A DNA stretch of 64,000 nt from Scenedesmus sp. PABB004 (lineage: Eukaryota). The translations under genes and the position numbers were made by a program. The stretch is from positions 124,001 through 188,000 of the forward strand of contig JABVCE010000013.1 in assembly GCA_014905635.1 (NCBI GenBank). The letters run 5' to 3'. The notes under the pieces were generated by a model. That model saw nothing but the letters and a program-made list of their open reading frames with translations. It made no database searches and was not told the origin of the DNA. Positions 1 to 64,000 of the stretch are shown here, piece after piece. The first letter of the stretch is position 1. Each line of letters begins with the position of its first letter.

Positions 1-362
1 TTGGCGCCGGGGTCGTACGACGCGGCGGGGCCCGCGGCGCCGTTCTTGGGCCCCGCCGGCATCAGGGTGTCAACATACGCGGCGGCCGCGCCTGCGGGGC
101 GTGCGGGCGCGCGTGGGCGGCGGGGCGCGCGCGCCGCGGCGCAGCGGGGCGGCTGCGGCCAGCGCGCAGGCAGCATGCCGACGGCGCGGCCGAGCTCACC
201 GGGCAGCAGCTGGAGCGCCGGCAGCCAGCTGCGTGCGGCGGCGGCGGCACCGCCGCGTGCCCGCCCGCCCGCAGGACTCGGGCGGGGCGCCAGCAGCACC
301 GCCAGCAGCGCCGCCAGCAGCAGCACGAGGCGCGCCGGCGGGCGAGGGGGCCAGCTGCCCAT
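1..362 (-). CDS. 5' part of a putative secreted protein (runs off window start)
   Basis: ATG at 362 gives MGSWPPRPPARLVLLLAALLAVLLAPRPSPA (signal-peptide-like hydrophobic core). A GTGAG..CAG intron at 199-92 keeps the frame into AAAYVDTLMPAGPKNG. No family recognised. Confidence 0.55.
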   Translation of the reverse strand, partial: MGSWPPRPPARLVLLLAALLAVLLAPRPSPAGGRARGGAAAAARSWLPALQLLPGELGRAVGMLPARWPQPPRCAAARAPRRPRAPARPAGAAAAYVDTLMPAGPKNGAAGPAASYDPGA

Positions 363-1299
363 GGCGGCGGCGCGTGCGGCCCGCCGGGCGGCTGGCAGGG
401 CCCCGCCGCGCTCTGCCTGCGCGGTGGTGCGGGTGCCGCGACTCCTGCGCAGCACGCGCGGGCGGCGGCGGCAGCCTGTCAGCCGGCAGCGCTGCTGCTC
501 GCCACCCCAGCCGCGCCGCGCTGACGTGCGGGGCGGCCAGCGCTGCGCGACTGTGCAGCGAGCGCTGCGCGCGGACTGGCGGCGGCGCCCGGCCGGCCGC
601 ACAGGCCGTGCCAGCGGGGCCCGCCCGCGTCGCCTGAGCCTAGCGCTCCTCTGGGCAGCGCGCCGGGAGCCTCTGCCTGCGCCTGCTGCCCGCCGGCGCC
701 CACCTGGCTGTTGGACTCTCCTCCAGGCCCTGCCCGCCGAACGCGGCCGCGCAGCACCGATTGGTTGAGCGATGAGGAATGCAGCAGACACTAACAGCAC
801 TCCAGGCCCACCGCGGCTCGCCTGGCGCGCTCTGTGCGGCGCAGCAGGCGGGGGCCGACTCGGGCAGATGCCGAGGGCCCGCGCCGCGAGCAAGGGCGCA
901 GCCGGCGTGGCGTGCGCTCGGGGGCGCGCGAGCTGCGGCTATGAGTCCAGATCGCGCACCTGCGCGGCTCGAGGCGCCGGCATCGTCGCGGGCGGCCCCC
1001 CAGCGCCCGTTGACCGCAGGTGGGAGACGCCAAGAGACGCCTGCGCGGCTCCCCCACCCAGGCGCGGGCACCGAGCGCAGCTGCATGCCCTCGGGACCGC
1101 CGTGATGCAGGCGCCGCCGCCGGTGGCGATGTGCGGCGCGGCGCGCACGCGCGCGCGCCGCCGCCGCTGCCCACCGAACAGCCATCGCCCGCGCCCGCCG
1201 CCCGCGCCCGCGCCGCCGCACCTGCTCGAGCAGGCAGAAAGTCCAGCACACTCGCTTGGGCCCCGACGACGAGCGCGGAGTGCGCCGAGGCACAGCGAT

Positions 1300-1304
1300 T
1301 TACA
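1300..1304 (-). terminator. TGTAA polyadenylation signal for the LRR gene
   Basis: TTACA on + strand downstream of the stop at 1949; UGUAA is the established chlorophyte signal. Confidence 0.5.
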
Positions 1305-1948
1305 GGGAGCTCAGGTGCGCGGCGTCCACCTCGCGCTGCGCCGGCGCAACAATGTACAACACGAAGCGGCGAAAGGCCGCATCCGCAGCTACAATGTACT
1401 GATACAGGGGGCGCGCTAGGCTTGTTGGTACACGCATGCTGCTACTCGCACAACCGACCGACGCCCCGCCCTGCCCCACCCGCTCCGCCCACCCCGCCGC
1501 CGCCCCGCCCACCCACCGCCGCCGCGAGGTCGGCGTTCGTTGTGTGTGGTGGTGGGGAGCGCCATGCTCCACACACCTTGATGATGGAAGTGCGTGTGTG
1601 CCGGGCGCGCCTTGGCAGCCAGCGGCGGCAGGAGCCATCCCACCCTGGCATGCCCGCCGGCCGAGACGCCGGCGGCGCGATGACGGCACACGTGTCGCAA
1701 ACCATGGGCAGTGAGCGCACGCGCGCAGGGCGCGCCCGCGTGCCAATGGGCACGTGCGGGCGCCCCGCCCGCTGCGTCGCCGCCGCCTCAGCCCCCGCTG
1801 CCGCACACGCTCCTTGGACGTAGCCGGCGGGCGCCGGGCGCACGGCGGCCGTGCGCGCACAGCGCCCGCCTGGCGCCCCTGCTGCCCCCCCCCTGCCGTG
1901 CGCGGACCACGGGGCCGCGCAGCGCAGTGCTCCCGACGCGGCGCGATG

Positions 1949-2073
1949 TCACTGGCAGATGCACGCCCTGCGCGCGGTCGATTTGACCAGCAGCTTGGGC
2001 CGCGCCCGCCGCAGCCGCGAGGCCGCGCTCTCGCTCACGCCCGCGCCAGACAGCACGACAACCTTGAGCGCCT

Positions 2074-2110
<37 letters not shown>

Positions 2111-5100
2111 GGGGCGTGTTGCTCGAACGCGGCCCTCCCTGCGCCGCCGCGCGCACCACCGCGGGCAGCCCCGGCGCCGGGCCGGCGCGCGCCGCACACC
2201 CGCATGGTCGCCAGCGCCGGCACCGACGCGTCACCCACGCCTGTGAAGCCTAGGTTCAGCGCCTCGAGCACGGGGCCCAGCCCCGCCGCGAGCGCGCGCA
2301 CGCCGGCATCGCTGAGGCACCGGTTCTGCGCGACGTTCAGGTGGCGTAGCTCGCCCAGCTTGCACAGCTCCGCGGCGGCGCGGTCTTCGCGGCGGGCAGC
2401 GCAGCAGCGGGCGGGGCGGGGCGGGGCGGGGGCGGGGCGGGGCGGGGCGGGGCGGGGCGGGGCGGGCGGGGCGGGGCGGGGCGGGGCGGGGCGGGCGGGG
2501 CGGGGCGGGGCGGGGCGGGGCGGGGCGGGGCGGGGCGGGGCGGGCGGGGCGGGGCGGGGCGGGGCGGGGCGGGGCGGGGCGGGCGGGGCGGGGCGGCGGG
2601 GCGGGGCGGGGCGGGCGGGGCGGGGCGGGGCGGGGCGGGGCGGGGCGGGGCGGGGCGGGCGCGGGGCGGGGCGGGGCGGGCGGGGCGGGGCGGGCGGGGC
2701 GGGGGCGGGGCGGGGCGGGGCGGGGCGGGGCGGCGGGGGGGCGGGGCGGGGCGGGGCGGGGCGGCGGCGGGGCGGGGCGGGGCGGGGCGGCTCGGGGCGG
2801 GGCGGCGCCAACGGCGCTGCAGCGGCGGTGGCGCTCCGCGCTGCGGTGCGGACCGCGTGCCGCACCGTTGACGTAGCCGCCGCACAGCTCGAGGCGTCGC
2901 AGGCCGGTGAACGCCGCGGCGAGCAGCGCGGCGCCCTTGGCGCCCACGCGCGCGCCGCAGAGGTCGAGCTCGCGCAGGCGCGGCCCCAGCGGCGCGAGCA
3001 GGCGCAGGCAGGCGTCGCTGACGCAGCGCGCGTCCAGGTTGAGGTGTGTGAGGCCGGTCTGCGGGCGCCCGCGGGGCGCCGCCCTCGGCGTGGGGCGCCG
3101 GCGCGCGCGCGCGTGCGCGAGGTGGCGCCGCGCCCGGCGGCCGCCCCCTCACCAGGTGCGTGAGCGCCGCGACGCAGCCGTCGCCAACCTCGGTGTTGCA
3201 CAGGCTCAGCCACGCGAGCCGGCCGCAGCGCGCGAGGCAGCCGACGCCCGCGTCACCGACGGCGCTGTCTGACAGGTCCAGCCGCTCCAGGAGGGCAAAG
3301 CGCCGCAGCACCTGCGCCGCGCAGGGCGTGCCCGGGCGCGCGTGGGGCAGCGCCGCGCGCGTGGCGGGCGGTGAGCGGCGGCGCCGGTGCCGCCGCGCAG
3401 GCGCCCGCGCCGCACCCTGCAGCCCTCGTCGCCAATGGGGCACATGTCGAGGTCGAGCTCGCGCAGCGCCGCCAGCGGCGCCAGCGCGAGCAGCCCCGCG
3501 TTGCCCAGGCCTGCGCCGGGCGCGGCGACGTGGGCGGCGTGGGCGGCGTGGGCGGGTGCGGCGGCCCCCCTCACCGCACCCGCGCCCGCGGCTCGCGCGC
3601 CGCGCTCACCGCTGCAGGAGAGGTCCAGCACCTGGACGGCTGTGAGGCTGGCCAGTGCGGCGGGGCCGTCGCCGTCACCCACCTGGCACGGGCAGCGAGC
3701 GCGGGCGGGGCGTGGGCGCGGGCGCGGGCGGGCGGGCGGCGCCGCGCACACGGCTTGGCTGTTGGTTGTGGCCCTCCGCCCCACCTCGCAGCCGCGCAGC
3801 TTCAGTACCCGCAGGCTGCGCGCCAGCGGCTGCAGCGCGGGCAGGCCCGCCGCGGTGAGGCAGCAGCCGCTCAGGTCCAGCACCTGACGGCAGCGGGCGG
3901 GCGGGCGGGCGGGCGGGCCGCGGGTCGGCACCGTGCGGCGGCAGCGGGGCCCGACAGCCGGCGGTGGGCGGCGGGCGGCGGGCGGGACGCACCTGCAGCT
4001 GCACCAGGCACGGCAGCACCCCGCCCAGCTGCGCGTCGCACGCGCGCGTCCCCGCCAGGACGAGCTCCGTGAGCGCCGTGAGGCAGGCCAAGGGCGCGAT
4101 GGTGTTGCTGGCGTCGGCGTGCACGTCGCCGAGCGCACGGCACCAGCCCAGCGACAGCTGCCGCAGCTGGGACAGGCCTGCGACGGGGGGCGGGGCGGTG
4201 AGCTGGGGCGCGGCGCGCTGCGCCGCGCGCTGGCTGCTGCGGCGGCGGCGCGCACCCGTCATGTGGCGCAGGCCGGCGCCCTCGAGGGCGGGGCACTGCG
4301 CCAGGCTGAGCGCGGTCAGGCCGTGCAGCTGCGCGAGCGCGGCGAGGCCGGCGCTGGTGAGGCCCTCACAGCCGCGCAGGTCGAGCGTGCGCAGCGCGGT
4401 GAGGCCCGCCACGTGCGCCAGCCCCGCGTCGGTGATGCCGGCGCAGTGCTGCATGCGCAGCTCCGTGAGCTGCCGCAGCCACGACAGCCAGCCCGCGCCG
4501 GCGTCCGACAGCTGCGGCCGCGGCGGTGCGCGGCGCGGCGGGATGGCCGGCGGCGGCGGCGTGTGAGCGGCGGCGGCCGCGGTGCTGCCGGCGCGGCGCG
4601 GCGCGGCGCAGCGTGCGCACAGCAGCACGCCCACCAGCGTGGCGCCGCTGAGGTCAAGCGAGCGCAGGTGCCTGGCGCGCGCGACGACGGGCAGCCACGC
4701 GTCGTCCACGCCCGGCGTGCCGGCGAGCAGCAGGTGGTGCAGCCAGGGCGCGACCAGCTGCTGCAGCAGTGGCAGCGTCAGCCGCTCTGCGGGGCGCACG
4801 CAGAGGCGGTGAGTGTGAGTGAGTCAGGCAGGGGGTGAGTCAGGCAGGGGGAGCCAGCGTCGCCCGCCGCTTCAATCGCCGCCAGCGCCGCAGCAGCGGC
4901 TCGGCGCAGCCTGCCGCGGCGCAGCCTGGCGCGCGCTGCTCGCGGTCCGGGGCCGCGCATCGTGCGCGGACGCACCCAGGGAGATGACCTCGTCCAGCAG
5001 GAGCTCCAGCAGGTCGGGCGACAGCCGCTGCACGAGCACTGAGCTCGGGCCATCTCGCAGCAGCGCCCGCGCGAGCGCGGCCACGCAGGCCGCCTGGAGC

Positions 5101-5240
5101 GAGCCGGCCGGCGCAGCTGTGATCGGTTGCCGAGGCGCGCCAAACAGGGAGCTCGGGATGGTGGTCGAGACGCGGGCGACCTGGGCGCTCTCGCTCCCCT
5201 TGTCCCGCCCGCCCGCGATGCAGGCGAGCGCGTTGCCCAT
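1949..5240 (-). CDS. Multi-exon leucine-rich repeat (RNI/AMN1-like) protein with N-terminal acylation motif
   Basis: Starts MGNALAC. Repeated LRR exons include LRSLDLSGATL, LTELRMQHCAGITDAGLAHV, LRTLDLRGCEGLTSAGLAAL, LERLDLSDSAVGDAGV, LEALNLGFTGVGD. Ends ..KSTARRACICQ* at 1949. Confidence 0.85.
2409..2803. repeat. (GGGGC)n / (GCCCC)n pentamer tract inside an LRR-gene intron
   Basis: About 390 bp of nearly pure GGGGC units with occasional GGGC slips, read directly from the sequence. Confidence 0.95.
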
Positions 5241-5597
5241 GGCGACGGGGGATCGAGCGGAGGGGTCGGGAAATCGGCCCGCAGGCGAGCCGATTTGTGC
5301 GGCGGCGGCGCGTCGCGCGGCGCAGGTGTGAGCCCTCGCGCGGCGCGGCGCGCTCGCGCGTTCCGGCGGCGGTTACCCTTGCGATTGCAATTGCATTCCG
5401 AACCGATGCGATAGAAAAAAACCCCGGCCCACATCGACAGTGCTGCGCGGGAGCACACCTGTGCGCTGCGCGCGCGCGGGCGTGCGCCAGCGCCGAGGCC
5501 AAGGCAAGAGCCGCGCCCGCCCGACACACACGTGCACCCCAGGCTGGGCAGTTCTCGCCCACAGGAAAGGTTGAAGCTGGAGACAAGCGTACGCCAA

Positions 5598-5734
5598 TCA
5601 CACGGCGCGCAGCGCGCGCAACCACGTGTCCGGCAGGCACCAATACGCAAGCTCGCACGCCTGCCAGCTCAGCGCCGCGCCCAGCAGCAGCACAAGCGCG
5701 TGCCGCACGAGCGCCCGCGGTGCGCGCACCTGTG

Positions 5735-5767
<33 letters not shown>

Positions 5768-6851
5768 TGCGGGTCGGCGGCGCGGCCGCGGCCCGCCGCG
5801 GGCCCGCACAGCCCCCCACAGCGGCCCCGGCGGCACCCACCGAGCGCAGCGCCTCCTGCGCCTGCCGCGCGGTCGGCTCGGGCACGTGCGGCTGCGCCGC
5901 GAGGGCGCGCAGCCAGAACCAGACTTTGCTCGTCCGCTCGACGTGGTACGAGACGTACGTGGGCGCGGCGACGGCGCCGAAGACCGCCAGCCACAGCAGC
6001 AGCGGCACCTCGGGCGCCGCGGGGCACGCGTGCGGCGCGGGCGCGGCCGCCGCCGGCGCGAGCGGCAGCAGCGCCGCCGCGGCCGCCGACGCGCAGGCAG
6101 TGTACGCGCCCGCGACGTGGGCCTGCAGCGCGGGCGCGCCGAGCTGGCGCAGCACGCGCGGCGCGTCCGCGAGCAGCACCGCGAGCAGCGTCGCCAGCTG
6201 CAGCGCCGGCGCGGTCGCAAAGGGCGCCTGGTACGCGGCCGCCCACGCCCACGCCGGCAGCAGGCCGGACCCGATGAGGACGCAGTCAAGGAACGCATGC
6301 CCTGGCCCCTGCTGCAGCGCCGGCGCGGCGGCGGCCGCCGCCGCGCCGGCCGACGGACGCAGGTGCTGCAGCCGCAGCGCCGCGTGCCACAGTCGCTGCG
6401 TGACGACGAGGCCCGGCCGCGCGTGCGCGTAGTGCGCGCCGCCCGCGGCCGCGAGCGCGGCGCCCTGCGCGACGAGCAGCGCCAGCGACACGGCGCGCAG
6501 CGCGAGCTCGCCGCGCTCCGCCGCGGGGCCGCTGGCGACGCTGAGCAGCACCACCGCGTTGAGCGCCAGCACCGCGCGGTCGACCGCGAGCACCCGCTCC
6601 GCGCACGCCCGCCAGTACGCCGCCTCGAGGCCGCGGTCGCGGAACGCCAGCGCCCAGCCCAGCGCCGGCGGCGGCGACGCGTCCTCCTCCTCCTCCCCGG
6701 CGGCGGCGGTGCCGGCGGTGCCGGCGGCGCGGCGCGGGCTGCCGCCGCTGCAGCCGCTGCTGCTGCTGCCGCCGCTGCCGCCGTTGCCGCTGCCTGCGGC
6801 GCTGCCGCTGCCTGCGGCGCCGGGCGCCGCGCCAGCGTCCACGGCTGGCAT
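5598..6851 (-). CDS. Hypothetical multi-pass membrane protein
   Basis: MPAVDAGAAPG..., LAFRDRGLEAAYW followed by several hydrophobic segments (VLALNAVVLLSV; LQLATLLAVLLA; LLLWLAVFGAVAAP; ALVLLLGAALSW). One probable intron near 5730-5840. Alternative ATG at 6875. Confidence 0.65.
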
Positions 6852-7228
6852 GCGGGAACGCGGTCTCGGCGTCATGCCGGGCGCCTCAGCGGCGCGCACG
6901 CGCGCGGCGCATGCGGCGCGCCGCCGCCGCCTGCCTCTCCGCTCCGGAGCGGCGGCGCGCGGGGGGCGTGGTGCTGGCGTTCCGCTCCGTGTGGGTCGTT
7001 CCCCGGAGCCCTGCAGGGCGGGCCGCAGCTCTTGTACGCGCGCGCGCGGCGCAGCAGCAGCGGCGACGAGCAGCGGCGGCGCGGTGCGCCCCCCGCCGCG
7101 GGCGGGCGCTGGCCGAGCGGGCGCGCACTGGAGGGCCCGCCGGGAGCGCCTCTGATGCGCCGGCCTCACCCGCCTCCGGTCGACCCTGCCGCGCCTCTTG
7201 CGCCGCGGCGGTTGCTCGTCCGTTGCTC

Positions 7229-7523
7229 GCGCGGGCGCCCGGGGGGCCGAAATTTCGGACCGGGGGGGCCGAAATTTCCCTCCTGGAGGGCTGGCCCCGC
7301 CCGCGCGGGCGCCCGGGGGGCCGAAATTTCGGGCCTGGGGGCCGAAATTTCGGGCCCGGGGGCCGAAATTTCGGGCCCGGGGGCCGAAATTTCCCTCCTG
7401 GGGGGCTGGCCCCGCCCACGCGGGCGCCCGGGGGGCAGAAATTTCGGGCCTGGGGGCCGAAATTTCCCTCCGGGGGGGCTGGCCCCGCCCGCGCGGGCGC
7501 CCGGGGGGCCGAAATTTCGGACC
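7229..7523. repeat. Higher-order tandem array of 21-bp and 52-bp units with palindromic GAAATTTC cores
   Basis: Nine cores (CCGAAATTTC, one CAGAAATTTC) starting at 7247, 7269, 7321, 7342, 7363, 7384, 7436, 7457 and 7509. The same ~33-bp block GCGCGGGCGCCCGGGGGGCCGAAATTTCGGACC occurs at both ends. Confidence 0.95.
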
Positions 7524-8132
7524 GAGACAGCACCATGGCGGGCGCGGGGGTGGCGCGGGGCCGGGATTGCGCGCGCCGGCGCCGGCTGCTGCTGCTGCTG
7601 CGCCGGCCCGCGCCCACCCACGCCCACCTGCGCCCGCCTCGCCGCTCAGGGATGGCGCCATGGGCGGCCCTGGCGCCGCCGCCCGGCCTGGGCGCGCCGG
7701 CGCCTCCGCGCGCGCCGCGGCGCCCGCAGCAGCGCCCGCAGCAGCGGCTGCGCGGCGCGGCGCACCGGCGGGCGCCGCCGGCGGCGGCCGCGAGCCTGCT
7801 CGACGACGCCACCCTCCGTGGCGGCGGCAGCAGCAGCAGCAGCGGCAGCAGCGGCAGGATGGCTGACACTGACGGGCGGGCGGGCGGTACCAACAGCGTC
7901 GTGCATTCGCGCGCTGATCGAGAGCTGTTCCGCGTGAGCAGCGGCGCCGCTGCTGCCGGGGCTCGCTGCCGGCAGCTGCAACGTGCGTGTGCGCTGTCGC
8001 AAACGAGCGTCCTCTGGGGCGGCGCCGTGCCAGCCGGTTGCAGGGCCATCACGCAGGCAGCCCCGGGCACACTGCGCACGCGACCGCGTGACGCTTGCGC
8101 CGCGGTTCAACGCGCGCCGTCGCGCGCGGCGC

Positions 8133-9049
8133 TCACGAGAGCTCGTAGCTCCACGCGACGCGCCGGTTCTGCAGGCGCACGCACCAGCTGTTCTCGCCGA
8201 GCTTGAGGAACGGCGTCACGCGCCGCGCGCCGTCCGGCCCCACCACGACGTCCGCGCCCGCCGCGAGCTGCAGGTCCTGCTTGTCTGTCACGTTGAAGCG
8301 CAGCGCCTTGACCCGCACGCTGCCGGTCACGCCCGCGCGCTGCGTCGCCGCGTCGAGCTCGAGCCGCGCCTTGGCGGCGAGCCAGCTGTCCCACACGCCG
8401 CGGCGCCACAGCACCTGCGGCTGCTTGCGCAGCTGCACCGTGTACTTGAGCTGCTCGCCGCTGCTCGCGCTGCTTGCGCCGCTCGCGCTGCCGCCGGCGG
8501 CGCCCGGCGCGCCCGCCGCGCCCGCCGCCTCGTAGCGCACGCCCGGAGCGAGCGTCCAGTCGCGCAGCAGCAGCGCGCCGAGGCCGCCCGGCAGGAAGCG
8601 CTCGGCGTCGATCGGCGGCTCGCCGTCGAGGCGGATGCCGCGCTCCGCCGCGACGATGCGCGCGAGCGTGGGCGTGCCCTGGTGCCACGCCTTCTGCAGC
8701 TGCGCGCTGTGCGCAAACGCGCCGCTCGACGTGTCCAGGCGCGCCTGGCGGTGGCGGGCGCAGCGGCGGCGGCGGCGGCAGGGGCGCGGGTCGGCGGCCG
8801 CCGCCGACCAAAGGCGGCGGCGGGCGGGCGCCGGCCGCCGCGCCGCGCCTTGTATCGGAACTCGACGTTCCTCCTGCTCGTCAGCGTCTGGCGCACGTTG
8901 AGCGCGAGGCGGTCGTCCCAGCACAGCCGCGTGCGCACGCCGCCGAAGAGCGTGGCGCCGCCGCGCGGCCCGAAGTCGCTGCTGGCCTCGCTGCTGGCCT
9001 CCTCGCTCGACGACGACTCGCGCTCCTCCTTGTCCCGCGTGCCGGCCAT
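8133..9049 (-). CDS. OEP21: Chloroplast outer envelope pore protein 21-like beta-barrel
   Basis: Two exons joined by a GC-AG intron (8848-8745). The C-terminus RFNVTDKQDLQLAAG..PFLKLGENSWCVRLQNRRVAWSYEL resembles the recalled plant OEP21 end (FNFQKDQD..PY.QIRENNW..W.VRYDL). Alternating beta-strand pattern. Confidence 0.6.
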
Positions 9050-9399
9050 GGCGCGCGCGGGTGGCGGTGACGCAGGCTTGCCGGCTGCGAGGGCAGCGGC
9101 GGGCGGCAGCAGCGGCGGCTGCTGCTCCTGTCGGCGGCTGCTGTTCGGCGGGTGGGGAGGCGCGACGGGACGGCCGCTGTACAGTGAGCACCTCGTGGCG
9201 GGCGCGCGGGACTGGGGGGCTCTAGACGCGGCGCAGGGGCTCGGAGATGTTACACGCCTCTTGACGCTCCCGCCCCTTGTAGGGCGCACCGCGCGGCCGC
9301 GCGTGCCGTCCACAACGACGACGTCGCCTGTGTCTGTCTCCCGGGCCACTGCTTGGGCGCTGTGGCGGCGCGCGCGCGGGCAGGCGGCGCGAGGCGGCG

Positions 9400-11283
9400 A
9401 TGGAGTGGGCCGACACGGGCCTGGAGGCCCGCATCCTGCGCGCCCTGGCCAAGCAGGGCCTCGCGGAGCCGACGCCGGTGCAGGCCGCCGCCATCCCCGC
9501 CGCCCTGAGCGGCAAGGACATCGTCGCACGCGCGCGCACGGGCAGCGGCAAGACGCTCGCCTACCTGCTGCCCGCCCTGCAGCGCATCGTGGCCGCCAAG
9601 TCCAGCCGGCAGCCCTGGCAGGTGCTGGTGCTGGTGCCGACGCGGGAGCTGTGCGACCAGGTGCGTGCCGGCGATGCGCCCGGCGGCGAGCGGCGGCTGG
9701 CGGCGGCGCCGGCGCCGGCCAGGGGCAGCGGCGAGGCTGCGGGCCCCCGCAGCCGCAGCCCGAGCGCAGCCGCCCACGTGTGCCGCCGCCGCCGCGGGCT
9801 GCCCGCCGCAGGTCGCGGCCGAGGCGCGCGGCGTGGCGGCCCACTGCGGCGCGCCGGTCGCGGTGACGGCGCTGCTCGGCGACACGCCCGTCGCGCAGCG
9901 CGCCGCCGCCGCGTCGGCGGGCGCGCTCGTCGTCGCGACGCCCGCGCGCGTCGCGACGGCGCTGCGCGAGGGCTGGCTCTCCGCGGCCGCGCTCGGCGGC
10001 GCGCTGCAGCTGCTGGTGCTCGATGAGGCCGACCTCCTGCTGAGCTACGGCTACGCGGAGGACCTGCAGGCGCTCGCGGTGCACGTGCCGCGCTCCGCGC
10101 AGGTCCTGCTCATGAGCGCGACGAGCAGCGCCGAGGTGGAGGCGCTGCAGGCGCTCGTGCTGCACAACCCCATCACGCTCAACCTGCTCGCGCCGGGCGG
10201 CGCCGGCGCCGGCGAGCCGGGCGCCGCGGGCGGCGAGCCGGCGGCGGCGGGGCTCGGCGACGGCGGTGCCGGCAGCGCGGCGGAGATCTCGCACTGGCGC
10301 TACGAGTGCGCGCGCGCGGACCGGCGCCTCGCCGTGCTCGCGCTGCTCAAGCTCGGCCTGCTGCGCAAAAAGGCGCGGCGCGGCGCGGCGCGGCGCGGCG
10401 GGTGGCCCCGCGCGCGCGCCCCGCGGCCCGCGGCGGGCGCGGCCCACGTCGTCTGCCGCGGGCCTGCGCAGGTGCTGGTGTTTGCCAACAGCGTGGAGGA
10501 GGGCGTCGGGCTGCGCCTCTTCCTCGAGTCGTTCGGCGTGCGCCTCGGCTGCCTGCACGCGGAGCTGCCGGTCAACAGCCGCAGCCACATCCTGTCCAGC
10601 TTCAACAAGGGGCTCTTCGACTTCCTCATAGCCGTGGGTGAGACGCGCGCAGCTAGCTAGCGCCCGCGCCGCCGCGCCGCAGCCTTTGCCGAGTCGCGGC
10701 AGCCCGGCTCGGCCGGGCCGGGCGGGACCCGGCCCGGCCCGCCGCCGCCGCGCGGACGGGAGGGCGCCCACGCCGCGCCGCGCCGCGCCGCGCCCGCGCG
10801 CAGACGACGTGCACGCGCGCGACCGCGCGGCCGCGGCGGCGTCGGCGGCGGCGGCGGCGGCGGCCGCGCCGGGCGCGCGCGGGCGCAAGCGGCGGCGGCG
10901 CGGCGAGCCCGAGGGCGGCGGCGCCGCGAAGGCGGCGCGGCCGCGCAAGGACGAGGAGTTTGGCGTCACGCGGGGCATCGACTTCAAGGGGGTGCGCAGC
11001 ATCGTCAACTACGACCTGCCCGACAGCGTGCAGGCGCGGCGCGGCGCGGCGCGCGGTCGGCGCAGTGCCACGCGCCGCCAGCGCGTCCACGTGCGAGCGT
11101 GCGTGCGTGTGTGCGTGCGCGTGTGTGGCCAGTGATGATCACTGTTTCAACAAGGCTTAATCTTTGCGTAGGGCCTGCCTAGACACCAGGCCCGCGGACG
11201 AGAACTGACACCCTGAGGCCACGCGCGGACAGGCTTGCCCCCTTCTGCTCTGCCGGCGTTGGGCTGCCGGCGCCTGGCTGACC

Positions 11284-11332
<49 letters not shown>

Positions 11333-12528
11333 AGGGCTACGTGCACCGCGTCGGCCGCACCGGGCGCGCCGGGCAGTCTGGCCTCGCGCTCACCCTGTTC
11401 ACGCCCCAGGACGTCGTCTTTCAGCAGGAGCTGAGCGATGCCCTCGCCGCGCAGCAGGGCACCGCGGCCGCGGCGGCCGCCGGCGCCAGCGGCGGCGGCG
11501 GCAGCAGCGACGACAGCAGCGGCAGCGACACCGACGACGAGGGCGGCGCCGGCGCGCGGCGGCGAGGCGAGGGCGAGGTGCGCGCGCGCGGCGCCGCGCG
11601 GCCCCGCGCGCGCCGCGCGGCCCCGCGCCCGCCGCGATCACGGGCGCGCCCGCCGCGCCCGCGTCCGCGCCCCGTGCCCGCAGCCGCTGCGGCCGTTTGC
11701 GCGGCTCAGCAAGGCGTCGCTCGAGGCGCTGCGCTACCGCGGCGAGGACGTCGGCCGCACCATCACCAAGGCCGCGGTGCGCGAGGCGCGCGCGCGCGAG
11801 CTGCAGCGCGAGCTGCTCAACAGCGAGGCGCTGGCCGGCTACTTTGAGGAGCACGAGGCCGAGCGGGTGCGCGCGGCGGGCGGCCGGGCCGCTGGCGCGC
11901 GGGCCGGCGCGGCGCGGTGCGGCGGGCGCCTCGTTGCGGCGGGGCCGCGCCCGCGAGTCGCGCTGAGCGCGCGCCCGCGCGCGCGCGCGCCGCCGCTGCC
12001 GCCGCCGCCCAGGCGCTGCTGAAGCACGACAAGCCCATGCACCGCAAGGCCGGCAACGCGCCGCACCTGCGCCACGTCCCCGCGTACCTGCGCGACCCCG
12101 CGGCGCTCGCCGCGCCGGCGGCGGCGGCCGCGGGCGCGGCGGCCGCGGCGGCGGCGGCGCGCGCGCCCAAGGCCCCCAAGGCCAAGCGGCCGAAGCGAGC
12201 CGACCCGCTCAAGGCCGCGGCGGGCGGCGCGGGCGCTGCAGGCGCAGCGCCCGCGCCCGCGGCGGCCGCGGCGGCGGCCGGGGGTGCGGGCTTCGTGCGC
12301 GCGCCCAAGCGCGGCGGCGGCGGCGCGGACGAGGAGCTGACCGAGCTGGAGCGCCGCGCGCTCGCGCGGCCGCTCAAGCCGAGCCGCGCCAAGGCGCTCG
12401 CGGGCGTCGGCGGCGCGGCGGCGCGCGCCAAGGCGCTGGGGCCCAAGGTCGCCGCGATGGCGGCCAACAAGCACAACGTGAAGACGGTCCGGCCCAAGAT
12501 GGGCGCCGGCGCCAAGGCGCGGCGCTGA
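9400..12528 (+). CDS. DBP9: DEAD-box RNA helicase DBP9/DDX56 (60S biogenesis)
   Basis: Q motif [54 protein letters not shown]. Family-specific [24 protein letters not shown] and HLRHVPAYL. About 6 introns, two of them GC-AG. Confidence 0.95.
11125..11222 (+). ncRNA. Intronic box C/D snoRNA (18S rRNA guide)
   Basis: Box C GTGATGA 11132-11138 and box D CTGA 11213-11216. Terminal stem GTGGCC/GGCCAC and internal hairpin GGGCCTG/CAGGCCC. GGCTTAATCTTTG (11154-11166) is the reverse complement of conserved 18S 5' sequence CAAAGATTAAGCC. AT-richer island within intron 11034-11334. Confidence 0.85.
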
Positions 12529-12570
12529 GGCGGCGCGGCACGGCGCGCGGGCGAGCCCGGCGCCTCGTTG

Positions 12571-12575
12571 TGTAA
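12571..12575 (+). terminator. TGTAA polyadenylation signal for DBP9
   Basis: About 40 nt after the stop at 12528. Confidence 0.7.
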
Positions 12576-13072
12576 GGGGCAGCTCGCCTCGGCTGCCCGT
12601 GAACTCCCCGAGCCTTGCGGCGGGAGGCAGGCAGGCGGGCAGGCACCAGCATCGCGCCGCCGCGCAGAGAACCAGGCGCCACCCGCGCTGCTCGATCGCT
12701 CACTCCAGCAGTTAACAGAGCTGAACGTGACACTGCGCGGCGCGAACAGGGCCGTGCTGCATCGGTTGGCAGCTGGAGCTGGCGAGCCAACGCGGATTTC
12801 GTCGCTAAGCGCGGACGAGACCCCGAATTAGCTCCAGAAGAACGCAGCCTTCTCCTCGCCGCCGGCCGGCAGGTGCGGGGCACCGGGCGCGGAGCGCCGG
12901 CCGTCGCAGCAGCCGGATGCTGCGCGGGCGACACGCCCCAGCTGCGCGGGCGCGCCGCGGCTTGCCGCCGGGCAGCTCTCTGAGATGGGATCAGCCTCTG
13001 GGAGCATGAGACGAGCCCGCGCCCCGCGCGCCCGCCCACGGCAACCACCATCCCGCAGGCCTCCCGGGCACC

Positions 13073-14979
13073 ATGCGGACGCTGGGCCTGGCCCTGGCGC
13101 TGGCAGCGCTCCTGAGCTGCGCCGCAGCCCTGGAGAGCGATGAGCGGCCCGTGGGGTGCGGCGCGCGCCGGCCCGCCGCCGCGGCAGGGAGCTGGCGCGC
13201 GCCGCCGGCTGGCTGGCCCTGGCCCTGGCCGCTGGCTCACGCGCCGCCGCCCCCGCCCCCGCCGCAGGCTGCTGCTGCCTGGTGCGCCCTGGGACGCCGC
13301 CGGCGACCAGGTGTGCCTCACCTTCCAGGCCTGCCACGACGGCCGCGGCGCCGCGCACACCAGCCTCGAGATCTTTGCCTCGCTCGAGGCACGCCTGGAG
13401 CGGCTCGGCGTCGCGTCGCCGGGCGACCACATCACCGTCACCGCCCTGACGGGCCAGCCCTGCGTCAGCCCGCGCTGCTGCTGCGCCAGCCCCGTGGCGG
13501 TGCGGCTGAGCCTGCCGCTCGCGCGCGGCGGCAGCGCGGCCGCGCTGGTGGAGGCGGTGCTGCGCTTCGCGGAGCAGGAGCTCCCGCAGCTGCTGCCGGG
13601 CGCCGTGTGCGTGGGCGACGTGGCCGAGTGCGACGCGCCCATCGCGACGGCGCGCCGCCACCTGCTGCAAGGGTATGCGCCGTGCGCCGCACCAGGCAGC
13701 CCGGCGCCGGCGGGCGCCGCGCGCGCGCGCGCGCCCCGACCGCCGCCGACGCCCCGTCTGCCTGCCGCCGACGCCCCGTCTGCCTGCCGCCGCCGCCCCG
13801 TCTGCCGCCGCCCGCAGCCGCAGCGACGCCGGCGGCGTGCAGTTCCTGGAGGAGGCGGTCGCGGCGCTGCCCGACCTGCCGCGCCACGACGGCGCGTCGC
13901 TGAGCGACCTGGTCTTCGAGTCGGCGCTCGTGCCGTACGGCGCCGGCGAGGCGCCCGGCGCGTACGGCGCCTACGGCGGCGCCGCGGCCGCGGGCGGCTA
14001 CGGCGGCGAGGCCGCCGCGATCGTGCTCGGCGGCGACGGCCCCGCGCGCCGCCGCGCCCTGCTCGCGACGCCGGGCGGCGGCGCCCAGCCGCGCGGCGCG
14101 GCCGCGCCGGGCGGCGCGGCCGCGTCGCGGCCGGCGGTGAGCGGGCCCAAGCCCGCGCCCGCGGCGTCGGCGTCGGCGTCGGCCGCGCCGCGCCGCCCGG
14201 CGGCGCCGGGGCGGCAGACCCAGCCCGGCGCGTGCTACTGCCGCTACGTCCCCGCCGCGGCGGCGTGGGCGCTCGACGAGCCGCCCTGCAGGGCCGCGCT
14301 GTACGGCCGCTGCGGCGGCGGCGGCGCGCTGCTCGAGTGCGCCGCCCTGGACGGCTACTACCGCGCGCGCCGCGCCGGCACGCCCGCGGGGCAGGCGCCC
14401 GGCGCCGACGCGGTCAGCGCCTTCCTCTATGTCGACTGCCCCCCGGCGCCGCCGTGCTCCTGCAAGGCCGCGCCGCGTGGCGCGGGCTGCTGCGCCGACC
14501 TCAAGGCCGCGTGCCAGGTGCCGTTCTCGGGGCTCGACTGCGGCGCCGTCGCGCGCTTCTGCGCGGCCAAGGGCGCGCCCGCGTCGGACGAGGGCGGCCT
14601 GATCGCGAGCTTCGTGCTCGTCCGCACGCACGGCGCCGACTGCAAGGCGCCCGCGCACGCGGCCGCGTACGCGGCCGTCGCCGACGCCGGCGCGGCGGCG
14701 GGCCCGCCACTCACGGCCGAGGCCGCCGCGCTGCTGCTCGTGCGCGACGCCGCGCGCGAGCGCCGCGGCGGCGGCGACGCCGGCGATGGCGGCGGCGCCG
14801 GCGAGGGCGACAGCCTGGCCACGGCGCTGTCCCTGATGGGTGCGCTGGCCGCGTCCGCCCTGGTCGCGGGGCTCGCGCTGCACGGCGCCATCACGCTCGT
14901 CAAGCGCTACGGTCTGAGGCGCGTCACCTCCCGCGTGGCGCCGCTCGTCGACCCGCACGAGCGCTGGACGCACTACTGA
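13073..14979 (+). CDS. Cysteine-rich type I membrane / cell-surface protein, unknown family
   Basis: Signal peptide MRTLGLALALAALLSCAAA; Cys-rich blocks (CYCRY..WALDEPPC..LYGRC; CSCK..CCADLKAAC); C-terminal TM LSLMGALAASALVAGLALHGAITLV; TGTAA at 15091. About 2 introns. Confidence 0.7.
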
Positions 14980-15090
14980 GGGCTGCTGATAGACGTGGGC
15001 TGCGAGCTTGTCGGGGGCCGCGAGACTGTGGCGGTGCGGGTGCGTGGAGCGTGGCGGGTCAAGGCGTCGTCTCGTGATCAAACGTTGAAC

Positions 15091-15095
15091 TGTAA
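15091..15095 (+). terminator. TGTAA polyadenylation signal
   Basis: About 110 nt after the stop at 14979. Confidence 0.65.
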
Positions 15096-15258
15096 CAAGC
15101 CGGCGCGGGTGCCACCGCTGGTGGGCACTGCTCCCCCCTCAGCCAGCAACCGCTCGCCCCGCGCCGCGACCGCGACCGCTGCCGCCGCGACCGGTGCTGC
15201 CGCCGCTGCCGCCGCTGGCGGCGTGCAGCGCGGCGGCGCACGCGCCGCAGGGCGCCGC

Positions 15259-18200
15259 ATGCGCTCGCTGCAGCAGGGCAGCGCCGCGCCCGCCCGGCCG
15301 TGGCCCAGCCAGCTGGCGTGTGGGCGCCGGGCGTGCTGCGTGGCGGGCGTCTGCTGCTCCCGGCGCAGTGGCGGCCGGCCGGCTGTGCGTGCGGCCGCGG
15401 CTGGCGGCGGGGAGGCGCGCAGCGAGGGCGGCAGCCCGGAGGCGCCGCGGCAGCGCCGCCGCGCCAACTCGGCGGCGCGGGAGGAGGGCCGGCAGCGGCG
15501 GCGCTCCGCGGCGCGCGGCGCGCAGGATGCCCAGGAGCGGCCGCAGCAGCCCGACGAGCCGGGAACGCCGTCGAGCGCGACTCCGCGGCTGACCTGGCGC
15601 AGCGGCGGCGGCAGTGGCGCGCCGGCGCAGGAGCAGGAGCAGGCGCAGCGGCAGCGCGAGGCGGGGGAGGCGGAGCGCGCGCGCGACGCGCGGCGCTTCG
15701 CGCCCGCGGCGCCGCCGCCGGGCTTCTTCCGGCCCCAGACTGGCGCGGTGACGGCGGAGGAGGCGGAGGCGTTCCTCCTCGCCGGCGTCAACCAGCGCTG
15801 GGCGCGCCCGCTCACCAACGCCGAGCGCGCCGAGCTCGTGGACGCGGCCCCCCAGCAGCGCGACGCGGCGGCTGCCGCGGCGCGGCGCGCCCTGCCGCCC
15901 GCGTACCGCGCGCGCCTCGCCGCGGCGTCGGAGGCCTGCGCCGCCGCGCTCGCGGCCGCGCGGCGCCGGCCGGGCGGGCTGGGCGCGGAGGAGGCGGAGG
16001 AGGCCGAGGCCGTGGCCGAGGTTGCCCGGCTCACACGCAGCCCCTTCACGGCAGAGGTGCGCGCGGCGGCGGGCGCGCGCGCGCGGGCGGGGCCGCCGCG
16101 CGCGCTGGGGGGGGGGGGGCGCCGGCGCCAACGCGCGGCGCGCGCGCCGCACCGCCCGCGCGCCGCTGCCGCGCGCCTGCAGCTCGCGCTGGAGGTTCTG
16201 CAAGACATCGCCGCCGGCCGCCCGCCCGACGCGGAGAGCGTGGAGCTGGTGCGCCGCCCGGCCGCGCGCGCGTGCGGCCCCGCCGCGCCCCCTGGCTCGG
16301 CCCTGCACCGAGCGCCGCGCTGCGCCGCGCCGCCAGGTGAGCTCGCCCGACGTGCTCGCGGCGGAGGCGCTCGGCCTGGCCACCCCCGAGATGGATGAGG
16401 CGGTGCTGGACGCCATGGAGGGGCGGTGAGCGGCGGCACGCCGTGCGCTGCGCGCAAGCGCGCGCAAGTCGGCGCGTGAAGCGCGCCCCCGCCCACCCCG
16501 CCCCGCCCGCCCGGCCCGCCCGCGGCGGCGCAGGCCGGTGGCCGACCCGCTGGGCATCGTGGCGGACGACCTCGAAAACTACCTCAACCGCTGCCCCTCG
16601 TGGGAGTCCGTGGGGCGACTCTTCACGGTGCGGCGCGTGCCGGGCGTGCCAGGCGCGCCCGCCCCCGCTGCTGCGCCCGGTCTCTGACATGGCGGCCCAC
16701 GGCGGCCCACGCCGTCGCCTGTGGCGCGCCGCGCCGCAGGCGGCGCGCGACACGACGGTGTTGGAGCGCCGCCACGTGCTCGCGCTGCTGCGCCGCCTGC
16801 CGGTCGTGGCGCGGCCGGCCACGTTCGGCTTCCGCACGCGGCTGCGGTTCGGGGAGCTCGTGGCGGACCTGTTTGAGCAGCTGGTCGGGTGCGAACAGGG
16901 CGCAGCATGGGCGCGCGCAGCGCGCTCGCCAGCGTGGGCTGCAGGCACAGCGCGCGCGCCGCCTGGTCCACCCCCCATCGACCTCGGGCCGCCCGGGCGC
17001 CGCGCCCCCGCCCCCGCCCCGGCAGCTTCAAGGACGGCCTGACGGCGCCGGAGGTCGCGGGCCTGGCGGCGCCGCTGGCGCAGCTGGGGCCGCACGCGGC
17101 GCGCGACGGCGGCCTGGCGGCGGCGCTGCCGGGCATGCTCGACGCGCACGCGGCGCAGCTCAGCCTGCGCCAGCTGGCCGACCTGCTCTGGGGCGGCGCA
17201 AAGGCGCAGCTGGCGCTGCGCCGCGGCTGGGTGGCGCGGCTGTGGCGGGAGATGGCGGGCCGCGCGCGGCAGGTGCGAGTGCGCTGCGCCCGGGGCGGCC
17301 GCCTGCCCCGCGCCGCGCCGCGCCGTGCCGTCGGCTGCTGCCGCGCTGACGGCGCCGCCGGCTGCCGCCCGCCGCGGTGTAGACGCCCGCCGACTCGCTC
17401 GCGCTTGCCAAGGGCCTGTACGCCTGCGCCCTGCTCGGCCACGCGCCGCCGCGGCAGCAGCTGCGCGCGTTTTACGCGGCGAGCACGGCACACTTTGGTC
17501 GCTTCACACCCCAGCAGGCCGGGCACACGCTGTGGGCGGCCGCCAGCCTGGGCCTGCAGCCGCCACCCGCCTGGCTCGCCGCGGCGCTCGCCGCGCTCAC
17601 GGCGGGGCACGCGTGGGAGGGCGGGCGCGCCGCGGGCGGGGGCGACGCTGCCGACGCGGCTGGCGCGGCTGGCGCGGCAGATGTGCCGCCGCACGTCGGC
17701 GCGGCGGCGGCGGCGGCTGCCCCGCACCTGTTCCAGAAGCTGCGTGAGGGGCCGGCCCCGTGCCCGCCGGGCAGCGTGGAGCACCAGTGGGTCGGCATGC
17801 TCGTGCGAGCCGGCTTTGGCGCCGCCGGCAGCGGCGCCGCGGCCAGCGGCGCCGGCGACAGTGCGCCGGCGGCCGCGCTGCTGCTGCCCGTGGCGCCGCC
17901 GGCGCTGCTCGCGCTGGAGGCGGGGCAGCTGCTGGCGCTGGTTGAGTCGCTGGCGCAGCTGCAGCTGTGCAGCCCGGACGAGGCCGTCGCGGATGCCATG
18001 GACCACATTTGGGTGGTCGCAGCTGCGGCAGCTGCGGCCGAGGACGTCGGCGCCAGCGGCGGCGACGACGACGACGACGGCAGCGCCGGCGCCGCTGCGG
18101 CGGAGCGGCCGCCGCGGGAGGCCGTCGTTGGGATCGTGGTGCGCGCGCTGCCCGTGCAGCAGTCGGAGCCGCGGCAACGCCCGCCGGCCGCAGCCGGCTT

Positions 18201-19500
18201 TGGCGGCAAGCAGCCGGCGCGCGCGCAGCAGCGCGGGCCCAGCCAGCAGACCGCTCCGCGCGGCGGGCCTGCTGCCGCGCTGGACCCTGGGGTGCTGCGG
18301 GCGCTGGACGCTGCGACCGGCGGCCTCTGGCAGGCGGCTCAGCGCGGCGGGTGGACGCTCGGCGAGCTCGCCGCTGCGGCCGCCTCGCATGGCGGCGACG
18401 GCGGCCGCGCGACGCTGGCGACCGCGGCGGCGGCGCTCGCTGACTTCCTGCCCGCCTGGTTTGCAGCCTCGTCTGCGCTGCTGCCGCACAGCGAGCCCCT
18501 GGTGCTGGTGCGCACGCTGCGTGCGGTGGCGCTGCTGGTGGACCGCGATGAGTCGCCCTTTGGCCCCGGGGCGCTGCCGGACGGCGCACCGCCGCTGCCG
18601 GGCCAGGCCCCGCTGGCGCCGCTGCCGCTGCCGCCGGCGGGCTGGTTGCGCGCGGCGGCGCGCCGCGCGGCTGTCGTGCGCAGCACGTTCAGCGAGCTGG
18701 CGCTGTGGCACGTGCTGGGGTCGCTCGAGTGCCTGCTGGACGGCCATCCGCAGCGGCGCGAGCTGCTGGAGCCCCCGCCGCCGCCGCCCGAGCAGCGCTG
18801 GTGGTGGCAGGATGCCTGGGCGGGCGGCGGTTCGCCGGGGGCAGCGGCGGCAGGCAGGCTGGGGGATGACGTCGGCGCTGCCGCGTTGCCGCTGCCGGGC
18901 AGCTGGCTTGCGCCCGTGCAGGTCTGCAGCAGCGACGACGGCGCCGGCGGCGGCGGCGCGAGCCTGCATGCCGACCTGGCTGCGCTGGTGGCGAGCCTGG
19001 GCAACGAGCTCGGTCGCATCTTGCCGCCGGATGCCATGGTGGAGGAGCTCACCTGCGTCACGAGGTGCGGCGCCAGCCCGGCGGCGCGCTCCGCGCTCCG
19101 CGCACGCGCCGTGCCGCGCGTGCGAGCCCGCGCCGCCGCTCGCAGGCTGAGCCCCGCGCTGCTGGACGACGCCTGGCTGCGCCGCCACGAGGACGCGCTC
19201 GCGGAGCAGCTGAGGCAGGAGGGCTGGCGTCCCAGCGGCGGCGACGGCGGCGGCAAGCTCTCGACAGCCACCCTGGAGCGGCAGGCAGCAGCCGCCGCCA
19301 GCAGCGCGGCGGCGGCGGGGCTCACCCCCGCGGCGGCGGCGGCGCTGCTCGCGGCGCACGAGGTGTGCGGGGGCTACGTGATGGCCGACGGCGCGCTGCA
19401 AGACGCGTGCCGCCGGCTGGCTGCGGCGACGCGGCGGGCCCGGGGGCTGACGGCGGGCGCTGAGCAAGCGCGCCGGCGCGGCAGGTTGCAACGCGCAGCA
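15259..19500 (+). CDS. Organelle-targeted octotricopeptide-repeat (OPR)-like helical repeat protein; 3' end uncertain
   Basis: Transit-peptide-like start MRSLQQG..RPAVRAAA. OPR-type motifs LSLRQLADLLWGGAKAQL and FTPQQAGHTLWAAASLGLQPPPAWL (~17500-17575), plus PPAGWL and PPPPEQRW. About 7 introns. Confidence 0.7.
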
Positions 19501-19522
19501 GGCCAGGTTGCCGGGACCGCTC

Positions 19523-20593
19523 TCAGCTCTCACCCTCACGCTGCTGCTTCGCCGCCTGCACCCGCGCCCACGCCGCCACGTCGTCCGGCGCGACCGCGAC
19601 CACGCCGTCGTGCGGCGCCGCGTCCGCGCCGCCCCCGCCAGCAGGCGCCGCGCCGCCGCCCGCGCCGCCGCCGCAGCCGCCCTCGCCGCTGGCCGGGCCG
19701 CCGCCCGCAGCGGCCGCGACGGTGGCGAGCAGCTGCTGCACCTTGTCAAAGCCCAGCAGGTCCTCCGCGGAGACCTGCGGAGCGCCCGCGGCGCCCGCGT
19801 CCAGGCGCGCGCGCTTGACCTGCTGCCCCTGCGCCGCGAGGTGCTCGTCGATCTGCGCCGCCGAACAGAGCAGTGGCGGCGCACGTCAGGCCCTTGCCGG
19901 CCGCCCCCGGTGGCTGCGCCTGCGCTTGGACGCGCGCCGCGCCGCGCCGCGCCGCGCCGCGCGTCGCCAGACCTTGAAGCCCGCGTCGCCAAACCAGCCG
20001 AGGTGGTCGGCGATGAGGTGCATCGACGAGCAGCCAGGGCAGGTGATGAGCACGAGGCCCCGCTCGTACGCGCCGCGCGAGAAGGCCTTGACGCTGCGCG
20101 TGTCGCACTTGGCGCACGTGAACGCGATGGCCATGTCGCGCCGCCTGCGGCGCGGCGGCGGCGCGGGGCGCTCGGCGGGTGCGGCGGCGGCGGGGGAGCG
20201 GGCGCGGGCACGGGGGCGCGCTCGTGCGCCGCGCCGCGAGCGCCGCGCTGCGCACCGTGCGGCGGCGGCCTGGGCGTCTTCCTCACCACTCCCGGCGTCG
20301 CTGCTCAGGCCGCGGCAGCCCGCGGCGCGCCAGGCAGCGCCCAGCGGCGGCGGCCGCCACGCGAGGCGCGCCGCTGCGTGGTGCCGCTGCTGCGGCGGCT
20401 GCTCCCGCTGCTCCTGCTGCTGCTGCGTGGCATGCTGCTGCAGTGGCTGCTGCGGTGGCTGCTGCGGGAGCTGCTGGTGCGGCTCGCCGGCGGCGAGGAG
20501 GCGCGCGGCGCCGGTCGCGGCAGCAGCGTCGCCGGCAGCAGCGGCGGCGGGCCGCGCCGTGCGCAGGAGGCGGCCGGCCGCAGCGTGCAGCAT
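19523..20593 (-). CDS. DNLZ: DNL-type zinc finger chaperone (Tim15/Zim17/HEP), likely mitochondrial
   Basis: Presequence [19 protein letters not shown]; zf-DNL core [48 protein letters not shown]. Confidence 0.9.
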
Positions 20594-20834
20594 GGTGCAG
20601 GACGTCAGGCGAACGGGACTGTGGCGGGACTGTGGCGGGCGTGGGACGCCTGCTGGCGCTCTGGGCGCGGGCCCGAGGCAGAGCCGCGAGGGCGCGCCGC
20701 GCCCCAGCCCGGCACGGGCCCCCCGCGGCTGGTGCTGCAGAGTCACCGCCACCGCCGCTCCTCCTCGACGCGACCGGTGCCGCCGTCCGCGCGAGCCCAC
20801 AGCCACCCGTCGGCCCTGTCCAGAGCCTCGCGCG

Positions 20835-21482
20835 ATGTCCAGCCTCTGCCGCCGCGCCTGCCCGCTGCAGCGCCCGGGCGTGCCGTCGGGCGCGCTCTCC
20901 ACGTCTTGCAGTGTCAGGGCGAGCGCAGTGCGGCTCACGCCAGCGGCGGCGCGGCGCGCCGGCAGCAGCGGCAGCAGCAGCGGCGCGCGCCGGCCACAGC
21001 CGCAGCAGCTGGCGTCCGGCGCGGAGCGGCCGCCGGGTGCGCCGCGGGCGGAGCAGCAGCAGCAGCCAGCTCCCGCGCAGGCCCCCAGCGGCGGCGCGCT
21101 CGTGGCGGGCGTGGCGGCGGCGGCGGCCGCGGCGCTCGCGGCGGCGGGCCCCGCGGCCGCGGCGGGGCTTGACGCGCCCGCCGCGGCCGCGCTCGAGTCG
21201 GTGCTGCGCCCGGTGTTCACGCTCTTCACGGTGCTGTACATCGTGCGCATCCCGCTGACCTGGTACCCCTCGATCGACGGCACCAAGCTGCCCTGGCTGC
21301 TCGCGGTCGCGCCGACGGAGCCGTTCCTGCGCGCGACGCGCGCCGTCATCCCCGCCGTCGGCGGCGTCGACGTCACGCCGATCGTGTGGGTGGGCGTGAT
21401 CAGCTTCCTCAACGAGATCCTGCTCGGCCCGCAGGGCATCCTGCTGCTCATCCAGCGCGAGTCGGGCGCGGGCCTGCTCTAG
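20835..21482 (+). CDS. CCB3: YGGT-family thylakoid protein CCB3 (heme ci assembly of cytochrome b6f)
   Basis: Single exon with a transit peptide, then [56 protein letters not shown], which is characteristic of CCB3. Confidence 0.9.
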
Positions 21483-22012
21483 CGCGCGGCGGCGACGCGC
21501 CGTGGCAGCGTCCCGACGCGGCGGTGGCGCCTGCAGCTGCAGCGCGCGCGCCAGGCGCCGGCGGGGAGCGGGGGGCGGCGAGGGCGAGGGCGACGGCGAG
21601 GGCCGGAGCGAGAGAGAGAGAGAGAGAGTGCGCGCGCCACCGGCGGGGCAACCGCTGACTCTGCGTTGCACACCGCCGCCTCGCGGGCGCCGGCCCACGC
21701 TGCTGCTGCGCGTCGCAGCGCGCCCCGGCATTCTTCGCCGCTCGTAAGGGCGCTGGCGCGCCGCCCCATGGCGCCGCGCCCGCCCGGCCGTCCGCCCGCC
21801 CGGCCGTCCCGCCGCCACGCCCCGCCACGACCCCCCTACTAATGAACAGGCGGCGCCAACCCGCGCCGCCCGCTGCTCGCTGCTCGCTGCCGCCGCCGGT
21901 GGACGCGCCGAGCCCGCCATGCCTGCGGGCCCCGCCGCCGCCGCGAGCGCGGCAGCGCCGCCGCCCGCCCGCCGTGCGCTGCCGAGCGAGGCCCCAAGAC
22001 GGGACAGCTCGC

Positions 22013-22421
22013 TCACTTGCCGTCCAGAGGCGCTGCCTTCTCCAGGGTCTTCAGCTCTTTGTGGCACTTCTTCAGGTCCAGCCTGCGCGCGGCGGCGGCG
22101 GGCAGCAGCGGTCGGCAGGCGTGGCAGCCGGCCGGGGGCGGGCTCCGGGCTCTGCGGCAGGCCCGCGGCAGGCCGGCGGGCCCCTGTCTCACGTGTAGTA
22201 GTCGAGGCACTCCACACAGTCCTTGAACTCACGCGGCGCCTTGTCATACATCTCCAGCAGCCTGCGCGGCGGGCGGCGGGCGCGGGGCGCTGGCCGCCGC
22301 GCGGGCGCTGCCGCCGCAGCCGCAGCCGCAGCCACAGCCGGCGCCGTCTCCGGCGCCGGCGCTGCCGCCCGATCGCCGTCGGTGCTGCGAGGTCGCCGGT
22401 TCGCTGCGGCACACGCCGCGG

Positions 22422-22460
<39 letters not shown>

Positions 22461-22648
22461 AGCAGCGGCGGCGCCGCTCACAGGCTCTCCGAGCACTTGA
22501 TGACGGCCTTGGCCTCTTGCAAGCAGTCCTCGGGGTGGCTGAACTTGTCCTTGCAGTTGAGGTAGGCCACCTCTGCTTGGCTGCACCGCACGGCGAGGTG
22601 CTTCGACATGGCATACAGCTCGCTGCTCGTGGCCCGCCGGTCCGCCAT
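22013..22648 (-). CDS. NDUFA8: Complex I subunit NDUFA8 (PGIV, twin CX9C)
   Basis: Three exons: MADRRATSSELYAMSKHLAVRCSQAEVAYLNCKDKFSHPEDCLQEAKAVIKC..LLEMYDKAPREFKDCVECLDYY..LDLKKCHKE, with CX9C spacing. Confidence 0.9.
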
Positions 22649-23106
22649 GGCTGCGCCTCCACGTGTGGCGCAGGTCCCAACGGCGCGGCTGTGGCGGGCT
22701 GCGGGGCCGCGCGCGCGCCGAGGGGGCCGCGGTGGCGCGGAGGGAGGCGCGGGCCGCCGATCAGGCGCTGATCAGGGCTGGCAGGCCTCGTGGCGTCGCG
22801 GAGGGCTGCGCGCGAGTGTGGGCCGCCGCCCCAGGCGGCGCCATTGGCAGCAGCGACGCGCCCGGGACAGCAAAGCCGCGATAACATCCCAGGCCGCCCT
22901 GCTCCCTGCGTTCGACGCGCCCACCCGCGCGCCCAATCGCGAAGGGAGAGAGCCGACACGTACACGCCGACAGGCCCGCCGCAGGCCACAGCCAGCGGGC
23001 GCCAGCGCGCCGCGCCCGCGCGCAGCGGCGGCGCGCGGCGGCCGCAGCAGGCGGGCCCGCCGGCCGCTGCAGTGGGCCCAGGGCCAGGGCCTGGTCACTG
23101 CCGACC

Positions 23107-26100
23107 ATGGGCCCGCGCGGCGGCGGGCGCGGCGGCTTCAACCGCGGCCCGCAGCTGCCGCGAGGGCTGGCGACGGCGGTCGGCGGCGGCGGCGGCGGCG
23201 GCGGTGCGTGCACGCGTGCGGCGCAGCAGCAGCGGCGGCAGCGGCGGCAGAAGCAGCGGCGGCAGCGGGGGCAGCGGCGGCAGCCCGGGGCAGGCCTGGC
23301 CGCGCGTGTGGCGAGCCCGCGGCTGCTGACGCCGCCACCGCCGCTCACGCCCGCCGCAGGTCGTGGCAGGGGCGGCTTCGGCGGCCGGGGCGGCGGCGGC
23401 GGCGGCCGGGGCCGCGGCGGCCGCGGCGGCGGCGGTGGCGGGCGGCCCGCCAGCCGCAAGGAGCTGCGCAAGGCGGCGCGGCAGGAGAGGAAGCACCACC
23501 GCTTTGAGGCGCAGCAGGCGCACGCGACGGCGCGCCACGCGGCAGCGCAGGGCGGCGCCGGCGCAAAGCGCCCCGCGCAGCAGCAGGACGGTGGCGCCGG
23601 CGGCGGCGAGCCCGCGGCCAAGCGGCAGCGCGCGGAGCAGCCGCCGCTCGCGCAGCAGGGCGCGCCGCCCGCGGCGCGGGCGCCGCGCCCGCAGCCGCAG
23701 CGTGCGCCGCAGCCGGCCGCCGGCGGCGGTGGCGCGGCCGCGCACGGCAGCAGCCGCACCAAGTTTTACGACATGCTCGCCGCCGAGGGCGTGGCGCCGG
23801 CGCCGGGCGGCGGCGCCGCGGGCGCCGCGAGCCAGGCCGCGTTCCTGGCCGACCTGGCGCTGCAGCGCGAGATGGCGCGCAAGCTCAAGGTCAAAAAGGT
23901 GCGCGCCCGGGCGCCTGCACGCGCGCGGGGGGCGCGCTGCGCTGCCCGCCCGCCCGGCCCGCCGCCGCGCGGCGCCCCACGCCGTGCCGCCGCGTTGCCG
24001 TGCCCGCGGCGCAGGGCTCGCAGCGCAGCGGGCCCGAGGACGGGCTGGACGCGCTGCTGGCGGGCATCACCGCGGGCACCAGCCACCTGCCTGCCGGGCT
24101 GGACGGCGCGGCGCAGCCCAGCAGCGGCAGCGACGCCAGCGGCAGCGACGCCAGCGGCAGCGACGCCAGCGGCAGCGGCAGCGAGGGCGGCTGGGGCGAG
24201 GGCGAGTCGTCAGACGGTGGGCTCTCGTCGGACAACGAGGGCGCGGACGGCCTCAGCGGCGGCAGCAGCGACGGCGGCGGCGGGCTGGGCTTTGACTTGG
24301 ACGGCTCGGAGGGCGAGCAGGAGGAGGGCGAGAGCGGGGAGGGGGAGAGTGAGGAGGACGACGGCCTGATGGGCATGCTGGGCGGCGCCTCGTCCGACGA
24401 GCTGGACGCCAGCGGCAGCGGCGACGACGAGGGCGGCAGCGGCAGCGGCGACGGCGAGGGCGGCAGCGGGTCGCTGGAGGAGAGCGACGGCGACGGCGAG
24501 CCGCGGCAGCGGCCGGCCGTGGGCGCCAAGGCTGCCGCGCTCGCGCCGGAGGCCGCGGCAGCCGGCGCCGCCAAGTACGTGCCGCCGGCGCTGCGGCGCG
24601 CCCAGGAGGCGGCGGCCGCGGCCGGCGGCGGCGGGCTCGCGCCGGCGGTGCAGCGCCGCGTTACCGGGCTGCTGAACAGGTGCGGCGCGCCGAGGGCCTG
24701 CGGGGGTGCGGGCCGAGGGCCTGCGGCCCGCGGCGCACGCGCGCCAGCCGCCGCGGCGCCGACGCCGCGTCCGCCTCCGCCGCCGCCGCCGCCGCCGGCG
24801 CCCAGGCTGGCCGAGTCCAACCTCCAGGGCATCGTGGCCGAGCTGCTGGTGCTGTACCAGAGCGAGGGCCGGCGCTGGGTCGGCGACGCGGTGTCCGCGG
24901 GCCTGCTCGCCGCCGTCGCGGAGGGCCCGCGCGCGACGGAGCAGTTTGCCGCGGTCGCGGCCGTCGCGGTCGGCGGCCTCGCGGCCGGCGCGCGCGCGCA
25001 GGACGTGAGCGCGCGCTTCCTCGAGATGCTCGCGGCGCGCCTGGAGCAGGTGTGCTGTGCTGCGCTGTGCGCCGCGCCGGCCGCCCTCCGCCGCCGCGCA
25101 CCGCGCCGGCCGCCCTCCGCCGCGCGCGTGCGCACCGCGCCCGCCGCGCCGCGCCGCGCGTCGAAGGCGTACGCCGCGGGCGACGGCCTGGCGTGCCACA
25201 ACCTGGTCATGCTGCTCGCGTACGCCTTCAGCGCGGGCGTGGTCGCGGCGGACCTCGTGTTCAGGCGCGCGCGCGCCGCGCCGCGCCGCGCCGCGCGGCC
25301 CCGCCGGCCGGCGCCGCGGCGCCGCGCCCCGCGCCCCGCGCCCACGCCCCGCGCCGCGCCCGCGCCGCCGCGCCGCGCAGCGTGCTGGGCGAGCTGACGC
25401 GGCGCTTTGAGGAGGGCGACGTCGCGATGATGCTCACACTGCTCAACGCGGTCGGCCTGCAGCTGCGCGCCACCGACCCCGCCGCGATGAAGGCGCGGCG
25501 CCTTGCCACACTGCTGCGCCTCGCGCCCGGCCGCACGCCCCTGCGGCCCGCGCGTGCGCCCCGCCGCGCCGACGCGCGCGCGCCCGCGGCGCCCGCACGC
25601 CCTGAACCCGGCGCAGGGCTTTGTGCTCGCCGTGCACGCGCGCGCCGCGGCGGCGGGCGGGCGCATGAGCAAGCGCGCGGAGATCATGCTGGAGCTGGTC
25701 ATGGACATAAAGAACAACCGCGCCCGGGAGGCTAAGGCAAAGGCCAAGAAGGGCGCGGCGGCCGGCGGCGGCGGCGGCGGCGGCGCCGCCGCCGCGGGCC
25801 GCGGCGGTGCAGCCGCGGTGCTCCAGCCGCCACTGCTCAAGTGGCTGCGCGGCGCGGGCGTCGCTGACGTGACGCTCGCCAACGTCAGCTGGGCGAAGCT
25901 GCTGCAGCCCGACAAGAAGGGTGCGGCGGCGCGGCGGCGGCGCGCGGGGGGCGGGCGGGCCGCGCGGGCGCCCGCGCGCGGCCGCCCACGCCGCCGCCGC
26001 CGCCGCCGCGCGCGGCGCCGCAGGCATGTGGTGGCACCCGTCCGCCACCGACGCCGCCGCGGGGCTGCTGCCCGGCGTGCTCGCGGAGCACGACGCCGCC

Positions 26101-27342
26101 GGCGCGGCGGCGGCCGCGGCGGCAGCGGCCGCGGCCGACGCGGACGACGACGACGACGGCGGCGGCGCCGGCGCCGGCGCCGGCGCCGGCGGGGGCGCGC
26201 CGGGCGCGGCGCAGCTGCTCGCGCTGGCGGCGGGCATGCGCATGACGACCGACGCGCGGCGCGCCGTGTTTGTCGCGGTCATGGGCAGTGAAGACTGCGC
26301 AGAGGCGGCGGAGAAGCTGCTGCGCCTCCCGCTCAAGGCGCGCCGCCGGCGCCGCGGCGCGGGGCGCGCGGGGCTCGTGGCGCGCTGCGCGTGTGGGGCT
26401 TGCGGAGCGTGCGGGGCGCGCGGGGCGCGGGGCTCCGCGGCTGCGCCGCCGCCGAGCGCCGCCTCGCCGGCGCGTGCGCGGCGCCGCGCAGGGCGACCAG
26501 AGCCGGGAGGTCATGCGCGTGCTGGTCGAGTGCGCGCTGCAGGAGGCGCGGTACAACCCCTACTACGGCCACCTCGCGGCGCGCCTCGCGGCGGTCAGCA
26601 AGGCACACAAGGCGCGCTGCGGCGCCGCGCGGCGCGGCGCCCCGCGCGGCGCGCGCGGGCCCCAGGGCCGGGGCCGCGCGCGCGGCCGCGGGCTGGGAGG
26701 GCTGGGGGCTCGTCGGCTCACCGCAGCCGCCGGCTGCCCGGGCGCTGCCTGCGTGCCCTGCCAGGTGACGCTGCAGTACTGCCTGTGGGACCAGTGGAAG
26801 GAGGTCGGCGCCACCGAGCCGCGCCGCCTGCTCTGCCTCGCGGGCCTCGTCGGCCACGTGCTCGCGGCCTTCACGCTGCCGCTCTCGGCGCTCAAGCCGG
26901 TGCGCGCCCGCGCGCTGTGCTGCCGCGCCGGGCCGTGCCGTGCTGCCGTGCCGCGCGCGCCGCGCGCTCTGCGCATCGCGCCGAGCCCCTGCCGTCGCCG
27001 CGGGCTGCCGCCGGCCGGGCGCCGCAGATCGACTTTGACGCCTGCGCGAGCTGGACGGCCAAGGAGACGTTCCTGTGGCGCCACACGCTGCAGGCGGCGC
27101 TCTCCGGCTTCCGCGCCGACGCCGACGCCGAGGCCGCGTTCGGTCGCCTTGCGTCGCAGGCGCCGCTCGGCGGCCTCAGCCGGGGCCTGGGGCTCTTCCT
27201 GCGCCTCCGCGTGGGGCCCTGGCTCGTCGCGCAGGGCGACGCGGGGCTGCTCGCCCGGCCCGCCGCGGACGCGTGCCTGCGGCGGCTCGCCGCGGCGGAG
27301 AAGACGCTGCTTAGCAGCACCGCCGCCGTGCTCGCCGGGTGA
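23107..27342 (+). CDS. NOM1: Nucleolar MIF4G/MA3 domain protein NOM1/SGD1
   Basis: RGG/basic N-terminus (SRKELRKAARQERK), acidic linker, KYVPPALRR, VTGLLNRLAESN, MTTDARRAVFVAVMGSEDC, EVMRVLVECALQEARYNPYY, VTLQYCLWD. About 11 introns, four GC-AG. Confidence 0.92.
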
Positions 27343-28084
27343 CCGGCGGCGGCCGGGCCGCCCGCGCCGCTGGCGCCGCGGAAACGCGCCGATGCATCGA
27401 CGGCGGAGGCGAGACAGCTCCACGAGCTGCGTGTGCCTCGCGCCGACGGGGGTGAACATTCAAACCTGGCTCGAACCCGGACCCGCCCTCGCCGCCCGCG
27501 CTGCTGCCGCCGTTCGCGCCTGGCGTGTCCAAGGACCACGTGCCGCGCAGCCCCCACCCGCCCCGCCGCCCGCACGCGCCCGCCACCACAACGGCGCCGG
27601 CCCCGCCACCAAGGACCCCGCGCGCTGCGCCTGAGCTGATCGTCAAGGCCAGCGCAGTCCTCGTGCTCTCTAAGCTGCCGCGCGTGGCCTGCGCGTGCGC
27701 GCCGGGTGAGCAGCAGCGGCGCGTGCATTCGGGGGCCAGGCCGTGCCCGCGGCCTGGCAGCGCCGCCTGGCGGCCTGCGCGCCAGCCGAAGAGCGCGATA
27801 GGGCTCCCAGGGAGCGCCAGCCGCGCCCCCAGCCCTCGCAGGTCGCGCAGTGCGCTCGCAGCAGCGGCGGCGCCGCCGGGCAGGCCATGCGCGCCAGCGG
27901 TTGTTGTTGCCCACGCACCGCCCTGCCGCGCGCGCCCCCGCGCCTGTCCGCAGGCCGCCATGCCCCCGCGCAGCTGAGGCGAGCCGGCGGCCCGCAGGCG
28001 CCCGGAGGGCGCGGCGCGCGGCAGGCCGCTGGGCCAAGCCTGCTTGGCGCGTAAGCGGCTCCGCCAGGCGGCGGCGGCGGCGCG

Positions 28085-31000
28085 ATGTTTTACTCCAACC
28101 AGATCCTCGCCCGCAAGGGCCCGCTGGGCCTGGTGTGGATCGCGGCGCACCTGGACCGGCAGCTGCGGCGCAAGCAGATCAACGACACCAGCATCCCCGC
28201 GAGCGTCGACACGCTGCTCGACACCGAGGTCCCCCTCGCGCTGCGCCTGTCGGGGCAGCTGCTGCTCGGCGTCGTGCGCATCTACGCGCGCAAGGTGCGG
28301 GCCGGGGCACGCGGCAGCGCGCCCGCGTGACTGCGCAGCGCTGCCTTGACCGCGGGGCGTCTCACGTGCCGCCCGCCGCCGCGGCCGCACACGCGGCGGC
28401 GCAGGTCGGGTACCTTGCGGAGGACTGCGAGAGCGCGCTGGGAAAGATCCAGGTCGCGCTGCACCGCGCCGACTCGGCGACGCTCGCGCCGGGCGCGCAG
28501 TGTGCGCCGATGGCGGCCATCACGCTGCTGCCGGCGCGCGGGCGGCGCAAGGCGCCGCGCCGCGGCGCCGGCGCCGAGTGCGCCGCGGAGGACGACGCCG
28601 CGGCGCTCGGCGACGACGGCGGGCTGCTCGGCGCCGACGCGTTTGCGTGGGAGCAGGACGTGCTGCTCGCGCGCGACGCCGGCTTTGGCGCGTGGGAGGC
28701 CGCGGGCGCGGGCGGCGGTTTTGCGATTGACCTCGGTGGCGCTGCGCCGTCGGCGTCGGGCCTGCTGTCCGCGGACGTGTCGAGCCTGTGGGGCATGGCC
28801 AGCAGCGGCGCGGGCGACGCCGAGGTGTTTGACGCGGCCGACGAGGAGGCGGCCGCGGTGTGGGACCTGGACGCGGTGGAGGTCGAGCGCCTGCGTGCCG
28901 CGCCGCCGAGCGCGGCGACCGGCGCGAGCGGCGGCGGCGTGTCGGGCCTGCTCGGCCTCGCGCCGCCCCTCGACGGCACGCCCGGCGTGGACGGCCCGCG
29001 CGGTGGGTGCCCCGCGCGCGCGCGCGCCGGCAGGCACGGGCGCGAGCCGCCTGGCCGGCCCGCCCGCTGTCGCTGAGCACGCGCGCCCGCGCACGCCCGC
29101 GCAGGCAAGACCGCGGCGCGCACGCCCGCCGACTCGGAGGGCGACGACGCGCTGCACGCGCCGCCGCCCGACCTGGACGACCCGCTCCCCGCGTCGCCGC
29201 GGGGCCTGGTGCCCGCGCTTGGCGACGGCAGGGGCGCAGATGGCACGCCCATGAGCCGATTCGCGCCGCGTGGCGCGAGCCCCGGCGCAGACGTGCTGCC
29301 GCCCACGCCCGGCGGCAGCGCCGGCGGCTACGCTGGCGGGCCCACGCCCGGCAGCGCGGGCGACGCCGCGGCGGTGCTGCCGCCGACGCCGGCCGCGGAC
29401 GACGCCATGGAGTGCGACGCGCCGCCGGCGGGCGCGGACGCGGCCGACCAGCTGCAGGCGGACCAGGGCGACGCGCGCGGCGTGGCCAAGACCTTCCAGC
29501 GCCGCGGCGCGGCGCGCGGCGCCGCGGCGCCCGAGCCGGAGGCGCCGCCGGCGCCCACGGCCGCCGCCGCCAAGGCGGCCAAGCAGCGCCGCGTGGGCGC
29601 GGTGCTGGGACAGAAGCGGCGCATGCAGCTGGACGACGCGCCGCCCGCCGGCGGCGAGGCGGGCGAGCACGGCGCCGGCGGCCGGCGGCAGCCGCCCACG
29701 GAGCTGCCGGCGCGGCGCTTCCGGGCCCTCATTGCCGACTGGGGCGAGCTGCTGGACCCGGCGGTGCGCGGGGCGCGGGGCGCGGGCGGCAGCAGCCCGG
29801 CCGCGGCGCCGCGCTGCGCGCGCGCCGCCCGCCGCGCCGCGCCCGGCCGTCCGCTGCCGCCTCACTGCCGCCCCCGCCCGCCCGCGCCCGCAGCGCGCCG
29901 AGCTCGTCGGCAGGCGGGGCCAGCCCGCGGCGGCGGGCGCGCGGCAGGCCCTGCTGGCGCACGCCGGGGCCAGGCCGCCCTGCGTGCCCGGGACGCTCGG
30001 CGCGGCCGGCGTGCTGGGCGCGCCGGCGCTGGCGCTGCCGCCGCAGCTGCAGGCGCTCTTTGCGGGCGCGGCGGCGGGCCGGCGCGCGGGCGGCGCCGGC
30101 GCGGACGCGGGCGGCGCGGCCCCCGCGGCGGCGCTGGATGAGATCGGGCTGCTGGGGCCCGACGACGACGGCGAGCTGGACGCCCCCGGCGCCTTCCTGG
30201 CGTCGCCGGGGCTCGGCCTGCTCGGCACGCCCGGCAGCGCCGGCGGCGGCGACGCGACGCCCGCGTCGCGCGGCGCGGGCGGCGACGACGGCGCGCCGCC
30301 GCCGAGCGCGGGGCCGGCGGGCTACACTGGCGGCTCGCTGCCCGACTGCGCGGGCGGGTTCACGCCCGGCCTCACGCCCGGCGGCCTCGAGGACGAGGCC
30401 GGCGCGCTGCGCCTGCTCAGCCCCCAGGCGCACGCGCCCGGCAGCGCGCGCGGCCTGGTGCTGCAGCTCGCGACGCAGGCGCACGACGACGACGGCGGCG
30501 CCGGCGGCAGCCAGGGCCTGTGGGGCAAGGAGAACCTGGCGCCCGGCGGCACCTTCCACAGCAGCCTCGTGAGCACGCAGGAGCCGCTGCCCTGGGCGGC
30601 CGACGCCGAGACGCTGGTCGAGCTGCCGCCTGACGGCGCAGGTGAGCCCCCGCGCTCCGCGCCTCCCTCGGCCGCGCCGGCGGGGAGCTCGCCGGCCGGG
30701 GCTGCCCCCGCTCACCGCGCCGTCCCTGCACGCGCGCCCGCCGCAGAGGCCCCCGCGGACGGCGGGTTCACGGCCCGCACGCGGCTCGTCATGCGCCAGC
30801 TGCAGCGCGCCGGCGCGGCCGCGGCGGGGCGCGCCGGCGGCGCCGCCGTCGCCGCCGCCGCGACGCCGTCGGGCGCCGGCCGCAAGCGCGTGTCGCCCGC
30901 GCCGCCGCCCGCGCTCGCCAAGGGCGGCGCCGGCGCCGACCCGACGCTCAGCTTTGCCGCGCTCACGGCGGGGCACGGGCGGCTGGACGCGTGCCGGTGG

Positions 31001-31111
31001 TTCTACGAGACCCTGGTGCTCGCCAACCGCGGCCTGGTGCGCCTCGACCAGCCCGCCGCGTACGCCGACATCGCCGTCACGCCCGCCCTGGACGCCATGG
31101 GCCGCATCTAG
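28085..31111 (+). CDS. RAD21: Cohesin alpha-kleisin RAD21/SCC1 family
   Basis: N-domain MFYSNQILARKGPLGLVWIAAH..LALRLSGQLLLGVVRIYARKVGYL; C-terminal winged helix RLDACRWFYETLVLANRGLVRLDQPAAYADI. Confidence 0.93.
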
Positions 31112-31549
31112 GCCCCGCACCGCGCGCCGCGGCCGAGCTGCGCTGGAGCTGCGCGCGGCGCGGCGCGCGCGCAAGAGGGAGAGGCCGCTGGCCGCTGGGA
31201 GAGGCAACCGCGCGCGAGGCGAACCTTTCCCCAGCTCCATCGCGCCGGGGGCAGCTGTCAGGAGCGCAGCTGGGCCCGGCCCGGACCGCGGCGCAGGCGG
31301 GCGGCGCCGGCGGGGTCCAGCGAGGCGCACGCCACCGTCGCGCCGAGGGCGAGTGCGTGCCCGCTTCCACCGGCATCCCCGCACACGCCGTCGATCACGC
31401 ACGCATCAGCGCCGCGTCTCCCACACCCCGGAGGCAGCCGCAGCAGCAGCAGCAGTCTCGGGATCCCCGGTCTTCCCAGGTCTTGCCGCGCCGCAGCCCG
31501 CGCCGCAGCCCGCGCCTGACCCCGCCCTCGCGGCCGGCAGCCGGCCAGG

Positions 31550-34500
31550 ATGTCGTCCTTCCTCACGGAGCAGCAGCGCGCCGCGCTGGACGCGGCGCTC
31601 GCGGAGCGCTTCGCCGCTGGTGCGCGGGCGATCGCGGGCGGCGGCGCAGCGGGTTGGCCGTCGCGAGCCAGGCGCCTCGGGCGCAGGCGCGGGCCGGGAT
31701 CGCGCCGCCCGGCGCGGGGAAAGGGCCGCGATGCGGCGCACGGTGCCGGAACGCCGCGCTCGCCGCGCCGCGGGCGGGGCGCGTGGTGCCGAGGACCCCC
31801 GGTCAGGGTCGCGGCCGGGCATCGCCGCGCCACAAGGGGGGCGCGGCAGGGCAGGGCAGCAGCGGCGGCAGCGCGCCCGCCAGCACGGCGGCTGACGCGC
31901 CCGCGCCGCGCCGCGCGCAGGCGGCCGCACCGGCGGCAAGGGCGCCCACCACGCGCCTTCCAGCGGGCCGCACGCGGGCGACAAGAAGTCCAAGAGCGTC
32001 AAGGGCAGCGGCGCGACCAAGAAGGGTGCGCCCGCGCCCGCCGCTGCACCGGCGCGCCGGCGGCGGCGGCCGGCCGCGCCGCGCCGCTCACCCCGCGCCC
32101 CCGCGCCCCCTGCTCGACCAGGCGGCGGCGGCGGCAAGTTCACGTGGGGCCGCCTGCTCGAGGGCGAGGAGGGCGTGTCGGCACTGGACAGGCGCGGCGG
32201 CTGCCCCGCGCTGCGGCGCCCTGGGGCGCCTTGCCCCCGCCCGTCTCCGCCGCTGCCGGCTCTGCCGCTGCCCCCGCCACCCGTCTCCCTCACATCGCTC
32301 GCGCTCTCCCGCTCCCCAACTGTTCAGGCACGACCCCAACTATGACAGCGACGAGGAGCGCGCCGCCGTGATCCTCGCGGCCGCCAACCCCGCGCGCAGC
32401 CGCATCGCCGCCGAGGTCGCGGCGTACAAGCAGGAGGCACGCCGCCGCCGCGCACCGCGCTGCGCTCGCCGCCGCGCCCGGCCCTCCCTCTCCTTTCCTC
32501 CCCTCCCACGCCCCGCATGCACGCCCATCTAACCCACACCCACCCACCCACCCACCCACCCACCCACCCACCTATCAAACACAACAATCAAACCACACAG
32601 ATCACCGCGATCGCGGAGGAGTACTTTGCGAGCGGCGACGTCGGCGACGCCGCGGCGAGCCTGGCCGAGCTGGGCGCGGCCGAGGCGATGGGGCACTACT
32701 TTGTCAAGCGCCTCATCACGCTCTCCCTCGACCGCAAGGACAAGGAGCGCGAGATGGCCTCCGGCCTGCTCTCGAGCCTCTACGCCGAGGTGGGCGCGAC
32801 GCGCGGCGCGGCGCGCGCGCAGCACGCACAGCACGCGGCGCAGCGCGCGGCGCAGCACGCGGTGGCGCGCGTGGCAGCGCGCGGCAGAGGGCGCGGCGGC
32901 GCGCTGATGCACGCACGCGCCGCGCGCTGCCGTCGCCGCCGGCGCGCAGGCGCTGCCCGGGGACCAGGTTCAGAAGGGCTTTGCGCGTCTGGTTGAGAGC
33001 CTGGACGACCTGGTGCTGGACGTGCCCAACGCGGTGGAGCTGCTCGCGCTCTTCATCGCCCGCGGCGTGGTGAGGGGGCGGAGGCGGGGGCGCGGGGTTT
33101 AGGGCGGGACAGGGCTTTGGGCGGGCGGGGGCGGGGAGCGAGAGTGTGTGTGTGGGACAAGGGGGGGGGGGGGACTGCGCAATGGGTGCAGGCGTGCGGG
33201 CGAGCAGTGGCCCGACGACCAGCGCGCGCCGCCGCCGCCGCCGCCGCCGCCGCGGCGCAGGTGGACGACGTGCTGCCGCCCGCGTGCGTCGCGCGCTGGG
33301 CGGCGGGCGCGCCCGAGGGCAGCACGCTCGCGGCGCTGCGCGCGCGCACGGAGCAGCACCTCGCGGCGCGGCACTCGGCGGAGCGGCTGCTGCGCTGCTG
33401 GGGCAGCGGGGCGGGGCAGACGTACGGGGAGACCAAGGAGCGCATTGCCAAGGCACGGCGCCCGCTGCTGCGCCCGCTGCTGCGCCCGCTGCTGCGCCCG
33501 CTGCCCGCGCCGCGCGCGCGCCGCCCGCGCCCACCGCGCGCACGGCTGCGCGCGCGCTTGACCCCGCCTCCCTCCCCCCTCCCTCACCCCTCCGCCCCCC
33601 TTCTCTCCCCCCCCCCCCTCCCCTCCACACGCACACGCACACACACACACACACGCACGCACAGCTCCTGGCGGAGTACCTCGACTCCCGCGACGCGGCC
33701 GAGGCGTCGCGCTGCCTGCGGGGCCTCGCGGTGCCGTTTTTCCACCACGAGCTCGTCAAGCAGGCCCTGCACGCCGCGCTCGAGGTGCCCGCGCACGGCG
33801 ACGCTGTCATCGCCCTGCTCACGCGGTGCGCTGAACCGCTGCGCGCCGCCGCGGCCTGCATGCACGCCGCCGGCCCCGCCGCTGGCCCGCAAGTGCGACG
33901 AGCCGCCCGCCGCCCGCTGCCGGCCCGCGCGCGCGCGCGCGCGCACACGCACACACACGCAGGCTGTCTGAGAGCAGCGAGGTCAACGCGAGCCAGCTGG
34001 CCAAGGGCCTGCAGCGCACCGCGGCCAACCTGCCCGACACCGCCCTCGACAACCCCGCCGCGCCGGTGCGGCCGCCGCCCGCGCGCGCCGCCGGGCGCGC
34101 CCCCGCCCGCGGCCCCGGGCACCGCGCGCCGCGCCCATATGCCGCGCCCACATGCCGCGCCTACGCCGGGCGCCCCGGCTGCACAGGAGCGCTTTGACGC
34201 GCTCCTCGCGGCGGCCGCGGCGGCGGACCTGGTCGAGCCGGACGCGGTCGCCGAGCTCAAGGCGACCGCCGCGGGCCCCGCCGCCGGCGACGCGGCGCGG
34301 CCGCCGTCGTCCAACGGCGCGGCGCCCGCGCTCAACGGTGACGGCGGCGGCCTGCTCGGCGGCGCTGGCGTGCCGGCGTTCAAGTCGGCCATGGCGGCGG
34401 CGCTCAAGGAGTTTTTCAACTCGGCCGACGTGCAGGAGGTCGCCGCGCGGTGCGCGGGCGCGTGCGCCGCGCGCGCACGCCTCGCCGCCGCCCCCGCGCT

Positions 34501-36217
34501 CGGGCCCGCGCACGCCGGCGCCGCCGCCGCCGCCGCCGCGACCGCCACCGCAGGCTGTCTGAGCTGGGCCAGCCGGGGCTGCACCCGCTGTTTGTGAAGC
34601 AGGTCGTCACGCTCGCCATGGACCGGCGCGACCGCGAGCGCGAGATGGCGAGCAGCCTGCTCAGCGAGCTGCACCCCGCGGTCATCACCGACGACCAGGC
34701 GCGCGCCCGCAAGCCGCGCCGCGCCTGCCGCCTGCGCTCTGCTGCGCGCCCGCCCGCCCGCCCGCGCCGCGCGCTGCGCCCGCCGCCGCCTGCGCTCTGC
34801 TGCGCCCGCCCACCCGCCCGCCCGCCCGCCCGCCCGCCCGCCCTCACCACCCACGCGCGCACCCTCCGACGCGCGCCCACGCCGCCCGCCCACACTGCCC
34901 GCCCGCCCGTGTGCACGCGCCCCGCGCCTCAGATGGTGTCGGGGTTCAGCCGCCTCCTCGCGTCGTGCGATGACCTCATCCTGGACATCCCCGACGCGGT
35001 GCACCTCCTCTCCCTCTTCCTCGGCCGGTGAGGGATGGGGTGGGACGCGTTGCCCGCGGCGCGGCGGGGCCGCGCGGGCCGGGGCCTTGGGGCCCCCTGC
35101 CAACACCCTCGCCTGGAAACCCTCGCCTGGCGCTGCGCTGAGCCGCCGCCGCCGCGTCCGGTGTGTGCGCAGCGCGATCGTGGACGAGGTGCTGCCGCCC
35201 GCCTTCCTGGCCAGCTGCCTGCCCGCGCTGCCCGACGGCGGCCTCGGCATCACCGTGGTGCAGGCCACGGGTGCGTGGGCCGCCGCCGCGCCCGCCGCCG
35301 CCGCCTTGGCCGCGGGCCCGCCGCGTGCGCGCACCGCCGCCGCCGCTCACGCACACGCGCACACGCCGGCGCCGCCGCCGCCGCGCCGCGCAGGTGCGAT
35401 GCTGAGCCAGCGCCACGCCGCGGAGCGCCTCACCGCGTGCTGGCACGGCGGCGGGTTGTCGCTGGACGACGTGCGGCGCAGCATGCGCGGCGCGCTCGAC
35501 GAATTCCTGCTCGCCGGCAGCGGCGCAGAGGTCGCCGCGGTGCGCGCGCGCGCGCCACCCGTCTGCTCCCGCCGCCCGACGCGCCCGCCGTCGCGGTTGC
35601 GCTGCGTCGCGCCCGCGCCCGCCCGGCGCGCCAGCACGCTGCGCCGCGCCGCGCACGTCCGCGCCGCCGCTGGCCCGTCCCTCGCTGCGCCGCGGTCGTC
35701 GGCCTGCCATTGACCTGCCTGGCGCTGACCTGGCGTTGACCTGGCGTTGACCTGGCGCTGACCTGCCTGGCGCTGACCCCAGGTGCTGAAGGACATGGAC
35801 CTCCCCCACTACCACCACGAGCTGGTCAAGGCGGCGGTGGAGATGGTCTTTGGCAGCCCCGCGCGCGCGCCCCAGCTCGCCGGCCTGCTGCGCCAGCTCA
35901 GCGAAACGGGCGTGATCTCGAGCACCCAGATGGCGCAGGCGCGGCGCCCGCGCGCGCCTGGGCGCGGCGCCCGCGCGCGCCTGGCCCGCCGCCGCGCACG
36001 CCACGCGCGCCGCGCGCGCCGCTGCACAGCGCCCGGCCCGCCGCCGCGCGCGCCGCCCACGCGCGCGCGCCGCCGCCGCGGCCAGGGCCTCGCGCGCGTG
36101 CGCGACCTGCTGGCCGACGAGGCGCTCGACGCGCCGGGCGCGCCGGCGGCGTTTGAGAAGCTGCTGGCGCAGGCGGGCGCGGAGGGCTGGCTGCCGCAGG
36201 AGATGGCGAGCAGCTAG
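31550..36217 (+). CDS. PDCD4: PDCD4-like four-MA3-domain translation regulator (plant MRF family)
   Basis: MSSFLTEQQRAAL, KKGGGGGKFTWG, DRHDPNYDSDEE, repeated MA3 cores (EEYFASGD, HYFVKRLITLSLDRKDKEREMAS, FFHHELVKQAL, LAMDRRDREREMAS, HYHHELVK). Five GC-AG introns. Confidence 0.9.
35710..35782 (+). repeat. Tandem YTGACCTGGCG repeats at an intron 3' end
   Basis: TGACC starts at 35711, 35726, 35737, 35748, 35759 and 35774, immediately before acceptor AG 35781-35782. Confidence 0.9.
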
Positions 36218-36402
36218 GCGCGGGCCGGCCGGCGGGGTGAAGGCCGCATGCTTGGGGGGAGGGGGCGTGAGCTGGCGGCGGGCGTCGTGACGTCGGGGCC
36301 GTCGTTAGGCGTGACGGGGAGGCAGGCTGCAGCTGGCGCGGGCCGTTGCTCGAGTAGGGACCGGACCGCTGCGCCGCGGGGCGGCGGCGGGCGCAGCGTC
36401 CT

Positions 36403-36407
36403 TGTAA
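36403..36407 (+). terminator. TGTAA polyadenylation signal for the PDCD4-like gene
   Basis: About 185 nt after the stop at 36217. Confidence 0.65.
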
Positions 36408-37485
36408 ATCAGAATGGGGCACGCGCCGGTACCAGTTACAGCCCCCGCCCCCCAACGGCCTGCGCCAGCTGCATCCCCGACCCGACAAGCCGACCCGCAC
36501 ACGCCGCGTGCCCAAAGTCGACCCTTCTTTCTTTTGTCTCAGTCTCCCCTTCCAGGGTGTGCTTGCTTGCCTGCCACTAGAGTGCCTTTGTCATTTGTCA
36601 TCGATGGCAAGCGGCCTGATCAGGCCAACGGGTTGCCGCCGTGGCGTGGTGCCAATGGTGTTCGCGTTTTTATTCCAGGCCGCCTGCGCGGCCCGGCCTG
36701 GGTGCGTTAGCGTGCACTGTAATCGGGGGTGCAACGGCGCAGTCCTGCCTGCCGCGTGCGCAATCGGGGCGCCCGTCTCGACGGGTGCGCGTGCCGACGA
36801 CCGAGTCCCTCCTCCCAGCAACGAGAGCAAGAGCAGAGCAGAGCAGCACACACCAAGAAGGAAATCCGGCCGTCGCAGCGACGTCGTGGGGTTGCCCCTG
36901 CCGCCGTCAACCCGGTCGCGGCGCTGCTCCGCCAGCAACAGCAACAGTTTGTGGGTCCGCCGCCTGCGCAGCGCGTGCAATCCCGAGCATTGCCGCTCTG
37001 CGCACAGCGCAGCGCCTGCAAAAGCCATGCCATGCGAAGCTCTGTACGTACTGGGGCTCCACTCGTGCGACTCGCCACACGTGTGTGTGCCAGTCTTGCG
37101 CGCACGCACGCGAGCGAGCGAGCGACGCGACTCTTCCCTGGTCCGCCTTAGTAAAGGCTCGTGCCAACGCATGCGCCCAGCCCGCCGCGAGCAAACAGAG
37201 TGCCTGCCTGCGAGCACACATTCGATGAGGCGTGGATTGGTCCTGGGCGGGTCGGGACCCGCAGGAAGGGACGGGGCGCAGCGCTCGCCGCGTGGCATGG
37301 CGTTGCGATGCAACACACTCTAGTCATGTTTGGACGCGTAACAAGCTCGGCTGCCACCCTGGCGCACACGCGCGTGCACGCGCACGCCAGCGGCGCGACG
37401 CGTCGCGGCGGCCGCCGCGCCTTTGAATGCTCTGTGACGAGCAAAGCTCCTGGCCACGACTCTGGTCGGCACATGCGCGCCTCTC

Positions 37486-38491
37486 TCACTGCTCCCAGCT
37501 GCTGGCCACCTCCTCGGGGGCTGCCGCCGCCGCCGCCGCCGCTGCTGCCGCCGCCGCTGCCGCCGCGCTGTGCTGGCTGAGCAGCCGCTGCTGCGCCGCG
37601 AGCTGGGCGCGGCGGCCGGCGGCGTGCTGCACCTGCAGCTGCCGCGCGCGCACAAGGCGCGCGGCCAGGGCGGCCTGCGCCTCCGCGCCGGCGCTGCTGC
37701 ACTCGCAAGCGGCTGCCGCTAGGCGCGCCTGCTGCAGCCGCGCCAGCTGGAGCGCGAGCCTGACCTGCCGCGCCGCGTCGGCCATGAGCGCCGACGTGTG
37801 GTCGAGCGCGGCCAGCGCGGCGGGCGCGAGGGGGCTGCCCGCGCACAGCGCCTGCGTGCCGCACAGCGCTAGCGCTGCGCGCTCGATGGACGTGCTGCAC
37901 AGGTCCACGGCGACCGCGACGCACGCGTCCTGCGCGGCGCGCGGGCAGGGGCGGCGCAGGGAGAGTGAGGGGGCCGCGCCGCGCGCACGCGGCCAGCGCA
38001 CAGCGCGGCCGACCTGCCGCCGACTGCGCCAGGTGCGGAGCGGCGCTCACCAGGGAGGCCGGCGTCCTCTCCAGCGCTGCCCGCCGCATCGCCAGGCGCA
38101 GGGCGTGCTGCCCCGCCGGCGGGGCACCCGCCGCCGCGGGATGGCGGCGCGCGTCGGGGCAGTCTCGGAGGCCCGCCCAGGTCTGCCGGCTGCCCGCCGA
38201 GCCGCTGGGCGCGGCGTACGGCGCGTAAGGCGCGGCGCGCGCGGCCTTGCCCGCCCAGCTCGGCGAGCGCCGGGCGCAGCCGACGCCGTGCTCGCGGAGC
38301 TGCGGGGTATCTGCGGGCGGCACACACAGGAAGGGCCGGGGCAGCGCAGGCTCGGGCGCGGCGCCAGGCTGCTGGCGCATGCCAGCCCGTGGCCGCGCGC
38401 CTCGCCCGCCGCTCCCCAGGCCAGCCCGCCATGCCCCAGGCCTTCCCGGTGTCCCGTACAGGCTCCCCGTCCGGCCCGCACCTGCAGCCAT
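37486..38491 (-). CDS. Hypothetical protein with C-terminal coiled coil
   Basis: ATGGCTGCAG|GT..CAG and CTG|GTGAG..CAG junctions join MAA-DTPQLREHG..ERTPASL-DACVAVAVDL..LQLARLQQARL..EEVASSWEQ*. No family recognised. Confidence 0.5.
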
Positions 38492-39162
38492 GCCGCGAGG
38501 ATGCCTGTGGAGCTGCGAGGCAGCGGCGACCTTCCCTCGCGCGCTCCGCGCGCGCGAGCCCGCCCCGCGCGATTGCGCCCTCCGCGCCGGTCCGCTGAGC
38601 GCTCCTGGCGGCGGGGGCCGAGCGCTCGCGCGCTACGTCGACGCCCGAGCAGCGCCCTGAGCTCGCTGCCGCTGGAACGATCCACTGTCAGCCACGGCGC
38701 CGCGGTGCAGCCTGCGGCGCGCGCGGACGCGGGGTTCGCAGGTGCGCGTCTGAGCTCTCTACGCCTCGGCCTGACTCCTGGCACCTGCCTACGTCGCTGC
38801 AGGGGCTAGCGTGCGGCGCAATCTGCGTTCTTGTTGGGTCTGGAGCCGTGGAGCCTGGACGGCCGCGCGACCGGCGACGGCGGGGCCGAGTGCGGACTGG
38901 GCGGCACTCGCCCCAGGCGGTGGCGACCCTCCCGCGGTCCCGCGCTCAATCGCGCTGCCCGCCCGCAGGCGAGCTCGGTTCACCTTTTGCTCGGTGCTGG
39001 CGCGCCGTGCAGGCAGTGAGCGTGGTACGAAGCGCGCGTCGTCGGGCGCCCAGTATAAAACATCGGCCGCCACGCGGAGCCACGGCGCCCCTCGCGCGGC
39101 ACTCGGTGCCGCCGCATCTGCGCGGCCCCGCGTGCGGCGCCGGTGGTGGTTGCTCGCCGCTT

Positions 39163-39167
39163 TTACA
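39163..39167 (-). terminator. TGTAA polyadenylation signal for the GT71 gene
   Basis: About 55 nt after the stop at 39221. Confidence 0.65.
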
Positions 39168-39220
39168 CTCAACTCGTCGCGCTCACACGCAACTCCTCCA
39201 GCCGCAGCCGGGCCCCCGCC

Positions 39221-42107
39221 TCACTGCAGGTAGGGCAGGCCGTCGCGGTGCTCCGCGACCCACGCGCGCGCCGCCGGGAGCCAGGCCGCCTGCGCCGCGC
39301 CGAGCGCGCTGGCCGGGCGCGCGGTGCGCGCGCACCCCGGCGCGCCGCCGGGCGCCTCGACGCGCAGCGCCGGCAGCACCGCGCCGGCCGCCGCCAGGGG
39401 CTGGCCCGACGCGCCGCGGCCGACCGCCTCGCCAGACTCGGGGAGCACGAGGCGCGCCGTGCCCCACGCCGCCGCCTCGCAGTCGAGCCCCTCCGCGCCG
39501 CCGGCCTCGGCATCGCGCCGCAGCGCCCGGCACGCGCGTAGCCAGACCTGCTCGGGCAGGTGCTGCAACGCCTCGGGCTGCTGCTGCTGCTGCTGCTCTG
39601 GGCCGCCGCCGCCCGCGCCGGCGGCCGCTGCACCCCCGTCGCCCGATGTCGCCGCCGCCGCCGCCAGCGCCCGGCCGGCCGGCCGGCGCCGCCGCCGGCC
39701 GACGTGCCGCTGCGGCGCGCCGGGCGGCAGTAGGGTCACGCCGCTGCGCGGTGCGAGCGCCACGGCCGCGCAGGCGCGCCCAAGGCCCGGCAGCTCCGCC
39801 ACGGGCAGCCCCTGGGCGCGCAGCTCCATCCACTGCAGGAAGCGCACGAGCGGGCAGCCGCGGTGCTCAAACACCAGCGGCGGCGCGGAGGCGTAGCCGC
39901 CGCCGTCGCCCACCCACGTCGCCGGCGGGCCGCGGCAGGCCAGCGCGAGCGGCGCGAGCGCGGCGCGCGGCACGTCGGGCGTGAGCGCGGCCGCCGCGGC
40001 CTTGGACCCGAGGTGGGTGTTGATGAACCAATTCGGCAGCGGGCCCGTCACGACGTCCGCCTGCGGGGGCGGCTGCGCGACGACATCCTCCCATTTGGCA
40101 AACGTGCGGTGGAAGAAGGCGGCCCTCCCCTGCGGCGGCGGCGGCGGCGTCGCCCCAGCGGCGGCCCGCAGGGGCTGCTGCTGCGCGCGCGTGCGCGCGG
40201 CGCGGCGCGGGCCCTGCGCCGCACCAGGTGGTCGTGCTGCAGCATACCCTGGAAGCGCCACGCGCCGCCGGCCCCCGCGCCAAACGCGGCGCCCGGGGGC
40301 GTCGCGACGGCGGCGTAGTCGTGCAGGGAGCGCGCGAGGGCAAAGGCGACGCCAAAGGTGTCCTTGTCCCCGAGCACGTGCCTGCGCAGTTCAGCGGCGG
40401 CGGCGGCTCAGCGGCGGCGGCGGCTCAGCCGCCGGCGCGCGGCCGCCGCGGGCGGGGCGGGGCGGGGCGGAAGGGGGAGGGGGCAGCCCGCGCCGTGCGG
40501 TTGCTCACTTGTAGAGGTCTGAGGAGAAGGTGGTGAGGAACCAGAGCCACTCGAGCGCGGCCGCGTGACGCACGCGGTCCAGCACCAGCTGCCCGCTCTC
40601 TGCCGCACGCGTCACCGGCCCGCCGCCGCCCGCGAGCGCGGCCTGCGCGGCGGCGGCGGCGGCGGCGGGAAGAGGGGAGGGGGGAGGCTCGCGCGGCGGC
40701 TCGCGGCCTCGTGGCTCGTGGCAGCACGGCTCGCGGGGGCGGGCTTCCAGGCGGGCGGGGGCGGCGGCGCCGCTGCCGCCGTGCGCACCCAAAACTGCTT
40801 CTTCTTGATGCCAACCAGCGGATAAAGAGATTCGTGGGGGATGAACGGCGTGGAGGCGAGCTCGGGGCTCCACAGGTCCTTCCTGCAAGCGGGGGAGGAT
40901 GGTCAAGAGACTCGTAGGGGCTGGACGGCGGGGAGCCCGAGCGGCCGGGCGCGGCGGCGTGCCGTGGCGCGCGCGCGCGCGCGCGCGCCACGCGCTGCTG
41001 ACCAGAACATGCTGCCGTGCGTGCGCATGTGGGGCGAGTCGAAGAGGTGGGCGGGGTCGGCGAGGGGCAGGTTGTCCGCATCGAGCAGCAGCACCTGCCC
41101 CCACGCGCGCGCGAGGTCGGCCGCACGTCGGCCGGCCGCCGCCGCCGCCGCCGCCGTGGCGCGCGCTCACGCGCGCGGCCGTCAGCGGCCGCCGTTGGGC
41201 CGCGCCGCGCCGCGCCGCGCCTGCTGGAAGCGCGTGTGATAGAGGGCGAAGACCTTGGGCTCGTAGCGGTCCAGGTGCACGTCGCTGCGCGCGGCACACA
41301 GGGGGGGGGGGTGTAGGGGCCGCGCGGCGCAGCGCGCCGCGGGGGCGGGCAGTGGCGGCGGCGGCGCGCGGCGCCTGCCGCCGTCCCCGCCGCTCCCCCT
41401 CGCGCCGGCGCTCACGCCTTGTGGTGCGCGGGGTGCGGCTGGGCGCTGAGGTCGAGCCAGGCCAGCGGCGGGAAGGCCCGACTGAGCGTGGCGCGCGTCG
41501 CGCCGTCCACCTCGGCCTCGCCCTGGTGCGCGACCTCGACGGGCAGCGAGCAGTTGTGCTGGCGGCGCAGCACCTGGCGGGCGCGTCGCGTGGCGACCAG
41601 TTGTGCTGGCGGCGCAGCGAGTGGCGGGGGGCGCAGCAGGGCGCGTCGCGCGCTGCCGCCGCCGCCGCCGCGCGGCCGCGCGCGCGCGCGCGCTCACGTG
41701 GAGCATGATGGCGAGCTGCCCGATGTGGTGGCGCTTGCCGGCAGAGATGAGGATGCCGCGCCGGGGCAGCGCGCGCAGCGCCGCCAGCCGCGCGTCGCGC
41801 CCCGCGCCGGCGAGGAACTGCGCCACCTGCTGCGCCTGGGCCGCCATGCCCCGGTGGCCCGGTGCGCCGGCCATGTAATCCTCTGGCAGCCCGGGCGGCC
41901 GCGGGCACCAGCCCGGCAGCGGGCAGCGCCGGAGCGCGGCGCGCACGTTGCTCTGCTGCTCTGGCGCGCCCCCGGCGGCGGCGAGGAGCGCCAGGCAGCA
42001 GCAGGCCGCCTGCGGCGCGGTCAGGACGGCAGCTCAGATCGATCCCGTGCGCGTTGCTGTGCGCGGGGGCGCGCGTGACGCACCAGCGCGGCGGCGCCAC
42101 GCGGCAT
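39221..42107 (-). CDS. GT71 (MNN1/MNN2-like) alpha-mannosyltransferase
   Basis: Signal anchor MPRGAAAL-AACCCLALLAA; RGILISAG, SLPVEV, KVFALYHTRFQQ-VLLLDADN..DPAHLFDS, ESGQLVLDR, LGDKDTF motifs typical of the family. TGTAA 39167-39163. Confidence 0.85.
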
Positions 42108-43170
42108 CGCTGCTGCCGCCGCCGCCGCGGGCGCTAGGGGCGGCCTGCGGCCACGCCCCTCGCCCCGGGCAGCGCCAAGCGCTCGTTTCAGCAAGACGCC
42201 AGACGCTGGTGAGCGCGTGAGCGTGCTGGCGCTGCCGCTGGTGCCGCAGCAGCAGCGGAGGCGCTGCGCCGACCCGCGGCGGCGACGGCGACGGAGAGGG
42301 AGACGTGTTACCCACGCTGCCCACCCCACGGCCACATGTTCGGTGCACCCCCAACTGTCCAGTTGACCCACACAGCCCTAAACCCCGCGGCGGCAGCCCA
42401 GCGGACCGCCGACGATTTGGAAGACGCTGTGCTGGCGCAGCGCACGCGGCCCGTCGCCCGGCATGCGCAGCTTTCCTGCTGCTGTGCATGCCTTCTTCAA
42501 TTCTTGAACGCACGCTTGAGTGAGAAGCCGGTTGGGGTGGGTGGAGGCCGCGCGGCGGCGGCGCTCGGGCTCGCTGACGGTTGCGCGTTGAATTAAGCGC
42601 GGCCGTGAGCCACCAGACACTGTCTCACAGACAGAAAGAGCTGGAAACAAGTGAAAACAGCGTATGCACGCGTGCGAGCCGCGGCCAAGCAATCGAGCCG
42701 CCACTCTGCCGCTCTGCCCGCCACATCAGCCCCGAGCGGACGGCCTGACTGCCTCACGGGCGCCGGACCGACCGTTTGCCCGGCGGGCAGTCGCCTGGCA
42801 AGTATCGTGCGAGCGACCCGCATTGGACAATTGGCCACCCCCCTTGGAATTGGTTGACAAGTGTGCAGATGGAGAGCAGCGCTGCTCTCCGGCGGCAGCG
42901 CCGCCCCCAAGCGCTGTCCCTCCCCAAAGCAACCAAAGCGACCAAGGGCGCGGCAATGCTGCTGCCCTCTTGGGCCAGTGCTGTGGGGGCATGCGTTGTT
43001 GGCGCCGCCCGCCGGTTCAACCCTGATCTTTCCATGGCCGACGCGCTTGCGCGCGTTCGTGCGCGCAGCAACGCGCGCGCAACACCGCGCCGCGGCTGCC
43101 GTGCGCGGCGGCGCCAGAGTTACGTGATGACGAGATGACGCAAACGGGGCCATTCGTTGTGTGGGTGCGC

Positions 43171-44882
43171 CTAGCACCAGGCGCTGGGTCCGAGGTGCAG
43201 CAGTCCCTGCGGCTGCAGGCACGCGCCGCGGGCCGCGACGGCCAGCGGCGCAAAGCTCGCGGCCATGGAGCCGTGCGCCACGGGCGCAAAGGGCGCCGAG
43301 GCGGTGCTGCCGAGCAGGGCCAGCAGCTCGGGCGGCTGCAGGCTGTGGCCGGCAGCCAGGCTCGCCGGCGCGCCCGCCGGCAGCACCAGCTGGCACGGCC
43401 GGGGGCGAGCAGCGGCCCCGCCGCCGCTCGCCGGCAGCGGCAGCGCGCCTGCAAACGCGGGCGCCCCGCTGCCCTGCGGCAGCCAGCCGCAGCTGCTGTG
43501 CGCGTCGAGGCCGGCGCTGCCGCTGGGCTGCGCCTGTGCCAGCGCCAGCGAGGCGAGCAGGCCTGCCAGGTCGGCCTCCGCAGCAAGCTGCTGGTGCTGC
43601 GCCAGCTGGAGCTGTGCGAGCTCGTGCTGCTGCTGCTGCAGCAGGCGCGCGCTGGTGCCGTCGCTGCTGTTGGCGGCGGCCAGAGACCAGACTGACCCGC
43701 TGCTGGTGGGGCTCAGGCTGGTGCCGCTGCTGCCGGCGTCGCTGCCGAGGCACAGGGGGCTGTTCCTCTCGCCAAAGGGGAGCACGGCAGCACCTGGCAG
43801 CGCCCAGCCGCCGCTGGCGGGCTGGCAGGCGCTGCTCACCGGCGCCGCCAGCAGCGCCGGGTGCTGGGCCGCCTGCACGGCGTGCACGTGCTGCGCAAAC
43901 GCGAGCTCCGCCACCTGCAGCCTCCTCGCCTGCTGCTCGCGCTTGTGCCAGGCGAGAGAGGGCGCGCGGGGGTGCTGCGCCTGGCCGCCGCCGGGCGCCG
44001 CCTCCTTTCGCGGCGCGCCCGCCACGGGCTGCCCGCCCGCGGCGCACGCGGCGCCGTCGTCCGCGCGCGCGCGCGCCGGCGCCCTTGGCGCCGCGCCGCC
44101 GCCGTCGGGCGCGTCGGTCGCGCGCAGCTCGCGCGCGTCGTGCGCGAAGAAGCAGAGCGGCCGCGTGCAGGCGGCGCCCGTCGTGCACATGCGCGTGCGG
44201 TAGCGCGCCGGGTGGAGCCAGAACTCAAACACAGAGTGCGTCATCCCGCACGCGTCGCCGCGCGGGCAGCGGCCCTTCTGCGCGGCGGCGGCGGCGGCGG
44301 CGGCAGCGCGGACGTCAGCGCGGGCGGCGGAGCGGCTCGCCAGGGCCGCGGCGGCGCGCCGCGTGGCGCGTGGCGGCGCCGCCGCACCCGCATCATGTCT
44401 GCGCAGATGACCGGCGCGTAGGGGTGTGCGCGCGGGCAGCGCCGGGTGGCCTTCTCGCCGGCGTGCGCAAACTGCGTCGGGGCGGGCGGCCGGGTTTAGG
44501 GTGCAGGCTCAACCAGTGAGGGCTCGGGCGCGGCGGCGCGCGCCGGAGCGTGGGCTCACCGGGCACGTACCCCAGTCGTGCTCCTCGGCCTGCGGGCGGC
44601 GCGGCGGCGCGGTGGCGCGGCGGCGGCGGCGGCGTGTCACCCGCGCGCGCCAGCATAAGCGGCGACCCGCTGACGTCCGGCGCCGCGCAGCGCCCAGGCG
44701 CTGCCGCTGGGCGGAGGCGGGGACGTCCAACGAACCTGGGGGCATCGCTCGATCTTGTAGCGGAACATCCTGAACTCGTCGGTGCTCGCGTCGGTGCTCG
44801 CGTCCGGGCCGTCGCCGGCCGGCGCGGTGCTCTCGACGCCGCTGGCGGGCGCGGCCCGGGCAATCGAGCCGTCGTCACGCAT
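43171..44882 (-). CDS. RR-TZF tandem CCCH zinc finger RNA-binding protein
   Basis: STDEFRMFRYKIERC..HDWGTCP-FAHAGEKATRR, CPRGDACGMTHSVFEFWLHPARYRTRMCTTGAACTRPLCFFAH; low-complexity Q/S tail. The start could lie further upstream (ATG near 44988). Confidence 0.9.
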
Positions 44883-45850
44883 AGTGCGCGCCTGGGCGGC
44901 CTCGTGCGGCGTGTGGGCGGTGGTTGCGAGGCCTGGGGGGCGTGATGCCTACGCACCGCAGCCCTGCGCGCGAGGGGGGCGCGGCATGGTCTTGTTGGCT
45001 CAAAAGGTGGACCTTGCAGCTTTGATGTGAGCTAAGGCGGCGTGCGGCAGTCAAGGTGCGCTCTCGCGCAGGAAGCCGCGCAAAGCCTGCCCATCATGAC
45101 ATGCCCGCGTTTTTACCGGCCGGCATCCCGCAAGGCTGTGTCTGAGAGCGCTTACTAGGCTGTATTAGCCGTTCCAGCGCGGTGACGGCGCCGGGCGCGC
45201 TGAGAAAATGCTGAAGTGCCGCGGCCGCGAAATTGCACGCGCACAGGCTCCTCCCTGGCTGCCGCAGGTGGCGCGTGTGCGCGTGCGCTGCGTGAACCCG
45301 CGGTCGCGCATCTGATGGGGGCCACCGCGCTCCGTCTGTGCGCGCGCGCGCGGAGCGCCGCGGCGGCGCACGCCGGCGGCGCCCGCGCGCCCCAGCACGG
45401 CCGGCGAGCCGGCGCAGCGACGCACGCATGCTCGGGAAGGGCTCCTGGGCCTCGCGAACGGGCCGACTCACAAAACATGTCGGCGGCACTGGCGCGCCGC
45501 TGCACGCGCAGCCCGCCGTCGCTCCGCCCGCGGCCGCCGCCGCCGACTGCACCTGAGCGTCTGTGATGATGTGATGCGGAAGCGTCCCGTCGGCCGCGAT
45601 TGCCGCCGAGCGCCCCGGCGCTGCGATCGAGCGGCGGCGCCGCCCCGACCGCGCGGCTGCCCTGCTCAGCCGGCCGACGCGAGAGGCGCCGCCGCTTCGC
45701 TGTCTGTCGTGTCCCCCTTCCCGAAGGGCCAACGTGAACACGACGCGCACCGCCGTGCTCGCTGCTTTGTTTGCGCGTCGCGTCTGCTGAGCGCGCGCTT
45801 TCTCCCCGGCCGCTGCCGTCGCGCGTGAGGCGCGGGAGCCGTCGCCCGTC

Positions 45851-53835
<7,985 letters not shown>

Positions 53836-54134
53836 GCCCGCGCGGCCTCTGAGTGATGGCCGCATTGTATGCTGTTTGCCACGCGCCGGGCGGCGCGGGC
53901 CGTCCTGAGATCATCGCCACGCACTTCGCACGCGCCCGCCAGCCCCCCCCCCCCCCTGACACTCTGCCGGCTCGTATTGCCTGGCAGGTCGCCAGTGGCT
54001 GATCGCACCTGCCTGCACACGCGCGGCCGGCCCTGGCCGGCCCGCGCCGCCGCGACTTCTGTCCGCGCGCACTGGTTGCACCGCTGCCGACGGCCTTGGA
54101 GGTCAAGGGTCCTCCCAGTTGCATGACACAGCGG

Positions 54135-54139
54135 TTACA
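54135..54139 (-). terminator. TGTAA polyadenylation signal for GNOM
   Basis: About 40 nt after the stop at 54181. Confidence 0.7.
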
Positions 54140-54180
54140 CACGCCGGGGCCGCCCGCAACGCGGAGCGACGCGCGCGCCC

Positions 54181-57100
54181 TCACGCCGCCGGCCGCGGCG
54201 CGCCGCCGCCCTCCGCCACCGCGACCGCCGCCTCGACCACGCCCACGCCGCCCGGCTGCGCGTGCGCCTGCGGCAGCGGTAGCGACGGCAGCCCCGCGAG
54301 CGCCGCCGCCGCGGCCGCCGCCTGCTGCTGCGCCGCGCGCGCCGGGTTGACCGCGGGGCTGAGCATCGCGGGGCTAAGGTTGGGCGACACCTTGTGCGCG
54401 ACGTGCCACGTGTGCTGCCACAGGTTGTGCTGCGAGTCGCTCCACCCCGGGTGCAGCACGCCCTGCGGCGCCGCGGGCGGGTCGGCGCGCGCGCGGGGCC
54501 GGCCGCAACCCCTGCGGCCCACGCCGCCCAGCAGGCGGCGCGGGGATGCCTGGCCGCCCAGGCAGGCGCTGATTGCAGGTGCAGCGCGCACCATGTCGTG
54601 CAGCATGATCAGCAGGTTCTGCAGCGCCGCCGCCGCCGCCTCGCCCGCGACCTCGCTGCCGCCGCCCGCGGCCGCCTGCAGCGCGCCGAGCACCGCCGTC
54701 CAGAGGCCCGCGAAGCCCGGCTGGCTCGCGAGCGACGGCAGGTGCAGCAGCATGGCCTTGCTCACCACGCGCACCAGCTCGCTCACGGTCACGTCCGCCT
54801 GCACCGGCGGCGGCGGCGGCGGCGGGCGCGCGGGCGTCGGGCGCGGCCCGCCCACGGCTCACCCGCCGCTGCTGTCGCCGCGTGCGCGCCGCCGCCGCCG
54901 CTGGCGCACCTGGGGCATGTCGCGCGCGGCCTTGCCGGTCATGCGTCTGCTGAGCGCCTCGATCGGCGGCAGCAGCCGCTCGCGCAGGCCGCGCTCGATG
55001 CTGCCCGGCAGCACGCCCAGCGCCTCGGCCGACACCGCCGCCTGCTGCAGCATGGCCGTGGCCGCGCTGCGCACCTGCGCGGCGGGCGCCGGCGCCGGCG
55101 GGCGCCGGTCCGCCGGTCAGCCGCCGCGTCCGCCGCGCCGCGCACGTCGCTCCCCCGCGCGCCACACGCGCTCGCCCGCCGCCGGTGCTCGCCCCATGCC
55201 CCCGCTGCTCGCCCCCCGCGCGCGCGCCTGCAGGTCTGGGTGCTCCGCGAGGCGCGCCAGCATCTCCACCAGGTACAGCCAGAACTCGCTCTTGGCGTTG
55301 CTGAACGTGAGGAGCTGCTCACGCGACAGCCCCGCGCCCGCGAGGCTCGCCGCCCAGCCCTCCAGCCACGCCGTGAGGCGCGACAGCAGCGACAGCGTGC
55401 GCTCCTGCGGCGACGCCGGCGGCGGGCGGCGCGCTCGGGTCGGTCGGGCGGGCGCGGCGGCGGCCGGCGGGCGCTCGCCGCCGGCGGCGCGGCGGCGCGC
55501 GGCGGCCCAGCGGCGCGCGGCGGCGGCGCACCTTGAGCTTGGGGTGCTCCAGCGCGGCGCGCTCGATGAACCACACGCTCGCCTCAAGCGCGAGCACGTA
55601 GTTCAGCGGCGTCAGGCTGTGCACCACGACCCAGCGCAGCGCCTCGAGCGACACCTGGCGGCGCCCCGCGGGCCGCGGCGGCGGCGTCAGCGGCGCCGCC
55701 GACGGCGGCTGCTGGCAAACAGCGCGGGCGCGGGCGCGGGCGCGCACCGGGAAGGCCTCGGGCCGCACGCTGGTCATCTTGATCAGGTTGCACGCCGACG
55801 CCCACGCCCACTGCGCCTTGACGTGCGGCGACGCGACCTGCGCGCGGCGGCACGCGGCCGGCGGCGGCGGCGGCGGCGGTCTGCGGCCGGCGCGGCGCGG
55901 CGCAGCACAGCGCGGCACAGCGCAGCGCAGCGCAGCGCAGCGGCGCCGGGGCCCGCGCCGCCGGGGCCTGCGCCGCTGGGGCCTGCGCGCCGGCTGCGGG
56001 GCGCGCCTGGACGAGCGCGAGCATCTCTGCCGCGATGACCTCGGCGTTGAGCCAGGCGACCTCCGGGTCGAGGCTGGGGACGAGCTGCAGCCCGCGCAGC
56101 AGCGGCTCCGCGGCCTCGGGCTTGCACGGCAGCAGGCGCTGGCACAGGCGCAGCAGCCCCACCGCGCCCGCGGCCACGAGCGCGCCGTCCACGCCCTTGC
56201 CGCGGATGATCGCGGACAGGTGGTCCAGCACGGGCGGCCACAGCAGCGACAGGCGGTCGCGGTTGCGCAGCAGCACCACCTGCGACGGCGGCCCCGCGGC
56301 ACCGCAACGTCAGCGGGCGGCGCGCGGCGCGCGGCGCGCTCCGGCCCCAGCTCCCGCCGCGTGGCGCGCGGCGCGCGCACCAGCAGCAGGTCCAGGCACA
56401 GCTCGGCGGCCTCCCAGTCCACCGCGGCGGGCGCGCCCCTGCGCGGCGGCGGACGTGAGGTGGGACGGGGCGGCGGCCGGGCGCAGCGCGGGTCGCGCCC
56501 TGCGCGCTGCGCGTGCGCACCGGTCGCCGTGCCCCCGGTGCGCGGCCTCACGCTCGGGCGTGCCGCCGCCGCCGTGCCCGTGGCCGGCGCCCGCGGGCAG
56601 CGGCCGCGGCAGCGGCCCCGGCGCGGCGATGATGGCCGCGACGAGCGCCTGCGGCCGCGGCGGCGCGGCAGGTCAAGCTCAACTCGAGCAGAGGGGCGCG
56701 GCCGCGCAGGGCCGCCGCGCGGGCGCGTGGCGCGCGCGCGCGCGCACGCGCGCACGCACGCACGCACGCACGCACGCACCTGCAGCGCCTCCTGCTTGAG
56801 GAAGCGGCTGTCCGCAAAGACCTCCTGGATGGCGCAGCGCACGTGCAGCGTCTCCAGCGCAGCGGCCTCCATGTCGCGCTCGGCCTGTGGCCGCGGCGGG
56901 CGCGGTGGCGGCGGCGTTGGCGCGCGAGCGCGGGGCCTGCGCTCGCGCCGCCGGGCGGCGCCCCGCCCGCCCGCACCTGCGTCGCGGCCTTGGCCTCGTA
57001 CTCTGGCTCCTGCAGCGCGATCAGCTGCGTCACGCTGCGCAGGAAGCCGCCGCCGCCGGCGCCACCACCGCGCCGGCTCGCGCCCGCGGCCGCGCGCCGC

Positions 57101-60100
57101 TGCCGCGCCGTGCGCAGCGGCCGGCCGACCGCGCCGGGGCCGGGCGACGGCGGCGCGCCGCCGCCCGGCCCCCGCCCGCGGCGGCGGCGGCGGCCCCGCC
57201 ATTGGCGGCCGCGCCGGCTGCGCCTGCAGCCGCGCCGCCGCTACCGGGCGGGGCGCCGCCCGCGCTGCCGGGCGGCGCGGGCACGCCCCAGACGTCCGTG
57301 TCCAGCAGCGCCTCGAGCGCCGGCGGCAGCAGGTCCAGGCGGTCGAGGCGCAGCACAAGGTCCAGCACGTTGGCCCAGCTGCTGCGCACGCAGTCGCCGT
57401 ACCTGCAGCGGCGGCGGCGGCGGCGGCGGCGTGTGGGGCGCGCGCGGCGCGGGCGCCCGGCGCGGCGCGCGGCTCGGCGCTGGGCGGCGCCGCGCGCGGA
57501 GGGACGGCGCGGCCCGCCCCGCCGCGGCGCCCCCCGCACCGCGTGGCGATGATGCACAGCGTCTCCAGCGCGGCGCGCGCCTTGGCGTCGCGCCCAAACG
57601 CGACGCGCGGCTTGGGCACGCCCGGGTGCAGCGCGGCGCCAAACTTGGCGAGCAGCAGCACCGCCGAGTCGGCCACGCCCTCGACGTCGTAGTGCGCCGC
57701 CAGCCTGTGTGCGCGGCGCGGCGCGGCGCGGCACAGGGCCTCAGCGCCTCGCAGCGCCGCGCCGCGTCGCAGCGCAGCGCACAGCGCGCGGGGCCCACGG
57801 CAGCGGCGAGCCGCGCCGCGCCGCGCACCGCGTCGCCGTGCGCAGGCCCTCGAGCGCGGCGCGCGCCACGGCGTCGCTGTCCGCGTGCTCCAGCACCACG
57901 CCCATCGCGTGCACCGCCTGGCCCCAGACGAGGCGGAACATCATGGTGTCAAAGCAGTGACGCACTGCGCGTGTGTGGGGGTGGTGGTGGTGGTGGGGGG
58001 TGGTGGGGGGTGGGGGGGGGGAGGGCGTCGTCGTGTGGCAGGCCGCGCACGGTCAGCGCCGCCGACCGACCACCGCCGGCCGAGCAAGGCGCGCGGCGCG
58101 CCGGGGGCCGGGGCCCCGCCGAGCCCCCTCTCCCCCGCGCCGCGCGGCGCGCACCCGCGGGCGGCAGCACCAGCGCCGCGCCGCGCGGCGTCGCGCTGCG
58201 CTCGGCCATGATCGCCCAGCTCGCGGCCGAGGCGGGGCCGGCCACCGCGGGCGCGCCGGTGGTGTCGCTCATGCGCAGCGGCGCTGCGCGCCAGGCGCGG
58301 CGGCGGGCGGGCGCGGCGGTCGGGCGTGGCGGCGCGGGCGTGGGCAAAGGCGCGGGCGCGGCGTGCCGGCCAGCAGCCCCGCGCCGCAGGGCCGCGCAGC
58401 GCGCACAGCGCGGCGCGCGGCGCACCGCTGCAGATGCTGTGATAGATGGCCGACAGGAAGGGGCGCGGGAAGTCCTCGCCCGCGTTGACGCCGCGCAGGT
58501 TGCGGCAGAACTCGGCCTCCTCCATCTTCTTCTTGACCTGTGATGACACGCCGCACGGGGCGGCGCGGCGCGGCGCGCGGGGCCGCGCGTGAGCGCGAGC
58601 GAGTGCGCGCGATGGGGCCGGTGGGTCAACGGCAGACCCCGCCCCGCGCCCCGCCCAGGCGTCCGCCGCGCCCCTGCCGCGCGCCCCCGCCGCGCGCCCC
58701 TGCCGCGCGCCCGCGCCCGCGTGCGCGCCTGGCTGTTGTGGCGGTCTGTGTTGAGCATGATGACGCTGTAGGCGAGCACGTACGCGGCGTCCTCGTTCGC
58801 AAAGACCTGCGGCGCGTGGCCGTAGTACGCGCGGCCAAAGGTGTTGATGATGCGGTCGATCTTCTGCGCCTCGCCGGGCAGCTTGAACGACTCCAGGTAC
58901 GTGCGCAGCCCCGCGTCAAAGGAGAGGCCGCCAAAGTCAAACGTCGACGTGAACGCGTCGAGCACCTGCGCCGCGCCGCGGCGGCGAGGGCGCCGGGGCT
59001 CTGTGCGCGCACGCGGCGCGCGCGGGGGGCGCAGGGGGGCTGCGGCGGCGGGAGCTGGATGCGGCGGCCTGCGGGGCGGCGCGCCTTGAGGAAGAACTGG
59101 TCTGGCTCGCCGAGCAGCTCGCCGATGGTGGTCTTGTTGAGGCCCGGGCACACGCGCAGGAAGTGGCCGATCGCCAGCGCCAGCTCGTCCTCGCTCACGC
59201 CCGCCTCGCTGCACACCAGGCGGCGGTGCATGCTGCTTGGCGGCGGCGGCGGCGACGGCGCGCCGCCGCCGTTGGCGGCGGCGGCCGGCTCCGGCTCGGG
59301 CGTGCGCAGCTCCGGGAGCAGCTTGTTGGCCTGCGGCGGCGGCGGCGTCCGGGCGGCAGCTCGGCCGCCAGCGGCGCCGCGCCGCGCCGCGCCGTGCGCG
59401 TGCGGCCGCCCCGCCGCTCCCCCTCTCGCGCCTGCAGGAACTGGAAGCCCTTCTTGTAGTCCCGGTTGAACGTCTCCACCGCCAGCAGCACGCGCTGCTT
59501 CAGGCCCTTCTCAAACGCGGCCACCTCGGCCGCCGACGCCGCGGCGGGCCCGGTCGGCGTCGCCCAGCCGGCGGCGCCCGCCCCGGCGGCGGCGGGCGCG
59601 CCGCCGCCGCCCGCGCGGTCGGCGCGGCTGCCGGGGCCCGCGCTCAGGCGGCGCGCGTGCGGCGAGGGCGCGGCGCCGCGGGCCGCCTCCGCGTCGGCCG
59701 CCGCCGCCGCCGCGAGCGCGGCCGCCGACGCGGGCGCGCCGCCGAGGATCTGGTCGAGCGGCGGGCTATCGCCCCGGCACACGGGGCCCCACACGTCGAT
59801 GTAGCGCCCCGGGCAGCTCATGGGCTGCAGCTGCGGCGGGGGGTCGTCCAGCCTGCGGCGCGCGGGCGCGGGCGCGGCGCGGCGCGGCAGGTCGCGCGCC
59901 CGCCACAACCGCGCGTCCGCGCGGCGCCGCGTGCGTGCAGGCGCTGCCGGCGCGGGCGCCGCCGCCGCCGCCGCCGCGGCCGCGCCGCTCACCGCTCCGC
60001 GAGCGCGCCCAGCAGCGCGAGCAGCGCATCGAGGCTGATCAGGTGCATCGGCCCCAGGCCCTGCCGGCTGCCGCCGCCGCCCGGGAACGCGGTCCTGCTG

Positions 60101-63014
60101 AGCAGGCCGGCCACGTCCTCAAACAGGTTGCTGCGCCGGCAGAGGCGGCAGAGCAGCAGCAGTGAAGCAGGCACGGTGGGCGGCGCGGGCGCTGCGAGCT
60201 GCGGGTGCCGGTGGCCTCGGGGCGGCCGCGCCCAGGAGGCCCGCCGCGCCGCGCCCGGCGGCGGGGCCGCCGCGGGCGCCGCACCTGCGCTCGAGGCGGC
60301 AGTCGCAGGACAGGAACGCTGCGTGCAGGAAGCCCGGGCAGCGCGCGAGGTCTAGCAGCCCCTCCAGCGCCGCCTCCTGCTGCTCGGGGCTGGCCGTGTC
60401 CTTGCCTGCGGGCGCGGCGGCGGGGGCGGCGGGCTCGGCGGGCGCGGCAGCGGCGCCGCCGCCACGCCCTGCCCGCGCAGCTGCCGCCGCCGCCGGCTGG
60501 CGGCGCCGCCTGCTGCTGCCGGCCGAGCGGGCCCCCTCACCGCCGGCGAGGCGCAGCAGCACGCACTGCAGCACCGCCTCGATCTGCATCATGGCCACCG
60601 GGCCCAGCACCTGCCACACCGCCAGCAGCACCTGGCACACGCCGGCAATCACGCCCAGCGACGCCGCCTGCGCCTGCAGGGCGGCGCCGGCGGCGCGGCA
60701 GCGGCAGCGTCGGGGGCGGCGCCGGCGGGGCAGCGCGCGCGCAGGCGCCGGCAGCGGGCGCGCGCCGCACCGCCGCCGACATCGCCGCAAAGAGGTCGCG
60801 CTGCAGCAGGCCCAGCAGCGCCTCGTGCCCCGCGAGCGCCGCGCCGCCGGCGAGCACCGCGCGGTGCACCATGGCCAGGCCAAACATGGCGTACTCGTCG
60901 TCGCCGCCGCCGCCGTCGGCGTCGGCGCGCCGCTGGCCGACGCAGTCGATTAGGAACGACAGCACCTCCACCGCGCACGGCAGGCCGTGCCCGTAGCGCG
61001 GCGCGCCGCCGGAGACGCGCAGCGGCGGCGGCAACGGCTCGGCGACCCCGCCCGAAGCGAACGGCGCGCCGGGGTCGGCGCAGCCGCGCGCGCCGGGGGC
61101 GCTCGACCGCGCGCCGCCGACCGAGCCGTCGGCGGCGAGGGAGGCGAGGTCGCCCGGGTGCACGCTGCTGCTGTCAAACGTCGCGCACGCGTCGCTGCTG
61201 GTGTCGTTGTCGTGGTGGTGCCCGGTCGCGCCCACCGTCTCGCTCAGCTGCCGGCTGAGCGCCGCCGCGCTCGCACCGCCGGATGAGGCGTTGGCCGCCG
61301 CCGCCGCTGCGGCCGCCGCCACCGCCGCCGCGCCGCCGGGCGAGCGCGGCTCCGGCCCAGCGGCGGCGGGCGCCGCCGGCGCCGCTGCCGGCGCCGCCGG
61401 GACGCCCCCGGCCGCCGTGCCGCCATCCGCGCCTGCTGCGGCCTCCGCCTCCACCGCTGCCGCCGCCGCCGCGGCCGCCTCCGCCGCGGCCGCCTCTGCC
61501 GCCGCCGCCTCGGCCGCCGCCGCCGCCTTGGCCGCGGCCGCCTCGGCCGCCGCCGCGGCGACGACGCTGCTGATGTGCGGCAGCACGCCGCCCGCGGCCG
61601 CGGCCTCGTCGGCGGCGGGGCTGCCCGGCTCCAGCTCCTGCAGGCGGCCGAAGACCAGGCCGGTGATCTCGCCCATGATCTGCCGGCTGTAGTGCGTGAG
61701 AAGCTCCGAGACCTCGCGCGCGCTGCGCGCGCTGCGCAGGTCTGCGGCCGTGGGCGGCGGGCGCGCGGGGTCGGCGGGCGGCGGGCGGGCGGGCGGCGCC
61801 GCGTCGGGCGGGCGCCCCGCGCGCCGGCGCCGGCGCGCGCCGTGCGCTGGGCGGTGTGCCGCACCCGCGTCGAGGTTCCCCAGCATGAACGCCGCCTGGT
61901 AGGCCTTGCACACCGACTCGTCGCTCAGGTACGCGCCCGCCTCGCACCGCACGACCGCCTGCAGCACCTGCGCGGCGCGGCGGCGCCGCACCGCGCCGCG
62001 CCGCATCGCGCGCCGCGCCGCGCGCCGCGCTCGCTGGCCGCGCCGCGCGGCCGGCGCAGCGCTGGCCGCCGCGGTCGCTGCCGCGCCTGCAGTATGTTGA
62101 AGAGCACCACCTCGTCGCTCGCGGGGCTGGTGGCCTCAAACTTGCACTGCGTCGTGCTCTGCACGATCGCGTTCACCGCCTCCGCCGCGCCGACCGCGCG
62201 CACGTCTGCGGCGCGGCGCCGCGGCGCGCCCCGTCGGCGGCCGCCGGCGCAGCAGAGGCGCCCCCGGTCCCCCGCGCGCAGCCGCGCGCTCACCGAGCAC
62301 GCCGCTGCTGAGCAGGCGCCACAGCGCGGTGAGCGCCACGCCCGTGATGGGCCCGCTGACCTCCGGCTCCCGCACCAGCTTGAGGAAGGGCGCCAGGAAC
62401 TCCAGCGGCTGCACCTCGGACCAGTCTGCGGCGGCAGCCCGCGCGCAGCGGTTGGCCCCAGCCGCTCCCGCACGGGCTGCGGCGCCGCGCGCCCGCGCGC
62501 CGGTCCCTGTGCCACGCCGCCGCCACGCCCGGTCCTGCGCTGCCGCGGCCCTGCGGCGGCCCCGGCTGCGGCGGCCGCGCGGCGGCGCCCGCCCGCCCGG
62601 GCGCTGCTGCGCCGCCGCTGCTCACCGCCCCAGTCGAAAATCTTGCGCCGCAGGGCCCGGAAGTCCTCGTAGTGCGGCTCGGGCTCCATCTGGTCCTCCT
62701 CCTGCGCAGGCGGCGCGGGGAGGGCTCGCCAACCGCAGCGCCCGGGCCAGGCGCGCCCCGAACGGCCCGCCCCGGGCGCGTGCGTCCGTGCGGCCGGGCC
62801 GTCCCGCGCCGGCCGCGTCCCAGGCGCGCCGCAGCGCGGGCGGGGGCGGCGCTGGCGGGGCGGGGCGCGCGGGGGTTGGGGGGATGCCCCCGCCATCGCT
62901 GCTCACGTTGTACTTGCCCGGCACCACCGCCCACTTGGCGTTCTGGCGCATGGCCGTGATGACCGCCGAGATCTCGGCGTCCAGCTGCAGCGCCAGACGG
63001 TTGCATGGCTCCAT
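54181..63014 (-). CDS. GNOM: GNOM/GBF1-type ARF guanine-nucleotide exchange factor
   Basis: AEISAVITAMRQNAKW, PFLKLVREPEVSGPITGVAL, CKFEATSPASDEVVL (DCB), CDCRLERSNLFED (HUS), Sec7 core LESFKLPGEAQKIDRI..LAYSVIMLNTD, VLLRNRDRLSLLWP. More than 20 introns. Confidence 0.95.
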
Positions 63015-63462
63015 GGCGCCCGCCTGCGCCGCGCGCCGCTGCTTCACGCCCGCGCGCCGCCGCTACCGCATCGCGCCCGCCACGCGCCGCCCTGGCCTGC
63101 ACCGCCTGGCTGGCGGAGGGAGGGCTGGGTGTGCGCGGCGGCGGCGGCCGAGCGCGGCACCGAGCGCGCGTCGCGGCAGGCGAGCGGCTGCGTGACGCGG
63201 CGTCATGCGGGTGTTCGGCGCTTGGCCGCCGCCGCCCGCTCAACAACGCCTAGGGCAGGGCCGCTTCCTCAGCCGCACCCTCCCAACGCACCGCGTGAGG
63301 CGCATCCCCGCGGCCGCCGACCGCGCACCGCGACAACAGCGCCGCCGCTCGCCGCTGCGCGGCGCCGCTCGCTGCCGCCCGCGCAGTGCCCTGCTCAGCG
63401 CGCCCGGAGCGCGGCGTGGGCGCCACCGGGCGGCCCTCGGCAGCTCAGGGAGGGACAGGAGT

Positions 63463-64000
63463 ATGTCGGGCCTCCTGCAGCGCGCCGGCGCGCCCCTGGC
63501 CAGGGCGGCGTCAGGTGAGGAAGCCTTGACGAATTTGCCGCTCATGGGGCGTGCGTGCGGGCCGAGTCCGGCGCGCAGCTGGCGGGGCGAGCGCTGATCT
63601 CCTCGGCCTCTCTGGCGCGGCGTCTGCGCCCGCTCCGGGACGCGCCCGGGCGGCACAGCCCGGCTCCACGCGCAGCGGCAGGCCGAGCGCGTGAACCGAC
63701 GCCGGCAGCGGCCTGGCAGCTGCTGCTGCAGCCAGCGCGTGCAGCACGGCTGTCTCGCTGCCGCGCGGCGCCGTCTGCCCCCGCCCCTGACCCCCCTGAT
63801 TCCCCCATGACACCCCCGCGACGCCGTCGCCGCAGGCAGCGCGGCGCGCCTGTCGGTGCGCGCGGCTGCTGCGGGCGGCGCGCCGCCGCCGCGGCGCCGT
63901 GCGTCGCGCCGCGCCACGGAGCTGGCGGGCGGGGAGGCCGCCGCGGCCGCGCCCGCGCCCGCGCCTGCGCAGCAGCCGGCCGGCGGCGCCCCCGCCGCCC
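63463..64000 (+). CDS. 5' part of a probable plastid-targeted protein (runs off window end)
   Basis: ATG 63463 MSGLLQRAGAPLARAAS, intron GTGAG 63515..CAG 63835, then GSAARLSVRAAAA (VRA transit-peptide motif). Confidence 0.55.

Follow-up and report, generated by a model that had tools for sequence, protein, structure and literature searches.

Does this stretch of algal DNA contain genes whose introns routinely begin with GC, and if so, what has made such donors common? The window, by which we mean the whole stretch of 64,000 nt that was analysed, holds no N and has a G+C content of 79.4%, which rises to 96% at third codon positions; a sequence-only reading had assigned GC donors to 24 of its introns.

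One donor motif at 24 listed introns

Inspection of the termini, on the strand assigned to each intron, bore this assignment out: all 24 start with GC and end with AG. The intron side of the donor reads GCGCG in 22 cases and GCACG in two, and the exon bases just before it are AG in every case, such that one precise donor motif is common to the entire set. At least one GC intron is present in 8 of the ~14 genes of the window. Reading through is impossible for 18 of the 24, and the intron interiors have coding scores of -0.35 to -1.34 bits per codon; the other six are in-frame and stop-free, so that frame alone does not decide against their retention. A U12-type (minor spliceosome) identity was considered and rejected, as GCGCG and GCACG are unlike RTATCCTT, the conserved 5' splice site of U12-type introns in the portion of the literature drawn on here (PMC2846911).

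Homologues place the GC-AG introns of four genes

The CCT2, PDCD4/MRF, NOM1 and GNOM genes were analysed by a junction scan, in which every donor/acceptor pair within ±30 nt of a proposed junction was considered irrespective of its dinucleotides and the joined peptide was scored against a panel of three to eight homologous proteins per gene, some of them transcriptome-derived. The NOM1 panel consists of just three predicted proteins from related algae, which may share modelling errors. As input, the scan took 63 introns (33 GT and 30 GC) proposed by our own aligner without site models. A rank of 10 or better was reached by 32 of the 33 GT introns, which served as a positive control, and by 17 of the 30 GC introns; the 13 GC proposals that failed were wrong or unplaceable, and the 17 that passed are exactly those listed for these four genes. 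With ~1,240 candidate junctions to each intron, first place went to 14 of the 17 and second, fourth and sixth place to the others, which were outscored only by pairs with both borders moved equally by 1-5 nt. Pairs tied for the top score, too, come from moving both borders by an equal distance without changing the peptide, and the listed pair alone among them has an AG acceptor. No other in-frame, stop-free GT-AG pair exists within ±30 nt for eight of the 17, and for the remaining nine the best such pair costs 63 to 337 score units. When 15 alternative dinucleotides were compared as donors in spliced alignment, GC brought the biggest gain in all six runs.

The NOM1-like gene (MIF4G/MA3, forward strand) contributes four of these introns, all of rank 1. 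Two have a weaker GT-AG competitor, namely 25265..25380 (116 nt, phase 2; 1,239 junctions; best GT-AG 152 versus 215) and 26612..26764 (153 nt, phase 0; 1,238 junctions; 266 versus 376), the latter in-frame and stop-free. The other two, 25493..25616 (124 nt) and 26338..26491 (154 nt), both in phase 0 and first of 1,241, have no GT-AG alternative within ±30 nt, and the exon 3' of 26338..26491 corresponds to MA3 profile positions 33-65. Five introns belong to the PDCD4/MRF-like gene with MA3 repeats (forward strand): 32192..32327 (136 nt, phase 2; rank 1 of 1,234; best GT-AG 597 versus 781), 32437..32600 (donor GCACGC; 164 nt, phase 0; rank 2 of 1,219; 476 versus 701), 33453..33664 (donor GCACGG; 212 nt, phase 0; rank 1 of 1,230; no GT-AG alternative), 34699..34932 (234 nt, phase 0; rank 1 of 1,240; 612 versus 843) and 35939..36085 (147 nt, phase 0; rank 1 of 1,240; 485 versus 822). 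The second of these lies one score unit under a pair with both borders moved 1 nt; the last two are in-frame and stop-free, and tblastn reads through 35939..36085 only at the cost of a long gap.

CCT2, also on the forward strand, has two phase 0 introns of rank 1. The one at 47446..47748 (303 nt; 1,238 junctions) carries a CT-rich array and has no GT-AG alternative, and the homologue residues continue without a gap across its junction; for the one at 47908..48125 (218 nt; 1,236 junctions) the best GT-AG pair scores 840 versus 1,139. The GNOM/GBF1-like gene on the reverse strand has six, all in phase 0. Three of them, of rank 1 and with no GT-AG alternative, concern the Sec7 domain: 58538..58728 (191 nt; 1,241 junctions) and 58966..59084 (119 nt; 1,239 junctions) fall within it and were recovered with all four homologues, and 59331..59431 (101 nt; 1,219 junctions), at its start, was recovered with three of four. 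The intron of the N-terminal region at 61968..62086 (119 nt; rank 1 of 1,238; best GT-AG 381 versus 549) received an identical donor with all four homologues and an identical acceptor with three. At 55838..56006 (169 nt; rank 6 of 1,241; 284 versus 349; four of four homologues) equal border shifts of 2-3 nt outscore the listed pair, and at 55075..55227 (153 nt; rank 4 of 1,241; no GT-AG alternative; one in-frame stop) the higher-ranked pairs are again all equal shifts of both borders; in spliced alignment the latter was recovered with three of four homologues, the fourth taking a GC donor 6 nt off.

Profiles, repeat register and coding statistics at seven further introns

The seven listed introns of the other four genes were judged without a homologue panel, using codon and acceptor models trained on the four homology-checked genes. 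In each of the seven, no G[TC]-AG pair lying within ±90 nt scores higher than the listed one, and six are supported by Pfam profile continuity, leucine-rich repeat (LRR) register, frame changes or in-frame stops. In the gene labelled OEP21, the intron at 8745..8848 (reverse strand; aag|GCGCGG...CCAG; 104 nt, phase 0; 81.6 versus 52.6 for the best GT pair) separates two strongly coding exons between which the frame changes, and was found by an ab initio parse. The same parse found the intron at 10373..10471 of the DEAD-box helicase (DBP9-like) gene (forward strand; aag|GCGCGG; 99 nt, phase 0; 103.0 versus 73.2), which is in-frame and stop-free and whose 3' exon begins at Helicase_C position 18. 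The second helicase intron, 11034..11334 (forward strand; 301 nt, phase 0; best pair 108.5), contains four stops, and read-through would change the frame; Helicase_C positions 76-96 are covered by the exon before it and 99-110 by the exon after it, two residues lying between, so the profile runs gapless across the junction, and a GT site (GTGCAG) 6 nt upstream, scoring 94.8, would drop two profile positions. The GT71 mannosyltransferase-like gene has a listed intron at 41095..41220 (reverse strand; 126 nt, phase 0; two in-frame stops; 46.6 versus 22.3 for the best GT pair); the exon 3' of it corresponds, from its first residue, to Mannosyl_trans3 positions 96-126, the upstream exon, of 22 residues, does not by itself match a profile, and a different structure was chosen in the ab initio parse.

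The remaining three introns lie on the forward strand in an F-box/LRR gene. With L at position 0 of the unit and LP at positions 17-18, the 24-residue LRR register carries on across the junction of 53118..53226 (109 nt, phase 0; 58.2 versus 18.0 for the best GT pair), where read-through shifts the frame. The register is also kept at the junction of 53431..53535 (105 nt, phase 0; 62.2 versus 20.5), an in-frame and stop-free intron; this junction falls within one exact LRR unit of 24 residues, the following unit beginning 24 residues on. At 51954..52029 (76 nt, phase 1) a GC-AG intron is probable and its exact donor uncertain: a score of 30.0 for the listed pair compares with 27.4 and 25.1 for GC donors 27 and 39 nt upstream and with 12.6 for the best GT pair, and the flanking coding scores are low, including those on the upstream side. 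The F-box-like exon matches profile positions 7-33 with an E-value of 2e-4, under the Pfam cut-off; since this exon and the LRR exon are in different frames, an intron is required near this position.

Rate of GC-AG introns and chance controls

The ab initio parse recovered 22 of the 24 listed introns exactly, and strict filtering of its output left 25 GC introns, as compared with 0-7 for each of seven control dinucleotides, which included GA; the control counts are at chance level, and only GC stands out. A switch from coding to non-coding was found at 24 of 89 AGGCGCG and 9 of 31 AGGTGCG instances, as compared with 1 of 25 AGGGGCG and 1 of 16 AGGAGCG instances (Fisher P = 0.004). Among the firmly placed introns of the four homology-checked genes, 17 of 49 (35%) are GC-AG and 32 are GT. 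Across the window, the strict set of ~25 GC introns compares with 74 GT introns that are well flanked, a share of roughly 20-25% that is approximate because the parse runs genes together and calls too many GC donors (89 raw calls). Of the well-placed introns, about a quarter to a third start with GC, in agreement with the earlier estimate of about one in five, and the claim that such donors are far commoner here than is typical holds against a share of ~1.2% in 121 plant species, as given in the part of that survey used here (PMC6310983).

GC donors follow a stricter rule than GT donors

The GC donors of the robust set follow the rule AG|GC[G/A]CG, which is stricter than that of the GT donors. 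An A at -2 is found in 17 of 17 GC donors versus 10 of 32 GT donors (P = 1.6e-6), a C at +4 in 17 of 17 versus 22 of 32 (P = 0.009), and phase 0 in 15 of 17 versus 16 of 32 (P = 0.012); G occupies -1 in all 17, and a K, Q or E codon ends the exon at each of the 15 phase 0 GC donors. After AG|, 17 GC and 9 GT donors occur, as against none and 23 elsewhere (P = 5e-7). Apart from +2, the GC donors match the organism's own GT-AG consensus: G is present at +1, +3 and +5 in 32, 32 and 31 of 32 GT donors and in 17, 15 and 17 of 17 GC donors, a matrix trained on GT donors alone gives 2.1-7.8 bits to GC donors and 2.6-7.8 bits to GT donors, acceptor scores overlap between the two classes, and intron lengths are 101-303 nt (median 153) for GC and 93-269 nt (median 137) for GT. 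Restricting the robust set to the context AG|G?GCG leaves 15 GC and 6 GT donors; by this set and by the count of motifs with a coding switch, ~72% of such donors carry C at +2, which is near the C/(C+T) of 86% in intron interiors.

The sequence-only reading had described the 5' splice-site code as relaxed. That description does not fit donors that are more constrained than GT donors at -2, at +4 and in phase, and that are absent where AG| is lacking. The remaining donor positions are stronger in GC than in GT sites (A at -2, G at -1), which is the compensation that GC 5' splice sites are known to show, and the rule is therefore better called conditional than loose; in the account drawn on here, compensatory signals accompany human GC sites (PMC3167603).

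GT and GC at the same CCT2 introns in relatives

Comparison of CCT2 loci from metagenome contigs demonstrates, at the level of genomic sequence, a GT-to-GC switch at orthologous intron positions of relatives. The intron at homologue position 211 has a GT donor in L042, L045, L049, L051, L055, L056, L058 and L077, and that at position 264 in L042, L045, L049, L051, L055, L058 and L077, these GT-bearing loci having 49-52% G+C. In loci of 60-61% G+C, GC donors are found at both positions in L021 and L022, at 211 in L025 and at 264 in L037, the four being contigs from separate metagenome assemblies. The orthologue of 47446..47748 has GT in relatives of ~50% G+C and GC in L021; that of 47908..48125 has GC in both L021 and L037, and in L077 and the loci of ~50% G+C its donor is GT. 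In the junction scan, GC introns made up 4 of 12 in L021, 2 of 6 in L037 and 1 of 10 in L077, all of rank 1. One GC donor of L021 is preceded by cgg and not by AG, so the context rule does not hold strictly in every lineage.

G+C pressure as the likely cause

As far as sequence and comparison reach, the GC donors appear to be real, and we consider it probable (about 85%) that the listed introns are U2-type GC-AG introns of the ordinary kind, whose frequency here is owed to G+C pressure. Homologous proteins and coding statistics suggest that they are removed from RNA at exactly these sites, presumably by the major spliceosome. The extreme G+C content would drive donor position +2 from T to C, with mutation or biased gene conversion as the probable force. 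A C at +2 would be tolerated only at a 5' splice site of full strength, with an exon ending in AG and G/A-C-G at intron positions +3 to +5; in that context C is by now the commoner state, and T is retained in all others. With A nearly absent from third codon positions, AG at an exon end is all but confined to phase 0 (after a Lys, Gln or Glu codon) and phase 2, the phases in which GC introns cluster for that reason. Codon bias would determine which introns can switch, and the window would offer a clean example of base-composition pressure reshaping a core signal only where redundancy permits. The series from GT to GC at the same CCT2 introns in relatives of rising G+C content makes the idea testable.

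An explanation compatible with G+C pressure, and in our view an unlikely one, is that the splicing machinery has changed in this lineage, such that its U1 snRNA 5' end, or its U5/U6 contacts, would pair with G-Y-G-C-G and make GC fully canonical. Donor position +2 would then in effect be Y, the reader of the 5' splice site would have co-evolved with G+C content, and AG|GCGCG would rank as another canonical donor instead of a tolerated mutant. The invariable C at +4 of the GC donors (17 of 17; P = 0.009), seen also in all seven verified GC donors of L021, L037 and L077, gives a hint of such a reader; canonical pairing with the U1 5' end would not predict it, a point against the reading preferred here. 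Even the GT consensus, GTGCG, is odd, 22 of 32 GT donors carrying C at +4, and GC outnumbers GT by 15 to 6 in the strong context. Strict AG at -2/-1, however, resembles compensation for a mismatch at +2 that a matching U1 would not need, and GTGCG-type donors are also common in Chlamydomonas, whose U1 is canonical. An Rfam search for snRNA genes within the window gave no matches.

That the introns are modelling artefacts, with true junctions nearby or with lineage-specific insertions that take on GC-AG borders through the abundance of GC, is improbable. GC is the most frequent dinucleotide of the window (27,617 sites on both strands), the proteins of G+C-rich algae abound in low-complexity insertions, six of the 24 can be read through in frame without a stop, and 13 further GC proposals of the aligner, made without site models, failed the junction scan. 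Yet the listed pairs are best or near best of ~1,240 junctions each, whatever their dinucleotide, 18 of 24 have interiors that do not allow read-through, coding scores are negative throughout the set, and a single precise motif unites all 24; the similarly abundant GG, CG and CC yield 0-7 strict introns versus 25 for GC. Least probable of all is a change of T to C during assembly or polishing: extreme G+C content does tax sequencing chemistry, but miscalled GT donors would have the context of GT donors (A at -2 in 10 of 32, not 17 of 17; P = 1.6e-6), GC donors occupy identical CCT2 positions in the assemblies of other organisms (L021, L022, L025 and L037), and errors confined to one signal position in 24 places are implausible.

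Comparison with known systems

No report of high GC-AG rates in green algae was found in the openly accessible literature that was searched. Dinoflagellates, in which both GC and GA donors are common, resemble the present case as an algal lineage with widespread non-GT donors, and differ in their GA donors and other peculiarities of gene expression, since only GC stands out here. Mammalian GC donors read GCAAG on the intron side, where the window has GCGCG. A close likeness is to the haptophyte Emiliania huxleyi, again a G+C-rich alga with a large share of GC donors and an unchanged AG acceptor: in the portions of that account drawn on here, GC donors make up 56% of 241 manually mapped junctions and ~60/40 GC/GT overall, the authors attribute them to G+C content, and GT-based gene models were mispredicted (PMC4028052). 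E. huxleyi, however, belongs to another supergroup, has a G+C content of 65% as against 79% in this window, and has GC in the majority instead of in about a quarter to a third of introns; a rule that the exon ends in AG, as seen in the window, was not met in those portions (PMC4028052). Plant and animal GC-AG introns are removed by the major spliceosome, and GT and GC are frequently exchanged at homologous plant positions, according to the parts of the source used (PMC7072748). The introns described here share with them the same termini, an otherwise native GT consensus, other donor positions that are stronger than in GT sites, and positions in common with GT introns of relatives, and differ from them in being ~20 to 30 times more frequent.

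Gene labels and gene models

The gene labels of the sequence-only reading stand for CCT2, GNOM/GBF1 (Sec7), PDCD4/MRF (MA3), NOM1 (MIF4G and MA3), GT71 (Mannosyl_trans3) and F-box/LRR; the label DBP9 is supported as a DEAD-box helicase and nothing narrower, and OEP21 receives no support from Pfam or Atlas. Its expectation that GT-only predictors would mis-model many genes is supported: withholding GC donors harms every gene tested and lowers the spliced-alignment score in all 10 gene/homologue runs, by 117-367 units, the GC introns being read through or swapped for GT sites with a gain or loss of 2 to 24 codons. For a large share of this organism's genes, GT-only models would be incorrect. Predictors and spliced aligners would need GC donors together with the context rule, that is, an exon ending in AG and an intron starting with GC followed by GCG or ACG, as unrestricted GC donors overcall badly: 13 of the 30 site-blind proposals were wrong or unplaceable.

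GC-AG termini in a G+C-rich window

All 24 introns in eight genes that the sequence-only reading had identified as GC-AG introns do begin with GC and end in AG on the strand assigned to them. The intron start is GCGCG in 22 cases and GCACG in the other two, and the preceding exon ends in AG in 24 of 24. The evidence considered here comprises the sequence itself, homologous proteins, protein-family profiles and related DNA of metagenome contigs. The 64,000 bases contain no N and are 79.4% G+C, a value that reaches 96.4% at third codon positions over the whole window, and stop codons are so scarce, at 155-175 per frame over 64 kb, that long open stretches occur in all six frames. Throughout the window, in-frame introns are read through by tblastn, and "shadow" genes on the antisense strand obtain coding scores as well.

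Homology-based placement of intron borders

Homologue searches were queried with single conserved exons, and full-length relatives were retrieved. The matches listed included 120 homologues of CCT2, with transcriptome-derived as well as plant, animal and fungal proteins represented, and 150 of GNOM/GBF1, obtained via the Sec7 exon; 64 homologues were collected for the MA3-repeat protein PDCD4/MRF and 10, three of them full length, for NOM1, a small panel made of predicted proteins. Spliced alignments were computed with a purpose-written protein-to-genome aligner with intron states. Aligned to P0012, the CCT2 homologue used as reference, the window's gene has ten introns, eight with GT and two with GC donors, both of the latter at the coordinates predicted beforehand. 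Restricting the aligner to GT donors lowered the score from 2144 to 2026, with one GC intron read through and the other swapped for a GT site 51 nt downstream, and the same restriction cost GNOM 222-299 units against four of four homologues, which bears out the earlier warning that GT-only prediction would mis-model genes of this alga. When 15 candidate dinucleotides were each allowed beside GT, GC gave the top gain in all six gene/homologue runs, with the runners-up CG, CC and AA regaining much or most of it. Since any site close to the true border allows the intron to be removed, this gain is a weak discriminator, and a junction scan was therefore used instead. Lacking a site model, the aligner also produced spurious GC introns in poorly conserved stretches of GNOM.

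The junction scan, blind to dinucleotide identity, covered 63 introns in CCT2, PDCD4/MRF, NOM1 and GNOM (33 GT and 30 GC, as the aligner proposed them). For each intron, about 1,240 frame-keeping, stop-free pairs of a donor within ±30 nt and an acceptor within ±30 nt were evaluated by scoring the joined peptide against a panel of 3-8 homologues. As a positive control, 32 of the 33 GT introns ranked tenth or better. So did 17 of the 30 GC introns, and these are exactly the 17 that had been listed in the four genes: 14 ranked first, and the remaining three, at ranks 2, 4 and 6, were outscored by pairs in which both borders had moved equally, by 1-5 nt. Ties for the top score always involved equal shifts yielding an identical peptide, with an AG acceptor in the listed member only. 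The 13 other GC introns proposed by the aligner ranked 26-594 and were discarded. For eight of the 17 listed introns no valid GT-AG alternative exists within ±30 nt, and for the other nine the best such alternative costs 63-337 units.

Introns scored by coding and site models

The seven listed introns for which there was no homologue panel were scored by coding and site scores over every G[TC]-AG pair within ±90 nt, using a donor matrix trained on GT introns only and coding and acceptor models trained on the four homology-checked genes; the genes carrying the seven introns lay outside the training set. The listed pair was the best pair in seven of seven cases. In the helicase gene, which had been called DBP9, the exons flanking intron 11034-11334 match positions 76-96 and 99-110 of the Pfam Helicase_C profile with exactly two residues between the matches, so that the profile is unbroken across the junction; the intron holds four stops, and the GT site 6 nt upstream (GTGCAG) scores 13.7 bits lower, with a loss of two profile positions. 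The exon downstream of helicase intron 10373-10471 begins at Helicase_C position 18; the exon before 10373, like the NOM1 exon before 26338, gave no useful Pfam match. The GT71 intron contains two in-frame stops, and its downstream exon matches Mannosyl_trans3 from position 96 at its first residue; the short upstream exon had no useful Pfam match. In the F-box/LRR gene, the repeat register is preserved at both junctions 53118 and 53431, with units across the latter starting every 24 residues. An intron is required at 51954-52029 by the different frames of the F-box-like exon of this gene (Pfam E 2e-4, which falls short of the curated cut-off) and the LRR exon, and the six best candidate pairs there all use GC; the listed donor leads two other GC donors by less than 5 bits, however, and 51954-52029 is the weak case among the seven. 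The gene labelled "OEP21" (8136-9049, minus strand) shows strong coding statistics, with two strongly coding exons in different frames. Its name gained no support, neither exon having a Pfam match at E values up to 10, and the best Atlas score of 0.84 is a lead only.

Chance controls and frequency of GC donors

GC is the commonest dinucleotide of the window, occurring 27,617 times when both strands are counted, compared with 4,389 times for GT. A switch from coding to non-coding sequence was found at 24 of 89 AGGCGCG sites and 9 of 31 AGGTGCG sites, versus one of the 25 AGGGGCG and one of the 16 AGGAGCG sites (AGGCGCG versus these two controls, p = 0.004). A first ab initio parse, which fused genes and accepted GC donors indiscriminately, was rejected. 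The second, which allowed GT and GC donors under a length cap, strand competition and priors, recovered 22 of the 24 listed introns exactly, together with 43 of the 49 introns firmly placed by the junction scan (hereafter the robust set). It merged neighbouring genes and overcalled GC (89 raw calls), and its numbers were used only after filtering or relative to control dinucleotides. One strong-looking GC call, 32865-32949, contradicts the homology-supported GT intron 32790-32949, which indicates that ab initio GC calls not preceded by AG are unreliable. In the control comparison, GC was swapped for another dinucleotide under the same prior, and the strict filter kept introns with at least 10 bits in both flanking exons and at least 5 bits from the donor matrix. 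It retained 25 introns for GC against 0 for GG, 6 for CG, 7 for CC, 2 for GA, 3 for CA, 1 for TG and 4 for AG, and the total gain was largest for GC (1,801 bits versus at most 1,057 for the control dinucleotides).

GC donors account for 17 of the 49 robust introns of the four genes (35%), or 17 of 63 (27%) if the 14 unplaced positions are all counted as GT; an approximate window-wide count gives about 25 strict GC introns versus 74 GT introns with good flanks. The earlier rough estimate of one GC intron in about five agrees with these shares, and its total of 110-120 introns with the 117 of a GT-only parse. A fair figure, for this window only, is about one intron in four or five. Six further GC-AG candidates, absent from the earlier list, emerged from the parse/motif scan: 61307-61432 (minus strand, AG/GCGCG with the slash marking the exon-intron border, in a low-complexity part of GNOM), 37568-37728 (minus, AG/GCGCG context), 28976-29239 (plus), 18217-18342 (plus), 19853-19957 (minus) and one with its donor near 43645 (plus).

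Donor context and codon bias

Within the robust set, the second-last exon base (-2) is A in 17 of 17 GC donors and in 10 of 32 GT donors (p = 1.6e-6), and C at +4 follows the same direction (17/17 versus 22/32, p = 0.009), as does phase 0 (15/17 versus 16/32, p = 0.012); G at -1 is found in 17/17 and 31/32, respectively. Put conditionally, 17 GC and 9 GT donors follow AG, and 0 GC and 23 GT donors occur elsewhere (p = 5e-7). The proposal of a "relaxed" 5' splice-site code is thus not sustained, GC donors being the tighter of the two classes. For the full motif AG/G?GCG, the ratio of GC to GT is 15:6 in the robust set and 24:9 in the motif count; C occupies +2 in about 72% of these sites, and the C/(C+T) share of intron interiors, at 86%, is not far above. 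C at +4 was also found in seven of seven verified GC donors of three related metagenome loci (L021, L037 and L077). A occurs at +4 in 7 of 32 GT donors, and GCGAG is absent from the verified GC donors of the window and these three loci.

The context is connected with codon usage. A makes up 1.3% of third and 23% of second codon positions, and because of its scarcity at third positions, exons ending in AG are nearly confined to phases 0 and 2. The codon preceding the phase-0 GC introns is K, Q or E in 15 of 15 cases, which likewise follows from codon bias.

Two pairs of donors lie 6 nt apart and share an acceptor: GTGAGC at 62293 and GCGCGG at 62287 in GNOM (minus strand), and GTGCAG at 11028 and GCGCGG at 11034 in the helicase gene (plus strand). 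Against homologues the GNOM sites score 318 (GT) and 309 (GC), slightly in favour of GT. Both pairs may be tandem alternative donors.

CCT2 introns in related loci

The CCT2 exon flanked by the two GC introns served as the query against metagenome contigs, and all 80 loci returned were aligned to P0012. Many are intronless, and in one group the first six introns sit where they do in the window (positions 27, 49, 87, 130, 211 and 264). At position 211 the donor is GT in L019, L042, L045, L049, L051, L055, L056, L058, L067, L074 and L077 and GC in L021, L022, L025 and the window; at position 264 it is GT in L042, L045, L049, L051, L055, L058 and L077 and GC in L021, L022, L037 and the window, several of the loci being near-duplicates that represent one organism in different assemblies. 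The comparison shows that the two CCT2 GC introns are old. Local G+C in the shared-position group is 49-52% for GT loci and 60-61% for GC loci, and the donor of these introns has changed from T to C in lineages of higher G+C, with GC present at these positions also in assemblies independent of that of the window. The junction scan, applied to L021, L037 and L077 only, placed GC introns at 4 of 12, 2 of 6 and 1 of 10 positions, respectively, all at rank 1. The first six intron positions of the window's gene (46181-49881) agree with those of L021, L045 and L077. Those in the 3' half differ, being 309, 365, 431 and 505 in the window versus 329, 380, 420/421, 456 and 501 in the relatives, a mismatch suggestive of introns having been lost and gained, or having slid.

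The two CCT2 GC introns of the window carry microsatellite-like arrays, one CT-rich of about 212 nt (47490-47701) and one CA-rich of about 75 nt (48006-48080), the only simple repeats with A or T that were noticed in introns otherwise made of G and C alone.

Origin of the GC donors

Taken together, the sequence comparisons favour, with a probability of roughly 85%, the interpretation that the listed introns are ordinary major-spliceosome GC-AG introns, their GC donors brought about by G+C pressure and tolerated in their context. G+C pressure, whether from mutation bias or biased gene conversion, would push T to C at +2, and selection would permit C there only if the exon side and positions +3 to +5 pair completely. 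Such compensation at GC sites is known elsewhere (PMC3167603), and a weak positive correlation between genome and splice-site G+C has been described (PMC7072748). An adapted U1 or U6 that accommodates GC donors is hinted at by a single feature of the sequence, the invariable C at their +4 position. That the introns arise from faulty gene modelling is contradicted by the junction scan, which favours the listed pairs, by the dinucleotide controls, and by the 18 of 24 introns that are not readable through in frame. Sequence error at the donors is contradicted by the donor contexts, which differ between GC and GT, and by the recurrence of GC donors in independent metagenome loci. U12-type introns were rejected, their motif being absent.

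Frequent GC-AG introns as a kind are already known. A parallel is Emiliania huxleyi, where a high GC-donor rate is likewise tied to G+C and where 56% of 241 curated junctions were GC and GT-based models mispredicted genes (PMC4028052); the usual GC-AG rate in plants is given as 1.2% (PMC6310983). No report of abundant GC-AG introns in green algae was found in the literature searched, genome-paper supplements and subscription journals excepted, so the green-algal case is new as far as these searches reach. The most useful additions are the conditional context rule and its tie to codon bias.

Other features of the window

An Rfam search of the window returned no matches at gathering scores. Pfam matches on predicted exons identified a ubiquitin-family gene split by a GT intron (50936-51471, minus strand, flanked by CCT2 and the F-box gene), a DNL zinc-finger gene (19523-20143, minus), a YGGT-family gene (20967-21482, plus), a Rad21/Rec8-like cohesin gene (28085-31111, plus) and an LRR_6 gene (about 1949-5240, minus). 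About 80 tandem copies of GGGCG lie at 2409-2805 on the strand opposite the LRR_6 gene, and an intergenic stretch carries, at 7237-7520, nested repeats of 21, 73 and 115 bp whose unit has the palindromic core CCGAAATTTCGG.

Follow-up and report, generated by a model that had tools for sequence, protein, structure and literature searches.

Introns that begin with GC usually make up some 1-2% of all introns, and in animals and plants the preceding exon ends in MAG. The exonic A at -2 and G at -1 pair with nucleotides U10 and C9 of U1, and exon positions -2 and -1 are known to trade against intron positions +4 to +6 at the 5' splice site. U12-type introns, which may also start with something other than GT, carry an extended conserved donor box. 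Turning to algae, and relying here and below on text passages of the papers cited, GC-AG introns account for 39.6% of introns in Aureococcus, 22.2% in Micromonas pusilla and 7.7% in Chlorella sp., shares that have been linked to genomic G+C (PMC3033335). About 60% of donors are GC in Emiliania huxleyi (PMC4028052), and 14-17% of introns are GC-AG in pelagophytes (bioRxiv 10.1101/2024.10.30.620910). GC donors of humans and of lower organisms make up for their C by adhering more strongly to the rest of the consensus (PMC3167603). The canonical U1 5' 11-mer, AUACUUACCUG, is reported for both Aureococcus and Micromonas pusilla, so that abundant GC-AG introns with a canonical U1 in high-GC algae are already on record (PMC3033335). 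Our literature searches found no paper on the splice sites of Scenedesmus sp. PABB004.

Here we consider a 64-kb stretch of the PABB004 genome (the window), which is 79.4% GC and in which 21.6% of all dinucleotides are GC. Intron calls are computational predictions from a purpose-written Viterbi gene finder, which we ran with different costs for GC donors. With equal penalties for GT and GC donors and no motif prior, 75 of 119 introns received a GC donor, only 20 of them preceded by AG; most GC calls after other exon ends adjoin GTGCG or GTGAG within a few bases. When GC donors cost 5 nats more than GT donors, again without a context prior, GC was kept at 15 of 117 introns, 12 of these after AG and 11 reading GCGCG. 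A 9-nat penalty left just five GC donors in the models, so that coding potential alone is insufficient to force GC donors; the GT donors substituted for them are mostly non-consensus (GTCAT, GTCTT, GTGGC). The final models, obtained by EM with donor matrices specific to each class, comprise 17 genes and 116 introns (90 with GT and 26 with GC donors). Two GC "introns", 19391-20333 (943 nt) and 20501-21080 (580 nt), were excluded because the model merges genes there. This leaves a confident set of 114 predicted introns from this one window, of which 24 (21%) start with GC, and all 24 end in AG.

The exon side of these donors is strikingly uniform. Exonic AG precedes 24/24 confident GC donors versus 22/90 GT donors, and GC is never used after any other exon end (0/68). 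Across all 116 introns, exons ending in AG are followed by 25 GC and 22 GT donors, and other exons by 68 GT donors and a single, dubious GC donor (Fisher p = 1.8e-11). Restricting the comparison to four genes whose junctions were checked against orthologues gives the same picture, with 17 GC and 11 GT donors after AG and 0 GC and 34 GT donors otherwise (p = 2.9e-8); outside these genes, the class-specific matrices used in EM could mask true GC donors after non-AG ends. Nor is AG simply common in front of the motif: it precedes GCGCG at 90 of 2,966 sites in the window (0.030), making the AG context 33 times as frequent at GC donors as in the background. All but one of the 24 confident GC donors have C or A at -3 (23/24). 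The original prediction, that all 24 GC donors follow exonic AG, that donors after non-AG ends are GT and that many GT donors read GTGCG, is thus borne out in independent models (24/24, 68/68 and 57/90, respectively, with GTGAG at a further 20 GT donors). Its total of 24 and the two GCACG donors (32437 and 33453) also stand, whereas the number reading GCGCG is 22 rather than 21. In the interval 25260-36090, nine of 25 donors are GC.

Given how abundant the dinucleotide GC is, might these donors be mis-called junctions that lie close to true GT donors? In favour of such an artefact, 55 of the 75 GC calls in the equal-penalty run are spurious, and under a heavy GC penalty some GT path can replace most GC donors. 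However, 17 of the 24 GC junctions are gap-free in alignments with related proteins (CCT-beta 2/2, GBF1-like 6/6, PDCD4-like 5/5, NOM1 4/4), including the two in the highly conserved CCT-beta protein, where the exon at 47203-47445 shares 93% identity with Tetradesmus P0001. Moving the aligned junctions by a few bases yields neither a GT nor a GC start. Furthermore, for the GBF1-like gene our model and the NCBI protein model P0121 share 26 of 27 junctions, all six GC junctions among them; comparison with public annotation was confined to this gene, and a protein search with PDCD4-like exons returned no PABB004 protein among its matches. Some members of the set of six PDCD4-like orthologues are transcript-derived. 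Taking into account, in addition, the enrichment of AG described above, we consider an artefactual origin very improbable.

The features are listed in the table below. The orthologue check covered four genes, and the GC donors at 8848, 10373, 11034, 41220, 51954, 53118 and 53431 lie outside it. For some of these, Pfam matches of single exons make continuity of the reading suggestive at most. In the DEAD-box gene, the exon that follows the intron at 10373 starts at position 18 of the Helicase_C profile, which is compatible with the junction but does not prove it, and the exon upstream of the intron at 11034 matches Helicase_C as far as position 96 of the 110-position profile, reached at residue 75 of 76, so that the reading probably continues across that intron. 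When four single exons of this gene were searched against PDB, two had no match. The first two junctions of the NOM1-like gene lie in low-complexity sequence. The Rad21-like gene has the donors AAG/GTGCGG, GCG/GTGGGT, GCG/GTGCGC and CAG/GTGAGC (model only; the slash marks the exon-intron boundary).

Genes and predicted GC-AG introns in the window. Coordinates are window positions; a slash in the donor column marks the exon-intron boundary.
Feature	Coordinates	Strand	Donor	Phase	Basis
NOM1-like gene g07 (10 introns, 4 GC)	23107..27342	+			own model; GC junctions gap-free vs 6 homologues
Intron, g07	25265..25380	+	CAG/GCGCGC	2	model + homologue alignment
Intron, g07	25493..25616	+	AAG/GCGCGG	0	model + homologue alignment
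Intron, g07	26338..26491	+	AAG/GCGCGC	0	model + homologue alignment
Intron, g07	26612..26764	+	AAG/GCGCGC	0	model + homologue alignment
Rad21-like gene g08 (4 introns, all GT)	28085..31111	+			own model; putative name from translation
PDCD4/MA3-domain gene g09 (15 introns, 5 GC)	31550..36217	+			own model; GC junctions gap-free vs 6 orthologues
Intron, g09	32192..32327	+	CAG/GCGCGG	2	model + orthologue alignment
Intron, g09; holds (CACC)9 repeat	32437..32600	+	GAG/GCACGC	0	model + orthologue alignment
Intron, g09; holds 12-nt tandem repeats	33453..33664	+	AAG/GCACGG	0	model + orthologue alignment
Intron, g09	34699..34932	+	CAG/GCGCGC	0	model + orthologue alignment
Intron, g09	35939..36085	+	CAG/GCGCGG	0	model + orthologue alignment
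Intron, CCT-beta g13	47446..47748	+	AAG/GCGCGG	0	junction K/D gap-free vs 8 orthologues
Intron, CCT-beta g13	47908..48125	+	AAG/GCGCGC	0	orthologue alignment
Intron, GBF1/GNOM-like Sec7 gene g16	61968..62086	-	CAG/GCGCGG		NCBI P0121 junction; gap-free vs Tetradesmus P0125
Intron, GBF1-like g16	59331..59431	-	CAG/GCGCGA		orthologue alignment
Intron, GBF1-like g16	58966..59084	-	AAG/GCGCGC		orthologue alignment + metagenome loci
Intron, GBF1-like g16	58538..58728	-	CAG/GCGCGC		orthologue alignment + metagenome loci
Intron, GBF1-like g16	55838..56006	-	CAG/GCGCGC		orthologue alignment
Intron, GBF1-like g16	55075..55227	-	CAG/GCGCGC		orthologue alignment
Intron, DEAD-box (DDX56-like) g03	10373..10471	+	AAG/GCGCGG		model only
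Intron, g03	11034..11334	+	CAG/GCGCGG		model
Intron, g02	8745..8848	-	AAG/GCGCGG		model only
Intron, mannosyltransferase-like g11	41095..41220	-	CAG/GCGCGG		model; downstream exon matches Mannosyl_trans3 from first residue
Intron, LRR gene g15; least certain of 24	51954..52029	+	CAG/GCGCGT	1	model only
Intron, LRR gene g15	53118..53226	+	CAG/GCGCGG		model only; also picked in equal-penalty run
Intron, LRR gene g15	53431..53535	+	CAG/GCGCGC		model only; also picked in equal-penalty run

Why should GC be confined to exons that end in AG? Because A-2 and G-1 pair with U1, the AG requirement can be read as U1 compensation on the exon side. Indeed, the mean number of Watson-Crick pairs with canonical U1 is 4.75 for AG/GC donors and 4.81 for non-AG/GT donors (p = 0.77), compared to 5.91 for AG/GT donors. 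The match between the first two could be due to chance, and the nearest-neighbour duplex energy is weaker for AG/GC (-3.9 kcal/mol) than for non-AG/GT donors (-5.6 kcal/mol; p = 4e-4). On the intron side, +5 is G in 88/90 GT and 26/26 GC donors, and +4 is C in 24/24 confident GC donors (26/26 including the two that were excluded) and never A. The suggestion that recognition relies on -2/-1 plus +5G is thus supported. The further claim that the usual U1 compensation is missing holds for the intron side, where +4 is invariably C, but not for the exon, where AG makes up the pair count.

Position +4 is informative across both donor classes. Counts at GT donors are C 59, A 22, G 6 and T 3, where dinucleotide bias would lead us to expect a C:A:G:T ratio of about 61:10:19:10 (our own arithmetic). 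A at +4 is thus about 2.5-fold above background in GT donors, mainly in those without exonic AG, and G is three-fold below expectation relative to C. Taking all confident donors together, +4A is found at 20/68 donors after non-AG ends and at 2/46 after AG (p = 6e-4). Since +4A is scarce at all AG donors, the lack of GCGAG and GCAAG is tied to AG ends and not to GC donors specifically. The excess of +4A in GT donors fits a canonical U1, and, judged from sequence, the dependencies between positions appear to be those expected of one.

An altered splicing machinery offers a different reading. A variant U1 5' end, U6 ACAGA box or U1C/LUC7/PRP8 might, in adaptation to extreme GC content, allow direct reading of G-C-G-C-G, and would account for the prevalence of +4C in GT (59/90) as well as GC donors (26/26), for +4G below its background expectation, for the poor match of the intron side to canonical U1 and for the weak AG/GC duplex. 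Iwata and Gotoh likewise kept RNA modification and U1 snRNP proteins open for other algae (PMC3033335). If U1 paired with +2C, however, exonic AG would be needless, yet GC donors are found only after AG. The enrichment of +4A where AG is lacking is what canonical U1 predicts, the canonical 11-mer is present in two other GC-AG-rich, high-GC algae (PMC3033335), and in three unrelated metagenome contigs (59-71% GC) the corresponding intron position also has CAG/GCGCG. On balance we find direct reading by altered machinery improbable. It is also distinctly improbable that the preference of the U1 snRNP has shifted to make MAG/GYGCG the real optimum, with base pairing no longer used to read +2 and +4. 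Were this so, a shifted U1 snRNP (through variant copies, base modification or U1C/LUC7-type proteins) would mean that GC pressure had remodelled 5' splice-site recognition. A search of the window for snRNAs with Rfam gave no match at gathering thresholds and, at E <= 1, a single chance match to mir-466; six related metagenome loci likewise gave no Rfam match. We rejected U12-type introns as a description of the GC donors, which read GCGCG or GCACG, vary at +6 to +9 and lack an extended box; Rfam found no match to U11, U12 or U6atac in the window.

Comparison with orthologous introns in lower-GC relatives had been proposed in the original prediction. In metagenome loci L001-L008, two introns of the GBF1-like gene reveal an unpolarised alternation between GT and GC. 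For the intron at 58538..58728, L002 and L003-L005 carry GT; L001, L006, L007 and L008 carry GC. The orthologous intron that follows TDRHNxQ reads GTGAGC in L003-L005 (contigs of 50-53% GC), GTGCGC in L002 (58% GC), GCGCGT in L006 (59% GC) and GCGCGC in L007 and L008 (70-71% GC) and in the window. For the intron at 58966..59084, the orthologous donors are AAG/GTGCGC in L002 and AAG/GTGGGA in L006. When all 27 GBF1-like junctions were anchored by peptide in six metagenome loci, few could be placed, and contigs L002 and L003 stop short of the downstream exon.

What the sequences show directly is that GC follows only AG, that +4A trades against the exon end, that AG/GC and non-AG/GT donors have equal U1 pair counts, and that GT and GC alternate at orthologous introns. 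Keeping the reservations above in mind, we think it likely that the GC-AG introns are ordinary U2-type introns whose weakened donor is tolerated by a canonical U1, and that their unusual frequency stems from a genome of ~79% GC. Strong GC-biased mutation or fixation would drive T to C at donor position +2, and +2C would persist only where the remaining donor contacts the canonical U1 5' end sufficiently, which in practice would mean an exon ending in AG, paired to U10 and C9. The working signal would then be MAG/G-Y-G-C-G, with -2A, -1G, +1G, a wobble-pairing +3G and +5G as its anchors and looser demands at +2 and +4; after non-AG exon ends, +2T would always be retained and +4A would be commoner. 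Both the canonical nature of PABB004 U1 and mutational GC pressure filtered by selection as the cause are what we infer from these patterns. Confident donors after AG have T at +2 in 22 cases and C in 24. Against a background G-T-G to G-C-G ratio of about 1:5.8, calculated from dinucleotide counts in the window, this implies that +2T is still favoured but not required.

Could AG/GC donors instead be a functional class, kept deliberately weak to allow regulated retention of introns or alternative splicing? Their lower duplex energy would suit such a role, as would the high intron retention of E. huxleyi, which also uses GC donors (PMC4028052). In our models, 12 copies of AGGCGCG in sense exons go unused as donors, as do another 4 within sense introns; the motif by itself is insufficient as a donor, although the exonic copies could act as alternative donors. 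Yet the hosts are housekeeping genes (CCT-beta, a DEAD-box helicase, GBF1), the positions are conserved and read GT in relatives, and GC is found at about half of AG-ended exons, which resembles drift at a relaxed site. A regulatory class of donors is, in our view, quite unlikely.

Nature has, in effect, titrated the 5' splice site in this window: with AG in place, T and C are about equally common at +2, an outcome that speaks for a threshold model of U1 pairing. There is also a practical side. Gene prediction in very GC-rich algae errs if GC donors are barred and errs if they are allowed everywhere; a heavy GC penalty lost donors backed by orthologue alignments, and the rule that GC is used only after exonic AG cures both errors.

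How does this window compare to described systems? It shares with Aureococcus anophagefferens, Micromonas pusilla, Emiliania huxleyi and Pelagomonas calceolata, as far as text passages on these algae go, AG acceptors and a high GC-AG share at high G+C (here 24/114 in one window, with G+C, at 79.4%, well above 60%). Those passages do not state a strict condition that GC follows only AG. Scenedesmus sp. PABB004 differs as a member of the chlorophycean order Sphaeropleales and in its even higher published genome GC of 78.5% (PMC12571836). The association of GC-AG frequency with genomic GC, known from pelagophytes, Micromonas pusilla, Chlorella sp. and Emiliania, thereby extends to a chlorophycean. 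Animal and plant U2-type GC-AG introns have the same GC start, AG 3' end and MAG exon end, and they offset the mismatch at +2 by a stronger consensus elsewhere in the donor (PMC3167603). Here such introns make up 21% rather than about 1% of introns, compensation is seen on the exon side only, and the intron reads GCGCG instead of GCAAGT, with +4 never A. Finally, the rise of +4A in the absence of exonic AG is the same as in known 5' splice-site dependencies, but in this window the trade-off extends to +2.

With a G+C content of 79.4%, the window carries spliced eukaryotic genes; a comparative paper describes the genome of Scenedesmus sp. PABB004 as 39.8 Mb long with 78.5% GC (PMC12571836). Tetradesmus obliquus and Scenedesmus sp. 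NREL 46B-D3 stand at 57% and 57.5% GC. All introns considered here are computational calls, made by a self-trained Viterbi gene finder that uses three-periodic second-order coding scores and admits introns that keep the reading frame, with GT or GC at the donor and AG at the acceptor. In DNA so rich in the GC dinucleotide (21.6% of all dinucleotides), GC donors are easily over-called: when GT and GC carried the same penalty and no motif information was supplied, 75 of 119 introns received a GC donor, just 20 of these 75 were preceded by AG, and most of the others sat a few bases from GTGCG or GTGAG. Under a flat handicap of 5 nats against GC, with no context prior, 15 of 117 donors were still GC, 12 of them after AG and 11 reading GCGCG; at 9 nats, five GC donors were left and the GT donors that replaced the others were largely non-consensus. 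Training by EM, with one donor matrix per class plus a matrix for acceptors, yielded 17 genes and 116 introns, 90 with GT and 26 with GC donors. Two of these GC "introns" (943 and 580 nt) were dropped because the model that contains them, g05, plainly fuses neighbouring genes; one of the two has the sole GC donor that follows a non-AG exon end.

The original prediction held that GC donors are used only after exonic AG, and this is true of all 24 GC donors retained. Its count of GC donors was matched almost exactly by our own gene models, which also recovered its two GCACG donors; the remaining 22 read GCGCG. Across all 116 introns, exons ending in AG are followed by 25 GC and 22 GT donors, and exons with other ends by one GC and 68 GT donors (Fisher p = 1.8e-11), while AG precedes 3.0% of the 2,966 GCGCG sites in the window. 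Of the 24 GC donors, 21 lie in phase 0, following AAG, CAG or GAG codons. GT donors read GTGCG (57 of 90) or GTGAG (20 of 90), and G occupies intron position +5 in 114 and +3 in 112 of the 116 donors. The GC-donor observation is real and well beyond chance. What stands out most is how sharply use of GC depends on a preceding AG, a rule that is of use in annotation.

Alignment of the model proteins with orthologues fetched by single-exon queries supports many of the junctions. In four genes GC junctions fall in conserved, gap-free alignment: at 2 of 2 positions in CCT-beta (eight orthologues), 6 of 6 in the GBF1-like gene (against the NCBI PABB004 protein and its Tetradesmus orthologue), 5 of 5 in the PDCD4-like gene (six orthologues, some from transcriptomes) and 4 of 4 in NOM1 (six homologues, the first two junctions lying within low-complexity sequence). 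This makes 17 of 24, the other seven lying outside these four genes; in the DEAD-box gene, single exons compared with PDB and Pfam are at most suggestive of its GC junctions. Within the four genes, AG ends precede 17 GC and 11 GT donors and other ends 0 GC and 34 GT donors (p = 2.9e-8). Tetradesmus and Scenedesmus orthologues match CCT-beta and PDCD4-like exons at 83-93% identity. The NCBI protein (1,728 residues), which carries the label Scenedesmus sp. PABB004 and was found with a Sec7-domain exon from the window, agrees with our independent GBF1-like model at 26 of 27 junctions; at the sole mismatch, where our donor is GGC/GTGCCC (the slash marks the exon-intron boundary), the residues VWG are present in our model and the Tetradesmus orthologue and omitted from the NCBI model.

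Scanning metagenomes with the Sec7 exon of the GBF1-like gene gave 80 loci. The intron after the motif TDRHNxQ was read in L001-L008 (see table). It is missing from L009 and L010, and its AG acceptor and downstream exon were confirmed in L001 and L004-L008. The preceding intron reads AAG/GCGCGC in the window, AAG/GTGCGC in L002 and AAG/GTGGGA in L006. GT and GC thus alternate at both of these intron positions among loci of differing GC content, each time after AG. Since the same donor form recurs in metagenome loci, AG/GCGCG donors are not unique to PABB004. The L001 donor shows classical intron-side compensation, whereas the GC donors of the window do not.

Why should GC be tolerated only after AG? 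Most likely U1 is unchanged and donor use is set by a pairing threshold, so that GC-biased mutation or fixation would turn T into C at +2 wherever the threshold remains met. Position dependencies between exonic AG and +2 or +4 are what such threshold pairing predicts. We counted Watson-Crick pairs from -3 to +8 against the canonical U1 5' end AUACUUACCUG (as given in PMC3033335), assumed to apply to PABB004. AG/GC donors form 4.75 pairs on average, non-AG/GT donors 4.81 and AG/GT donors 5.91. The first two do not differ (p = 0.77), meaning that GC donors give up the +2 pair and win two exon pairs. A trade-off at +4 points the same way: A, which pairs with U1, is found there in 20 of 68 non-AG donors versus 2 of 46 AG donors (p = 6e-4). 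Among confident donors that follow AG, 22 carry T at +2 and 24 carry C, set against a background G-T-G to G-C-G ratio of about 1:5.8 computed from window dinucleotide counts; T is hence still favoured there but no longer needed. The lack of U1 compensation on the intron side, noted in the original prediction, is indeed seen, but the absence of GCGAG and GCAAG tracks AG exon ends generally, as AG/GT donors also read GTGCG.

Three observations argue against the threshold reading. Contiguous-helix energy is weaker for AG/GC donors (-3.9 kcal/mol) than for non-AG/GT (-5.6) or AG/GT donors (-7.2); G at +4 is three-fold below the background prediction, with C at background level; and AGGCGCG occurs without being used as a donor 12 times in sense exons and four times in sense introns of the models (both strands). 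These unused copies may serve as cryptic or alternative donors, or they may be a sign that more context contributes. The original prediction also allowed for an altered machinery (a variant U1 or U6, or changed U1C, LUC7 or PRP8). Such a change is probably unnecessary, and that GC donors depend on AG itself speaks against it.

In the PDCD4-like gene, short tandem repeats make up the bulk of many introns: (CACC)9, a 12-mer (x3.9), an 11-mer (x4.4) and a run rich in CGCC (x38). Similar introns filled with repeats have been described in Emiliania huxleyi. Other features are listed below.

Features of the window and donors of the GBF1-like intron after TDRHNxQ in metagenome loci
Feature	Position	Strand	Description
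g05 merged model	15259-21482	+	at least 2 genes joined; contains the sole non-AG GC donor
Long g05 "introns"	19391-20333, 20501-21080		probably intergenic
3' portion of g05	about 21080-21482		encodes a separate short membrane-like protein
Interval of the original prediction	25260-36090		25 donors, 9 GC
GCACG donors	32437, 33453		
PDCD4-like gene	within 31500-36300		
Repeat introns, examples	32537-32572, 33458-33504, 35718-35765, 34747-34909		
Two-unit gene	50328-51444	-	four GT introns; translation suggests a fusion of ubiquitin with a NEDD8/RUB-like unit
Rfam mir-466 match	56718-56784	-	weak, 26.4 bits (gathering score 85), E = 0.83; GC-rich intron-exon region; almost certainly chance
GBF1-like mismatch junction	57100-57290	-	
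TDRHNxQ intron, window			CAG/GCGCGC
TDRHNxQ intron, L003-L005			contig GC 50-53%; CAG/GTGAGC
TDRHNxQ intron, L002			contig GC 58%; CAG/GTGCGC
TDRHNxQ intron, L006			contig GC 59%; CAG/GCGCGT
TDRHNxQ intron, L007, L008			contig GC 70-71%; CAG/GCGCGC
TDRHNxQ intron, L001	10052-10610		contig GC 78%; CAG/GCAAGT; intron T-rich

A literature search at the text level found no paper on the splice sites of PABB004; logos for other algae may sit in figures or supplements. For species of high GC content, Iwata and Gotoh call GC-AG introns "extraordinarily abundant", with shares of 39.6% in Aureococcus, 22.2% in Micromonas pusilla and 7.7% in Chlorella sp.; they report the canonical 11-mer in U1 genes of Aureococcus and both Micromonas species, and leave modification or snRNP proteins as a possible cause (PMC3033335). 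Feldmesser et al. give about 60% GC among Emiliania huxleyi donors, attributed to GC content (PMC4028052), and shares of 14-17% are given for pelagophytes (preprint 10.1101/2024.10.30.620910). Splice-site GC correlates with genomic GC according to Frey and Pucker (PMC7072748), and GC donors are, according to Kralovicova et al., intrinsically weaker, with a remaining consensus that is stronger on average (PMC3167603). PABB004, a very GC-rich chlorophycean, is a further case of this known phenomenon.
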